Assembly: GCA_964016885.1 (NCBI GenBank) | Contig: OZ024762.1 | Coordinates: 22,134,001 to 22,198,000 of the forward strand | Length of the DNA stretch: 64,000 nt | Source of the DNA: Eledone cirrhosa | Taxonomy: Eukaryota | Direction: 5' to 3' | Part shown: positions 1 to 64,000 of the stretch, piece by piece | Position numbering within the stretch: position 1 is the stretch's first letter | Layout: every line of letters starts with the position of its first letter | Program-made: the position numbers and the translations under genes | Notes under the pieces: generated by a model | Databases searched by the model: none | What the model saw: the letters and a program-made list of their open reading frames with translations, nothing else | What the model was told of the DNA's origin: nothing

Positions 1-3000
1 TTTCACAGCTCTAGCATCACTCCTTCATAGGCTGACCAAGATATTCTCATGGAATGACCAAATGAGGTTTATTTTTCAACATGCAATATTGCACAGCTCT
101 AGCATCACTCCTTCATAGCCTGACCAAGATACGCTCATGGAATGACCAAATGAGGTTTATTTTTCAACATGCAAGATTTCACAGCTCTAGCATCACTCCT
201 TCATAGGCTGACCAAGATACTCTCATGGAATGACCAAATGAGGTTTATTTTTCAACATGCAAGATTGCACAGCTCTAGCATCACTCCTTCATAGGCTGAC
301 CAAGATACTCTCATGGAATGACCAATTGAGATTTATTTTTCAACATGCAAGATTGCACAGCTCTAGCATCACTCCTTCATAGGCTGACCAAGGTACTCTC
401 ATGGAATGACCAAATGAGGTATATTTTTCAACATGCAAGATTGCACAGCTCTAGCATCACTCCTTCATAGGCTGACCAATATACTCTCATGGAATGACCA
501 AATGAGGTTTATTTTTCAACATGCAAGATTGCACAGCTCTAGCATCACTCCTTCTCAGGCTGACCAAGATAATCTCATGGAATGACCAAATGGGGTATAT
601 TTTTCAACATGCAAGATTGCACAGCTCTAGCATCACTCCTTCATAGGCTGACCAAGATACTCTCATGGAATGACCAAATGAGGTTTATTTTTCAACATGC
701 AATATTGCACAGCTCTAGCATCACTCCTTCATAGGCTGACCAAGATACTCTCATGGAATGACCAAATGAGGTTTATTTTTCAACATGCAAGATTTCACAG
801 CTCTAGCATCACTCCTTCATAGGCTGACCAAGATACTCTCATGGAATGACCAAATGAGGTTTATTTTTCAACATGCAAGATTGCACAGCTCTAGCATCAC
901 TCCTTCATAGGCTGACCAAGATACTCTCATGGAATGACCAATTGAGGTTTATTTTTCAACATGCAAGATTGCACAGCTCTAGCATCACTCCTTCATAGGC
1001 TGACCAAGATACTCTCATGGAATGACCAAATGAGGTATATTTTTCAACATGCAAGATTGCACAGCTCTAGCATCACTCCTTCATAGGCTGACCAATATAA
1101 TCTCATGGAATGACCAAATGAGATTTATTTTTCAACATGCAAGATTGCACAGCCCTAGCATCACTCCTTCATAGGCTGACCAAGATACTGTCATGGAATG
1201 AACAAATGAGGTTTATTTTTCCACATGCAAGATTACACAGCTCTAGCATCACTCCTTCATAGGCTGACCAAGATACTCTCATGGAATGACCAAATGAGGT
1301 TTATTTTTCAACATGCAAGATTGCACAGCTCTAGCATCTATCCTTCATAGGCTGACCAAGATACTCTGATGGAATGACCAATTGAGGTTTATTTTTCAAC
1401 ATGCAAGATTGCACAGCTCTAGCATCACTCCTTCATAGGCTGACCAAGATACTCTCATGGAATGACCAAATGAGGTATATTTTTCAACTTGCAAGATTGC
1501 ACAGCTCTAGCATCACTCCTTCATAGGCTGAACAATATACTCTCATGGAATGACCAAATGAGGTTTATTTTTCAACATGCAAGATTTCACAGCTCTAGCA
1601 TCACTCCTTCATAGGCTGACCAAGATATTCTCATGGAATGACCAAATGAGGTTTATTTTTCAACAGGCAATATTGCACAGCTCTAGCATCACTCCTTCAT
1701 AGCCTGACCAAGATACGCTCATGGAATGACCAAATGAGGTTTATTTTTCAACATGCAAGATTTCACAGCTCTAGCATCACTCCTTCATAGGCTGACCAAG
1801 ATACTCTCATGGAATGAGGTTTATTTTTCAACATGCAATATTGCACAGCTCTAGCATCACTCCTTCATAGGCTGACCAAGATACTCTCATGGAATGACCA
1901 AATGAGGTTTATTTTTCAACATGCAAGATTTCACAGCTCTAGCATCACTCCTTCATAGGCTGACCAAGATACTCTCATGGAATGACCAAATGAGGTTTAA
2001 TTTTCAACATGCAAGATTGCACAGCTCTAGCATCACTCCTTCATAGGCTGACCAAGATACTCTCATGGAATGACCAATTGAGGTTTATTTTTCAACATGC
2101 AAGATTCACAGCTCTAGCATCACTCCTTCATAGGCTGACCAAGATACTCTCATGGAATGACCAAATGAGGTATATTTTTCAACATGCAAGATTGCACAGC
2201 TCTAGCATCACTCCTTCATAGGCTGACCAATATAATCTCATGGAATGACCAAATGAGATTTATTTTTCAACATGCAAGATTGCACAGCCCTAGCATCACT
2301 CCTTCATAGGCTGACCAAGATACTGTCATGGAATGAACAAATGAGGTTTATTTTTCCACATGCAAGATTACACAGCTCTAGCATCACTCCTTCAAAGGCT
2401 GACCAAGATACTCTCATGGAATGACCAAATGAGGTTTATTTTTCAACATGCAAGATTGCACAGCTCTAGCATCACTCCTTCATAGGCTGACCAAGATACT
2501 CTCATGGAATGACCAATTGAGATTTATTTTTCAACATGCAAGATTGCACAGCTCTAGCATCACTCCTTCATAGGCTGACCAAGATACTCTCATGGAATGA
2601 CCAAATGAGGTATATTTTTCAACATGCAAGATTGCACAGCTCTAGCATCACTCCTTCATAGGCTGACCAATATACTCTCATGGAATGACCAAATGAGGTT
2701 TATTTTTCAACATGCAAGATTGCACAGCTCTAGCATCACTCCTTCATAGGCTGACCAAGATAATCTCATGGAATGACCAAATGAGGTATATTTTTCAACA
2801 TGCAAGATTGCACAGCTCTAGCATCACTCCTTCATAGGCTGACCAATATACTCTCATGGAATGACCAAATGAGGTTTGTTTTTCAACATGCAAGATTTCA
2901 CAGCTCTAGCATCACTCCTTCATAGGCTGACCAAGATACTCTCATGGAATGACCAAATGAGGTTTTTTTTTCAACATGCAATATTGCACAGCTCTAGCAT

Positions 3001-3768
3001 CACTCCTTCATAGGCTGACCAAGATACTCTCATGGAATGACCAAATGAGGTTTATTTTTCAACATGCAAGATTTCACAGCTCTAGCATCACTCCTTCATA
3101 GGCTGACCAAGATACTCTCATGGAATGACCAAATGAGGTTTATTTTTCAACATGCAAGATTGCACAGTTCTAGCATCACTCCTTCATAGGCTGACCAAGA
3201 TACTCTCATGGAATGACCAATTGAGGTTTATTTTTCAACATTCAATATTGCACAGCTCTAGCATCACTCCTTCATAGGCTGACCAAGATACTCTCATGGA
3301 ATGACCAAATGAGGTATATTTTTCAACATGCAAGATTTCACAGCTCTAGCATCACTCCTTCATAGGCTGACCAATATAATCTCATGGAATGACCAAATGA
3401 GTTTTATTTTTCAACATGCAAGATTGCACAGCTCTAGCATCACTCCTTCATAGGCTGACCAAGATACTGTCATGGAATGAACAAATGAGGTTTATTTTTC
3501 AACATGCAAGATTACACAGCTCTAGCATCACTCCTTCATAGGCTGACCAAGATACTCTCATGGAATGACCAAATGAGGTTAATATTTCACATGCAAGATT
3601 GCACAGCTCTAGCATTACTCCTTCATAGGCTGACCAAGATACTCTCATGGAATGACCAAATGAGGTTTATTTTTCAACATGCAAGATTTCACAGCTCTAA
3701 CATCACTCCTTCATAGGTTTATTTTTCAACATGCAAGATTGCACAGCCCTAGCATCACTCTTTCATAG

Positions 3769-3799
3769 TGAGCCTATGAACTTTTAAGCCTACCTTATA
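3769..3799 (-). mobile_element. Mariner-like TIR plus TA (left end of hub 1; the same motif is at the left end of all 11 hubs)
   Basis: TGAGCCTATGAACTTTTAAGCCTACCTTATA. Its reverse complement TATAAGGTAGGCTTAAAAGTTCATAGGCTCA aligns by eye, ungapped, to the recalled Himar1 end TAACAGGTTGGCTGATAAGTCCCCGGTCTGA at about 20/31 positions. Confidence 0.7.
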
Positions 3800-4272
3800 T
3801 GCAAATTATTAAGAAATTCGAAATAATTTTTGCACCCATTTTTGCGATTAAGTAAAGACGGAGTTATCGTTCTTGAGATTTCGGCTCGTGGAAATTTAAG
3901 GAACTGATGTCGCTAAATCGCCAAATCATTTACCTGCCCTGTTGCCTCATGGGAGGGTAATGGCTGCCTTTTATTTTTTAAACGATGGCAGATTCTTTAG
4001 TTTCTTTCGCAGAATCTTGTTCCTTGTTTCATATAAGTAAATAATTAAAACATTTTGGCGAGAAGGATATTGAAAAGTCTGCTGTTGTTTTAAAAAAATA
4101 AAAGGCAGCCATTACCCTCCCATGGTGCAACGGGGCAGGTAAATGATTTGGCGATTTAGCGACATCAGTTCCTCAAATTTCTCCGATCCGAAATCTCAAG
4201 AACGATAACTCCGTCTTTACTTAATCGCAAAAATGGGTGCAAAAATTATTTCGAATTTCTTAATAATTTGCA

Positions 4273-4303
4273 TATAAGGTAGGCTTAAAAGTTCATAGGC
4301 TCA
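4273..4303 (+). mobile_element. Mariner-like TIR plus TA (right end of hub 1; the same motif is at the right end of all 11 hubs)
   Basis: TATAAGGTAGGCTTAAAAGTTCATAGGCTCA is the exact reverse complement of 3769-3799 and runs directly into satellite sequence (CTATGAA...). Confidence 0.7.
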
Positions 4304-7300
4304 CTATGAAAGAGTGATGCTAGGGCTGTGCAATCTTGCATGTTGAAAAATAAACCTATGAAGGAGTGATGTTAGAGCTGTGAAATCTTGCATGTTGAAA
4401 AATAAACCTCATTTGGTCATTCCATGAGAGTATCTTGGTCAGCCTATGAAGGAGTAATGCTAGAGCTGTGCAATCTTGCATGTGAAATATTAACCTCATT
4501 TGGTCATTCCATGAGAGTATCTTGGTCAGCCTATGAAGGAGTGATGCTAGAGCTGTGTAATCTTGCATGTTGAAAAATAAACCTCATTTGTTCATTCCAT
4601 GACAGTATCTTGGTCAGCCTATGAAGGAGTGATGCTAGAGCTGTGCAATCTTGCATGTTGAAAAATAAACCTATGAAGGAGTGATGTTAGAGCTGTGCAA
4701 TCTTGCGTGTTGAAAAATAAACCTCATTTGGTCATTCCATGAGAGTATCTTGGTCAGCCTATGAAGGAGTAATGCTAGAGCTGTGCAATCTTGCATGTGA
4801 AATATTAACCTCATTTGGTCATTCCATGAGAGTATCTTGGTCAGCCTATGAAGGAGTGATGCTAGAGCTGTGTAATCTTGCATGTTGAAAAATAAACCTC
4901 ATTTGTTCATTCCATGACAGTATCTTGGTCAGCCTATGAAGGAGTGATGCTAGAGCTGTGCAATCTTGCATGTTGAAAAATAAACCTATGAAGGAGTGAT
5001 GTTAGAGCTGTGCAATCTTGCGTGTTGAAAAATAAACCTCATTTGGTCATTCCATGAGAGTATCTTGGTCAGCCTATGAAGGAGTAATGCTAGAGCTGTG
5101 AAATCTTGCATGTGAAATATTAACCTCATTTGGTCATTCCATGAGAGTATCTTAGTCAGCCTATGAAGGAGTGATGCTAGAGCTGTGCAATCTTGCATGT
5201 TGAAAAATAAACCTCATTTGGTCATTCCATGAGAGTATATTGGTCAGCCTATGAAGGAGTGATGCTAGAGCTGTGCAATCTTGCATGTTGAAAAATATAC
5301 CTCATTTGGTCATTCCATGAGAATATCTTGGTCAGCCTATGAAGGAGTGATGCTAGAGCTGTGCAATCTTGCATGTTGAAAAATAAACCTCAATTGGTCA
5401 TTCCATGAGAGTATCTTGGTCAGCCTATGAAGGAGTGATGCTAGAGCTGTGCAATCTTGCATGTTGAAAAATAAACCTCAGTTGGTCATTCCATGAGAGT
5501 ATCTTGGTCAGCCTATGAAGGAGTGATGCTAGAGCTGTGAAATCTTGCATGTTGAAAAATAAACCTCATTTGGTCATTCCATGAGAGTATCTTGGTCAGC
5601 CTATGAAGGAGTGATGCTAGAGCTGTGTAATCTTGCATGTTGAAAAATAAACCTCATTTGTTCATTCCATGACAGTATCTTGGTCAGCCTATGAAGGAGT
5701 GATGCTAGAGCTGTGCAATCTTGCATGTTGAAAAATAAACCTATGAAGGAGTGATGTTAGAGCTGTGCAATCTTGCGTGTTGAAAAATAAACCTCATTTG
5801 GTCATTCCATGAGAGTATCTTGGTCAGCCTATGAAGGAGTAATGCTAGAGCTGTGAAATCTTGCATGTGAAATATTAACCTCATTTGGTCATTCCATGAG
5901 AGTATCTTAGTCAGCCTATGAAGGAGTGATGCTAGAGCTGTGCAATCTTGCATGTTGAAAAATAAACCTCATTTGGTCATTCCATGAGAGTATATTGGTC
6001 AGCCTATGAAGGAGTGATGCTAGAGCTGTGCAATCTTGCATGTTGAAAAATATACCTCATTTGGTCATTCCATGAGAGTATCTTGGTCAGCCTATGAAGG
6101 AGTGATGCTAGAGCTGTGCAATCTTGCATGTTGAAAAATAAACCTCAATTGGTCATTCCATGAGAGTATCTTGGTCAGCCTATGAAGGAGTGATGCTAGA
6201 GCTGTGCAATCTTGCATGTTGAAAAATAAACCTCAGTTGGTCATTCCATGAGAGTATCTTGGTCAGCCTATGAAGGAGTGATGCTAGAGCTGTGAAATCT
6301 TGCATGTTGAAAAATAAACCTCATTTGGTCATTCCATGAGAGTATCTTGGTCAGCCTATGAAGGAGTGATGCTAGAGCTGTGCAATCTTGCATGTTGAAA
6401 AATAAACCTCATTTGGTCATTCCATGAGAGTATATTGGTCAGCCTATGAAGGAGTGATGCTAGAGCTGTGCAATCTTGCATGTTGAAAAATATGCCTCAT
6501 TTGGTCATTCCATGAGATTATCTTGGTCAGCCTATGAAGGAGTGATGCTAGAGCTGTGCAATCTTGCATGTTGAAAAATAAACCTCATTTGGTCATTCCA
6601 TGAGAGTATCTTGGTCAGCCTATGAAGGAGTGATGCTAGAGCTGTGCAATCTTGCATGTTGAAAAATAACCCTCATTTGGTCATTCCATGAAAGTATCTA
6701 TCTAAGCCTATGAAGGAGTGATGCTAGAGCTGTGAAATCTTGCATGTTGCAAAATAAACCTCATTTGATCATTCCATGAGACTATCTTGGTCAGCTTATG
6801 AATGAGTGATGCTAGGGCTGTGCAATCTTGCATGTTGAAAAATAAACCTCATTTGGTCATTCCATGAGAGTATCTTGGTCAGCCTATGAAGGAGTGATGC
6901 TAGAGCTGTGAAATCTTGCATGTTGAAAAATAAACCTCATTTGGTCATTCCATAAGAGTATCTTGGTCAGCCTATGAAGGAGTGATGCTAGAGGTGTGCA
7001 ATCTTGCATGTTGAAAAATAAACCTCATTTGGTCATTCCATGAGAGTATCTTGTTCAGCCTATGAAGGAGTGAAGTTAGAGCTGTGCAATCTTGCATGTT
7101 GAAAAATAAACCTCATTTGGTCATTCCATGAGAGTATCTTGGTCAGCCTATGAAGGAGTGATGCTAGAGCTGTGAAATCTTGCATGTTGAAAAATAAACC
7201 TCATTTGGTCATTCCATGAGAGTATCTTGGTCAGCCTATGAAGGAGTGATGGTAGAACTGTGCAATCTTGCATGTTGAAAAATAAACCTCATTTGGTCAT

Positions 7301-7515
7301 TCCATGAGAGTATCCTGGTCAGCCCATGAAGGATTGATGATAGAGCTGTGAAATCTTGCATGTTGAAAAATAAACCGCATTTGGTCATTCCATGAGAGTA
7401 TGTTGGTCAGCCTATGAAGGAGTGATGCTAGAGCTGTGCAATCTTGCATGTTGCAAAATAAACCTCATTTGTCATTCCATGAGAGTATCTTGGTCAGCCT
7501 ATGAAGGAGTGATGC

Positions 7516-7573
7516 TATATATATATATAATTATATATACATGTATATATATATATACATGTATATATATATA
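7516..7573. repeat. 58-bp TA linker 1, reverse-to-forward switch
   Basis: (TA)7-AT-(TA)4-CATG-(TA)7-CATG-(TA)6 lies between ...GAGTGATGC and CTCTCATGG... Confidence 0.95.
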
Positions 7574-10500
7574 CTCTCATGGAATGACCAAATGAGTTTT
7601 ATTTTTCCACATGCAAGATTGCACAGCTCTAGCATCACTCCTTCATAGGCTGACCAAGATACTCTCATGGAATGACCAAATGAGGTTTATTTTTCCACAT
7701 GCAAGATTGCACAGCTCTAGCATCACTCCTTCATAGGCTGACCAAGATACTCTCATGGAATGACCAAATGAGGTTTATTTTTCAACATGCAAGATTGCAC
7801 AGCTCTAGCATCACTCCTTCATAGGCTGAGCAAGATACTCTCATGGAATGACCAAATGAGGTTGTTTTTTTTCAGCATGCAAGATTGCACAGCGCTAGCA
7901 TCACTCCTACATAGGCTGACCAAGATACTCTCATGGAATGACCAAATGAGTTTATTTTTCAACATGCAATATTGCACAGCTCTAGCATCACTCCTTCATA
8001 GGCTGACCAAGATACCCTCATGGAATGACCAAATGAGGTTTATTTTTCAACATGCAAGATTGCACAGCTCTAGCATCACTCCTTCATAGGCTGACCAAGA
8101 TACTCTGATGGAATGACCAATTGAGGTTTATTTTTCAACATGCAAGATTGCACAGCTCTAGCATCACTCCTTCATAGGCTGACCAAGATACTCTCATGGA
8201 ATGACCAAATGAGGTATATTTTTCAACTTGCAAGATTGCACAGCTCTAGCATCACTCCTTCATAGGCTGAACAATATACTCTCATGGAATGACCAAATGA
8301 GGTTTATTTTTCAACATGCAAGATTTCACAGCTCTAGCATCACTCCTTCATAGGCTGACCAAGATATTCTCATGGAATGACCAAATGAGGTTTATTTTTC
8401 AACATGCAATATTGCACAGCTCTAGCATCACTCCTTCATAGCCTGACCAAGATACGCTCATGGAATGACCAAATGAGGTTTATTTTTCAACATGCAAGAT
8501 TTCACAGCTCTAGCATCACTCCTTCATAGGCTGACCAAGATACTCTCATGGAATGACCAAATGAGGTTTATTTTTCAACATGCAAGATTTCACAGCTCTA
8601 GCATCACTCCTTCATAGGCTGACCAAGATACTCTCATGGAATGTCCAAATGAGGTTTTTTTTTCAACATGCAATATTGCACAGCTCTAGCATCACTCCTT
8701 CATAGGCTGACCAAGATACTCTCATGGAATGACCAAATGAGGTTTATTTTTCAACATGCAAGATTTCACAGCTCTAGCATCACTCCTTCATAGGCTGACC
8801 AAGATACTCTCATGGAATGACCAAATGAGGTTTATTTTTCAACATGCAATATTGCACAGCTCTAGCATCACTCCTTCATAGGCTGACCAAGATACTCTCA
8901 TGGAATGACCAATTGAGGTTTATTTTTCAACATGCAAGATTGCACAGCTCTAGCATCACTCCTTCATAGGCTGACCAAGATACTCTCATGGAATGACCAA
9001 ATGAGGTTTATTTTTCAACATGCAAGATTGCACAGCTCTAGCATCACTCCTTCATAGGCTGACCAAGATACTCTCATGGAATGACCAATTGAGGTTTATT
9101 TTACAACATGCAAGATTGCACAGTTCTAGCATCATTCCTTCATAAGCTGACCAAGATACTCTCATGGAATGACCAAATGGGGTTATTTTTCAACATGCAA
9201 GATTGCACAGCTCTAGCATCACTCCTTCATAGGCTGACCAAGATACTCTCATGTAATGACCAAATGAGGTTTATTTTTCGACATGCAAGATTGCACATCT
9301 CTAGCATCACTCCTTCATAGGCTGACCAAGATACTCTCATGGAATGACCAAATGAGGTTTATTTTTCAACATGCAAGATTTCACAGCTCTAGCATCACTC
9401 CTTCATAGGCTGACCAAGATACTCTCATGGAATGACCAAATGAGGTTTATTTTTCAACATGCAAGATTGCACAGCTCTAGCATCACTCCTTCATAGGCTG
9501 ACCAAGATACTCTCATGGAATGACCAAATGAGGTATATTTTTCGACATGCAAGATTGCACATCTCTAGCATCACTCCTTCATAGGCTGACCAAGATACTC
9601 TCATGGAATGACCAAATGAGGTTTATTTTTCAACATGCAAGATTGCACAGCCTTAGCGTCACTCCTTCATAAGCTGACCAAGATATTCTCATGGAATGAT
9701 CAAATGAGGTTTATTTTTCAACATGCAATATTGCACAGCTCTAGCATCACTCCTTCATAGGCTGAGCAAGATACTCTCATGGAATGACCAAATGAGGTTG
9801 TTTTTTTTCAGCATGCAAGATTGCACAGCGCTAGCATCACTCCTACATAGGCTGACCAAGATACTCTCATGGAATGACCAAATGAGTTTATTTTTCAACA
9901 TGCAATATTGCACAGCTCTAGCATCACTCCTTCATAGGCTGACCAAGATACCCTCATGGAATGACCAAATGAGGTTTATTTTTCAACATGCAAGATTGCA
10001 CAGCTCTAGCATCACTCCTTCATAGGCTGACCAAGATACTCTGATGGAATGACCAATTGAGGTTTATTTTTCAACATGCAAGATTGCACAGCTCTAGCAT
10101 CACTCCTTCATAGGCTGACCAAGATACTCTCATGGAATGACCAAATGAGGTATATTTTTCAACTTGCAAGATTGCACAGCTCTAGCATCACTCCTTCATA
10201 GGCTGAACAATATACTCTCATGGAATGACCAAATGAGGTTTATTTTTCAACATGCAAGATTTCACAGCTCTAGCATCACTCCTTCATAGGCTGACCAAGA
10301 TATTCTCATGGAATGACCAAATGAGGTTTATTTTTCAACATGCAATATTGCACAGCTCTAGCATCACTCCTTCATAGCCTGACCAAGATACGCTCATGGA
10401 ATGACCAAATGAGGTTTATTTTTCAACATGCAAGATTTCACAGCTCTAGCATCACTCCTTCATAGGCTGACCAAGATACTCTCATGGAATGACCAAATGA

Positions 10501-12363
10501 GGTTTATTTTTCAACATGCAAGATTGCACAGCTCTAGCATCACTCCTTCATAGGCTGACCAAGATACTCTCATGGAATGACCAATTGAGATTTATTTTTC
10601 AACATGCAAGATTGCACAGCTCTAGCATCACTCCTTCATAGGCTGACCAAGATACTCTCATGGAATGACCAAATGGGTATATTTTTCAACATGCAAGATT
10701 GCACAGCTCTAGCATCACTCCTTCATAGGCTGACCAATATACTCTCATGGAATGACCAAATGAGGTTTATTTTTCAACATGCAAGATTGCACAGCTCTAG
10801 CATCACTCCTTCACAGGCTGACCAAGATAATCTCATGGAATGACCAAATGAGGTATATTTTTCAACATGCAAGATTGCACAGCTCTAGCATCACTCCTTC
10901 ATAGGCTGACCAATATACTCTCATGGAATGACCAAATGAGGTTTATTTTTCAACATGCAAGATTTCACAGCTCTAGCATCACTCCTTCATAGGCTGACCA
11001 AGATACTCTCATGGAATGACCAAATGAGGTTTATTTTTCAACATGCAATATTGCACAGCCCTAGCATCACTCGTTCATAGGCTGACCAAGATACTCTCAT
11101 GGAATGACCAAATGAGGTTTATTTTTCAACATGCAAGATTTCACAGCTCTAGCATCACTCCTTCATAGGCTGACCAAGATACTCTCATGGAATGACCAAA
11201 TGAGGTTTATTTTTCAACATGCAAGATTGCACAGCTCTAGCATCACTCCTTCATAGGCTGACCAAGATACTCTCATGGAATGACCAATTGAGGTTTATTT
11301 TTCAACATGCAAGATTGCACAGCTCTAGCATCACTCCTTCATAGGCTGACCAAGATACTCTCATGGAATGACCAAATGAGGTATATTTTTCAACATGCAA
11401 GATTGCACAGCTCTAGCATCACTCCTTCATAGGCTGACCAATATAATCTCATGGAATGACCAAATGAGATTTATTTTTCAACATGCAAGATTGCACAGCT
11501 CTAGCATCACTCCTTCATAGGCTGACCAAGATACTGTCATGGAATGAACAAATGAGGTTTATTTTTCAACATGCAAGATTGCACAGCTCTAGCATCACTC
11601 CTTCATAGGCTGACCAAGATACTCTCATGGAATGACCAAATGAGGTTTATTTTTCAACATGCAAGATTGCACAGTTCTAGCATCACTCCTTCATAGGCTG
11701 ACCAAGATACTCTCATGGAATGACCAAATGAGGTATATTTTTCAACATGCAAGATTGCACAGCTCTAGCATCACTCCTTCATAGGCTGACCAAGATACTC
11801 TCATGGAATGACCAAATGAGGTTTATTTTTCAACATGCAAGATTGCACAGCTCTAGCATCACTCCTTCATAGGCTGACCAAGATACTCTCATGGAATGAC
11901 CAAATGAGGTATATTTTTCAACATGCAAGATTTCACAGCTCTAGCATCACTCCTTCATAGGCTGACCAATATAATCTCATGGAATGACCAAATGAGTTTT
12001 ATTTTTCAACATGCAAGATTGCACAGCTCTAGCATCACTCCTTCATAGGCTGACCAAGATACTGTCATGGAATGAACAAATGAGGTTTATTTTTCAACAT
12101 GCAAGATTACACAGCTCTAGCATCACTCCTTCATAGGCTGACCAAGATACTCTCATGGAATGACCAAATGAGGTTAATATTTCACATGCAAGATTGCACA
12201 GCTCTAGCATTACTCCTTCATAGGCTGACCAAGATACTCTCATGGAATGACCAAATGAGGTTTATTTTTCAACATGCAAGATTTCACAGCTCTAACATCA
12301 CTCCTTCATAGGTTTATTTTTCAACATGCAAGATTGCACAGCCCTAGCATCACTCTTTCATAG

Positions 12364-12920
12364 TGAGCCTATGAACTTTTAAGCCTACCTTATTTGCAAA
12401 TTATTAAGAAATTCGAAATAATTTTTGCACCCATTTTTGCGATTAAGTAAAGACGGAGTTATCGTTCTTGAGATTTCGGCTCGTGGAAATTTAAGGAACT
12501 GATGTCGCTAAATCGCCAAATCATTTACCTGCCCCGTTGCCTCATGGGAGGGTAATGGCTGCCTTTTATTTTTTAAACGATGGCAGATTCTTTAGTTTCT
12601 TTCGCAGAATCTTGTTCCTTGTTTCATATAAGTAAATAATTAAAACATTTTGGCGAGAAGGATATTGAAAAGTCTGCTGTTGTTTTAAAAAAATAAAAGG
12701 CAGCCATTACCCTCCCATGGTGCAACGGGGCAGGTAAATGATTTGGCGATTTAGCGACATCAGTTCCTCAAATTTCTCCGAGCCGAAATCTCAAGAACGA
12801 TAACTCCGTCTTTACTTAATCGCAAAAATGGGTGCAAAAATTATTTCGAATTTCTTAGTAATTGTTTGTACATACTTACATTGTTTGCATATAAGGTAGG
12901 CTTAAAAGTTCATAGGCTCA
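12364..12920. repeat. Palindromic hub 2 (557 bp)
   Basis: Same as hub 1 plus the 22-bp TTGTTTGTACATACTTACATTG in the right arm. Confidence 0.95.
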
Positions 12921-14132
12921 CTATGAAAGAGTGATGCTAGGGCTATGCAATCTTGCATGTTGAAAAATAAACCTATGAAGGAGTGATGTTAGAGCTGTGC
13001 AATCTTGCATGTTGAAAAATAAACCTCATTTGGTCATTCCATGAGAGTATCTTGGTCAGCCTATGAAGGAGTGATGCTAGAGCTGTGCAATCTTGCATGT
13101 TGAAAAATATGCCTCATTTGGTCATTCCATGAGATTATCTTGGTCAGCCTATGAAGGAGTGATGCTAGAGCTGTGCAATCTTGCATGTTGAAAAATAAAC
13201 CTCATTTGGTCATTCCATGAGAGTATCTTGGTCAGCCTATGAAGGAGTGATGCTAGAGCTGTGCAATCTTGCATGTTGAAAAATAACCCTCATTTGGTCA
13301 TTCCATGAAAGTATCTATCTAAGCCTATGAAGGAGTGATGCTAGAGCTGTGAAATCTTGCATGTTGCAAAATAAACCTCATTTGATCATTCCATGAGACT
13401 ATCTTGGTCAGCTTATGAATGAGTGATGCTAGGGCTGTGCAATCTTGCATGTTGAAAAATAAACCTCATTTGGTCATTCCATGAGAGTATCTTGGTCAGC
13501 CTATGAAGGAGTGATGCTAGAGCTGTGAAATCTTGCATGTTGAAAAATAAACCTCATTTGGTCATTCCATAAGAGTATCTTGGTCAGCCTATGAAGGAGT
13601 GATGCTAGAGGTGTGCAATCTTGCATGTTGAAAAATAAACCTCATTTGGTCATTCCATGAGAGTATCTTGTTCAGCCTATGAAGGAGTGAAGTTAGAGCT
13701 GTGCAATCTTGCATGTTGAAAAATAAACCTCATTTGGTCATTCCATGAGAGTATCTTGGTCAGCCTATGAAGGAGTGATGCTAGAGCTGTGAAATCTTGC
13801 ATGTTGAAAAATAAACCTCATTTGGTCATTCCATGAGAGTATCTTGGTCAGCCTATGAAGGAGTGATGCTAGAACTGTGCAATCTTGCATGTTGAAAAAT
13901 AAACCTCATTTGGTCATTCCATGAGAGTATCCTGGTCAGCCCATGAAGGATTGATGCTAGAGCTGTGAAATCTTGCATGTTGAAAAATAAACCGCATTTG
14001 GTCATTCCATGAGTGTATGTTGGTCAGCCTATGGAGGAGTGATGCTAGAGCTGTGCAATCTTGCATGTTGCAAAATAAACCTCATTTGTCATTCCATGAG
14101 AGTATCTTGGTCAGCCTATGAAGGAGTGATGC

Positions 14133-14190
14133 TATATATATATATAATTATATATACATGTATATATATATATACATGTATATATATATA
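14133..14190. repeat. 58-bp TA linker 2
   Basis: Identical to linker 1. Confidence 0.95.
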
Positions 14191-15902
14191 CTCTCATGGA
14201 ATGACCAAATGAGTTTTATTTTTCCACATGCAAGATTGCACAGCTCTAGCATCACTCCTTCATAGGCTGACCAAGATACTCTCATGGAATGACCAAATGA
14301 GGTTTATTTTTCCACATGCAACATTGCACAGCTCTAGCATCACTCCTTCATAGGCTGACCAAGATACTCTCATGGAATGACCAAATGAGGTTTATTTTTC
14401 AACATGCAAGATTGCACAGCTCTAGCATCACTCCTTCATAGGCTGACCAATATACTCTCATGGAATGACTAAATGAGGTTTATTTTTCAACATGCAAGAT
14501 TTCACAGCTCTAGCATCACTCCTCCATAGGCTGACCAAGATATTCTCATGGAATGACCAAATGAGGTTTATTTTTCAACATGCAATATTGCACAGCTCTA
14601 GCATCACTCCTTCATAGGCTGACCAAGATATTCTCATGGAATGACCAAATGAGGTATATTTTTCAACATGCAAGATTGCACAGCTCCAGCATCACTCCTT
14701 CATAGGCTGACCAATATACTCTCATAGAATGACCAAATGAGGTTTATTTTTCAACATGCAAGATTGCACAGCTCTAGCATCACTCCTTCATAGGCTGACC
14801 AAGATACTGTCATGGAATGAACAAATGAGGTTTATTTTTCAACATGCAAGATTGCACACCTCTAGCATCACTCCTTCATAGGCTGACCAAGATACTCTCA
14901 TGGAAAGACCAAATGAGGTTTTTTTTTCAACATGCAAGATTGCACAGCTCTAGCATCACTCCTTCATAGGCTGAGCAAGATACTCTCATGGAATGACCAA
15001 ATGAGGTTGTTTTTTTTCAACATGCAAGATTGCACAGCTCTAGCATCACTCCTACATAGGCTGACCAAGATACTCTCATGGAATGACCAAATGAGGTTTA
15101 TTTTTCAACATGCAATATTGCACAGCTCTAGCATCACTCCTTCATAGGCTGACCAAGATACTCTCATGGAATGACCAAATGAGGTTTATTTTTCAACATG
15201 CAAGATTTCACAGTTCTAGCATCACTCCTTCATAGGCTGACCAAGATACTCTCATGGAATGACCAAATGAGGTTTATTTTTCAACATGCAAGATTGCACA
15301 GCTCTAGCATCACTCCTTCATAGTCTGACCAAGATACTCTGATGGAATGACCAATTGAGGTTTATTTTTCAACATGCAAGATTGCACAGCTCTAGCATCA
15401 CTCCTTCATAGGCTGACCAAGATACTCTCATGGAATGACCAAATGAGGTATATTTTTCAACATGCAAGATTTCACAGCTCTAGCATCACTCCTTCATAGG
15501 CTGACCAATATAATCTCATGGAATGACCAAATGAGTTTTATTTTTCAACATGCAAGATTGCACAGCTCTAGCATCACTCCTTCATAGGCTGACCAAGATA
15601 CTGTCATGGAATGAACAAATGAGGTTTATTTTTCAACATGCAAGATTACACAGCTCTAGCATCACTCCTTCATAGGCTGACCAAGATACTCTCATGGAAT
15701 GACCAAATGAGGTTAATATTTCACATGCAAGATTGCACAGCTCTAGCATTACTCCTTCATAGGCTGACCAAGATACTCTCATGGAATGACCAAATGAGGT
15801 TTATTTTTCAACATGCAAGATTTCACAGCTCTAACATCACTCCTTCATAGGTTTATTTTTCAACATGCAAGATTGCACAGCCCTAGCATCACTCTTTCAT
15901 AG

Positions 15903-16459
15903 TGAGCCTATGAACTTTTAAGCCTACCTTATATGCAAATTATTAAGAAATTCGAAATAATTTTTGCACCCATTTTTGCGATTAAGTAAAGACGGAGTTA
16001 TCGTTCTTGAGATTTCGGCTCGTGGAAATTTAAGGAACTGATGTCGCTAAATCGCCAAATCATTTACCTGCCCCGTTGCCTCATGGGAGGGTAATGGCTG
16101 CCTTTTATTTTTTAAACGATGGCAGATTCTTTAGTTTCTTTCGCAGAATCTTGTTCCTTGTTTCATATAAGTAAATAATTAAAACATTTTGGCGAGAAGG
16201 ATATTGAAAAGTCTGCTGTTGTTTTAAAAAAATAAAAGGCAGCCATTACCCTCCCATGGTGCAACGGGGCAGGTAAATGATTTGGCGATTTAGCGACATC
16301 AGTTCCTCAAATTTCTCCGAGCCGAAATCTCAAGAACGATAACTCCGTCTTTACTTAATCGCAAAAATGGGTGCAAAAATTATTTCGAATTTCTTAGTAA
16401 TTGTTTGTACATACTTACATTGTTTGCATATAAGGTAGGCTTAAAAGTTCATAGGCTCA
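15903..16459. repeat. Palindromic hub 3 (557 bp)
   Basis: Copy of hub 2, 3539 bp downstream. Confidence 0.95.
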
Positions 16460-17671
16460 CTATGAAAGAGTGATGCTAGGGCTATGCAATCTTGCATGTT
16501 GAAAAATAAACCTATGAAGGAGTGATGTTAGAGCTGTGCAATCTTGCATGTTGAAAAATAAACCTCATTTGGTCATTCCATGAGAGTATCTTGGTCAGCC
16601 TATGAAGGAGTGATGCTAGAGCTGTGCAATCTTGCATGTTGAAAAATATGCCTCATTTGGTCATTCCATGAGATTATCTTGGTCAGCCTATGAAGGAGTG
16701 ATGCTAGAGCTGTGCAATCTTGCATGTTGAAAAATAAACCTCATTTGGTCATTCCATGAGAGTATCTTGGTCAGCCTATGAAGGAGTGATGCTAGAGCTG
16801 TGCAATCTTGCATGTTGAAAAATAACCCTCATTTGGTCATTCCATGAAAGTATCTATCTAAGCCTATGAAGGAGTGATGCTAGAGCTGTGAAATCTTGCA
16901 TGTTGCAAAATAAACCTCATTTGATCATTCCATGAGACTATCTTGGTCAGCTTATGAATGAGTGATGCTAGGGCTGTGCAATCTTGCATGTTGAAAAATA
17001 AACCTCATTTGGTCATTCCATGAGAGTATCTTGGTCAGCCTATGAAGGAGTGATGCTAGAGCTGTGAAATCTTGCATGTTGAAAAATAAACCTCATTTGG
17101 TCATTCCATAAGAGTATCTTGGTCAGCCTATGAAGGAGTGATGCTAGAGGTGTGCAATCTTGCATGTTGAAAAATAAACCTCATTTGGTCATTCCATGAG
17201 AGTATCTTGTTCAGCCTATGAAGGAGTGAAGTTAGAGCTGTGCAATCTTGCATGTTGAAAAATAAACCTCATTTGGTCATTCCATGAGAGTATCTTGGTC
17301 AGCCTATGAAGGAGTGATGCTAGAGCTGTGAAATCTTGCATGTTGAAAAATAAACCTCATTTGGTCATTCCATGAGAGTATCTTGGTCAGCCTATGAAGG
17401 AGTGATGCTAGAACTGTGCAATCTTGCATGTTGAAAAATAAACCTCATTTGGTCATTCCATGAGAGTATCCTGGTCAGCCCATGAAGGATTGATGCTAGA
17501 GCTGTGAAATCTTGCATGTTGAAAAATAAACCGCATTTGGTCATTCCATGAGTGTATGTTGGTCAGCCTATGAAGGAGTGATGCTAGAGCTGTGCAATCT
17601 TGCATGTTGCAAAATAAACCTCATTTGTCATTCCATGAGAGTATCTTGGTCAGCCTATGAAGGAGTGATGC

Positions 17672-17729
17672 TATATATATATATAATTATATATACATGT
17701 ATATATATATATACATGTATATATATATA
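17672..17729. repeat. 58-bp TA linker 3
   Basis: Identical to linker 1. Confidence 0.95.
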
Positions 17730-20700
17730 CTCTCATGGAATGACCAAATGAGTTTTATTTTTCCACATGCAAGATTGCACAGCTCTAGCATCACTCCTTC
17801 ATAGGCTGACCAAGATACTCTCATGGAATGACCAAATGAGGTTTATTTTTCCACATGCAACATTGCACAGCTCTAGCATCACTCCTTCATAGGCTGACCA
17901 AGATACTCTCATGGAATGACCAAATGAGGTTTATTTTTCAACATGCAAGATTGCACAGCTCTAGCATCACTCCTTCATAGGCTGACCAATATACTCTCAT
18001 GGAATGACTAAATGAGGTTTATTTTTCAACATTCAAGATTTCACAGCTCTAGCATCACTCCTCCATAGGCTGACCAAGATATTCTCATGGAATGACCAAA
18101 TGAGGTTTATTTTTCAACATGCAATATTGCACAGCTCTAGCATCACTCCTTCATAGGCTGACCAAGATATTCTCATGGAATGACCAAATGAGGTATATTT
18201 TTCAACATGCAAGATTGCACAGCTCCAGCATCACTCCTTCATAGGCTGACCAATATACTCTCATAGAATGACCAAATGAGGTTTATTTTTCAACATGCAA
18301 GATTGCACAGCTCTAGCATCACTCCTTCATAGGCTGACCAAGATACTGTCATGGAATGAACAAATGAGGTTTATTTTTCAACATGCAAGATTGCACACCT
18401 CTAGCATCACTCCTTCATAGGCTGACCAAGATACTCTCATGGAAAGACCAAATGAGGTTTTTTTTTCAACATGCAAGATTGCACAGCTCTAGCATCACTC
18501 CTTCATAGGCTGAGCAAGATACTCTCATGGAATGACCAAATGAGGTTGTTTTTTTTCAACATGCAAGATTGCACAGCTCTAGCATCACTCCTACATAGGC
18601 TGACCAAGATACTCTCATGGAATGACCAAATGAGGTTTATTTTTCAACATGCAATATTGCACAGCTCTAGCATCACTCCTTCATAGGCTGACCAAGATAC
18701 TCTCATGGAATGACCAAATGAGGTTTATTTTTCAACATGCAAGATTTCACAGTTCTAGCATCACTCCTTCATAGGCTGACCAAGATACTCTCATGGAATG
18801 ACCAAATGAGGTTTATTTTTCAACATGCAAGATTGCACAGCTCTAGCATCACTCCTTCATAGGCTGACCAAGATACTCTGATGGAATGACCAATTGAGGT
18901 TTATTTTTCAACATGCAAGATTGCACAGCTCTAGCATCACTCCTTCATAGGCTGACCAAGATACTCTCATGGAATGACCAAATGAGGTATATTTTTCAAC
19001 TTGCAAGATTGCACAGCTCTAGCATCACTCCTTCATAGGCTGACCAATATACTCTCATGGAATGACCAAATGAGGTTTATTTTTCAACATGCAAGATTTC
19101 ACAGCTCTAGCATCACTCCTTCATAGGCTGACCAAGATACTCTCATGGAATGACCAAATGAGGTTTATTTTTCAACATGCAATATTGCACAGCTCTAGCA
19201 TCACTCCTTCATAGGCTGACCAATATAGTCTCATGGAATGACCAAATGAGGTTTATTTTTCAACATGCAAGATTTCACAGCTCTAGCATCACTCCTTCAT
19301 AGGCTGACCAAGATACTCTCATGGAATGACCAAATGAGGTTTATTTTTCAACATGCAAGATTGCACAGCTCTAGCATCACTCCTTCATAGGCTGACCAAG
19401 ATACTCTCTTGGAATGACCAATTGAGATTTATTTTTCAACATGCAAGATTGCACAGCTCTAGCATCACTCCTTCATAGGCTGACCAAGATACTCTCATGG
19501 AATGACCAAATGAGGTATATTTTTCAACATGCAAGATTGCACAGCTCTGGCATCACTCCTTCATAGGCTGACCAATATACTCTCATGGAATGACCAAATG
19601 AGGTTTATTTTTCAACATGCAAGATTGCACAGCTCTAGCATAATTCCTTCATAGGCTGACCAAGATAATCTCATGGAATGACCAAATGAGGTATATTTTT
19701 CAACATGCAAGATTGCACAGCTCTAGCATCACTCCTTCATAGGCTGACCAATATACTCTCATGGAATGACCAAATGAGGTTTATTTTTCAACATGCAAGA
19801 TTTCACAGCTCTAGCATCACTCCTTCATAGACTGACCAAGATACTCTCATGGAATGACCAAATGAGGTTTATTTTTCAACATGCAATATTGCACAGCTCT
19901 AGCATCACTCCTTCATAGGCTGACCAAGATACTCTCATGGAATGACCAAATGAGGTTTATTTTTCAACATGCAAGATTTCACAGCTCTAGCATCACTCCT
20001 TCATAGGCTGACCAAGATACTCTCATGGAATGACCAAATGAGGTTTATTTTTCAACATGCAAGATTGCACAGCTCTAGCATCACTTCTTCATAGGCTGAC
20101 CAAGATACTCTCATGGAATGACCAATTGAGGTTTATTTTTAAAACATGCAAGATTGCACAGCTCTAGCATCACTCCTTCATAGGCTGACCAAGATACTCT
20201 CATGGAATGACCAAATGAGGTATATTTTTCAACATGCAAGATTGCACAGCTCTAGCATCACTCCTTCATAGGCTGACCAATATAATCTCATGGAATGACC
20301 AAATGAGATTTATTTTTCAACATGCAAGATTGCACAGCTCTAGCATCACTCCTTCATAGGCTGACCAAGATACTGTCATGGAATGAACAAATGAGGTTTA
20401 TTTTTCAACATGCAAGATTACACAGCTCTAGCATCACTCCTTCATAGGCTGACCAAGATACTCTCATGGAATGACCAAATGAGGTTAATATTTCACATGC
20501 AAGATTGCACAGCTCTAGCATTACTCCTTCATAGGCTGACCAAGATACTGTCATGGAATGAACAAATGAGGTTTATTTTTCAACATGCAAGATTACACAG
20601 CTCTAGCATCACTCCTTCATAGGCTGACCAAGATACTCTCATGGAATGACCAAATGAGGTTAATATTTCACATGCAAGATTGCACAGCTCTAGCATTACT

Positions 20701-20849
20701 CCTTCATAGGCTGACCAAGATACTCTCATGGAATGACCAAATGAGGTTTATTTTTCAACATGCAAGATTTCACAGCTCTAACATCACTCCTTCATAGGTT
20801 TATTTTTCAACATGCAAGATTGCACAGCCCTAGCATCACTCTTTCATAG

Positions 20850-21406
20850 TGAGCCTATGAACTTTTAAGCCTACCTTATATGCAAATTATTAAGAAATTC
20901 GAAATAATTTTTGCACCCATTTTTGCGATTAAGTAAAGACGGAGTTATCGTTCTTGAGATTTCGGCTCGTGGAAATTTAAGGAACTGATGTCGCTAAATC
21001 GCCAAATCATTTACCTGCCCCGTTGCCTCATGGGAGGGTAATGGCTGCCTTTTATTTTTTAAACGATGGCAGATTCTTTAGTTTCTTTCGCAGAATCTTG
21101 TTCCTTGTTTCATATAAGTAAATCATTAAAACATTTTGGCGAGAAGGATATTGAAAAGTCTGCTGTTGTTTTAAAAAAATAAAAGGCAGCCATTACCCTC
21201 CCATGGTGCAACGGGGCAGGTAAATGATTTGGCGATTTAGCGACATCAGTTCCTCAAATTTCTCCGAGCCGAAATCTCAAGAACGATAACTCCGTCTTTA
21301 CTTAATCGCAAAAATGGGTGCAAAAATTATTTCGAATTTCTTAGTAATTGTTTGTACATACTTACATTGTTTGCATATAAGGTAGGCTTAAAAGTTCATA
21401 GGCTCA
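20850..21406. repeat. Palindromic hub 4 (557 bp)
   Basis: Same termini, arms and centre orientation as hub 2. Confidence 0.95.
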
Positions 21407-23145
21407 CTATGAAAGAGTGATGCTAGGGCTATGCAATCTTGCATGTTGAAAAATAAACCTATGAAGGAGTGATGTTAGAGCTGTGCAATCTTGCATGTTG
21501 AAAAATAAACCTCATTTGGTCATTCCATGAGAGTATCTTGGTCAGCCTATGAAGGAGTAATGCTAGAGCTGTGAAATCTTGCATGTGAAATATTAACCTC
21601 ATTTGATCATTCCATGAGAGTATCTTGGTCAGCCTATGAAGGAGTGATGCTAGAGGTGTGCAATCTTGCATGTTGAAAAATAAACCTCATTTGGTCATTC
21701 CATGAGAGTATCTTGGTCAGCCTATGAAGGAGTGATGCTAGAGCTGTGTAATCTTGCATGTTGAAAAATAAACCTCATTTGTTCATTCCATGACAGTATC
21801 TTGGTCAGCCTATGAAGGAGTGATGCTAGAGCTGTGCAATCTTGCATGTTGAAAAATAAACCTCATTTGGTCATTCCATGAGAGTATATTGGTCAGCCTA
21901 TGAAGGAGTGATGCTAGAGCTGTGCAATCTTGCATGTTGAAAAATATACCTCATTTGGTCATTCCATGAGAGTATCTTGGTCAGCCTATGAAGGAGTGAT
22001 GCTAGAGCTGTGCAATCTTGCATGTTGAAAAATAAACCTCAGTTGGTCATTCCATGAGAGTATCGTGGTCAGCCTATGAAGGAGTGATGCTAGAGCTGTG
22101 AAATCTTGCATGTTGAAAAATAAACCTCATTTGGTCATTCCATGAGAGTATCTTGGTCAGCCTATGAAGGAGTGATGCTAGAGCTGTGCAATATTGCATG
22201 TTGAAAAATAAACCTCATTTGGTCATTCCATGAGAGTATCTTGGTCAGCCTATGAAGGAGTGATGCTAGAGCTGTGCAATCTTGCATGTTGAAAAATAAA
22301 CCTCATTTGGTCATTCCATGAGAGTATATTGGTCAGCCTATGAAGGAGTGATGCTAGAGCTGTGCAATCTTGCATGTTGAAAAATATACCTCATTTGGTC
22401 ATTCCATGAGAGTATCTTGGTCAGCCTATGAAGGAGTGATGCTAGAGCTGTGCAATCTCGCATGTTGAAAAATAACCCTCATTTGGTCATTCCATGAAAG
22501 TATCTATCTAAGCCTATGAAGGAGTGATGCTAGAGCTGTGAAATCTTGCATGTTGCAAAATAAACCTCATTTGATCATTCCATGAGACTATCTTGGTCAG
22601 CTTATGAATGAGTGATGCTAGGGCTGTGCAATCTTGCATGTTGAAAAATAAACCTCATTTGGTCATTCCATGAGAGTATCTTGGTCAGCCTATGAAGGAG
22701 TGATGCTAGAGCTGTGAAATCTTGCATGTTGAAAAATAAACCTCATTTGGTCATTCCATGAGAGTATCTTGGTCAGCCTATGAAGGAGTGATGCTAGAGG
22801 TGTGCAATCTTGCATGTTGAAAAATAAACCTCATTTGGTCATTCCATGAGAGTATCTTGTTCAGCCTATGAAGGAGTGATGTTAGAGCTGTGCAATCTTG
22901 CATGTTGAAGAATAAACCTCATTTGGTCATTCCATGAGAGTATCTTGGTCAGCCTTTGAAGGAGTGATGCTAGAGCTGTGAAATCTTGCATGTTGAAAAA
23001 TAAACCTCATTTGGTCATTCCATGAGAGTATCTTGGTCAGCCTATGAAGGAGTGATGCTAGAACTGTGCAATCTTGCATGTTGCAAAATAAACCTCATTT
23101 GTCATTCCATGAGAGTATCTTGGTCAGCCTATGAAGGAGTGATGC

Positions 23146-23203
23146 TATATATATATATAATTATATATACATGTATATATATATATACATGTATATATAT
23201 ATA
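23146..23203. repeat. 58-bp TA linker 4
   Basis: Identical to linker 1. Confidence 0.95.
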
Positions 23204-26200
23204 CTCTCATGGAATGACCAAATGAGTTTTATTTTTCCACATGCATGATTGCACAGCTCTAGCATCACTCCTTCATAGGCTGACCGAGATACTCTCATGG
23301 AATGACCAAATGAGGTTTATTTTTCAACATTCAAGATTGCACAGCTCTAGCATCACTCCTTCATAGGCTGACCAAGATACTCTCATGGAATGACCAAATG
23401 AGGTTTATTTTTCAACATGCAAGATTGCACAGCTCTAGCATCACTCCTTCATAGGCTGACCAATATACTCTCATGGAATGACCAAATGAGGTTTATTTTT
23501 CAACATGCAAGATTGCACAGCTCTAGCATCACTCCTTCATAGGCTGACCAAGATAATCTCATGGAATGACCAAATGAGGTATATTTTTCAACATGCAAGA
23601 TTGCACAGCACTAGCATCACTCCTTCATAGGCTGACCAATATAGTCTCATGGAATGACCAAATGAGGTTTATTTTTCAACATGCAAGATTTCACAGCTCT
23701 AGGATCACTCCTTCATAGGCTGACCAAGATATTCTCATGGAATGACCAAATGAGGTTTATTTTTCAACATGCAATATTGCACAGCTCTAGCATCACTCCT
23801 TCATAGGCTGACCAAGATACTCTCATGGAATGACCAAATGAGGTTTATTTTTCAACATGCAAGATTTCACAGCTCTAGCATCACTCCTTCATAGGCTGAC
23901 CAAGATACTCTCATGGAATAACCAAATGAGGTTTATTTTTCAACATGCAAGATTGCACAGCTCTAGCATCACTCCTTCATAGGCTGACCAAGATACTCTC
24001 ATGGAATGACCAATTGAGGTTTATTTTTCAACATGCAAGATTGCACAGCTCTAGCATCACTCCTTCATAGGCTGACCAAGATACTCTCATGGAATGACCA
24101 AATGAGGTATATTTTTCAACATGCAAGATTGCACAGCTCTAGCATCACTCCTTCATAGGCTGATCAATATACTCTCATGGAATGACCAAATGAGGTTTAT
24201 TTTTCAACATGCAAGATTGCACAGCTCTAGCATCACTCCTTCATAGGCTGACCAAGATACTGTCATGGAATGAACAAATGAGGTTTATTTTTCAACATGC
24301 AAGATTACACAGCTCTGGCATCACTCCTTCATAGGCTGACCAAGATACTCTCATGGAATGACCAAATGAGGTTTATTTTTCAACATGCAAGATTGCACAG
24401 CTCTAGCATCACTCCTTCATAGGCTGACCAAGATACTGTCATGGAATGAACAAATGAGGTTTATTTTTCAACATGCAAGATTGCACAGCTCTAGCATCAC
24501 TCCTTCATAGGCTGACCAAGATACTCTCATGGAATGACCAAATGAGGTTTATTTTTCAACATGCAAGATTGCACACCTCTAGCATCACTCCTTCATAGGC
24601 TGGCCAAGTTACTCTCATGGATTGACCAAATGAGGTTTATTTTTCCACATGCAAGATTGCACAGCTCTAACATCACTCCTTCATAGGCTGACTAAGATAC
24701 TCTCATGGAATGACCAAATGAGGTTTATCTTTCCACATGCAACATTGCACAGCTCTAGCATCACTCCTTCATAGGCTGACCAAGATACTCTCATGGAATG
24801 ACCAAATGAGGTTTATTTTTCAACATGCAAGATTGCACAGCTCTAGCATCACTCCTTCATAGGCTGACCAAGATACTCTCATGGAATGACCAAATGAGGT
24901 TTATTTTTCCACATGCAACATTGCACAGCTCTAGCATCACTCCTTCATAGACTGACCAAGATACTCTCATGGAATGACCAAATGAGGTTTATTTTTCCAC
25001 ATGCAACATTGCACAGCTCTAGCATCACTCCTTCATAGGCTGACCAAGATACTCTCATGGAATGACCAAATGAGGTTTATTTTTTTACATGCAAAAATGC
25101 ACAACTCTAGCATTACTCCTTCATAGGCTGACCAAGATACTCTCATGGAAAGACCAAATGAGGTTTTTTTTTCAACATGCAAGATTTCACAGCTCTAGCA
25201 TCACTCCTCCATAGGCTGACCAAGATATTCTCATGGAATGACCAAATGAGGTTTATTTTTCAACATGCAATATTGCACAGCTCTAGCATCACTCCTTCAT
25301 AGGCTGACCAAGATATTCTCATGGAATGACCAAATGAGGTATATTTTTCAACATGCAAGATTGCACAGCTCCAGCATCACTCCTTCATAGGCTGACCAAT
25401 ATACTCTCATAGAATGACCAAATGAGGTTTATTTTTCAACATGCAAGATTGCACAGCTCTAGCATCACTCCTTCATAGGCTGACCAAGATACTGTCATGG
25501 AATGAACAAATGAGGTTTATTTTTCAACATGCAAGATTGCACACCTCTAGCATCACTCCTTCATAGGCTGACCAAGATACTCTCATGGAAAGACCAAATG
25601 AGGTTTTTTTTTCAACATGCAAGATTGCACAGCTCTAGCATCACTCCTTCATAGGCTGAGCAAGATACTCTCATGGAATGACCAAATGAGGTTGTTTTTT
25701 TTCAACATGCAAGATTGCACAGCTCTAGCATCACTCCTACATAGGCTGACCAAGATACTCTCATGGAATGACCAAATGAGGTTTATTTTTCAACATGCAA
25801 TATTGCACAGCTCTAGCATCACTCCTTCATAGGCTGACCAAGATACTCTCATGGAATGACCAAATGAGGTTTATTTTTCAACATGCAAGATTTCACAGCT
25901 CTAGCATCACTCCTACATAGGCTGACCAAGATACTCTCATGGAATGACCAAATGAGGTTTATTTTTCAACATGCAACATTGCACAGCTCTAGCATCACTC
26001 CTTCATAGGCTGACCAAGATACTCTGATGGAATGACCAATTGAGGTTTATTTTTCAACATGCAAGATTGCACAGCTCTAGCATCACTCCTTCATAGGCTG
26101 ACCAAGATACTCTCATGGAATGACCAAATGAGGTATATTTTTCAACTTGCAAGATTGCACAGCTCTAGCATCACTCCTTCATAGGCTGACCAATATACTC

Positions 26201-27730
26201 TCATGGAATGACCAAATGAGGTTTATTTTTCAACATGCAAGATTGCACAGCTCTAGCATCACTCCTTCATAGGCTGACCAAGATACTCTCTTGGAATGAC
26301 CAATTGAGATTTATTTTTCAACATGCAAGATTGCACAGCTCTAGCATCACTCCTTCATAGGCTGACCAAGATACTCTCATGGAATGACCAAATGAGGTAT
26401 ATTTTTCAACATGCAAGATTGCACAGCTCTGGCATCACTCCTTCATAGGCTGACCAATATACTCTCATGGAATGACCAAATGAGGTTTATTTTTCAATAT
26501 GCAAGATTGCACAGCTCTAGCATAATTCCTTCATAGGCTGACCAAGATAATCTCATGGAATGACCAAATGAGGTATATTTTTCAACATGCAAGATTGCAC
26601 AGCTCTAGCATCACTCCTTCATAGGCTGACCAATATACTCTCATGGAATGACCAAATGAGGTTTATTTTTCAACATGCAAGATTTCACAGCTCTAGCATC
26701 ACTCCTTCATAGACTGACCAAGATACTCTCATGGAATGACCAAATGAGGTTTATTTTTCAACATGCAATATTGCACAGCTCTAGCATCACTCCTTCATAG
26801 GCTGACCAAGATACTCTCATGGAATGACCAAATGAGGTTTATTTTTCAACATGCAAGATTTCACAGCTCTAGCATCACTCCTTCATAGGCTGACCAAGAT
26901 ACTCTCATGGAATGACCAAATGAGGTTTATTTTTCAACATACAAGATTGCACAGCTCTAGCATCACTTCTTCATAGGCTGACCAAGATACTCTCATGGAA
27001 TGACCAATTGAGGTTTATTTTTCAACATGCAAGATTGCACAGCTCTAGCATCACTCCTTCATAGGCTGACCAAGATACTCTCATGGAATGACCAAATGAG
27101 GTATATTTTTCAACATGCAAGATTGCACAGCTCTAGCATCACTCCTTCATAGGCTGACCAATATAATCTCATGGAATGACCAAATGAGATTTATTTTTCA
27201 ACATGCAAGATTGCACAGCTCTAGCATCACTCCTTCATAGGCTGACCAAGATACTGTCATGGAATGAACAAATGAGGTTTATTTTTCAACATGCAAGATT
27301 ACACAGCTCTAGCATCACTCCTTCATAGGCTGACCAAGATACTCTCATGGAATGACCAAATGAGGTTAATATTTCACATGCAAGATTGCACAGCTCTAGC
27401 ATTACTCCTTCATAGGCTGACCAAGATACTGTCATGGAATGAACAAATGAGGTTTATTTTTCAACATGCAAGATTACACAGCTCTAGCATCACTCCTTCA
27501 TAGGCTGACCAAGATACTCTCATGGAATGACCAAATGAGGTTAATATTTCACATGCAAGATTGCACAGCTCTAGCATTACTCCTTCATAGGCTGACCAAG
27601 ATACTCTCATGGAATGACCAAATGAGGTTTATTTTTCAACATGCAAGATTTCACAGCTCTAACATCACTCCTTCATAGGTTTATTTTTCAACATGCAAGA
27701 TTGCACAGCCCTAGCATCACTCTTTCATAG

Positions 27731-28287
27731 TGAGCCTATGAACTTTTAAGCCTACCTTATATGCAAATTATTAAGAAATTCGAAATAATTTTTGCACCCA
27801 TTTTTGCGATTAAGTAAAGACGGAGTTATCGTTCTTGAGATTTCGGCTCGTGGAAATTTAAGGAACTGATGTCGCTAAATCGCCAAATCATTTACCTGCC
27901 CCGTTGCCTCATGGGAGGGTAATGGCTGCCTTTTATTTTTTAAACGATGGCAGATTCTTTAGTTTCTTTCGCAGAATCTTGTTCCTTGTTTCATATAAGT
28001 AAATAATTAAAACATTTTGGCGAGAAGGATATTGAAAAGTCTGCTGTTGTTTTAAAAAAATAAAAGGCAGCCATTACCCTCCCATGGTGCAACGGGGCAG
28101 GTAAATGATTTGGCGATTTAGCGACATCAGTTCCTCAAATTTCTCCGAGCCGAAATCTCAAGAACGATAACTCCGTCTTTACTTAATCGCAAAAATGGGT
28201 GCAAAAATTATTTCGAATTTCTTAGTAATTGTTTGTACATACTTACATTGTTTGCATATAAGGTAGGCTTAAAAGTTCATAGGCTCA
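27731..28287. repeat. Palindromic hub 5 (557 bp)
   Basis: Same termini, arms and centre orientation as hub 2. Confidence 0.95.
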
Positions 28288-30114
28288 CTATGAAAGAGTG
28301 ATGCTAGGGCTATGCAATCTTGCATGTTGAAAAATAAACCTATGAAGGAGTGATGTTAGAGCTGTGCAATCTTGCATGTTGAAAAATAAACCTCATTTGG
28401 TCATTCCATGAGAGTATCTTGGTCAGCCTATGAAGGAGTAATGCTAGAGCTGTGAAATCTTGCATGTGAAATATTAACCTCATTTGGTCATTCCATGAGA
28501 GTATCTTGGTCAGCCTATGAAGGAGTGATGCTAGAGGTGTGCAATCTTGCATGTTGAAAAATAAACCTCATTTGGTCATTCCATGAGAGTATCTTGGTCA
28601 GCCTATGAAGGAGTGATGCTAGAGCTGTGTAATCTTGCATGTTGAAAAATAAACCTCATTTGTTCATTCCATGACAGTATCTTGGTCAGCCTATGAAGGA
28701 GTGATGCTAGAGCTGTGCAATCTTGCATGTTGAAAAATAAACCTCATTTGGTCATTCCATGAGAGTATATTGGTCAGCCTATGAAGGAGTGATGCTAGAG
28801 CTGTGCAATCTTGCATGTTGAAAAATATACCTCATTTGGTCATTCCATGAGAGTATCTTGGTCAGCCTATGAAGGAGTGATGCTAGAGCTGTGCAATCTT
28901 GCATGTTGAAAAATAAACCTCAGTTGGTCATTCCATGAGAGTATCTTGGTCAGCCTATGAAGGAGTGATGCTAGAGCTGTGAAATCTTGCATGTTGAAAA
29001 ATAAACCTCATTTGGTCATTCCATGAGAGTATCTTGGTCAGCCTATGAAGGAGTGATGCTAGAGCTGTGCAATATTGCATGTTGAAAAATAAACCTCATT
29101 TGGTCATTCCATGAGAGTATCTTGGTCAGCCTATGAAGGAGTGATGCTAGAGCTGTGCAATCTTGCATGTTGATATATTAACCTCATTTGGTCATTCCAT
29201 GAGAGTATCTTGGTCAGCCTATGAAGGAGTGATGCTAGAGCTGTGCAATCTTGCATGTTGAAAAATAAACCTCATTTGGTCATTCCATGAGAGTATCTTG
29301 GTCAGCCTATGAAGGAGTGATGCTAGAGCTGTGCAATCTTGCATGTTGAAAAATAACCCTCATTTGGTCATTCCATGAAAGTATCTATCTAAGCCTATGA
29401 AGGAGTGATGCTAGAGCTGTGAAATCTTGCATGTTGAAAAATAAACCTCATTTCGTTATTCCATGAGAGTATCTTGGTCAGCCTATGAAGGAGTGATGCT
29501 AGAGCTGTGCAATATTGCATGTTGAAAAATAAACCTCATTTGGTCATTCCATGAGAATATCTTGGTCAGCTTATGAATGAGTGATGCTAGTGCTGTGCAA
29601 TCTTGCATGTTGAAAAATAAACCTCATTTGGTCATTCCATGAGAGTATCTTGGTCAGCCTATGAAGGAGTGATGCTAGAGCTGTGAAATCTTGCATGTTG
29701 AAAAATAAACCTCATTTGGTCATTCCATGAGAGTATCTTGGTCAGCCTATGAAGGAGTGATGCTAGAGCTGTGCAATCTTGCATGTTGAAAAATAAACCT
29801 CATTTGGTCATTCCATGAGAATATCTTGGTCAGCCTATGAAGGAGTGATGCTAGAACTGTGCAATCTTGCATGTTGAAAAATAAACCTCATTTGGTCATT
29901 CCATGAGAGTATCCTGGTCAGCCCATGAAAGAGTGATGCTATTGCTGTGAAATCTTGCATGTTGAAAAATAAACCGCATTTGTTCATTCCATGAGAGTAT
30001 GTTGGTCAGCCTATGAAGGAGTGATGCTAGAGCTGTGCAATCTTGCATGTTGCAAAATAAACCTCATTTGTCATTCCATGAGAGTATCTTGGTCAGCCTA
30101 TGAAGGAGTGATGC

Positions 30115-30172
30115 TATATATATATATAATTATATATACATGTATATATATATATACATGTATATATATATA
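30115..30172. repeat. 58-bp TA linker 5
   Basis: Identical to linker 1. Confidence 0.95.
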
Positions 30173-31617
30173 CTCTCATGGAATGACCAAATGAGTTTTA
30201 TTTTTCCACATGCAAGATTGCACAGCTCTAGCATCACTCCTTCATAGGCTGACCAAGATACTCTCATGGAATGACCAAATGAGGTTTATTTTTCCACATG
30301 CAAGATTGCACAGCTCTAGCATCACTCCTTCATAGGCTGACCAAGATACTCTCATGGAATGACCAAATGAGGTTTATTTTTCAACATGCAAGATTGCACA
30401 GCTCTAGCATCACTCCTTCATAGGCTGACCAAGATACTCTCATGGAATGACCAAATGAGGTTTATTTTTCAACATGCAAGATTGCACAGCTCTAGCATCA
30501 CTCCTTCATAGGCTGACCAAGATACTCTCATGGAATGACCAAATGAGGTTTATTTTTCAACATGCAAGATTGCACACCTCTAGCATCACTCCTTCATAGG
30601 CTGACCAAGATACTCTCATGGAATGACCAAATGAGGTTTATTTTTCTACATGCAAAAATGCACAACTCTAGCATTACTCCTTCATAGGCTGACCAAGATA
30701 CTCTCATGGAATGACCAAATGAGGTATATTTTTCAACATGCAAGATTGCACAGCTCTAGTATCACTCCTTCATAGGCTGACCAATATACTCTCATGGAAT
30801 GACCAAATGAGGTTTATTTTTCAACATGCAAGATTTCACAGCCCTAGCATCACTCCTTCATAGGCTGACCAAGATACTCTCATGGAATGACCAAATGAGG
30901 TTTATTTTTCAACATGCAATATTGCACAGCTCTAGCATCACTCCTTCATAGGCTGACCAAGATACTCTCATGGAATGACCAAATGAGGTTTATTTTTCAA
31001 CATGCAAGTGTTCACAGCTCTAGCATCACTCCTTCATAGGCTGACCAATATAATCTCATGGAATGACCAAATGAGATTTATTTTTCAACATGCAAGATTG
31101 CACAGCTCTAGCATCACTCCTTCATAGGCTGACCAAGATACTGTCATGGAATGAACAAATGAGGTTTATTTTTCAACATGCAAGATTACACAGCTCTAGC
31201 ATCACTCCTTCATAGGCTGACCAAGATACTCTCATGGAATGACCAAATGAGGTTAATATTTCACATGCAAGATTGCACAGCTCTAGCATTACTCCTTCAT
31301 AGGCTGACCAAGATACTGTCATGGAATGAACAAATGAGGTTTATTTTTCAACATGCAAGATTACACAGCTCTAGCATCACTCCTTCATAGGCTGACCAAG
31401 ATACTCTCATGGAATGACCAAATGAGGTTAATATTTCACATGCAAGATTGCACAGCTCTAGCATTACTCCTTCATAGGCTGACCAAGATACTCTCATGGA
31501 ATGACCAAATGAGGTTTATTTTTCAACATGCAAGATTTCACAGCTCTAACATCACTCCTTCATAGGTTTATTTTTCAACATGCAAGATTGCACAGCCCTA
31601 GCATCACTCTTTCATAG

Positions 31618-32174
31618 TGAGCCTATGAACTTTTAAGCCTACCTTATATGCAAATTATTAAGAAATTCGAAATAATTTTTGCACCCATTTTTGCGATTAA
31701 GTAAAGACGGAGTTATCGTTCTTGAGATTTCGGCTCGTGGAAATTTAAGGAACTGATGTCGCTAAATCGCCAAATCATTTACCTGCCCCGTTGCCTCATG
31801 GGAGGGTAATGGCTGCCTTTTATTTTTTAAACGATGGCAGATTCTTTAGTTTCTTTCGCAGAATCTTGTTCCTTGTTTCATATAAGTAAATAATTAAAAC
31901 ATTTTGGCGAGAAGGATATTGAAAAGTCTGCTGTTGTTTTAAAAAAATAAAAGGCAGCCATTACCCTCCCATGGTGCAACGGGGCAGGTAAATGATTTGG
32001 CGATTTAGCGACATCAGTTCCTCAAATTTCTCCGAGCCGAAATCTCAAGAACGATAACTCCGTCTTTACTTAATCGCAAAAATGGGTGCAAAAATTATTT
32101 CGAATTTCTTAGTAATTGTTTGTACATACTTACATTGTTTGCATATAAGGTAGGCTTAAAAGTTCATAGGCTCA
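31618..32174. repeat. Palindromic hub 6 (557 bp)
   Basis: Copy of hub 5, 3887 bp downstream. Confidence 0.95.
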
Positions 32175-34001
32175 CTATGAAAGAGTGATGCTAGGGCTAT
32201 GCAATCTTGCATGTTGAAAAATAAACCTATGAAGGAGTGATGTTAGAGCTGTGCAATCTTGCATGTTGAAAAATAAACCTCATTTGGTCATTCCATGAGA
32301 GTATCTTGGTCAGCCTATGAAGGAGTAATGCTAGAGCTGTGAAATCTTGCATGTGAAATATTAACCTCATTTGGTCATTCCATGAGAGTATCTTGGTCAG
32401 CCTATGAAGGAGTGATGCTAGAGGTGTGCAATCTTGCATGTTGAAAAATAAACCTCATTTGGTCATTCCATGAGAGTATCTTGGTCAGCCTATGAAGGAG
32501 TGATGCTAGAGCTGTGTAATCTTGCATGTTGAAAAATAAACCTCATTTGTTCATTCCATGACAGTATCTTGGTCAGCCTATGAAGGAGTGATGCTAGAGC
32601 TGTGCAATCTTGCATGTTGAAAAATAAACCTCATTTGGTCATTCCATGAGAGTATATTGGTCAGCCTATGAAGGAGTGATGCTAGAGCTGTGCAATCTTG
32701 CATGTTGAAAAATATACCTCATTTGGTCATTCCATGAGAGTATCTTGGTCAGCCTATGAAGGAGTGATGCTAGAGCTGTGCAATCTTGCATGTTGAAAAA
32801 TAAACCTCAGTTGGTCATTCCATGAGAGTATCTTGGTCAGCCTATGAAGGAGTGATGCTAGAGCTGTGAAATCTTGCATGTTGAAAAATAAACCTCATTT
32901 GGTCATTCCATGAGAGTATCTTGGTCAGCCTATGAAGGAGTGATGCTAGAGCTGTGCAATATTGCATGTTGAAAAATAAACCTCATTTGGTCATTCCATG
33001 AGAGTATCTTTGTCAGCCTATGAAGGAGTGATGCTAGAGCTGTGCAATCTTGCATGTTGATATATTAACCTCATTTGGTCATTCCATGAGAGTATCTTGG
33101 TCAGCCTATGAAGGAGTGATGCTAGAGCTGTGCAATCTTGCATGTTGAAAAATAAACCTCATTTGGTCATTCCATGAGAGTATCTTGGTCAGCCTATGAA
33201 GGAGTGATGCTAGAGCTGTGCAATCTTGCATGTTGAAAAATAACCCTCATTTGGTCATTCCATGAAAGTATCTATCTAAGCCTATGAAGGAGTGATGCTA
33301 GAGCTGTGAAATCTTGCATGTTGAAAAATAAACCTCATTTCGTTATTCCATGAGAGTATCTTGGTCAGCCTATGAAGGAGTGATGCTAGAGCTGTGCAAT
33401 ATTGCATGTTGAAAAATAAACCTCATTTGGTCATTCCATGAGAATATCTTGGTCAGCTTATGAATGAGTGATGCTAGTGCTGTGCAATCTTGCATGTTGA
33501 AAAATAAACCTCATTTGGTCATTCCATGAGAGTATCTTGGTCAGCCTATGAAGGAGTGATGCTAGAGCTGTGAAATCTTGCATGTTGAAAAATAAACCTC
33601 ATTTGGTCATTCCATGAGAGTATCTTGGTCAGCCTATGAAGGAGTGATGCTAGAGCTGTGCAATCTTGCATGTTGAAAAATAAACCTCATTTGGTCATTC
33701 CATGAGAATATCTTGGTCAGCCTATGAAGGAGTGATGCTAGAACTGTGCAATCTTGCATGTTGAAAAATAAACCTCATTTGGTCATTCCATGAGAGTATC
33801 CTGGTCAGCCCATGAAAGAGTGATGCTATTGCTGTGAAATCTTGCATGTTGAAAAATAAACCGCATTTGTTCATTCCATGAGAGTATGTTGGTCAGCCTA
33901 TGAAGGAGTGATGCTAGAGCTGTGCAATCTTGCATGTTGCAAAATAAACCTCATTTGTCATTCCATGAGAGTATCTTGGTCAGCCTATGAAGGAGTGATG
34001 C

Positions 34002-34059
34002 TATATATATATATAATTATATATACATGTATATATATATATACATGTATATATATATA
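34002..34059. repeat. 58-bp TA linker 6
   Basis: Identical to linker 1. Confidence 0.95.
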
Positions 34060-35858
34060 CTCTCATGGAATGACCAAATGAGTTTTATTTTTCCACATGC
34101 AAGATTGCACAGCTCTAGCATCACTCCTTCATAGGCTGACCAAGATACTCTCATGGAATGACCAAATGAGGTTTATTTTTCCACATGCAAGATTGCACAG
34201 CTCTAGCATCACTCCTTCATAGGCTGACCAAGATACTCTCATGGAATGACCAAATGAGGTTTATTTTTCAACATGCAAGATTGCACAGCTCTAGCATCAC
34301 TCCTTCATAGGCTGACCAAGATACTCTCATGGAATGACCAAATGAGGTTTATTTTTCAACATGCAAGATTGCACAGCTCTAGCATCACTCCTTCATAGGC
34401 TGACCAAGATACTCTCATGGAATGACCAAATGAGGTTTATTTTTCAACATGCAAGATTGCACACCTCTAGCATCACTCCTTCATAGGCTGACCAAGATAC
34501 TCTCATGGAATGACCAAATGAGGTTTATTTTTCTACATGCAAAAATGCACAACTCTAGCATTACTCCTTCATAGGCTGACCAAGATACTCTCATGGAATG
34601 ACCAAATGAGGTATATTTTTCAACATGCAAGATTGCACAGCTCTAGTATCACTCCTTCATAGGCTGACCAATATACTCTCATGGAATGACCAAATGAGGT
34701 TTATTTTTCAACATGCAAGATTTCACAGCCCTAGCATCACTCCTTCATAGGCTGACCAAGATACTCTCATGGAATGACCAAATGAGGTTTATTTTTCAAC
34801 ATGCAATATTGCACAGCTCTAGCATCACTCCTTCATAGGCTGACCAAGATACTCTCATGGAATGACCAAATGAGGTTTATTTTTCAACATGCAAGTGTTC
34901 ACAGCTCTAGCATCACTCCTTCATAGGCTGACCAAGATACTCTCATGGAATGACCAAATGAGGTTTATTTTTCAACATGCAAGATTGCACAGCTCTAGCA
35001 TCACTCCTTCATAGGCTGACCAAGATACTCTCATGGAATGACCAATTGAGGTTTATTTTTCAACATGCAAGATTGCACAGCTCTAGCATCACTCCTTCAT
35101 AGGCTGACCAAGATACTCTCATGGAATGACCAAATGAGGTATATTTTTCAACATGCAAGATTGCACAGCTCTAGCATCACTCCTTCATAGGCTGACCAAT
35201 ATACTCTCATGGAATGACCAAATGAGGTTTATTTTTCAACATGCAAGATTGCACAGCTCTAGCATCACTCCTTCATAGGCTGACCAAGATACTCTCATGG
35301 AATGACCAAATGAGGTTTATTTTTCAACATGCAAGATTGCACACCTCTAGCATCACTCCTTCATAGGCTGACCAAGATACTCTCATGGAAAGACCAAATT
35401 AGCATTTTTATTCAACATGCAAGATTGCACAGCTCTAACATCACTCCTTCATAGGCTGACTAAGATACTCTCATGGAATGACCAAATGAGGTTTATTTTT
35501 CCACATGCAACATTGCACAGCTCTAGCATCACTCCTTCATAGGCTGACCAAGATACTCTCATGGAATGACCAAATGAGGTTTATTTTTCAACATGAAAGT
35601 TTGCACAGCTCTAGCATCACTCCTTCATAGGCTGACCAAGATACTCTCATGGAATGACCAAATGAGGTTTATTTTTCCACATGCAAGATTGCACAGCTCT
35701 AGCATTACTCCTTCATAGGCTGACCAAGATACTCTCATGGAATGACCAAATGAGGTTTATTTTTCAACATGCAAGATTTCACAGCTCTAACATCATTCCT
35801 TCAAAGGTTTATTTTTCAACATACAAGATTGCACAGCCCTAGCATCACTCTTTCATAG

Positions 35859-36415
35859 TGAGCCTATGAACTTTTAAGCCTACCTTATATGCAAATTATT
35901 AAGAAATTCGAAATAATTTTTGCCCCCATTTTTGCGACTAAGTAAAGACGGAGTTATCGTTCTTGAGATTTCGGCTCGTGGAAATTTAAGGAACTGATGT
36001 CGCTAAATCGCCAAATCATTTACCTGCCCCGTTGCCTCATGGGAGGGTAATGGCTGCGTTTTATTTTTTAAACGATGGCAGATTCTTTAGTTTCTTTCGC
36101 AGAATCTTGTTCCTTGTTTCATATAAGTAAATAATTAAAACATTTTGGCGAGAAGGATATTGAAAAGTCTGCTGTTGTTTTAAAAAAATAAAAGGCAGCC
36201 ATTACTCTCCCATGGTGCAACGGGGCAGGTAAATGATTTGGCGATTTAGCGACATCAGTTCCTCAAATTTGTCCGAGCCGAAATCTCAAGAACGATAACT
36301 CCGTCTTTACTTAATCGCAAAAATGGGTGCAAAAATTATTTCCAATTTCTTAGTAATTATTTGTACATACTTACATTGTTTGCATATAAGGTAGGCTTAA
36401 AAGTTCATAGGCTCA
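35859..36415. repeat. Palindromic hub 7 (557 bp, variant subtype)
   Basis: Carries diagnostic changes: TGCCCCCATT, GCGACTAAG, GCTGCGTTT, TTCCAATT. Confidence 0.95.
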
Positions 36416-37540
36416 CTATGAAAGAGTGATGCTAGGGCTATTGCAATCTTGCATGTTGAAAAATAAACCTATGAAGGAGTGATGTTAGATCTGTGCAATC
36501 TTGCATGTTGAAAAATAAACCTCATTTGGTCATTCCATGAGAGTATCTTGGTCAGCCTATGGAGGAGTAATGCTAGAGCTGTGCAATGTTGCATGTGGAA
36601 AAATAAACCGTATTTGGTCATTCCATGAGAGTATCTTGGTCAGCCTATGAAGGAGTGATGCTAGAGCTGTGCAATCTTGCATGTTGAAATATTAACCTCA
36701 TTTGGTCATTCCATGAGAGTATCTTGGTCAGCCTATGAAGGAGTGATGCTAGAGCTGTGCAATCTTGCATGTTGAAAAATAAACCTCATTTGGTCATTCC
36801 ATGAGAGTATCTTGGTCAGCCTATGAAGGAGTGTTGCTAGAGCTGTGCAATCTTGCATGTTGAAAAATAACCCTCATTTGGTCATTCCATGAAAGTATCT
36901 ATCTAAGCCTATGAAGGAGTGATGCTAGAGCTGTGAAATCTTGCATGTTGCAAAATAAACCTCATTTGATCATTCCATGAGAGTATCTTGGTCAGCTTGT
37001 GAATGAGTGATGCTAGGGCTGTGCAATCTTGCATGTTGAAAAATAAACCTCATTTGGTCATTCCATGAGAGTATCTTGGTCAGCCTATGAAGGAGTGATG
37101 CTAGAGCTGTGAAATCTTGCATGTTGAAAAATAAACCTCATTTGGTCATTCCATGAGAGTATCTTGGTCAGCCTATGAAGGAGTGATGCTAGAGCTGTGC
37201 AATCTTGCATGTTAAAAAATAAACCTCATTTGGTCATTCCATGAGAGTATCTTGGTCAGCCTATGAAGGAGTGATGCTAGAACTGTGCAATCTTGCATGT
37301 TGAAAAATAAACCTCATTTGGTCATTCCATGAGAGTATCCTAATCAGCCCATGAAAGAGTGATGCTAGAGCTGTGAAATCTTGCATGTTGAAAAATAAAC
37401 CGCATTTGGTCATTCCATGAGAGTATGTTGGTCAGCCTATGAAGGAGTGATGCTAGAGCTGTGCAATCTTGCATGTTGCAAAATAAACCTCATTTGTCAT
37501 TCCATGAGAGTATCTTGGTCAGCCTATGAAGGAGTGATGC

Positions 37541-37598
37541 TATATATATATATAATTATATATACATGTATATATATATATACATGTATATATATATA
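37541..37598. repeat. 58-bp TA linker 7
   Basis: Identical to linker 1. Confidence 0.95.
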
Positions 37599-38781
37599 CT
37601 CTCATGGAATGACCAAATGAGTTTTATTTTTCCACATGCAAGATTGCACAGCTCTAGCATCACTCCTTCATAGGCTGACCAAGATACTCTCATGGAATGA
37701 CCAAATGAGGTTTATTTTTCCACATGCAAGATTGCACAGCTCTAGCATCACTCCTTCATAGGCTGACCAAGATACTCTCATGGAATGACCAAATGAGGTT
37801 TATTTTTCAACATGCAAGATTGCACAGCTCTAGCATCACTCCTTCATAGGCTGACCAAGATACTCTCATGGAATGACCAAATGAGGTTTATTTTTCCACA
37901 TGCAACATTGCACAGCTCTAACATCACTCCTTCATAGGCTTACCAAGATACTCTCATGGAATGACCAAATGAGGTTTATTTTTCAACATGCAAGATTGCA
38001 CACCTCTAGCATCACTCCTTCATAGGCTGACCAAGATACTCTCATGGAATGACCAAATGAGGTTTATTTTTCTACATGCAAAAATGCACAACTCTAGCAT
38101 CACTCCTTCATAGGCTGACTAAGATACTCTCATGGAATGACCAAATGGGGTTTATTTTTCAACATGCAAGATTTCACAGCTCTAGCATCAATCCTTCATA
38201 GGCTGACCAAGATACTCTCATGGAATGACCAAATGAGGTTTATTTTTCCACATTCAAGATTGCACAGCTCTAGCATCACTCCTTCATAGGCTGGCCAAGT
38301 TACTCTCATGGATTGACCAAATGCGGTTTATTTTTCCACATGCAAGATTGCACAGCTCTAACATCACTCCTTCATAGGCTGACTAAGATACTCTCATGGA
38401 ATGACCAAATGAGGTTTATTTTTCCACATGCAACATTGCACAGCTCTAGCATCACTCCTTCATAGGCTGACCAAGATACTCTCATGGAATGACCAAATGA
38501 GGTTTATTTTTCAACATGAAAGATTGCACAGCTCTAGCATCACTCCTTCATAGGCTGACCAAGATACTCTCATGGAATGACCAAATGAGGTTTATTTTTC
38601 CACATGCAAGATTGCACAGCTCTAGCATTACTCCTTCATAGGCTGACCAAGATACTCTCATGGAATGACCAAATGAGGTTTATTTTTCAACATGCAAGAT
38701 TTCACAGCTCTAACATCATTCCTTCATAGGTTTATTTTTCAACATGCAAGATTGCACAGCCCTAGCATCACTCTTTCATAG

Positions 38782-39338
38782 TGAGCCTATGAACTTTTAA
38801 GCCTACCTTATATGCAAATTATTAAGAAATTCGAAATAATTTTTGCACCCATTTTTGCGACTAAGTAAAGACGGAGTTATCGTTCTTGAGATTTCGGCTC
38901 GTGGAAATTTAAGGAACTGATGTCGCTAAATCGCCAAATCATTTACCTGCCCCGTTGCCTCATGGGAGGGTAATGGCTGCCTTTTATTTTTTAAACGATG
39001 GCAGATTCTTTAGTTTCTTTCGCAGAATCTTGTTCCTTGTTTCATATAAGTAAATAATTAAAACATTTTGGCGAGAAGGATATTGAAAAGTCTGCTGTTG
39101 TTTTAAAAAAATAAAAAGCAGCCATTACCCTCCCATGGTGCAACGGGGCAGGTAAATGATTTGGCGATTTAGCGACATCAGTTCCTCAAATTTCTCCGAG
39201 CCGAAATCTCAAGAACGATAACTCCGTCTTTACTCAATCGCAAAAATGGGTGCAAAAATTATTTCGAATTTCTTAGTAATTATTTGTACATACTTACATT
39301 GTTTGCATATAAGGTAGGCTTAAAAGTTCATAGGCTCA
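38782..39338. repeat. Palindromic hub 8 (557 bp)
   Basis: Carries the GCGACTAAG and AAAAAGCAGCC variants. Confidence 0.95.
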
Positions 39339-40374
39339 CTATGAAAGAGTGATGCTAGGGCTATGCAATCTTGCATGTTGAAAAATAAACCTATGAAGGA
39401 GTGATGTTAGAGCTGTGCAATCTTGCATGTTGAAAAATAAACCTCATTTGGTCATTCCATGAGAGTATCTTGGTCAGCCTATGGAGGAGTAATGCTAGAG
39501 CTGTGCAATGTTGCATGTGGAAAAATAAACCTTATTTGGTCATTCCATGAGATTATCTTGGTCAGCCTATGAAGGAGTGATGCTAGAGATGTGCAATCTT
39601 GCATGTTGAAATATTAACCTCATTTGGTCATTCCATGAGAGTATCTTGGTCAGCCTATGAAGGAGTGTTGCTAGAGCTGTGCAATCTTGCATGTTGAAAA
39701 ATAACCCTCATTTGGTCATTCCATGAAAGTATCTATCTAAGCCTATGAAGGAGTGATGCTAGAGCTGTGAAATCTTGCATGTTGCAAAATAAACCTCATT
39801 TGATCATTCCATGAGAGTATCTTGGTCAGCTTGTGAATGAGTGATGCTAGGGCTGTGCAATCTTGCATGTTGAAAAATAAACCTCATTTGGTCATTCCAT
39901 GAGAGTATCTTGGTCAGCCTATGAAGGAGTGATGCTAGAGCTGTGAAATCTTGCATGTTGAAAAATAAACCTCATTTGGTCATTCCATGAGAGTATCTTG
40001 GTCAGCCTATGAAGGAGTGATGCTAGAGCTGTGCAATCTTGCATGTTAAAAAATAAACCTCATTTGGTCATTCCATGAGAGTATCTTGGTCAGCCTATGA
40101 AGGAGTGATGCTAGAACTGTGCAATCTTGCATGTTGAAAAATAAACCTCATTTGGTCATTCCATGAGAGTATCCTGGTCAGCCCATGAAAGAGTGATGCT
40201 AGAGCTGTGAAATCTTGCATGTTGAAAAATAAACCGCATTTGGTCATTCCATGAGAGTATGTTGGTCAGCCTATGAAGGAGTGATGCTAGAGCTGTGCAA
40301 TCTTGCATGTTGCAAAATAAACCTCATTTGTCATTCCATGAGAGTATCTTGGTCAGCCTATGAAGGAGTGATGC

Positions 40375-40432
40375 TATATATATATATAATTATATATACA
40401 TGTATATATATATATACATGTATATATATATA
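40375..40432. repeat. 58-bp TA linker 8
   Basis: Identical to linker 1. Confidence 0.95.
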
Positions 40433-42231
40433 CTCTCATGGAATGACCAAATGAGTTTTATTTTTCCACATGCAAGATTGCACAGCTCTAGCATCACTCC
40501 TTCATAGGCTGACCAAGATACTCTCATGGAATGACCAAATGAGGTTTATTTTTCCACATGCAAGATTGCACAGCTCTAGCATCACTCCTTCATAGGCTGA
40601 CCAAGATACTCTCATGGAATGACCAAATGAGGTTTATTTTTCAACATGCAAGATTGCACAGCTCTAGCATCACTCCTTCATAGGCTGACCAAGATACTCT
40701 CATGGAATGACCAAATGAGGTTTATTTTTCAACATGCAAGATTGCACAGCTCTAGCATCACTCCTTCATAGGCTGACCAAGATACTCTCATGGAATGACC
40801 AAATGAGGTTTATTTTTCAACATGCAAGATTGCACACCTCTAGCATCACTCCTTCATAGGCTGACCAAGATACTCTCATGGAATGACCAAATGAGGTTTA
40901 TTTTTCTACATGCAAAAATGCACAACTCTAGCATTACTCCTTCATAGGCTGACCAAGATACTCTCATGGAATGACCAAATGAGGTATATTTTTCAACATG
41001 CAAGATTGCACAGCTCTAGTATCACTCCTTCATAGGCTGACCAATATACTCTCATGGAATGACCAAATGAGGTTTATTTTTCAACATGCAAGATTTCACA
41101 GCCCTAGCATCACTCCTTCATAGGCTGACCAAGATACTCTCATGGAATGACCAAATGAGGTTTATTTTTCAACATGCAATATTGCACAGCTCTAGCATCA
41201 CTCCTTCATAGGCTGACCAAGATACTCTCATGGAATGACCAAATGAGGTTTATTTTTCAACATGCAAGTGTTCACAGCTCTAGCATCACTCCTTCATAGG
41301 CTGACCAAGATACTCTCATGGAATGACCAAATGAGGTTTATTTTTCAACATGCAAGATTGCACAGCTCTAGCATCACTCCTTCATAGGCTGACCAAGATA
41401 CTCTCATGGAATGACCAATTGAGGTTTATTTTTCAACATGCAAGATTGCACAGCTCTAGCATCACTCCTTCATAGGCTGACCAAGATACTCTCATGGAAT
41501 GACCAAATGAGGTATATTTTTCAACATGCAAGATTGCACAGCTCTAGCATCACTCCTTCATAGGCTGACCAATATACTCTCATGGAATGACCAAATGAGG
41601 TTTATTTTTCAACATGCAAGATTGCACAGCTCTAGCATCACTCCTTCATAGGCTGACCAAGATACTCTCATGGAATGACCAAATGAGGTTTATTTTTCAA
41701 CATGCAAGATTGCACACCTCTAGCATCACTCCTTCATAGGCTGACCAAGATACTCTCATGGAAAGACCAAATTAGCATTTTTATTCAACATGCAAGATTG
41801 CACAGCTCTAACATCACTCCTTCATAGGCTGACTAAGATACTCTCATGGAATGACCAAATGAGGTTTATTTTTCCACATGCAACATTGCACAGCTCTAGC
41901 ATCACTCCTTCATAGGCTGACCAAGATACTCTCATGGAATGACCAAATGAGGTTTATTTTTCAACATGAAAGTTTGCACAGCTCTAGCATCACTCCTTCA
42001 TAGGCTGACCAAGATACTCTCATGGAATGACCAAATGAGGTTTATTTTTCCACATGCAAGATTGCACAGCTCTAGCATTACTCCTTCATAGGCTGACCAA
42101 GATACTCTCATGGAATGACCAAATGAGGTTTATTTTTCAACATGCAAGATTTCACAGCTCTAACATCATTCCTTCAAAGGTTTATTTTTCAACATACAAG
42201 ATTGCACAGCCCTAGCATCACTCTTTCATAG

Positions 42232-42788
42232 TGAGCCTATGAACTTTTAAGCCTACCTTATATGCAAATTATTAAGAAATTCGAAATAATTTTTGCCCCC
42301 ATTTTTGCGACTAAGTAAAGACGGAGTTATCGTTCTTGAGATTTCGGCTCGTGGAAATTTAAGGAACTGATGTCGCTAAATCGCCAAATCATTTACCTGC
42401 CCCGTTGCCTCATGGGAGGGTAATGGCTGCGTTTTATTTTTTAAACGATGGCAGATTCTTTAGTTTCTTTCGCAGAATCTTGTTCCTTGTTTCATATAAG
42501 TAAATAATTAAAACATTTTGGCGAGAAGGATATTGAAAAGTCTGCTGTTGTTTTAAAAAAATAAAAGGCAGCCATTACTCTCCCATGGTGCAACGGGGCA
42601 GGTAAATGATTTGGCGATTTAGCGACATCAGTTCCTCAAATTTGTCCGAGCCGAAATCTCAAGAACGATAACTCCGTCTTTACTTAATCGCAAAAATGGG
42701 TGCAAAAATTATTTCCAATTTCTTAGTAATTATTTGTACATACTTACATTGTTTGCATATAAGGTAGGCTTAAAAGTTCATAGGCTCA
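42232..42788. repeat. Palindromic hub 9 (557 bp)
   Basis: Copy of hub 7, 6373 bp downstream, with the same diagnostic changes. Confidence 0.95.
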
Positions 42789-43913
42789 CTATGAAAGAGT
42801 GATGCTAGGGCTATTGCAATCTTGCATGTTGAAAAATAAACCTATGAAGGAGTGATGTTAGATCTGTGCAATCTTGCATGTTGAAAAATAAACCTCATTT
42901 GGTCATTCCATGAGAGTATCTTGGTCAGCCTATGGAGGAGTAATGCTAGAGCTGTGCAATGTTGCATGTGGAAAAATAAACCGTATTTGGTCATTCCATG
43001 AGAGTATCTTGGTCAGCCTATGAAGGAGTGATGCTAGAGCTGTGCAATCTTGCATGTTGAAATATTAACCTCATTTGGTCATTCCATGAGAGTATCTTGG
43101 TCAGCCTATGAAGGAGTGATGCTAGAGCTGTGCAATCTTGCATGTTGAAAAATAAACCTCATTTGGTCATTCCATGAGAGTATCTTGGTCAGCCTATGAA
43201 GGAGTGTTGCTAGAGCTGTGCAATCTTGCATGTTGAAAAATAACCCTCATTTGGTCATTCCATGAAAGTATCTATCTAAGCCTATGAAGGAGTGATGCTA
43301 GAGCTGTGAAATCTTGCATGTTGCAAAATAAACCTCATTTGATCATTCCATGAGAGTATCTTGGTCAGCTTGTGAATGAGTGATGCTAGGGCTGTGCAAT
43401 CTTGCATGTTGAAAAATAAACCTCATTTGGTCATTCCATGAGAGTATCTTGGTCAGCCTATGAAGGAGTGATGCTAGAGCTGTGAAATCTTGCATGTTGA
43501 AAAATAAACCTCATTTGGTCATTCCATGAGAGTATCTTGGTCAGCCTATGAAGGAGTGATGCTAGAGCTGTGCAATCTTGCATGTTAAAAAATAAACCTC
43601 ATTTGGTCATTCCATGAGAGTATCTTGGTCAGCCTATGAAGGAGTGATGCTAGAACTGTGCAATCTTGCATGTTGAAAAATAAACCTCATTTGGTCATTC
43701 CATGAGAGTATCCTAATCAGCCCATGAAAGAGTGATGCTAGAGCTGTGAAATCTTGCATGTTGAAAAATAAACCGCATTTGGTCATTCCATGAGAGTATG
43801 TTGGTCAGCCTATGAAGGAGTGATGCTAGAGCTGTGCAATCTTGCATGTTGCAAAATAAACCTCATTTGTCATTCCATGAGAGTATCTTGGTCAGCCTAT
43901 GAAGGAGTGATGC

Positions 43914-43971
43914 TATATATATATATAATTATATATACATGTATATATATATATACATGTATATATATATA
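43914..43971. repeat. 58-bp TA linker 9
   Basis: Identical to linker 1. Confidence 0.95.
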
Positions 43972-45154
43972 CTCTCATGGAATGACCAAATGAGTTTTAT
44001 TTTTCCACATGCAAGATTGCACAGCTCTAGCATCACTCCTTCATAGGCTGACCAAGATACTCTCATGGAATGACCAAATGAGGTTTATTTTTCCACATGC
44101 AAGATTGCACAGCTCTAGCATCACTCCTTCATAGGCTGACCAAGATACTCTCATGGAATGACCAAATGAGGTTTATTTTTCAACATGCAAGATTGCACAG
44201 CTCTAGCATCACTCCTTCATAGGCTGACCAAGATACTCTCATGGAATGACCAAATGAGGTTTATTTTTCCACATGCAACATTGCACAGCTCTAACATCAC
44301 TCCTTCATAGGCTTACCAAGATACTCTCATGGAATGACCAAATGAGGTTTATTTTTCAACATGCAAGATTGCACACCTCTAGCATCACTCCTTCATAGGC
44401 TGACCAAGATACTCTCATGGAATGACCAAATGAGGTTTATTTTTCTACATGCAAAAATGCACAACTCTAGCATCACTCCTTCATAGGCTGACTAAGATAC
44501 TCTCATGGAATGACCAAATGGGGTTTATTTTTCAACATGCAAGATTTCACAGCTCTAGCATCAATCCTTCATAGGCTGACCAAGATACTCTCATGGAATG
44601 ACCAAATGAGGTTTATTTTTCCACATTCAAGATTGCACAGCTCTAGCATCACTCCTTCATAGGCTGGCCAAGTTACTCTCATGGATTGACCAAATGCGGT
44701 TTATTTTTCCACATGCAAGATTGCACAGCTCTAACATCACTCCTTCATAGGCTGACTAAGATACTCTCATGGAATGACCAAATGAGGTTTATTTTTCCAC
44801 ATGCAACATTGCACAGCTCTAGCATCACTCCTTCATAGGCTGACCAAGATACTCTCATGGAATGACCAAATGAGGTTTATTTTTCAACATGAAAGATTGC
44901 ACAGCTCTAGCATCACTCCTTCATAGGCTGACCAAGATACTCTCATGGAATGACCAAATGAGGTTTATTTTTCCACATGCAAGATTGCACAGCTCTAGCA
45001 TTACTCCTTCATAGGCTGACCAAGATACTCTCATGGAATGACCAAATGAGGTTTATTTTTCAACATGCAAGATTTCACAGCTCTAACATCATTCCTTCAT
45101 AGGTTTATTTTTCAACATGCAAGATTGCACAGCCCTAGCATCACTCTTTCATAG

Positions 45155-45711
45155 TGAGCCTATGAACTTTTAAGCCTACCTTATATGCAAATTATTAAGA
45201 AATTCGAAATAATTTTTGCACCCATTTTTGCGACTAAGTAAAGACGGAGTTATCGTTCTTGAGATTTCGGCTCGTGGAAATTTAAGGAACTGATGTCGCT
45301 AAATCGCCAAATCATTTACCTGCCCCGTTGCCTCATGGGAGGGTAATGGCTGCCTTTTATTTTTTAAACGATGGCAGATTCTTTAGTTTCTTTCGCAGAA
45401 TCTTGTTCCTTGTTTCATATAAGTAAATAATTAAAACATTTTGGCGAGAAGGATATTGAAAAGTCTGCTGTTGTTTTAAAAAAATAAAAAGCAGCCATTA
45501 CCCTCCCATGGTGCAACGGGGCAGGTAAATGATTTGGCGATTTAGCGACATCAGTTCCTCAAATTTCTCCGAGCCGAAATCTCAAGAACGATAACTCCGT
45601 CTTTACTCAATCGCAAAAATGGGTGCAAAAATTATTTCGAATTTCTTAGTAATTATTTGTACATACTTACATTGTTTGCATATAAGGTAGGCTTAAAAGT
45701 TCATAGGCTCA
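45155..45711. repeat. Palindromic hub 10 (557 bp)
   Basis: Copy of hub 8, 6373 bp downstream. Confidence 0.95.
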
Positions 45712-46748
45712 CTATGAAAGAGTGATGCTAGGGCTATGCAATCTTGCATGTTGAAAAATAAACCTATGAAGGAGTGATGTTAGAGCTGTGCAATCTTGCA
45801 TGTTGAAAAATAAACCTCATTTGGTCATTCCATGAGAGTATCTTGGTCAGCCTATGGAGGAGTAATGCTAGAGCTGTGCAATGTTGCATGTGGAAAAATA
45901 AACCTTATTTGGTCATTCCATGAGATTATCTTGGTCAGCCTATGAAGGAGTGATGCTAGAGATGTGCAATCTTGCATGTTGAAATATTAACCTCATTTGG
46001 TCATTCCATGAGAGTATCTTGGTCAGCCTATGAAGGAGTGTTGCTAGAGCTGTGCAATCTTGCATGTTGAAAAATAACCCTCATTTGGTCATTCCATGAA
46101 AGTATCTATCTAAGCCTATGAAGGAGTGATGCTAGAGCTGTGAAATCTTGCATGTTGCAAAATAAACCTCATTTGATCATTCCATGAGAGTATCTTGGTC
46201 AGCCTTTGAATGAGTGATGCTAGGGCTGTGCAATCTTGCATGTTGAAAAATAAACCTCATTTGGTCATTCCATGAGAGTATCTTGGTCAGCCTATGAAGG
46301 AGTGATGCTAGAGCTGTGAAATCTTGCATGTTGAAAAATAAACCTCATTTGGTCATTCCATGAGAGTATCTTGGTCAGCCTATGAAGGAGTGATGCTAGA
46401 GCTGTGCAATCTTGCATGTTAAAAAATAAACCTCATTTGGTCATTCCATGAGAGTATCTTGGTCAGCCTATGAAGGAGTGATGCTAGAACTGTGCAATCT
46501 TGCATGTTGAAAAATAAACCTCATTTGGTCATTCCATGAGAGTATCCTGGTCAGCCCATGAAAGAGTGATGCTAGAGCTGTGAAATCTTGCATGTTGAAA
46601 AATAAACCGCATTTGGTCATTCCATGAGAGTATGTTGGTCAGCCTATGAAGGAGTGATGCTAGAGCTGTGCAATCTTGCATGTTGCAAAATAAACCTCAT
46701 TTGTCATTCCATTGAGAGTATCTTGGTCAGCCTATGAAGGAGTGATGC

Positions 46749-46806
46749 TATATATATATATAATTATATATACATGTATATATATATATACATGTATATA
46801 TATATA
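46749..46806. repeat. 58-bp TA linker 10
   Basis: Identical to linker 1. Confidence 0.95.
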
Positions 46807-47989
46807 CTCTCATGGAATGACCAAATGAGTTTTATTTTTCCACATGCAAGATTGCACAGCTCTAGCATCACTCCTTCATAGGCTGACCAAGATACTCTCA
46901 TGGAATGACCAAATGAGGTTTATTTTTCAACATGCAAGATTGCACAGCTCTAGCATCACTCCTTCATAGGCTGACCAAGATACTCTCATGGAATGACCAA
47001 ATGAGGTTTATTTTTCAACATGCAAGATTGCACAGCTCTAGCATCACTCCTTCATAGGCTGACCAAGATACTCTCATGGAATGACCAAATGAGGTTTATT
47101 TTTCCACATGCAACATTGCACAGCTCTAACATCACTCCTTCATAGGCTTACCAAGATACTCTCATGGAATGACCAAATGAGGTTTATTTTTCAACATGCA
47201 AGATTGCACACCTCTAGCATCACTCCTTCATAGGCTGACCAAGATACTCTCATGGAATGACCAAATGAGGTTTATTTTTCTACATGCAAAAATGCACAAC
47301 TCTAGCATCACTCCTTCATAGGCTGACTAAGATACTCTCATGGAATGACCAAATGGGGTTTATTTTTCAACATGCAAGATTTCACAGCTCTAGCATCAAT
47401 CCTTCATAGGCTGACCAAGATACTCTCATGGAATGACCAAATGAGGTTTATTTTTCCACATTCAAGATTGCACAGCTCTAGCATCACTCCTTCATAGGCT
47501 GGCCAAGTTACTCTCATGGATTGACCAAATGCGGTTTATTTTTCCACATGCAAGATTGCACAGCTCTAACATCACTCCTTCATAGGCTGACGAAGATACT
47601 CTCATGGAATGACCAAATGAGGTTTATTTTTCCACATGCAACATTGCACAGCTCTAGCATCACTCCTTCATAGGCTGACCAAGATACTCTCATGGAATGA
47701 CCAAATGAGGTTTATTTTTCAACATGAAAGATTGCACAGCTCTAGCATCACTCCTTCATAGGCTGACCAAGATACTCTCATGGAATGACCAAATGAGGTT
47801 TATTTTTCCACATGCAAGATTGCACAGCTCTAGCATTACTCCTTCATAGGCTGACCAAGATACTCTCATGGAATGACCAAATGAGGTTTATTTTTCAACA
47901 TGCAAGATTTCACAGCTCTAACATCATTCCTTCATAGGTTTATTTTTCAACATGCAAGATTGCACAGCCCTAGCATCACTCTTTCATAG

Positions 47990-48546
47990 TGAGCCTATGA
48001 ACTTTTAAGCCTACCTTATATGCAAATTATTAAGAAATTCGAAATAATTTTTGCACCCATTTTTGCGACTAAGTAAAGACGGAGTTATCGTTCTTGAGAT
48101 TTCGGCTCGTGGAAATTTAAGGAACTGATGTCGCTAAATCGCCAAATCATTTACCTGCCCCGTTGCCTCATGGGAGGGTAATGGCTGCCTTTTATTTTTT
48201 AAACGATGGCAGATTCTTTAGTTTCTTTCGCAGAATCTTGTTCCTTGTTTCATATAAGTAAATAATTAAAACATTTTGGCGAGAAGGATATTGAAAAGTC
48301 TGCTGTTGTTTTAAAAAAATAAAAAGCAGCCATTACCCTCCCATGGTGCAACGGGGCAGGTAAATGATTTGGCGATTTAGCGACATCAGTTCCTCAAATT
48401 TCTCCGAGCCGAAATCTCAAGAACGATAACTCCGTCTTTACTTAATCGCAAAAATGGGTGCAAAAATTATTTCGAATTTCTTAGTAATTATTTGTACATA
48501 CTTACATTGTTTGCATATAAGGTAGGCTTAAAAGTTCATAGGCTCA
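47990..48546. repeat. Palindromic hub 11 (557 bp)
   Basis: Same subtype as hubs 8 and 10. Confidence 0.95.
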
Positions 48547-49846
48547 CTATGAAAGAGTGATGCTAGGGCTATGCAATCTTGCATGTTGAAAAATAAACCT
48601 ATGAAGGAGTGATGTTAGAGCTGTGCAATCTTGCATGTTGAAAAATAAACCTCATTTGGTCATTCCATGAGAGTATCTTGGTCAGCCTATGGAGGAGTAA
48701 TGCTAGAGCTGTGCAATGTTGCATGTGGAAAAATAAACCTTATTTGGTCATTCCATGAGATTATCTTGGTCAGCCTATGAAGGAGTGATGCTAGAGATGT
48801 GCAATCTTGCATGTTGAAATATTAACCTCATTTGGTCATTCCATGAGAGTATCTTGGTCAGCCTATGAAGGAGTGATGCTAGAGCTGTGCAATCTTGCAT
48901 GTTGAAAAATAACCCTCATTTGGTCATTCCATGAAAGTATCTATCTAAGCCTATGAAGGAGTGATGCTAGAGCTGTGAGATCTTGCATGTTGTAAAATAA
49001 ACCTCATTTGATCATTCCATGAGAGTATCTTGGTCAGCTTATGAATGAGTGATGCTAGGGCTGTGCAATCTTGCATGTTGAAAAATAAAACTCATTTGGT
49101 CATTCCATGAGAGTATCTTGGTCAGCCTATGAAGGAGTGATGCTAGAGCTGTGAAATCTTGCATGATGAAAAATAAACCTCATTTGGTCATTCCATGAGA
49201 TTATCTTGGTCAACCTATGAAGGAGTGATGCTAGAGGTGTGCAATCTTGCATGTTGAAAAATAAACCTCATTTGGTCATTCCATGAGAGTATCTTGTTCA
49301 GCCTATGAAGGAGTGATGTTAGAGCTGTGAAATCTTGCATGTTGAAAAATAAACCTCATTTCGTCATTCCATGAGAGTATCTTGGTCAGCCTATGAAGGA
49401 GTGATGCTAGAGCTGTGCAATCTTGCATGTTGAAAAATAAACCTCATTTGGTCATTCCATGAGAGTATCTTCGTCAGCCTATGAAGGAGTGATGCTAGAG
49501 CTGTGAAATCTTGCATGTTGAGAAATAAACCTCATTTGGTCATTCCATGAGAGTATCTTGGTCAGCCTATGAAGGAGTGATGCTAGAACTGTGCAATCTT
49601 GCATGTTGAAAAATAAACCTCATTTGGTCATTCCATGAGAGTATCCTGGTCAGCCCATGAAGGAGTGATGTTAGAGCTGTGAAATCTTGCATGTTGAAAA
49701 ATATACCGCATTTGGTCATTCCATGAGAGTATGTTGGTCAGCCAATGAAGGAGTGATGCTAGAGCTGTGCAATCTTGCATGTTGCAAAATAAACCTCATT
49801 TGTCATTCCATGTGAGTATCTTGGTCAGCCTATGAAGGAGTGATGC

Positions 49847-49904
49847 TATATATATATATAATTATATATACATGTATATATATATATACATGTATATATA
49901 TATA
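49847..49904. repeat. 58-bp TA linker 11
   Basis: Identical to linker 1. Confidence 0.95.
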
Positions 49905-52379
49905 CTCTCATGGAATGACCAAATTAGTTTTATTTTTCCACATGCAAGATTGCACAGCTCTAACATCACTCCTTCATAGGCTGACCAAGATACTCTCATG
50001 GAATGACCAAATGAGGTTTATTTTTCCACATGCAAGATTGCACAGCTCTAGCATCACTCCTTCATAGGCTGACCAAGATACTCTCATGGAATGACCAAAT
50101 GAGGTTTATTTTTCAACATTCAAGATTGCACAGCTCTAGCATCACTCCTTCATAGGCTAACCAAGATAATCTCATGGAATGACCAAATGAGTTTAATATT
50201 TCAACATGCAAGATTGCACAGCTCTAGCATCACTCCTTCATAGGCTGACCAAGATACTCTCATGGAATGATCAAATGAGGTTTATTTTTCCACATGCAAC
50301 ATTGCACAGCTCTAGCATCACTCCTTCATAGGCTGACCAAGATACTCTCATGGAATGACCAAATGAGGTTTATTTTTCAACATGCAAGATTGCACACCTC
50401 TAGCATCACTCCTTCATAGGCTGACCAAGAAACTCTCATGGAATGACCAAATGAGGTTTATTTTTCTACATGCAAAAATGCACAACTCTAGCATTACTCC
50501 TTCATAGGCTGACCAAGATACTCTCATGGAATGACCAAATGAGGTTTATTTTTCAACATGCAAGATTGCACAGCTCTAGCATCACTCCTTCATAGGCTGA
50601 CTAAGATACTCTCACAGAATGACAAAATGAGGTTTATTTTTCAACATGCAAGATTGCACAGCTCTAGCATCACTCCTTCATAGGCTGACCAAGATACCCT
50701 CATGGAATGACCAAATGAGGGTTATTTTTCAACATGCAAGATTGCACAGCTCTAGCATCAATCCTTCATAGGCTGACCAAGATGCTCTCATGGAATGACC
50801 AAATGAGGTTTATTTTTCTACATGCAAGATTGCACAGCGCTAGCATCACTCCTTCATAGGCTGACCAAGATACTCTCATGGAATGACCAAATGAGGTTTA
50901 TTTTTCAACATGCAAGATTTCACAGCTCTAACATCACTCCTTCATGGGTTTATTTTTCAACATGCAAGATTGCACAGCTCTAGCATCACTCCTTCATAGG
51001 CTGACCAAGATACTCTCATGGAATGACCAAATGAGGTTTATTTTTCAACATGCAAGATTGCACAGCTCTAGCATCACCCCTTCATAGGCTGACCAAGATA
51101 CTCTCATGGAATGACCAAATGAGGTTTATTTTTCTACATGCAAAAATGCACAACTCTAGCATTACTCCTTCATAGGCTGACCAAGATACTCTCATGGAAT
51201 GACCAAATGAGGTTTATTTTTCAACATGCAAGATTGCACAGCTCTAGCATCACTCCTTCATAGGCTGACCAAGATACTCTCATGGAATGACCAAATGAGG
51301 GTTATTTTTCAACATGCAAGATTGCACAGCTCTAGCATCACTCTTTCATAGGCTGACGAAGATACTCTCATGGAATGACCAAATGAGATTTATTTTTCCA
51401 CATGCAAGAATGCACAGCTCTAGCATCACTCCTTCATAGGCTGACCAAGATACTCTCATGGAATGACCAAATGAGGTTTATTTTTCAACATGCAAGATTG
51501 CACAGCTCTAGCATCACTCCTTCATAGGCTGACCAAGATAATCTCACGGAATGACCAAATGAGGTTTTTTTTTCAACATGCAAGATTGCACAGCTCTAGC
51601 ATCAATCCATCATAGGCTGACCAAGCTACTCTCATGGAATGACCAAATGAGGTTTATTTTTCTACATGCGAGATTGCACAGCGCTAGCATCTCTCCTTCA
51701 TAGACTGACGAAGATACTCTCATGGAATGACCAAATGAGTTTTATTTTTCCACATGCAAGATTGCACAGCTCTAGCATCACTCCTTCATAAGCTGACCAA
51801 GATACGCTCATGGAATGATCAAATGAGGTTTATTTTTCAACATGCAAGATTGCACAGCTCTAGCATCACCCCTTCATAGGCTGACCAAGATACTCTCATG
51901 GAATGACCAAGTTAGGTTTATTTTTCAACATGCAAGATTTCAGAGCTCTAGCCTCACTCCTTCATAGTCTGACGAAGATACTCTCATGGAATGACCAAAT
52001 GAGATTTATTTTTCCACATGCAAGATTTCACAGCTCTAGCATCACTCCTTCATAGGCTGACCAAGATACTCTCATGGAATGACCAAATGAGGTTTATTTT
52101 TCCACATTCAAGATTGCACAACTCTAGCATCACTCCTTCATAGGCTGACCAAGTTACTCTCATGGATTGACCAAATGAGATTTATTTTTCCACATGCAAG
52201 ATTGCACAGCTCTAGCTTCACTCCTTCATAGGCTGACCAAGTTACTCTCATGGAATGACCAAATGAGGTTTATTTTTCCACATGTAAGAAATCTTGCATG
52301 TTGAAAAATAAACCTCATTTGGTCATTCCATGAGAGTATCTTGGTCAGCCTATGAAGGAGTGATGTTAGACTGTGCAAT

Positions 52380-52586
52380 CCCTACTGTCTTAAATTTAGA
52401 AAACATATTTTCTATGAGGTCACTAAACCTGCTAGAAACAGCAGCTAACTCTCCTCCATATCACACCACTCCCTACTGTCTTAAATTTAGAAGGCACATA
52501 TCCTCTATGAGGTCACTAAACCTGCTAGAAACAACAGCTAACTCTCCCTCATATCACAACCCTCCCTACTGTCTTAAATTTAGAAA
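52380..52586 (+). repeat. About 91-93 bp tandem repeat (~2.3 copies) abutting the satellite end
   Basis: CCCTACTGTCTTAAATTTAGAA occurs at 52380, 52471 and 52564. GAGGTCACTAAACCTGCTAGAAACA occurs twice. Probably a fragment of an interspersed repeat. Confidence 0.8.
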
Positions 52587-52847
52587 AACACAGACAACCA
52601 TGCAGAACAACTCCATCGCAGCTCTGTTGTTCGGCTGGCATCGTCTACGTGCGTGTTGCGCAAGTACTGTGAAACAATAAATTTCAACACTTTTTTGCAC
52701 AGAGATAATATCCATAGGCGAAACTACAATTGTCACTGCTGACGCAGCTCATGCTTCCAGGTCTGCAATTCATTCACCCAGTGCCTGGCAGACAAAAGAG
52801 TGCTGCCATAAAATGGGTGGTGCAACCTAACTTTGGTAACTGAATGA

Positions 52848-52877
52848 CCCCGAGCAACGCCGGGCTTTAATGCTAGT
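52848..52877 (+). mobile_element. Helitron-type 3' terminus
   Basis: The GC-rich hairpin CCCGAGCAACGCCGGG is followed 8 nt later by CTAG (52873-52876) and then T, which is the canonical Helitron end. The 5' TC end was not identified. Confidence 0.7.
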
Positions 52878-52934
52878 ATATTTCGTGGATGCTGGCCGAC
52901 CGCTGCAACTTCGATTTTACAAACTTCCACTCTT

Positions 52935-53005
52935 ATATATATATTTATATATATATATATATGTGTGTGTGGTGTGTGTGTGTGTGTGTGTGTATCTGTC
53001 TGTGT
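52935..53005. repeat. (TA)n/(TG)n microsatellite
   Basis: Directly visible. Confidence 0.9.
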
Positions 53006-53031
53006 ATCCGACACTGTTCCTACTATATCAA

Positions 53032-53270
53032 TGTATTTATGTTCATACAGGAGATAAAACCATTAACCAAGGTTTCATGGCCCAGATTTGACCATCCCTC
53101 CAGAATACAAGAGGCATCAAATTAGTGACCCTTCTTCAGGCGCTTATACGAATTCATGAGCGCCTAAAAGAGGTCACAAATGTCATGCCTCTTGTATTCT
53201 GGAGAGATGGTCAACTCTGGGCCATGAAACCTTGGTTAGTGGTTTTATTTTCTCTATGAACATAAATATA
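53032..53270. mobile_element. Fully palindromic ~239-bp MITE-like hairpin element
   Basis: TATTTATGTTCATACAGGAGATAAAACCATTAACCAAGGTTTCATGGCCCAGA... pairs with ...TCTGGGCCATGAAACCTTGGTTAGTGGTTTTATTTTCTCTATGAACATAAATA. The centre is GGCGCTTAT-ACGAATTC-ATGAGCGCC. Confidence 0.8.
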
Positions 53271-53334
53271 TAATATAATATTTCTGCTCACTTCCCGATT
53301 GAGCACTGTGTTCTTGTTTTCCTCTTGACACCTG

Positions 53335-53410
53335 GATGCGTTGTGTCCTTGAGCAAGACACTTTATTTCTCGTTGCTCCAGTTTACTCAGCTGTAGAAAT
53401 GAGTGGCGAT
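53335..53410 (+). mobile_element. SINE central-domain fragment
   Basis: GTTGTGTCCTTGAGCAAGACACTTTATTTC...CTCAGCTG resembles the conserved core of tRNA-derived SINEs (compare MIR GACCTTGGGCAAGTCACTT). No head was seen. Confidence 0.55.
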
Positions 53411-53975
53411 CCTGCCAAATCAATCGATGGCAGTAGTTCCAGCTGCACACATCAAAAGACTGGTGTAGTGGTTCTGAGAACAATGCGGCTTTGCAGATGA
53501 TCAATGCAAATTGACAAGGGAAAGGCACTCCCGCTCAAGTTAGAAGAGAACTATTGACCTCCAGGAGAAGCAGCGACCCCTGATTGTATTCAGGAACCGA
53601 AACAAATATGAAGTACACCAAATCCAATGTTCCTAGGGGTGGCCCTGGTTCTTCTTATTTGCGAGTGTAAACTCAGCCAGATTAGATTTGATTATATATA
53701 TGTATATATATATATGAGAGAGAGAAATTCAGGAATGATAGTTAGAAAGAAGGTAATGCTGAAAGACTGGGGTTAAAATAAATAAAATAAAAAAATCCTT
53801 GAAGATTATCATTGGTGCCAATGTGAGAGGTGATTTTAATAGATGCTACTGTAACTATATATATTTGATTGATGTAGACGTGACTGCATCAAATGTATCA
53901 ACTGTTTTCACTGTTTGTCTACACCAGAACAACAGTTTGTGAGATCCGTGAAGGGGAATTAAAGAATGGGATGGA

Positions 53976-54405
<430 letters not shown>

Positions 54406-54471
54406 GAAGAACTGGAAAAGAAAGATGTAGTGGGCGGGGCAGTTGTAAAAGTGAAAGTAAAACTAACCGTT

Positions 54472-54625
54472 CACCGCCACCACCTACCACCACCTACCAC
54501 TACCTAACACCACTGCCACCACCTAACACCACCTACCACTACCTCACACCACTGCCACCACCTAACACCACCTACCACTACCTCACACCACTGCCACCAC
54601 CTCACACCACCTACTACCTCAACTG
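54472..54625. repeat. 39-bp C/A-rich minisatellite (~3 copies)
   Basis: ACACCACTGCCACCACCTAACACCACCTACCACTACCTC repeats, matching the 13-aa period in ORF 54504-54689. Confidence 0.85.
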
Positions 54626-55113
54626 CCACGACACACACAAAAAAATATATATATAAGCTATCAAACAAACAGAAAATAACAAGAAGCAAATAAACTAACT
54701 ATGGAATTGGTTAGACAGACAGATGACTGTCATTCTATTGTCTTGGCGACATGTGCTAATTAAAAGAGACTCAAGAACTGCCGTAAGAATTGCCAGTTAA
54801 CTGGATTGGCAGTCTTTTGGTTATTTCACTGTTCAGCTTGGAGATTACAAACGAAATAAAAATTGAGACACGAACCAGACAGGCCAAAGACATTTCTTCC
54901 TTCGTCTATGTGAAGAAGTTTGGCTCTTTATTTTATACCATTATTTTTTATTCGTATTATTAGTATTATTAGTATTATCATTGTTTTTGTTGTTGTTATA
55001 ATTTTTTGTTGTTATTTGTGGGGGGTTTTTTTGTTAAGTTTTTATGTTACCTATTTTTTCGTTTATTGATTATTATATAACCTTTTGTTAAATTTTATTT
55101 GTAAATAACTGTT

Positions 55114-55960
<847 letters not shown>

Positions 55961-56025
55961 AACTGTTTACCATCACCACCACCACCACCATCACCTTACC
56001 TTCACATCATCACCATCATGTACTC

Positions 56026-56960
56026 ATGTACACACATATACACACATTTACACACATATATACAACTCTCTACACACGTACATTGACATACACACCTGCA
56101 GATGTGTACACATGTACACATTTACACAACTGTCATACACATCTGCTGGCTGGTACACATATACATATATACACACATCTACAGCTCTCTACACACCTCA
56201 TATACACACCTGTAGACGTGTACACATTTACATATATACACACATCTACAGCTCTCTACACACCTCATATACACACCTGTAGACGTGTACACATATACAC
56301 GCATCTACAAATCTCTACACACCTATCATACACACCTGAAAACGTGTACACATTTACACACTTACACACATCTACAACTCTCTATACACACTTGTCATAC
56401 ACACCTGCAGACGTGTACACACACATCTACAACTCTCTACACACCTCATATACACACCTGTAGACGTGTACACATGTACATATATACACATATCTGCAGC
56501 TCTCTACACACCTCTCATACACACCTGAAAACGTGTACACATTTACACATATACACACATCTACAACACTCTACACACCTGTCATACACACCTGCAGACG
56601 TGTACACATATACACACATCTACAACTCTCTACACACCTCATATACACACCTGGAAACGTGTACACATTTACACACTCATAGACATCTACAACTCTCTAC
56701 ACACCTCTCATACACACCTGCAGACGTGTACACATTTACACATATACACACATCTACAGCTATCTCTACACACTTGTCATACACACCTGTAGATGTGTAC
56801 ACATATACACACACACACATCTACAACTCTCTCCACGCCTCTCCTACACACCCCTACACAACTACACACCCCTACACACTCCAACACACCCCTACAGACA
56901 CCTACACACCCCTACACACCCCAATACACCCCAACACACCCCCAACATACCCCTACACCC
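56026..56960. repeat. Degenerate ~55-67 bp CA-rich minisatellite
   Basis: CACATCTACAACTCTCTACACACCTCATATACACACCTGTAGACGTGTACACAT recurs. Confidence 0.85.
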
Positions 56961-57097
56961 ACCAATATCTCATGTGTAATATATTTATTTATTGTATTTT
57001 TCATTTATTTCAACAAATTATTATTTAAAGAAAATAGAAAATTGAATAATTACATTTCAACAGCCACGTCACTGTCACCTCCTCCTACTCCTCTTAA

Positions 57098-57526
57098 CCA
57101 TCACCATCACCATCGTCATCATCATCATCATGAAGATATCATCACCAGGTTACCACCAGCATCATCATCATCATCAATGTCATCACCGTTGTCATCATTA
57201 CTGCATATCATTCTTCTCATCATGTCACCACCATCACCATCACCATCATCACCATCATCACCATCACCATCATCATCACCATCATCATCACCATCACCAC
57301 CATCACCATCATCATCATCATCACCATCATCACCATCACCATCATCATCACCATCATCATCATCATCACCATCATCACCATCATCATCACCATCATCATC
57401 ATCATCATCATCACCATCATCACCATCATCATCACCATCATCATCACCATCATCACCATCACCATCATCATCACCATCACCATCATCACCATCATCACCA
57501 TCATCATCACCATCATCATCACCATC

Positions 57527-57558
<32 letters not shown>

Positions 57559-57665
57559 CATCATCACCATCATCATCACCATCACCACCATCATCATCAT
57601 CACCATCATCACCATCATCATCACCATCATCACCACCATCATCACCACCATCATCATCATCACCG
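57098..57665. repeat. (CAT/CAC)n trinucleotide tract
   Basis: Directly visible. It is the source of the poly-His/Ser-Pro/Asp ORFs. Confidence 0.95.
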
Positions 57666-57749
57666 CCTGCATCCTCACTATCGTGGCTATTGCTGTTGTT
57701 GTTGTTGCTGTTGGTGTTGTATTTCATTCTGTATTGGTGCTGCTGTTGC

Positions 57750-58245
57750 ATATATACACACACACAATCCAACACACACACACAATCCAACACACACACA
57801 CAGAAACACACACACAATCCAACACACACACACAGAAACACACACACAATCCAACACACACACACACAGAAACACACACACACACACACACAGAAACATA
57901 CACACAATCCCACACACACACACACAGAAACACACAACCCCACACCCGCTACCACATCAACCATTTTCATCATCACCACCATCACCACTGCCACTACCAC
58001 CACCTTATCTTCACTTCTCATCACCACCAGCACCACCACCTTACCTTCACATCACCACCATCACTGCCACCACCACCACCTTACCTTCACATGATCACCA
58101 ACACCACCACCACCTTACCTTCACATCATCACCACCATCACCACCTTACCTTCACATCACCACCACCACCACCACCAACAACTTACCTTCACATCATCAC
58201 CACCACCACCACCACCACCTCCACCACCACCACCACCACCACCAC

Positions 58246-58276
<31 letters not shown>

Positions 58277-58350
58277 ACCAACTTACCTTCACATCATCAC
58301 CACCACCACCACCACCACCACTCCCATCACCACCACCATCACCACCACAA
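57750..58350. repeat. (CA)n with AATCCA/GAAA interruptions, then (CAC)n with recurrent CTTACCTTCACAT
   Basis: Directly visible. Confidence 0.88.
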
Positions 58351-58503
58351 CCCCCTCTCTCTCCCTCAATCCCCAGAAAAGTTAGGTTTATATTTGATGG
58401 ACATTTTGGCAGCTGAGCAATCCAACATGGCGGTTAGGTAGTAACTCGTTGTAAATCTCCTTTCACACTGACACAAATCTCCTCACAAATATCACCTCTA
58501 ATC

Positions 58504-58543
58504 CACCACACACACATATATATATATATATATATACATACTT

Positions 58544-58582
<39 letters not shown>

Positions 58583-59730
58583 CACCACACACCACACACA
58601 CACACATATATATACACACACACATATATATATATATACATACACCACACACCACACACACATATATATATATATATACATACACCACACACCACACACA
58701 CACATATATATATACACACACACATAGATATATATATATATATACATACACCACACACCAATATATATACACACACACATATATATATATACATACACGA
58801 CACACCACACACACACACATATATATACACACACACACATATATATATATATATACATACACCACACACCACACACACACACATATATATACACACACAC
58901 ACATATATATATATATACATACACCACACACCACACACATATATATATATATATACACATACACCACACACCACACACACACACATATATATACACACAC
59001 ATATATACACCACACACCACACACACACATATATATATACACACACACGCATATATATATATATATATACATACACCACACACCACACACACACACATAT
59101 ATATACACACACATATATATATATATATATACATACACCACACACCACACACACACACACACAAACAGTCACACCCACTCTCACAAATACTCACACCACA
59201 CACTCACACACACAGTCACACCCACTCTCACACATACGCAACACACGCACACACTCTCTCACACACACACTCACGCAAACACACACACGCGATCATACAC
59301 ACACACTTGCCCCCTCTCTCTGTTCACCTTCTCTCTCTCTCTCTCTCACCCTCTCTCTCTGTTTCCCCCTCTCGCTCTCTCTCTCTGTTTCCCCCTCTCG
59401 CTCTCTCTTTCACCCTCTCCCTCTCTCTCTCTCTCTCTGTTTTACCCCTCTCTCTCTCTCTCTCTTTCACCCCCTCTCTCTCTCTCTCTCTATTTCACCC
59501 CCCCCCCTCCCTTCTCTCTCTCTTGGTGGTGGTGGTGGTGATGGTTGTGATGGTGGTGTTGATGATGGTGGTAGTAGTGGTGTTTATATTGTTGGTGGTG
59601 GTGGTGGTGGTGGTGTTGATGGTGGTGGTGGTGGTGGTGGTGTTTATATTGTTTGTGGTGGTGGTGGTGGTGATGATGGTGATGGTGGTGGTGATGTTTA
59701 TATTGTCTGTGGTGGTGGTGGTGGTGATCA
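58504..59730. repeat. Compound CA/TA minisatellite, (CT)n tract and (GGT)n tract
   Basis: ATACATACACCACACACCAC(AC)n(AT)n units run to about 59160. CT-rich at 59310-59522 and GGT-rich at 59524-59730. Confidence 0.9.
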
Positions 59731-59869
59731 TACTATAGTCGGAAAATTTGTGTTCAAATATATTTGCTTTTAGTTGTTGTTTATGTTGTTGTTATCTCTG
59801 TTGAGGTCCTGGTTTGACAGAAATGTCAGCTTAACTGTGTGAGAAAATATATATATAACCATTAAACCT

Positions 59870-60845
59870 TGTAAAGATTTGGCAGTAAATATCTATAAAA
59901 CAGGTTTAATTCAAATGTTTATAGTATCTTTACTAATGGACAGATTGTTGTGAACATTTGCAGTATTATCTGTTGGCATCCTGCTGTAAAGATTTAACAG
60001 TAAATATCTATAAAACAGGTTTAATTCAAATGTTTATAGTATCTTTACTAATGGACAGATTGTTGTGAACATTTGCAGCATTATCTCTTAGTGGATTGGC
60101 AGTATCGGTAGAGGGTCGGACGCCATGCTTTGACGCATAGAGTTACGGCCCTTGCCATTCTGAGTTCAAATCCCGCCGAGGTTAACTTTGCCTTTCATCC
60201 TTATGGGGTCGATAAAATAAAGTACCAGTAATACACTGGGTAATTGCTGGCCTTGTACCAAAAGTAGAAACAATTATCTCTTGGCATCCTGTAATGGTTT
60301 AACAGTAAATATCTATAAAACAGGTTTAATTCAAATGTTTATAGTATCTTTACTAATGGACAGATTGTTGTGAACATTTGCAGTATTATCTCTTGGCATC
60401 CTGCTGTAAAGATTTGGCAGTAAATATCTATAAAACAGGTTTAATTCAAATGTTTATAGTATCTTTACGAATGGACAGATTGTTGTGAACATTTGCAGTA
60501 TTATCTCTTGGCATCCTGCTGTAAAGATTTAGCAGTAAATATCTATAAAACAGGTTTAATTCAAATGTTTATAGTATCTTTACTAATGGACAGATTGTTG
60601 TGAACATTTGCAGTATTATCTCTTGGCATCCTGCTGTAAAGATTTAGCAGTAAATATCTATAAAACAGGTTTAATTCAAATGTTTATAGTATCTTTACTA
60701 ATGGACAGATTGTTGTGAACATTTGCAGTATTATCTCTTGGCATCCTGCTGTAAAGATTTAACAGTAAATATCTATAAAACAGGTTTAATTCAAATGTTT
60801 ATAGTATCTTCACTAGTGTTCAGATCGTTGTGAAAATTTGCAGTA
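59870..60845 (+). repeat. 115-bp tandem repeat, 7 copies, interrupted by a SINE
   Basis: TAAATATCTATAAAACAGG occurs at 59886, 60001, 60306, 60421, 60536, 60651 and 60766. Degenerate related sequence continues to about 61100. Confidence 0.93.
60090..60272 (+). mobile_element. tRNA-derived SINE with 10-bp TSD
   Basis: A-box-like TGGCAGTATCGG, B-box GAGTTCAAATCC, and body GCCTTTCATCC...GGGGTCGATAAAATAAAGTACCAG. TSD ATTATCTCTT at 60080-60089 and 60273-60282. Confidence 0.9.
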
Positions 60846-62000
60846 AATTAAAGTAAATACTTCAATTTGTAATGTGCTGCCGTCATGGTGTTGTTTTCTA
60901 TTTTACAAGAATGTCTTGCTAATGTAGTTTGTAAATTCAAATATTTATATTATCTTTATTTTGCAGTAAATTAAAGACTTCAATTTTTAATGTGCTTCTG
61001 TCATACGGCTGTTTTCAATATTTCAAGAATGGCTTGCTAATGTGGTTTGTTACTCTGAATGTTTATAGTATCTTTAGTATAAGGTAGATCGCTATGAACA
61101 TTTGCAATACGAGAGCATTTCATATGATGCAATCATAATGCTGTTTTGTACATTTCAAAAATGTCTTGCTAATATGGTTTCGTGTAGTACAGGTATTCAA
61201 ACATTAAACAAGAAATGTAACTATGGTAGGAGGCTTTGCACGAAGCCAATCCCACTCTCTGAACATCGAATCCATTTGCCCCAAAAAGAACAGGTCTTCA
61301 TCATTGGATGCAAACGAAGCCGCAGGTTTTATATTAGAGTTACCTTCTCCTAGGGAGATATCTTAATGAAGACTGGGAGTCTCTCGCTCCACAAAAATAA
61401 AACATACATGCACATGTAGGAAGTTGCAAGTACAGTCCATTAATAGAACTAGCAGAAAAACCACCTTTCGTGTGTATATTGATATTATACGCAGGTATAT
61501 ATGCATGTAGATATGATACATCAAATAAAATCGTAATTGACAATATATAATACATATAAATTGAACGAAGACTGCGTTACACTGTCTTCTTTAATCAGTA
61601 ACGTAATCCATGATACATTAAAAAGGACGATATTATATATAAACTACATTAGGAGAAAATTAGTGACAGAAAATTAGTTTGTTTATTTAAGCGATGGCCA
61701 ACCGGAAGTGTTGACATTTCAGAAATTTTAAAGAAGTGAATCTTTAAATAAACAAAATATATTTAATCAATAGCCACGAAATTTAGTAGAATAATTATGT
61801 AATATTCATTCATTATTTATTCAAAGTAATCCAACTTATTTTACAAACAGGATAAAAAAAAAAACCGTACGCAATCTCGCAGACCTTCCTTTATGTAAGA
61901 AAACCAGTATGTAATAACTGCGTATACGTGTGTATAAATTCAGGAACATGCATGTGTACACACATAACTGAAATATATATAGATTCACACATGCAATAAT

Positions 62001-62556
62001 TGTTTCTACTTTTAGCACAGGGCCAACAATTATCCCAGTGCATCACTGGTACTTTATTTTATCGACCCCGTAAGGATGAAAGGCAAAGTTAACCTTGGCG
62101 GGATTTGAACTAAGATCATAAAGGCCCGTAACTCCGTGCTTAGCGTCCGACTCTTTAACGATACTGCCAATCCACCGCCCTTGGAGTTTCTACTTTTGGC
62201 ACAAGGCCAGCGAATACCCCAGTGCATCACTGGTACTTTATTTTATCGACCCCGTAAGGATGAAAGGCAAAGTTAACCTCGGCGGGATTTGAACTAAGAT
62301 CATAAAGGCCCGTAACTCCGTGCTTGGCGTCCGACTCTTTAACGATACTGCCAATCCACCGCCCTTGGAGTTTCTACTTTTGGCACAAGGCCAGCGATTA
62401 CCCAGTGCATCACTGGTACTTTATTTTATCGACCTCGTAAGGATGAAAGGCAAAGTTAATCTCTGCAAGATTTGAACTCAGAACGCAAAGGGCCGCAACT
62501 ATGCTGCAAAGCATGGTGTCTGACGCTCTACCGATTCTGCCAAACCACCGCCATTG
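62001..62556 (-). mobile_element. Head-to-tail trimer of the same tRNA-derived SINE family within one 15-bp TSD
   Basis: Copies begin (plus strand) GTTTCTACTTTT at 62002, 62186 and 62370 (184-bp period). Each has GATTTGAACT (B-box reverse complement). CACACATGCAATAAT occurs at 61986-62000 and 62557-62571. Confidence 0.9.
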
Positions 62557-62655
62557 CACACATGCAATAATATCCATAGCTGTACACCAACACATACAGA
62601 AATGCTTACATATTTACCTAGTTGATGTTGTCTAAATTCCAATGTTAGGAACCAG

Positions 62656-62686
62656 CTCTCTCTCTCTCTCTCTATCTATCTACCTA

Positions 62687-62729
<43 letters not shown>

Positions 62730-62735
62730 CTCTCT

Positions 62736-62770
<35 letters not shown>

Positions 62771-62951
62771 CGAAAATTTATAAAATAATAAAACCAGAAG
62801 AACATACGTACATACATACATATATACACACACACATACATACATACATACATACATACATACATACGTACATACATATATACACACACACATACATACA
62901 TACGTACATACATACATATATACATACGTACATACACATACGTACATACAT

Positions 62952-63010
<59 letters not shown>

Positions 63011-63041
63011 TACATACATAGATACGTACACACACGTACAT

Positions 63042-63088
<47 letters not shown>

Positions 63089-63175
63089 TACATACATACA
63101 TACATACATACATACATACATACATACATACATACATACATACATACATACATACATACATGACATGACATGACA
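62656..63175. repeat. (CT)n, (TA)n, (CATA)n and (CA)n microsatellites
   Basis: Directly visible. Confidence 0.92.
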
Positions 63176-63394
63176 TTGTCCTTTCTATACTTTTTATTGT
63201 TTTTCCAGTAAAAAACAATAAAAGGTGAAATATCAGACATGGGATCTCATAAATAATACCTGGCGATGGCGGGAGGGGGGTGTTGTGGGGGTGCAGGGGG
63301 TGGGGGCTATAGTGGTGGTGGAGGGGATATAGTGGTGTGGAAAGTGGTATGGAAGATGTCTGTAGTGTGGTGGGCATAGAGATTGGTCGTGTCG

Positions 63395-64000
63395 GTGCTG
63401 ATGGTGGTGGTGGTGGTTGTTGGTGTAGGTGGTGGTGGTAATGATGGTGTGGAGGTGGTAATGGTGGTGGTGGTAATGATGATGGTGGTGGTGGTGGTGC
63501 TGGTTGTTGTTGTAGGTGGTGGTTGTTGTTATAGGTGGTGGTGGTTGTTATAGGTGGTGGTAATGATGGTGGTGGTGGTGGTTGTTGTAGGTGGTGGTGG
63601 TGGTGGTGGTTGTTATAGGTGGTGGTGGTAATGATGGTGGTGGTTGTTGTTGTAGTGGTGGTGGTGGTGGTAATGATGATGGTGGTGGTGGTGGTGGTGG
63701 TTGTTGGTGTAGGTGGTGGTTGTTGTTGTAGGTGGTGGTGGTAATGATGGTGGTGGTGGTGGTTATGATGATGGTGGTGGTGCTGGTGGTTGTTGTAGGT
63801 GGTGGTGGTAATGATGGTGGTGGTTGTTGTTGTAGGTGGTGGTGGTGGTGGTGGTGGTTGTTATAGGTGGTGGTGGTAATGATGGTGGTGGTGGTGGTGG
63901 TGGTGATTGTTATAGGTGGTGGTAATGATGGTGTGGAGGTGGTAATGATGATGGTGGTGGTGGTGGTGGTAATGATGGTGGTGGTGGTTGTTGTTGTAGG
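63395..64000. repeat. (GGT/TGT/GAT)n low-complexity tract, runs off the window
   Basis: Directly visible. Confidence 0.92.

Follow-up and report, generated by a model that had tools for sequence, protein, structure and literature searches.

How a satellite array comes to reverse its direction repeatedly at the same sites, and whether such fixed sites call for a function, are questions raised by a 64,000-nucleotide stretch of the Eledone cirrhosa genome (GCA_964016885.1, contig OZ024762.1, positions 22,134,001 to 22,198,000; hereafter the window). A k-mer orientation scan divided its positions 1-52380 into 24 segments separated by 23 orientation flips. Eleven flips run from forward to reverse at a hub and 11 from reverse to forward at a linker, in strict alternation. 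An earlier note on this DNA had recognised two joint types only; this describes 22 of the flips, while the 23rd, inside the same interval, is of a third type. The alternation, which it had also stressed, is present but uninformative, as joint direction must alternate by geometry; the informative point is that every joint of one direction has the same sequence.

1..52380, no strand: whole array, about 554 monomer slots of an 88-bp unit, extending past the window's left edge
52270..52305, no strand: third joint, a spacer-less fold-back at 52287/52288 near the right end of the array

In the array, 12 arms run forward and 11 in reverse, and a single reverse monomer closes it; arms span 11.7-54.4 monomers, and monomers diverge on average by 2.7% from their consensus (~554 slots). 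Its left end lies beyond the window; at its right end the third fold-back joint is followed by one reverse monomer and then by unrelated repeats. Hubs and linkers, none of which is assigned a strand, lie as follows.

3766..4306: hub 1, 541 bp, without the 22-bp segment
12361..12923: hub 2, 563 bp
15900..16462: hub 3
20847..21409: hub 4
27728..28290: hub 5
31615..32177: hub 6
35856..36418: hub 7
38779..39341: hub 8
42229..42791: hub 9, same sequence as hub 7
45152..45714: hub 10, same sequence as hub 8
47987..48549: hub 11
7516..7573: linker 1, interrupted (TA)n with runs of 7, 4, 7 and 6 units, TA at both monomer ends
14133..14190: linker 2
17672..17729: linker 3
23146..23203: linker 4
30115..30172: linker 5
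34002..34059: linker 6
37541..37598: linker 7
40375..40432: linker 8
43914..43971: linker 9
46749..46806: linker 10
49847..49904: linker 11

All joints share one polarity, the hub spacer and the linker each reading forward in 11 copies and reversed in none. The 58-bp linkers are letter-identical in 11/11 copies, and linker-to-linker spacing is 2834-6969 bp, matching the values first given. A 22-bp segment said to lie always in the right arm does so in 10 of the 11 hubs, hub 1 being the exception (541 vs 563 bp). The architecture of the array, as it stands in the assembled sequence, is thus confirmed in substance as first described.

The monomer has a traceable origin, its 88 bp being fully covered by the two ends of a dispersed element. 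The earlier note identified neither this source nor those of the hub parts, and did not mention the copying between arms described below.

52288..52380, forward strand: example monomer in the sense of the parent element; within it, 52298-52356 corresponds to the 3′ end of the parent, with its last codons, stop, 3′ untranslated sequence and inner TIR, and the remainder is 5′ subterminal sequence

When public reads and contigs were aligned to one monomer, sequences matching 52298-52356 ran on into the rest of the TIR, a TA and unrelated flanks. This continuation beyond the monomer was seen in 813/7900 contigs of X14, 9522/26576 reads of X19, 176/710 matches of X2 and 4/122 of X1. On the hub side, beyond 12380-12389, the same TIR-plus-TA end appeared in X14, X19 and X2. 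The parent thus has the same ~31-bp end at its 5′ and 3′ sides (window letters plus loose-end consensus), and both end types, observed on separate copies, lead into TA and then unrelated flanks. It is dispersed and abundant, hundreds of contigs with unrelated flanks being found for one loose end (813 in X14, 176 in X2). The reads thus show the monomer to consist of both ends, 5′ and 3′, of a TIR/TA element with very high copy number, joined at a 3-base microhomology.

This parent is likely a mariner-derived MITE. Upstream of 52298, 54 contigs of X2 stay open for nine codons that share the reading frame of H-V-E-K-stop in the monomer, an end that we take to resemble mariner transposase C-termini. 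An autonomous partner would be expected to encode a DD34D transposase; scans of sequence collections recovered no transposase or full-length parent, so the name mariner rests on the TIR length, the TA flank and this presumed C-terminal likeness. The ~31-bp ends have the TIR length of a Tc1/mariner MITE (~30 bp), and the TIR of bandit is given as 32 nt (PMC2041818). In X14 (375 contigs) and X19 (14467 reads) the upstream end is unlike that in X2 and shares an 8-letter overlap with the hub-side loose end; this suggests that the X14 and X19 ends may belong to one ~200-bp element, a MITE that is here a composite of two consensus ends. A 7-base word stands at both unit limits; the 5′ TIRs have damaged tips, and no 3′ TIR remains. 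In these respects the array recalls the Xenopus satellites Xstir/Xmix and miDNA4 (a Tc1/mariner MITE), in which the tandem unit likewise comes from a MITE interior, with short direct repeats at the unit limits and decaying terminal repeats (PMC12628747; PMC9659126). For miDNA4, capture of a pre-existing repeat has been proposed, whereas here the monomer is the element's own two ends, including the last codons and stop; and the chain of inverted units present here does not figure in those descriptions of the Xenopus satellites.

The hubs combine this MITE with another element, as hub 2 illustrates.

12325..12389, reverse strand: parent MITE, 5′ end with subterminal sequence and TIR (tip damaged), left side of hub 2
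12390..12894 (approximate limits), no strand: inner hub element of hub 2, long inverted arms and a ~113-bp spacer

The same 5′ MITE end is present on both sides of every hub, and the inner element, an unclassified dispersed family of medium copy number (organism D), is distinct from the MITE of the monomer and outer hub. Each hub is two damaged 5′ TIRs, head to head, enclosing a second hairpin element. Hubs differ from one another by 0-9 substitutions, and hubs 3, 5 and 6 are identical. Within a hub, the arms around the 113-bp spacer are unlike each other at 5-8 of 95 inner-arm sites and by the 22-bp indel. Entry into the hub is the same in 22/22 arms, through one monomer with a 36-bp deletion and the same two marks, and at 12343, 12356, 12365 and 12381 the letter present in both arms is the one that is in the minority within the dispersed family. 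Such shared derived marks imply that one end was mirror-copied. In X14, an 81-bp contig (depth 25) spans the joint of TIR and inner element, with short sides of 19-28 letters, and one contig (depth 51.5) carries the 36-bp deletion, with a short side of 22 letters; both fall under the 31-letter bar, and as independent support for the hub they are suggestive only.

The linkers are built differently. Their flanks are out of register, the reverse arm ending at monomer phase 11 and the forward arm beginning at phase 39. At 11/11 linkers, the two nearest pairs of monomers opposite each other have no common marks. By these phases and the lack of common marks, the linker is not a mirror joint. The presence of TA at both linker ends has a chance of ~0.002 given 4 TA sites in 88. 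At the hub's rate of change, zero linker change is expected with P = 0.26 (as judged from the window's own linkers), so their invariance needs no constraint.

The earlier proposal of one founding palindrome, then tandem amplification with variable arms, is supported by a nested hub tree and four tandem duplications. In a four-gamete test, 0/91 pairs of variable hub sites were in conflict, and neighbouring hubs are closest kin. The duplications (2.8-6.4 kb, 99.4-99.98% identity) start inside same-orientation arms.

33831..46203, forward strand: most recent of the tandem duplications, its copies offset by 6373 bp, differing at 1 position over 6000 bp and each containing two hubs and two linkers
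4188..4669, reverse strand: right-arm tract of hub 1, 482 bp, matching at 100% the left arms of hubs 1 and 3 when these are inverted

The outer 319 bp of hub 1 show 0 differences, while the other 10 hubs have 4-14 mismatches and 1-2 gaps there; the 482-bp tract shows arm-to-arm copying after the founding event. It is the one copying tract seen, and 0/11 hubs are flipped. Six multi-mark monomer types are common to both orientations (of 108 forward and 56 reverse), and several linker-side reverse types are unmatched among the forward monomers of the window.

Given these results, we consider it reasonably probable that the locus is a fused-end MITE satellite shaped by one mirror copying at a hairpin, a (TA)n closure and later unequal exchange, the joints being alike through recent common descent and not through selection. 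The MITE interior would have been shortened at a 3-base ATG microhomology and the shortened unit repeated between two 7-base CTATGAA words (39 + 59 - 3 - 7 = 88 bp); these parts are visible, and their order is presumed. The young array may have started at the MITE 5′ TIR, adjoining another element of ~500 bp; a template switch across the long inverted arms of that element would have copied the flank backwards to give the hub. A second switch or join would have re-established direction and produced the linker, whose (TA)n filler is self-complementary and bordered on both sides by 2-base TA microhomology. Hub-plus-linker modules, whose copies are observed, would then have been duplicated, and arm lengths altered, by out-of-register exchange between arms of like orientation, and occasional copying between inverted arms may make a palindrome perfect again, as is seen at hub 1. 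With their TIR tips damaged, the units are predicted to be immobile.

Junction pairs of this kind are described for DUP-TRP/INV-DUP and ODIRA, where, as here, one junction lies at an inverted-repeat pair and the other at microhomology, the second with 1-9 bp and sometimes an insertion (PMC11293582; PMC10766183). As described there, these are single somatic, disease or laboratory events that keep the original flank and an unmirrored repeat pair distally, whereas here the pair occurs 11 times in a germ-line satellite and that end is missing on the right. After one event with two switches, an unmirrored hub and unique flank would be expected at the right end; the third joint stands there instead. 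Given the missing unmirrored end and the unpaired reverse monomer types, further rearrangement must be assumed.

It seems unlikely that the first macro-unit was instead released as a circle with the TA linker at its closure, then amplified by rolling circle and reinserted, with unequal exchange editing it later. The single linker sequence in 11/11 copies and the one polarity would suit such an origin, as would the star-like relationship of hubs 1-6, with the identical hubs 3, 5 and 6 at its centre. Hubs 7-11, however, are nested in positional order, and the duplications are graded in age and have different start points, with arms from 11.7 to 54.4 monomers.

The comparison with Foldback-type elements made in the earlier note holds for the long inverted arms, tandem outer domain, inner domain and middle. 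Membership of that group is unsupported because the unit lacks inverted outer termini as well as an 8-10-bp target duplication, and its TIRs point inward with damaged tips. Tetris, a Foldback of Drosophila virilis reported as a source of satellite arrays, likewise has inverted arms, in which tandem repeats lie external to an inner domain without repeats, and a middle that is non-coding; it is described with inverted flanking domains and 8-10-bp target duplications, whereas here neither occurs and the units lie in tandem (PMC4079207). A once-mobile Foldback-like composite, two inverted mariner MITEs around a hairpin core, is a rather doubtful origin. Mariner transposase would have moved the unit through outer 3′ TIRs into (TA)n, with the chain formed by tandem insertion or duplication and the outer TIRs lost later. 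Domain order agrees with that reported for Foldback (PMC4079207), and the parent inserts beside TA, often with TA-rich flanks, the linker itself being (TA)n. Against this, the window retains neither a 3′ TIR nor a TIR tip (the one partial match, at 11073, reflects a point variant within a monomer); the outer ends of the unit fall at the two different phases given above without common marks, so that matching inverted termini are absent; the units adjoin a common (TA)n linker with a 2-base TA per end in place of an 8-10-bp target-site duplication; and both arms derive from one MITE end.

Also rather improbable is a hub acting as a self-renewing palindrome seed, still driving inverted template switches and seeding macro-dyad arrays on several chromosomes, with hubs kept as centromeric loops or as a source of hairpin RNA silencing the parent mariner family. 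This reading cites the perfect 482-bp tract of hub 1 and the new fold-back at the right end. If true, the locus would be a molluscan equivalent of the macro-dyads of Tribolium and the centroids of cichlids, seen at the moment of its origin.

We regard it as very improbable that selection keeps the hubs for a structural role in centromeric or heterochromatic chromatin, where they would form hairpin or cruciform loops, or for supplying dsRNA against the parent transposon. Function has been proposed for conserved Tribolium inversion sites (PMC13081366; PMC12581902) and for the transposon-related centroids of cichlids (PMC13652916), and here the palindromes persist in 11 copies, one hub strand having a predicted fold of about -254 to -256 kcal/mol (a value without shuffle control). 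Yet young age accounts for the identity of the joints, the 142 distinct monomer marks have no A-to-G excess (A>G and T>C both 0.52 per site), and an Rfam search found no family at gathering score. The centroids do resemble the present array as alternating-orientation satellite blocks spreading from transposon-related elements, but they are reported as ~15 kb long, two per centromere, inverted and ~200 kb apart, while the hubs measure 0.55 kb and lie 11 in a row in one orientation (PMC13652916). Library fold-back or assembly chimeras are a scarcely credible source of the inversions: the hub and linker joints are known from the assembly, the 6-kb duplicate with one differing base could be an assembly expansion and the terminal spacer-less fold-back has no supporting contig among the matches listed, but fold-back artefacts are perfect mirrors at random points whereas these arms differ and the linker is no mirror, the hub variants give a conflict-free tree, and tandem 88-bp monomers are present in independent raw reads, 187 of them at the 12363-to-12310 joint in X19.

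The suggestion that such an array was undescribed proved overstated, as Tribolium arrays with conserved inversion sites and variable arms have been published (PMC12581902; PMC13081366). The macro-dyads of Tribolium madens and T. freemani share with this locus kilobase inverted sub-arrays of variable monomer number, few fixed and highly conserved inversion sites, and cassette-like frames. According to these accounts, Tribolium arrays mostly have two sub-arrays (71.8% in T. freemani), their sites lie on many chromosomes at (peri)centromeric positions and are confirmed by raw long reads, and the T. freemani inversions contain no foreign sequence; here 23 arms form one chain of traceable origin, with a ~500-bp second element between two TIRs in the hubs and (TA)n in the linkers. 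According to the T. madens paper, symmetries of this kind had until then been documented only in Tribolium (PMC13081366). In the literature searched, we did not find conserved satellite inversion sites combined with a MITE-born monomer of traceable origin; within that scope the combination is new.

Conserved inversion sites in satellite arrays have so far been read as a mark of structural function (PMC13081366; PMC12581902). The Eledone cirrhosa array would show that fixed satellite inversion points can arise without one, and would add an example from another animal lineage, outside Tribolium, with a visible source for every piece: the monomer from the two ends of a MITE, the hub from its TIR and a second hairpin element, and the linker from a microsatellite. 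As joint identity would follow from descent, the locus may provide such arrays with a neutral null model. Two further matters become testable through it, namely the persistence of multi-kilobase palindromes in the germ line and conversion between inverted arms without crossing over.

The 88-bp satellite extends across positions 1-52380, in which Tandem Repeats Finder, together with a scan of k-mer orientation, delimited 24 oriented segments. Eleven forward-to-reverse flips carry a palindromic hub, of 541 bp at hub 1 and 563 bp at hubs 2-11, and eleven reverse-to-forward flips carry an interrupted (TA)n linker of 58 bp, letter-identical in all copies. The features to which we refer most often are, in forward-strand coordinates:

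1-52380, satellite array, both orientations
3766-4306, hub 1
12361-12923, hub 2, the example hub
52287/52288, terminal spacer-less fold-back
52288-52380, example monomer

The earlier note had counted 22 flips at two joint types; these stand, but a 23rd flip, without a spacer, lies at 52287/52288. Its linker-to-linker spacing of 2834-6969 bp agrees with our measurements, as do the identical linkers and the single polarity of both joints (hub spacer and linker each in 11 forward and 0 reversed copies). The 22-bp insert said to occur in every right arm is present in 10 of 11, hub 1 being the exception. Strict alternation was likewise seen, but alternation of direction is dictated by geometry, and the finding proper is the sameness within each joint class. 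Across all arms, 554 monomer slots were aligned to the consensus, and the 480 full inner monomers differ from it by a mean of 2.7%.

The two joint classes differ in kind. An identical 36-bp-deletion monomer with the same two marks is found at all hub-facing arm ends (22/22), so that mirror symmetry extends two to five monomers into the arrays. Both arms meet the linker at a TA (chance ~0.002), with the reverse arm ending in phase 11 and the forward arm beginning in phase 39, and in 11/11 linkers no marks are shared by the first two monomer pairs that face each other. On sequence grounds, the hub is a mirror joint and the linker a join of two already different array parts. Constraint on the linker is unneeded, as thirteen hub substitutions predict 1.3 in its 58 bp and zero has a probability of 0.26. 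The last forward arm contains an internal 36-bp-deletion monomer (50895-50997), a type otherwise only adjoining hubs; it may be the remnant of a hub that has disappeared, or a product of exchange with a tract beside a hub. Local 315-bp higher-order repeats multiply the deletion monomer in reverse arm 1 (4355-5881).

We sought the origin of the monomer by aligning two short stretches to four of 21 public runs found: X14 and X19 (organism D), X1 (organism A) and X2 (organism B); a word share of 0.05 for a run was not counted as evidence by itself. Coverage was very deep over 52298-52356 on one monomer. Of the records aligned there, 813 of 7900 in X14, 9522 of 26576 in X19, 176 of 710 in X2 and 4 of 122 in X1 have, among the loose ends listed, one that runs through the remainder of a terminal repeat and a TA into unrelated flanks. 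Among those listed, 54 X2 contigs extend upstream of 52298 by nine codons that are open and share the reading frame of the monomer's H-V-E-K-stop, an ending that would resemble the C-terminus of mariner transposases. The upstream sequence in X14 (375 records) and X19 (14467 records) differs from that in X2, and has an 8-letter overlap with the hub-side loose end, which suggests an element of about 200 bp that would have lost internal sequence but kept its two ends. The element's opposite end is the hub-side stretch 12325-12389, where X14, X19 and X2 have that terminal repeat again, followed by TA. A 39-bp 5' part and a 59-bp 3' part, minus shared words of 3 and 7 bases, give exactly 88 bp. TIRs of ~30 bp and TA flanks are mariner hallmarks in the available text of PMC2041818.

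Independent raw reads also contain the 88-bp monomer in tandem, 187 of those from X19 at a single joint. Depth in X2 falls to 20.9 beyond the tandem joint, against 14322 in the preceding bin, so organism B seems to have the parent but little of the satellite. Further tandem or dimer joints of the parent MITE, possibly a longer undeleted monomer, may be indicated by loose ends of X14 and X19 on 52347-52370; the corresponding X19 rows (1200 and 3887 reads) look no different from ordinary 5' ends in short alignment and were set aside.

The same parent is visible in the hubs. The outer 29 bp at each hub side are its 5' TIR with a shortened tip; neither the TIR tip nor the 3' TIR is left in the window. 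Reads place the element end 29 bp into the hub, which disfavours assigning the hub ends to CACTA or Academ. Depth over the inner ~500 bp is separate, much lower yet multi-copy in X14 and X19 and none in X2; this part is a second hairpin element, of no assigned class. Four sites have, in both arms, the letter that is in the minority across the dispersed family (at 12365, for example, 53272 of 63524 X14 depth units have the other letter), which makes a single MITE end, rather than two insertions, the source of both arms. From 12399, a single X1 contig and a single X14 contig continue by 10 letters, 8 of which match the segment-bearing arm; the 22-bp 'insert' is therefore likely ancestral and the left arm the deleted state, as far as two short contigs indicate.

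Variation among hubs is tree-like, with four-gamete conflict in 0 of 91 pairs of the 14 variable columns. Hubs 7-11 form a clade, in which hub 7 equals hub 9 and hub 8 equals hub 10. Tandem duplications at offsets of 6373, 3539, 3887 and 2835 bp (99.98, 99.43, 99.81 and 99.74% identity, respectively) each start within a same-orientation arm. The right arm of hub 1 contains a 482-bp tract 100% identical to left arms, which accounts for its lack of the 22-bp segment and shows copying between inverted arms with the spacer not flipped. Across the outer 319 bp, mismatches number 4-14 and gaps 1-2 in each of the remaining 10 hubs, against 0 differences in hub 1. In addition, reverse-arm stretches 5122-5541 and 5877-6296 have 420-bp inverted matches (99.3-99.5%) to the distant forward arms at 34898-35317 and 41271-41690, possibly a second case of exchange between orientations.

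Among known systems, the hub and linker pair works like the two junctions of DUP-TRP/INV-DUP at human disease loci, the first lying at a pair of inverted repeats and the second using 1-9-bp microhomology (PMC11293582, available portions), and is also like yeast ODIRA in the accessible part of PMC10766183. Unlike both, the array lacks the expected unmirrored end, and only 6 multi-mark monomer types are common to both orientations, which keeps it from being a plain case of one or the other. The likeness to Foldback elements drawn in the earlier note does not amount to membership, since the unit lacks matching inverted outer termini and an 8-10-bp target duplication. A Penelope/retrozyme fold-back model does not fit, as the Rfam scan of 3400-7800 contained no hammerhead. 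As for novelty, conserved inversion sites between inverted sub-arrays have been described in Tribolium freemani and T. madens (PMC12581902, PMC13081366). Searches of the open-access literature listed neither this satellite nor TIR-hub palindromes chained in tandem. The accessible portions of other sources describe transposon-related elements between alternating satellite blocks in cichlids (PMC13652916), satellites born from MITEs in Xenopus (PMC12628747, PMC9659126, reviews) and tandem repeats in the Foldback arms of Tetris (PMC4079207).

A monomer word had 0 matches in metagenome and viral contigs; a degenerate TIR motif occurred at 67 metagenome loci, none with an inverted partner. One metagenome contig (L041, 1233-1276) has a 44-bp, 86% match to the parent's 5' end and may represent a related family in another organism; neither a partner end nor a long ORF accompanies it. 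All 14 Rfam matches in 3400-7800 were far under gathering scores and driven by hairpin or TA tract, and no ADAR-type editing signature was found in the monomer marks.

Directly adjoining the array's right end is a 93-bp unit (52379-52587, 2.3 copies), high-copy in all four runs. Further right lie a ~200-bp imperfect hairpin, by eye another MITE-like element (53040-53240), dense simple repeats (CA, TA, CAT, CAC, GGT, ACAT; 54000-64000) and a 115-bp tandem array (59870-60845 and 60849-61076) interrupted by a ~185-bp insertion. The insertion matches, in reverse complement, the 184-bp unit at 62002-62500, which is presumably a common octopus SINE-like repeat. Pfam searches of 8 of 49 stop-to-stop frames in this flank gave no family.

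We consider it fairly probable, for the history as a whole, that tandem expansion inside the MITE would have been followed by a single template switch spanning the hairpin element, a further join made at TA microhomology via the (TA)n tract, and then unequal exchange with occasional inverted copying. Were the inversions chimeras, the arms would not be expected to be imperfect (5-8 differences over 95 inner-arm sites), and the unique spacer, the linker that is not a mirror and the clean variant tree also argue against this. The linker, terminal fold-back and near-identical 6-kb duplicate are known from assembled sequence alone. X14 yielded an 81-bp contig at the hub joint (depth 25) and a deletion-monomer contig (depth 51.5), both below the 31-letter bridging bar set for joint support and suggestive only. 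The chained hub-linker architecture is real, and its origin is unusually readable.

Follow-up and report, generated by a model that had tools for sequence, protein, structure and literature searches.

MITE-derived satellites are already known, and several described systems resemble the repeat reported here. The miDNA4 element of Xenopus tropicalis is a Tc1/mariner MITE that carries one to many internal units; short direct repeats have been invoked as the trigger, and arrays stripped of their ends turn into satellites (Scalvenzi and Pollet 2014, summarised in PMC12628747 and PMC9659126). For Xstir/Xmix, also of Xenopus, MITE, composite and purely tandem forms coexist and the unit comes from the MITE interior (PMC12628747). 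Tetris/TIR-220 of Drosophila virilis has defined termini and 8-10-bp target duplications (PMC4079207). Tandem dimers of transposable elements (TEs) arise by double insertion, which provides many independent seeds of which few expand (McGurk and Barbash, PMC5932611). In the ODIRA process of yeast, a pre-existing interrupted inverted repeat centres a larger and more perfect inverted duplication (PMC4689423). Furthermore, a table of Rhodnius mariners gives the terminal inverted repeats (TIRs) of irritans elements and of an unclassified lineage, and mariners are described there as rarely yielding short MITEs (PMC4678618). We found no account of the 88-bp repeat from a cephalopod in the literature; its mariner and MITE may stand in Dfam or Repbase.

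The 88-bp satellite of Eledone cirrhosa shares with miDNA4 the variable internal arrays in a MITE, a short direct repeat as the proposed trigger and the end loss that leads to a satellite. Whereas the miDNA4 type has a captured, pre-existing tandem repeat as its unit, that of Eledone consists of interior sequence of the MITE itself, with a 7-bp word of the TIR as the point of joining and no need for foreign sequence, and there are two unit sizes, 143 and 88 bp, each of which reached tens of kilobases. The likeness to Tetris lies in inverted arms with tandem arrays made from terminal sequence, which outgrow the element, whereas in Eledone the palindromes inspected have no terminus in common, a separate mariner MITE supplied the arrays and the inversion is centred on an unrelated palindrome. 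Xstir/Xmix has been proposed to need two neighbouring elements acting via a stem-loop, but at least some of the Eledone duplications occurred within single dispersed copies. TE dimers repeat whole elements with their TIRs, while the Eledone units exclude most of both TIRs and involve no transposition. ODIRA is described near replication origins with an extrachromosomal intermediate; in Eledone the end architecture alone is seen, with a hub of ~500 bp. Compared with irritans mariners of Rhodnius, the length of ~1.27 kb is alike and the TIR agrees at ~19-20 of 28 bases with two listed ones, but mariners there seldom give short MITEs, while that of Eledone produced a 198-bp family of many copies. 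The novelty of the case lies in the putative trigger built into the element and in its intermediates, which form a series of natural replicates.

The window is the whole stretch of 64,000 nt that was analysed, C23:22134001-22198000 of the 3.0-Gb Eledone cirrhosa genome, whose contigs are numbered C1, C2 and so on. We use A for half A of the unit (39 bp), B for half B (49 bp) and M for a 55-bp middle. The features around the first hub are listed in Table 1.

Table 1. Features of the 88-bp array in the window (positions counted from the first base of the window).
Feature	Position	Strand	Remark
Tandem run of palindromic core (array, TIR, hub, TIR, array, linker)	1..52380	.	hubs in one orientation, 2835-8595 bp apart
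Mirror copy of TA and truncated 5' TIR, other flank of hub	3768..3797	-	end-motif match
First hub, imperfect palindrome of 477 bp that does not come from the mariner, probable centre of fold-back	3798..4274	.	arms ~87% alike
TA target dinucleotide of founding MITE insertion	4275..4276	+	in C24/C26 hubs TA, then whole 31-bp TIR
Mariner 5' TIR minus outer CGA (28 of 31 bp)	4277..4304	+	ends on the C of the first CTATGAA
52-bp variant unit, half A and 13 bp of half B	4304..4355	+	deletion of 36 bp, flanked by CCT triplets
Right-hand array of hub 1, 38 units	4304..7498	+	ends in TA-rich linker
Half A, 39 bp directly after mariner 5' TIR (5' UTR start)	4356..4394	+	32-38/39 matches, 24/24 copies
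Half B, V-E-K-stop codons, 3' UTR and first 6 bp of 3' TIR	4395..4443	+	33-49/49 matches, 24/24 copies
CTATGAA tandem junction, where the 3' TIR of one unit overlaps the following unit's 5' subterminal sequence	4444..4450	+	
58-bp TA-rich linker, arrays tail to tail	7516..7573	.	identical at 11 places

Bases 1-52380 are 88-bp array, in blocks that alternate in direction; the run starts 6.7 kb upstream of the window and is 59 kb long in total as assembled. We parsed 516 units in the window array, 452 of them of 88 bp, 31 of 87 bp, 24 of 52 bp and nine others, and the 88-mers deviate by 2.7% from their own column majority. With head-to-tail blocks of up to 120 such similar monomers, this is satellite DNA. 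A 29-mer end motif occurs 22 times in the window free of mismatches, facing outward from 11 hubs. Apart from the first, these hubs are 499 bp long, all lie in the same orientation and show 0-8 differences from each other. The run can therefore be described as a palindromic unit repeated directly in tandem. The predicted fold of the 499-bp hub has -217 kcal/mol, with a z of -40 against 100 shuffles. The array acts as selfish or neutral repeat DNA and no function is implied.

An earlier note on this DNA had given the order of bases at 4273-4700 correctly, as the window sequence confirms. Its cut between TA and TIR has to be moved to the one in Table 1, because the window carries a TIR variant that has lost the outer CGA. 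The sequence that it read outward from the hub also stands, except that the first unit after each window TIR is the 52-bp variant and not a full monomer.

Several further observations concern the run and its surroundings. The stretch 35859-48018 of the window is a higher-order duplication, in which identical 2923-bp units alternate with a variant hub type. The linker at the left end of the run (C23:22127264) is of the CA type usual in C24 arrays. The right end (window 52290-52600, a 93-bp repeat) matches an array end at C24:8.35 Mb (L266), and these resemblances suggest a possible exchange between contigs. Bases 52400-64000 of the window are a microsatellite-rich flank with tandem repeats of 93, 115, 118 and 184 bp, the last of which we take to be a SINE/LINE-like tail. 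Rfam gave no matches in the window and in two palindrome-arm stretches, and tblastn at E 10 found no transposase remnant in the window.

A chimera of long reads or an assembly artefact appears extremely unlikely as the source of the inverted layout around the hubs. Two hub-to-hub units of the window (within 35859-48018) are identical over 2923 bp and one palindrome elsewhere is 100% identical up to an assembly gap, as an artefact might produce, but neither length nor fixed variants agree between left and right arms, the hubs carry nested substitutions, and the layout recurs with locus-specific variants on four contigs. Moreover, the A|B junction is spanned by a short-read contig of run X1, which may come from the sample that was assembled. 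Bridging contigs with fewer than 31 letters on one side were excluded, which removed one over the joint of hub and TIR (X1) and one over the A|B joint in organism B (X4). Joints at which the reads go back 88 bases fit both unit sizes. By loose ends, contigs from public reads place the MITE also in organism D and the long element in organisms B and C; among the listed public runs there was no RNA run holding the repeat.

The parent of the repeat is a mariner. A query with one full-length mariner returned 30 loci, of which we used the 24 that span nearly the whole query and excluded the partial copies L256-L261. The first lead to these dispersed copies was a mariner 5' fragment at a related locus. 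Half A stands directly after the 5' TIR in all 24 near-full-length copies, with 32-38 of its 39 bases matching, and half B directly before the rest of the 3' TIR, again in all 24, with 33-49 of 49 bases. Gapped fits to 120 shuffled copies reached at most 32 (half A) and 37 (half B) matches, at arbitrary places. As the halves always lie at the ends of the 24 copies and the shuffled fits are scattered, the match is not due to chance, and the 88-bp monomer is almost certainly derived from mariner ends. The earlier note had proposed this origin and asked for mariners with half A after the 5' TIR and half B after a transposase end; elements of ~1.27 kb of just this build, with half B after ...GDYVEK-stop, are what the genome holds.

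The mariner extracts measure 1303-1405 bp including 115 bp of flank, for an element of ~1.27 kb. An intact 351-aa relative, P0001, which ends in GDYVEK and has Mos1 as its best solved relative, can be aligned to every one of the 24 copies over 332-351 aa; all the copies are broken, with a longest open frame of 192 codons. The expected C-terminus G-x-Y-V-E-K is common, as 53 of 106 transposase relatives end in G-x-YVEK. The D,D34D spacing is 34 in all 83 scorable relatives out of the 106; among the 24 genome copies it is 34 in three and 33 in two. The Transposase_1 domain (Pfam: PF01359) scored over the cut-off in five of 12 stop-free fragments and the Mos1-type HTH (Pfam: PF17906) under the cut-off in one. 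The TIR of 31 bp, flanked by TA, lies within the 20-40 bp of mariners. The element is thus a DD34D mariner by its TIR and TA, by its length of ~1.3 kb with a ~350-aa ORF region and by its catalytic spacing. Compared by eye, its TIR agrees with two irritans TIRs at about 19-20 of 28 positions; an unclassified lineage is equally close over the first 19 bases, so the TIR does not fix the subfamily. Three fish-named transposase relatives (P0011, P0018 and P0077) are 69-71% identical to a genome fragment and as close to it as the one named after Octopus vulgaris, a closeness that may, judged from the sequences, reflect horizontal transfer.

Between the mariner and the satellite stands a 198-bp MITE with the layout 31-bp TIR, A, 55-bp M, B, TIR, first seen as two short elements with both TIRs on C24. 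The MITE search gave 3182 first-look candidates, and all 40 that were scored span ~200 bp. We analysed 30 copies, which lie on many contigs in unrelated flanks and are short and non-coding, as MITEs are; 26 of 30 left ends and 26 of 30 right ends have the TA, and M is 55 bp long in 22 of 30. A CA dinucleotide of half B, present in 22 of the 24 full-length copies, is absent from all 30 MITEs and from the satellite, so the direct parent is the MITE. Only one of the 88 columns differs between the satellite and the MITE majority, and over these columns the MITE copies deviate by 4.7% from their own majority, compared with 2.7% for the satellite. All 88 satellite columns map to the mariner's own ends and none to a captured pre-existing repeat. 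At the 42 examined loci with a tandem junction, no B of the full-length (CA) type was found before the junction. The earlier note had expected an internally deleted mini-mariner as the parent; the direct form is this 198-bp MITE, which has M between the halves.

Some MITE copies are rearranged in other ways. In L151:3980-4430 (C24) two whole MITEs stand in tandem with a TA run between them, as from a double insertion, and L101:1500-1715 (C5) has two 3' ends inverted. Copies that are not related to each other (L012:270-290, the 3' end of L237, the 5' end of L309) and the 3' remnant of the satellite have lost an identical 16 bp from the TIR, with direct repeats of a short word inside the TIR on either side of the loss.

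The MITE carries its own putative trigger for tandem duplication. The CTATGAA that starts with the last base of the 5' TIR has an inverted counterpart in seven bases of this TIR, and a 7-bp stem with a 5-base loop is predicted at the inner edge. Since a word of the TIR is thereby present in inverted copy at the 5' inner edge, CTATGAA forms a direct repeat with the 3' TIR across the MITE interior. In the 3' TIR the second CTATGAA comes after 6 bp, and not at the very start as had been supposed, at 143 bp from the first; as the repeat at which units join, CTATGAA had been recognised correctly. The junction expected from a 143-bp duplication occurs 1983 times in the genome. Among the 100 of these that were listed, 39 lie in one array on C1 and 61 in 56 dispersed loci, of which we examined 42. 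At least two whole 143-type units are present in 30 of the 42, often as TIR-(AMB)n-TIR, and MITEs with n=2-8 internal 143-bp units occur on several chromosomes; none of the examined dispersed loci of the 143-type has an 88-bp unit. With 143-bp units at n=2-8 and 88-bp units at n=1-18, the family shows the variable-number arrays between MITE ends that define the miDNA4 type. The C1 array is a satellite of the 143-bp unit (C1:27456790-27511200; L318, L319, L274-L299) whose ends lie ~54 kb apart; in the ends and two inner stretches its periods are mostly 137-143 bp and also 282-285 bp. It looks older than the 88-bp satellite.

The 88-mer is the 143-mer minus the 55-bp M, cut between two ATG triplets, the G of the GTT in half B being common to the ATG junction. 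The A|B junction occurs 1841 times in the genome, corresponding to at least 1841 units, with none on C1-C19 and C21 and two on C20. Both C20 junctions belong to one copy (L262) that has both TIRs and reads TIR-AMB-AB-AB-TIR, that is 143+88+88. It is the sole TIR-bounded element outside the hub family with 88-bp units, and it keeps M in its first unit. An exact gapped pattern for a stand-alone TIR-A-B-TIR had a single match, a MITE that carries two 3' ends after rearrangement; diverged copies escape such a pattern. The C20 copy and the lack of a plain TIR-A-B-TIR by exact pattern favour duplication before deletion, and we lean moderately towards this order. This reverses the sequence of deletion, mini-mariner and slippage proposed in the earlier note, which has become less likely because the 143-bp unit is common genome-wide and unit 1 of the C20 copy keeps M. 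The C20 copy carries different TIR variants from the hub family and may have an independent origin, so it marks a possible path and does not prove that of the hub lineage.

It is possible, if doubtful, that one MITE lost M first and that CTATGAA slippage in the resulting mini-mariner gave the 88-bp array directly. This order needs one event fewer, elements with n=2-3 are common, a one-unit TIR-A-B-remnant exists (L380) and all 103 hub-adjacent first units inspected are free of M. On the other hand, the exact pattern found no stand-alone TIR-A-B-TIR apart from the differently rearranged match, and on the contigs below C22 the C20 copy is the one place with an A|B junction, there in tandem and with M kept in unit 1. 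The 3' TIR of L380 has lost the second CTATGAA; it therefore cannot be the starting form, and can be read more easily as a contraction. A second 88-bp origin at L334 was considered and rejected, as its deletion differs. The C20 element (L262:4800-5170) lies just after an exon-like stretch translating EGADMIMVKPGMPYLDV, which appears to resemble porphobilinogen synthase/ALAD.

In six of 17 two-unit loci both units have four or more private variants in common, whereas 435 between-locus pairs of units have at most three, so these units were duplicated (or converted) in place; the other 11 loci, with fewer than four common variants, are uninformative or older. We consider it unlikely that the units arose by recombination of two MITE copies or by excision of a circle at CTATGAA and its rolling-circle reinsertion. 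Such origins would fit the differences between first and inner units: at one diagnostic column of the hub family first units often have G where inner units have A, a pattern not expected from simple slippage that starts at the first unit, and in the C20 copy four of 39 A positions differ. They would also fit several two-unit loci with units as divergent as copies from different loci. However, private variants are common to the units of the six loci and of most longer arrays, and the arrays remain between their own TIRs and TA sites. The junctions left by slippage, sister exchange and circle reinsertion look alike.

The 88-bp family appears to descend from one insertion beside the palindromic hub. 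The satellite-type TIR occurs 118 times in the genome, and the 100 occurrences listed are all on C22, C23, C24 and C26. Each of the 103 that were inspected adjoins a hub, where two classes were read by eye because the pattern missed a substitution. After 1-18 units, 21 elements close with an identical 3' TIR remnant, TA and identical flank; C24:10762818 was left out of this count as it is the opposite 5' TIR. For the 3' flank we obtained 55 candidates, of which the 40 scored are all on C23, C24 and C26, and among the matches inspected the empty site of the founding insertion was not found. Most ends on C24 and C26 have the full 31-bp TIR, which in its C24 form differs from the MITE column majority at four of 33 columns, while the window and most C22 and C23 ends have lost the outer CGA.

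At several loci the core is the centre of a palindrome of 30-43 kb, with arms 82-96% alike between loci; other loci are tandem runs like that of the window, and some have an array on one side only. The hub arms are ~87% alike, whereas the DNA just outside them is 97.8-100% identical between the two arms at five loci, as expected if, in the manner of ODIRA, an older inverted repeat seeded a larger inversion or corrects it. We think it likely that the family spread over small chromosomes around the palindromic hub by inverted and tandem duplication and independently of a transposase.

A very unlikely alternative is that the palindrome centred on the hub, or the TIR-array-linker-array-TIR segment between hubs, is a foldback-like transposon moved by transposase. 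The structure has long inverted arms with internal tandem repeats and resembles foldback elements with modular arms, it is found at dozens of places on four contigs, and between hubs the two 5' TIRs face outward correctly, each beside TA. Yet none of the 103 satellite-type TIRs is away from a hub, the window TIR lacks its outer three bases, none of the 24 mariner copies has an open frame of more than 192 codons and none of the 100 listed ends is on the large contigs. Among the palindromes inspected no common terminus was seen: four giant ones end at different points, as do two smaller ones, so that the six end at different sequences and only one small one is bounded by TA. As defined termini with a target duplication are a mark of foldback elements, the hub-centred unit is not classed as a foldback transposon.

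The giant palindromes include C23:9372366-9415571 and others at 3.94-3.97, 7.36-7.39, 11.78-11.82 and 17.59-17.62 Mb. Within them, blocks of GC-rich, promoter-like or tRNA-like sequence are repeated in either orientation. Eight giant-palindrome stretches contain no HTGEKP zinc-finger linkers, and coding content of the arms was rejected, since their long open frames are microsatellite or LINE-like fragments. Single-armed relatives of the hub that have no mariner occur on C13, C22 and C23 (L152:4420-4814 on C13, L203, L205 and L230).

Taken together, it is likely that the 88-mer, made of two mariner subterminal stretches, arose by CTATGAA slippage inside the 198-bp MITE, probably followed by the 55-bp loss. 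Replication slippage or unequal sister exchange at CTATGAA would duplicate the MITE interior, a deletion between the two ATG triplets would trim the 143-bp unit to 88 bp, and unequal exchange would then expand and homogenise the array. One MITE-derived copy would have stood at a TA next to the hub, an inverted repeat of 500 bp that was already present, and fold-back at this hub would copy the array to the other side. Inverted and tandem segmental duplication, and not transposase, would have carried hub and arrays over C22-C26 and built the 59-kb run. More tentatively, the built-in 7-bp stem may make the MITE a satellite nursery at many sites, and the separate 500-bp palindrome might then, as a transposase-free vehicle, mirror and multiply one such array and carry it between small chromosomes via ODIRA-like fold-back.

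The conversion of a TE to a tandem array is an open question that is usually argued from one or two end products. Here a single genome holds the DD34D mariner as parent, the 198-bp MITE as its miniature, dozens of sampled short expansions and a large satellite of the 143-bp unit, the 143+88+88 copy as an intermediate of two sizes, and TIR-(88)n-TIR-remnant elements with n=1-18 together with the second large satellite. These natural replicates allow rates of birth, growth and shortening to be measured. They also give a testable rule, namely that elements in which a word of the TIR recurs in inverted form immediately next to it, on the inner side, should give rise to satellites, and the mirror layout centred on the hub offers a testable route by which a satellite may spread independently of transposase.
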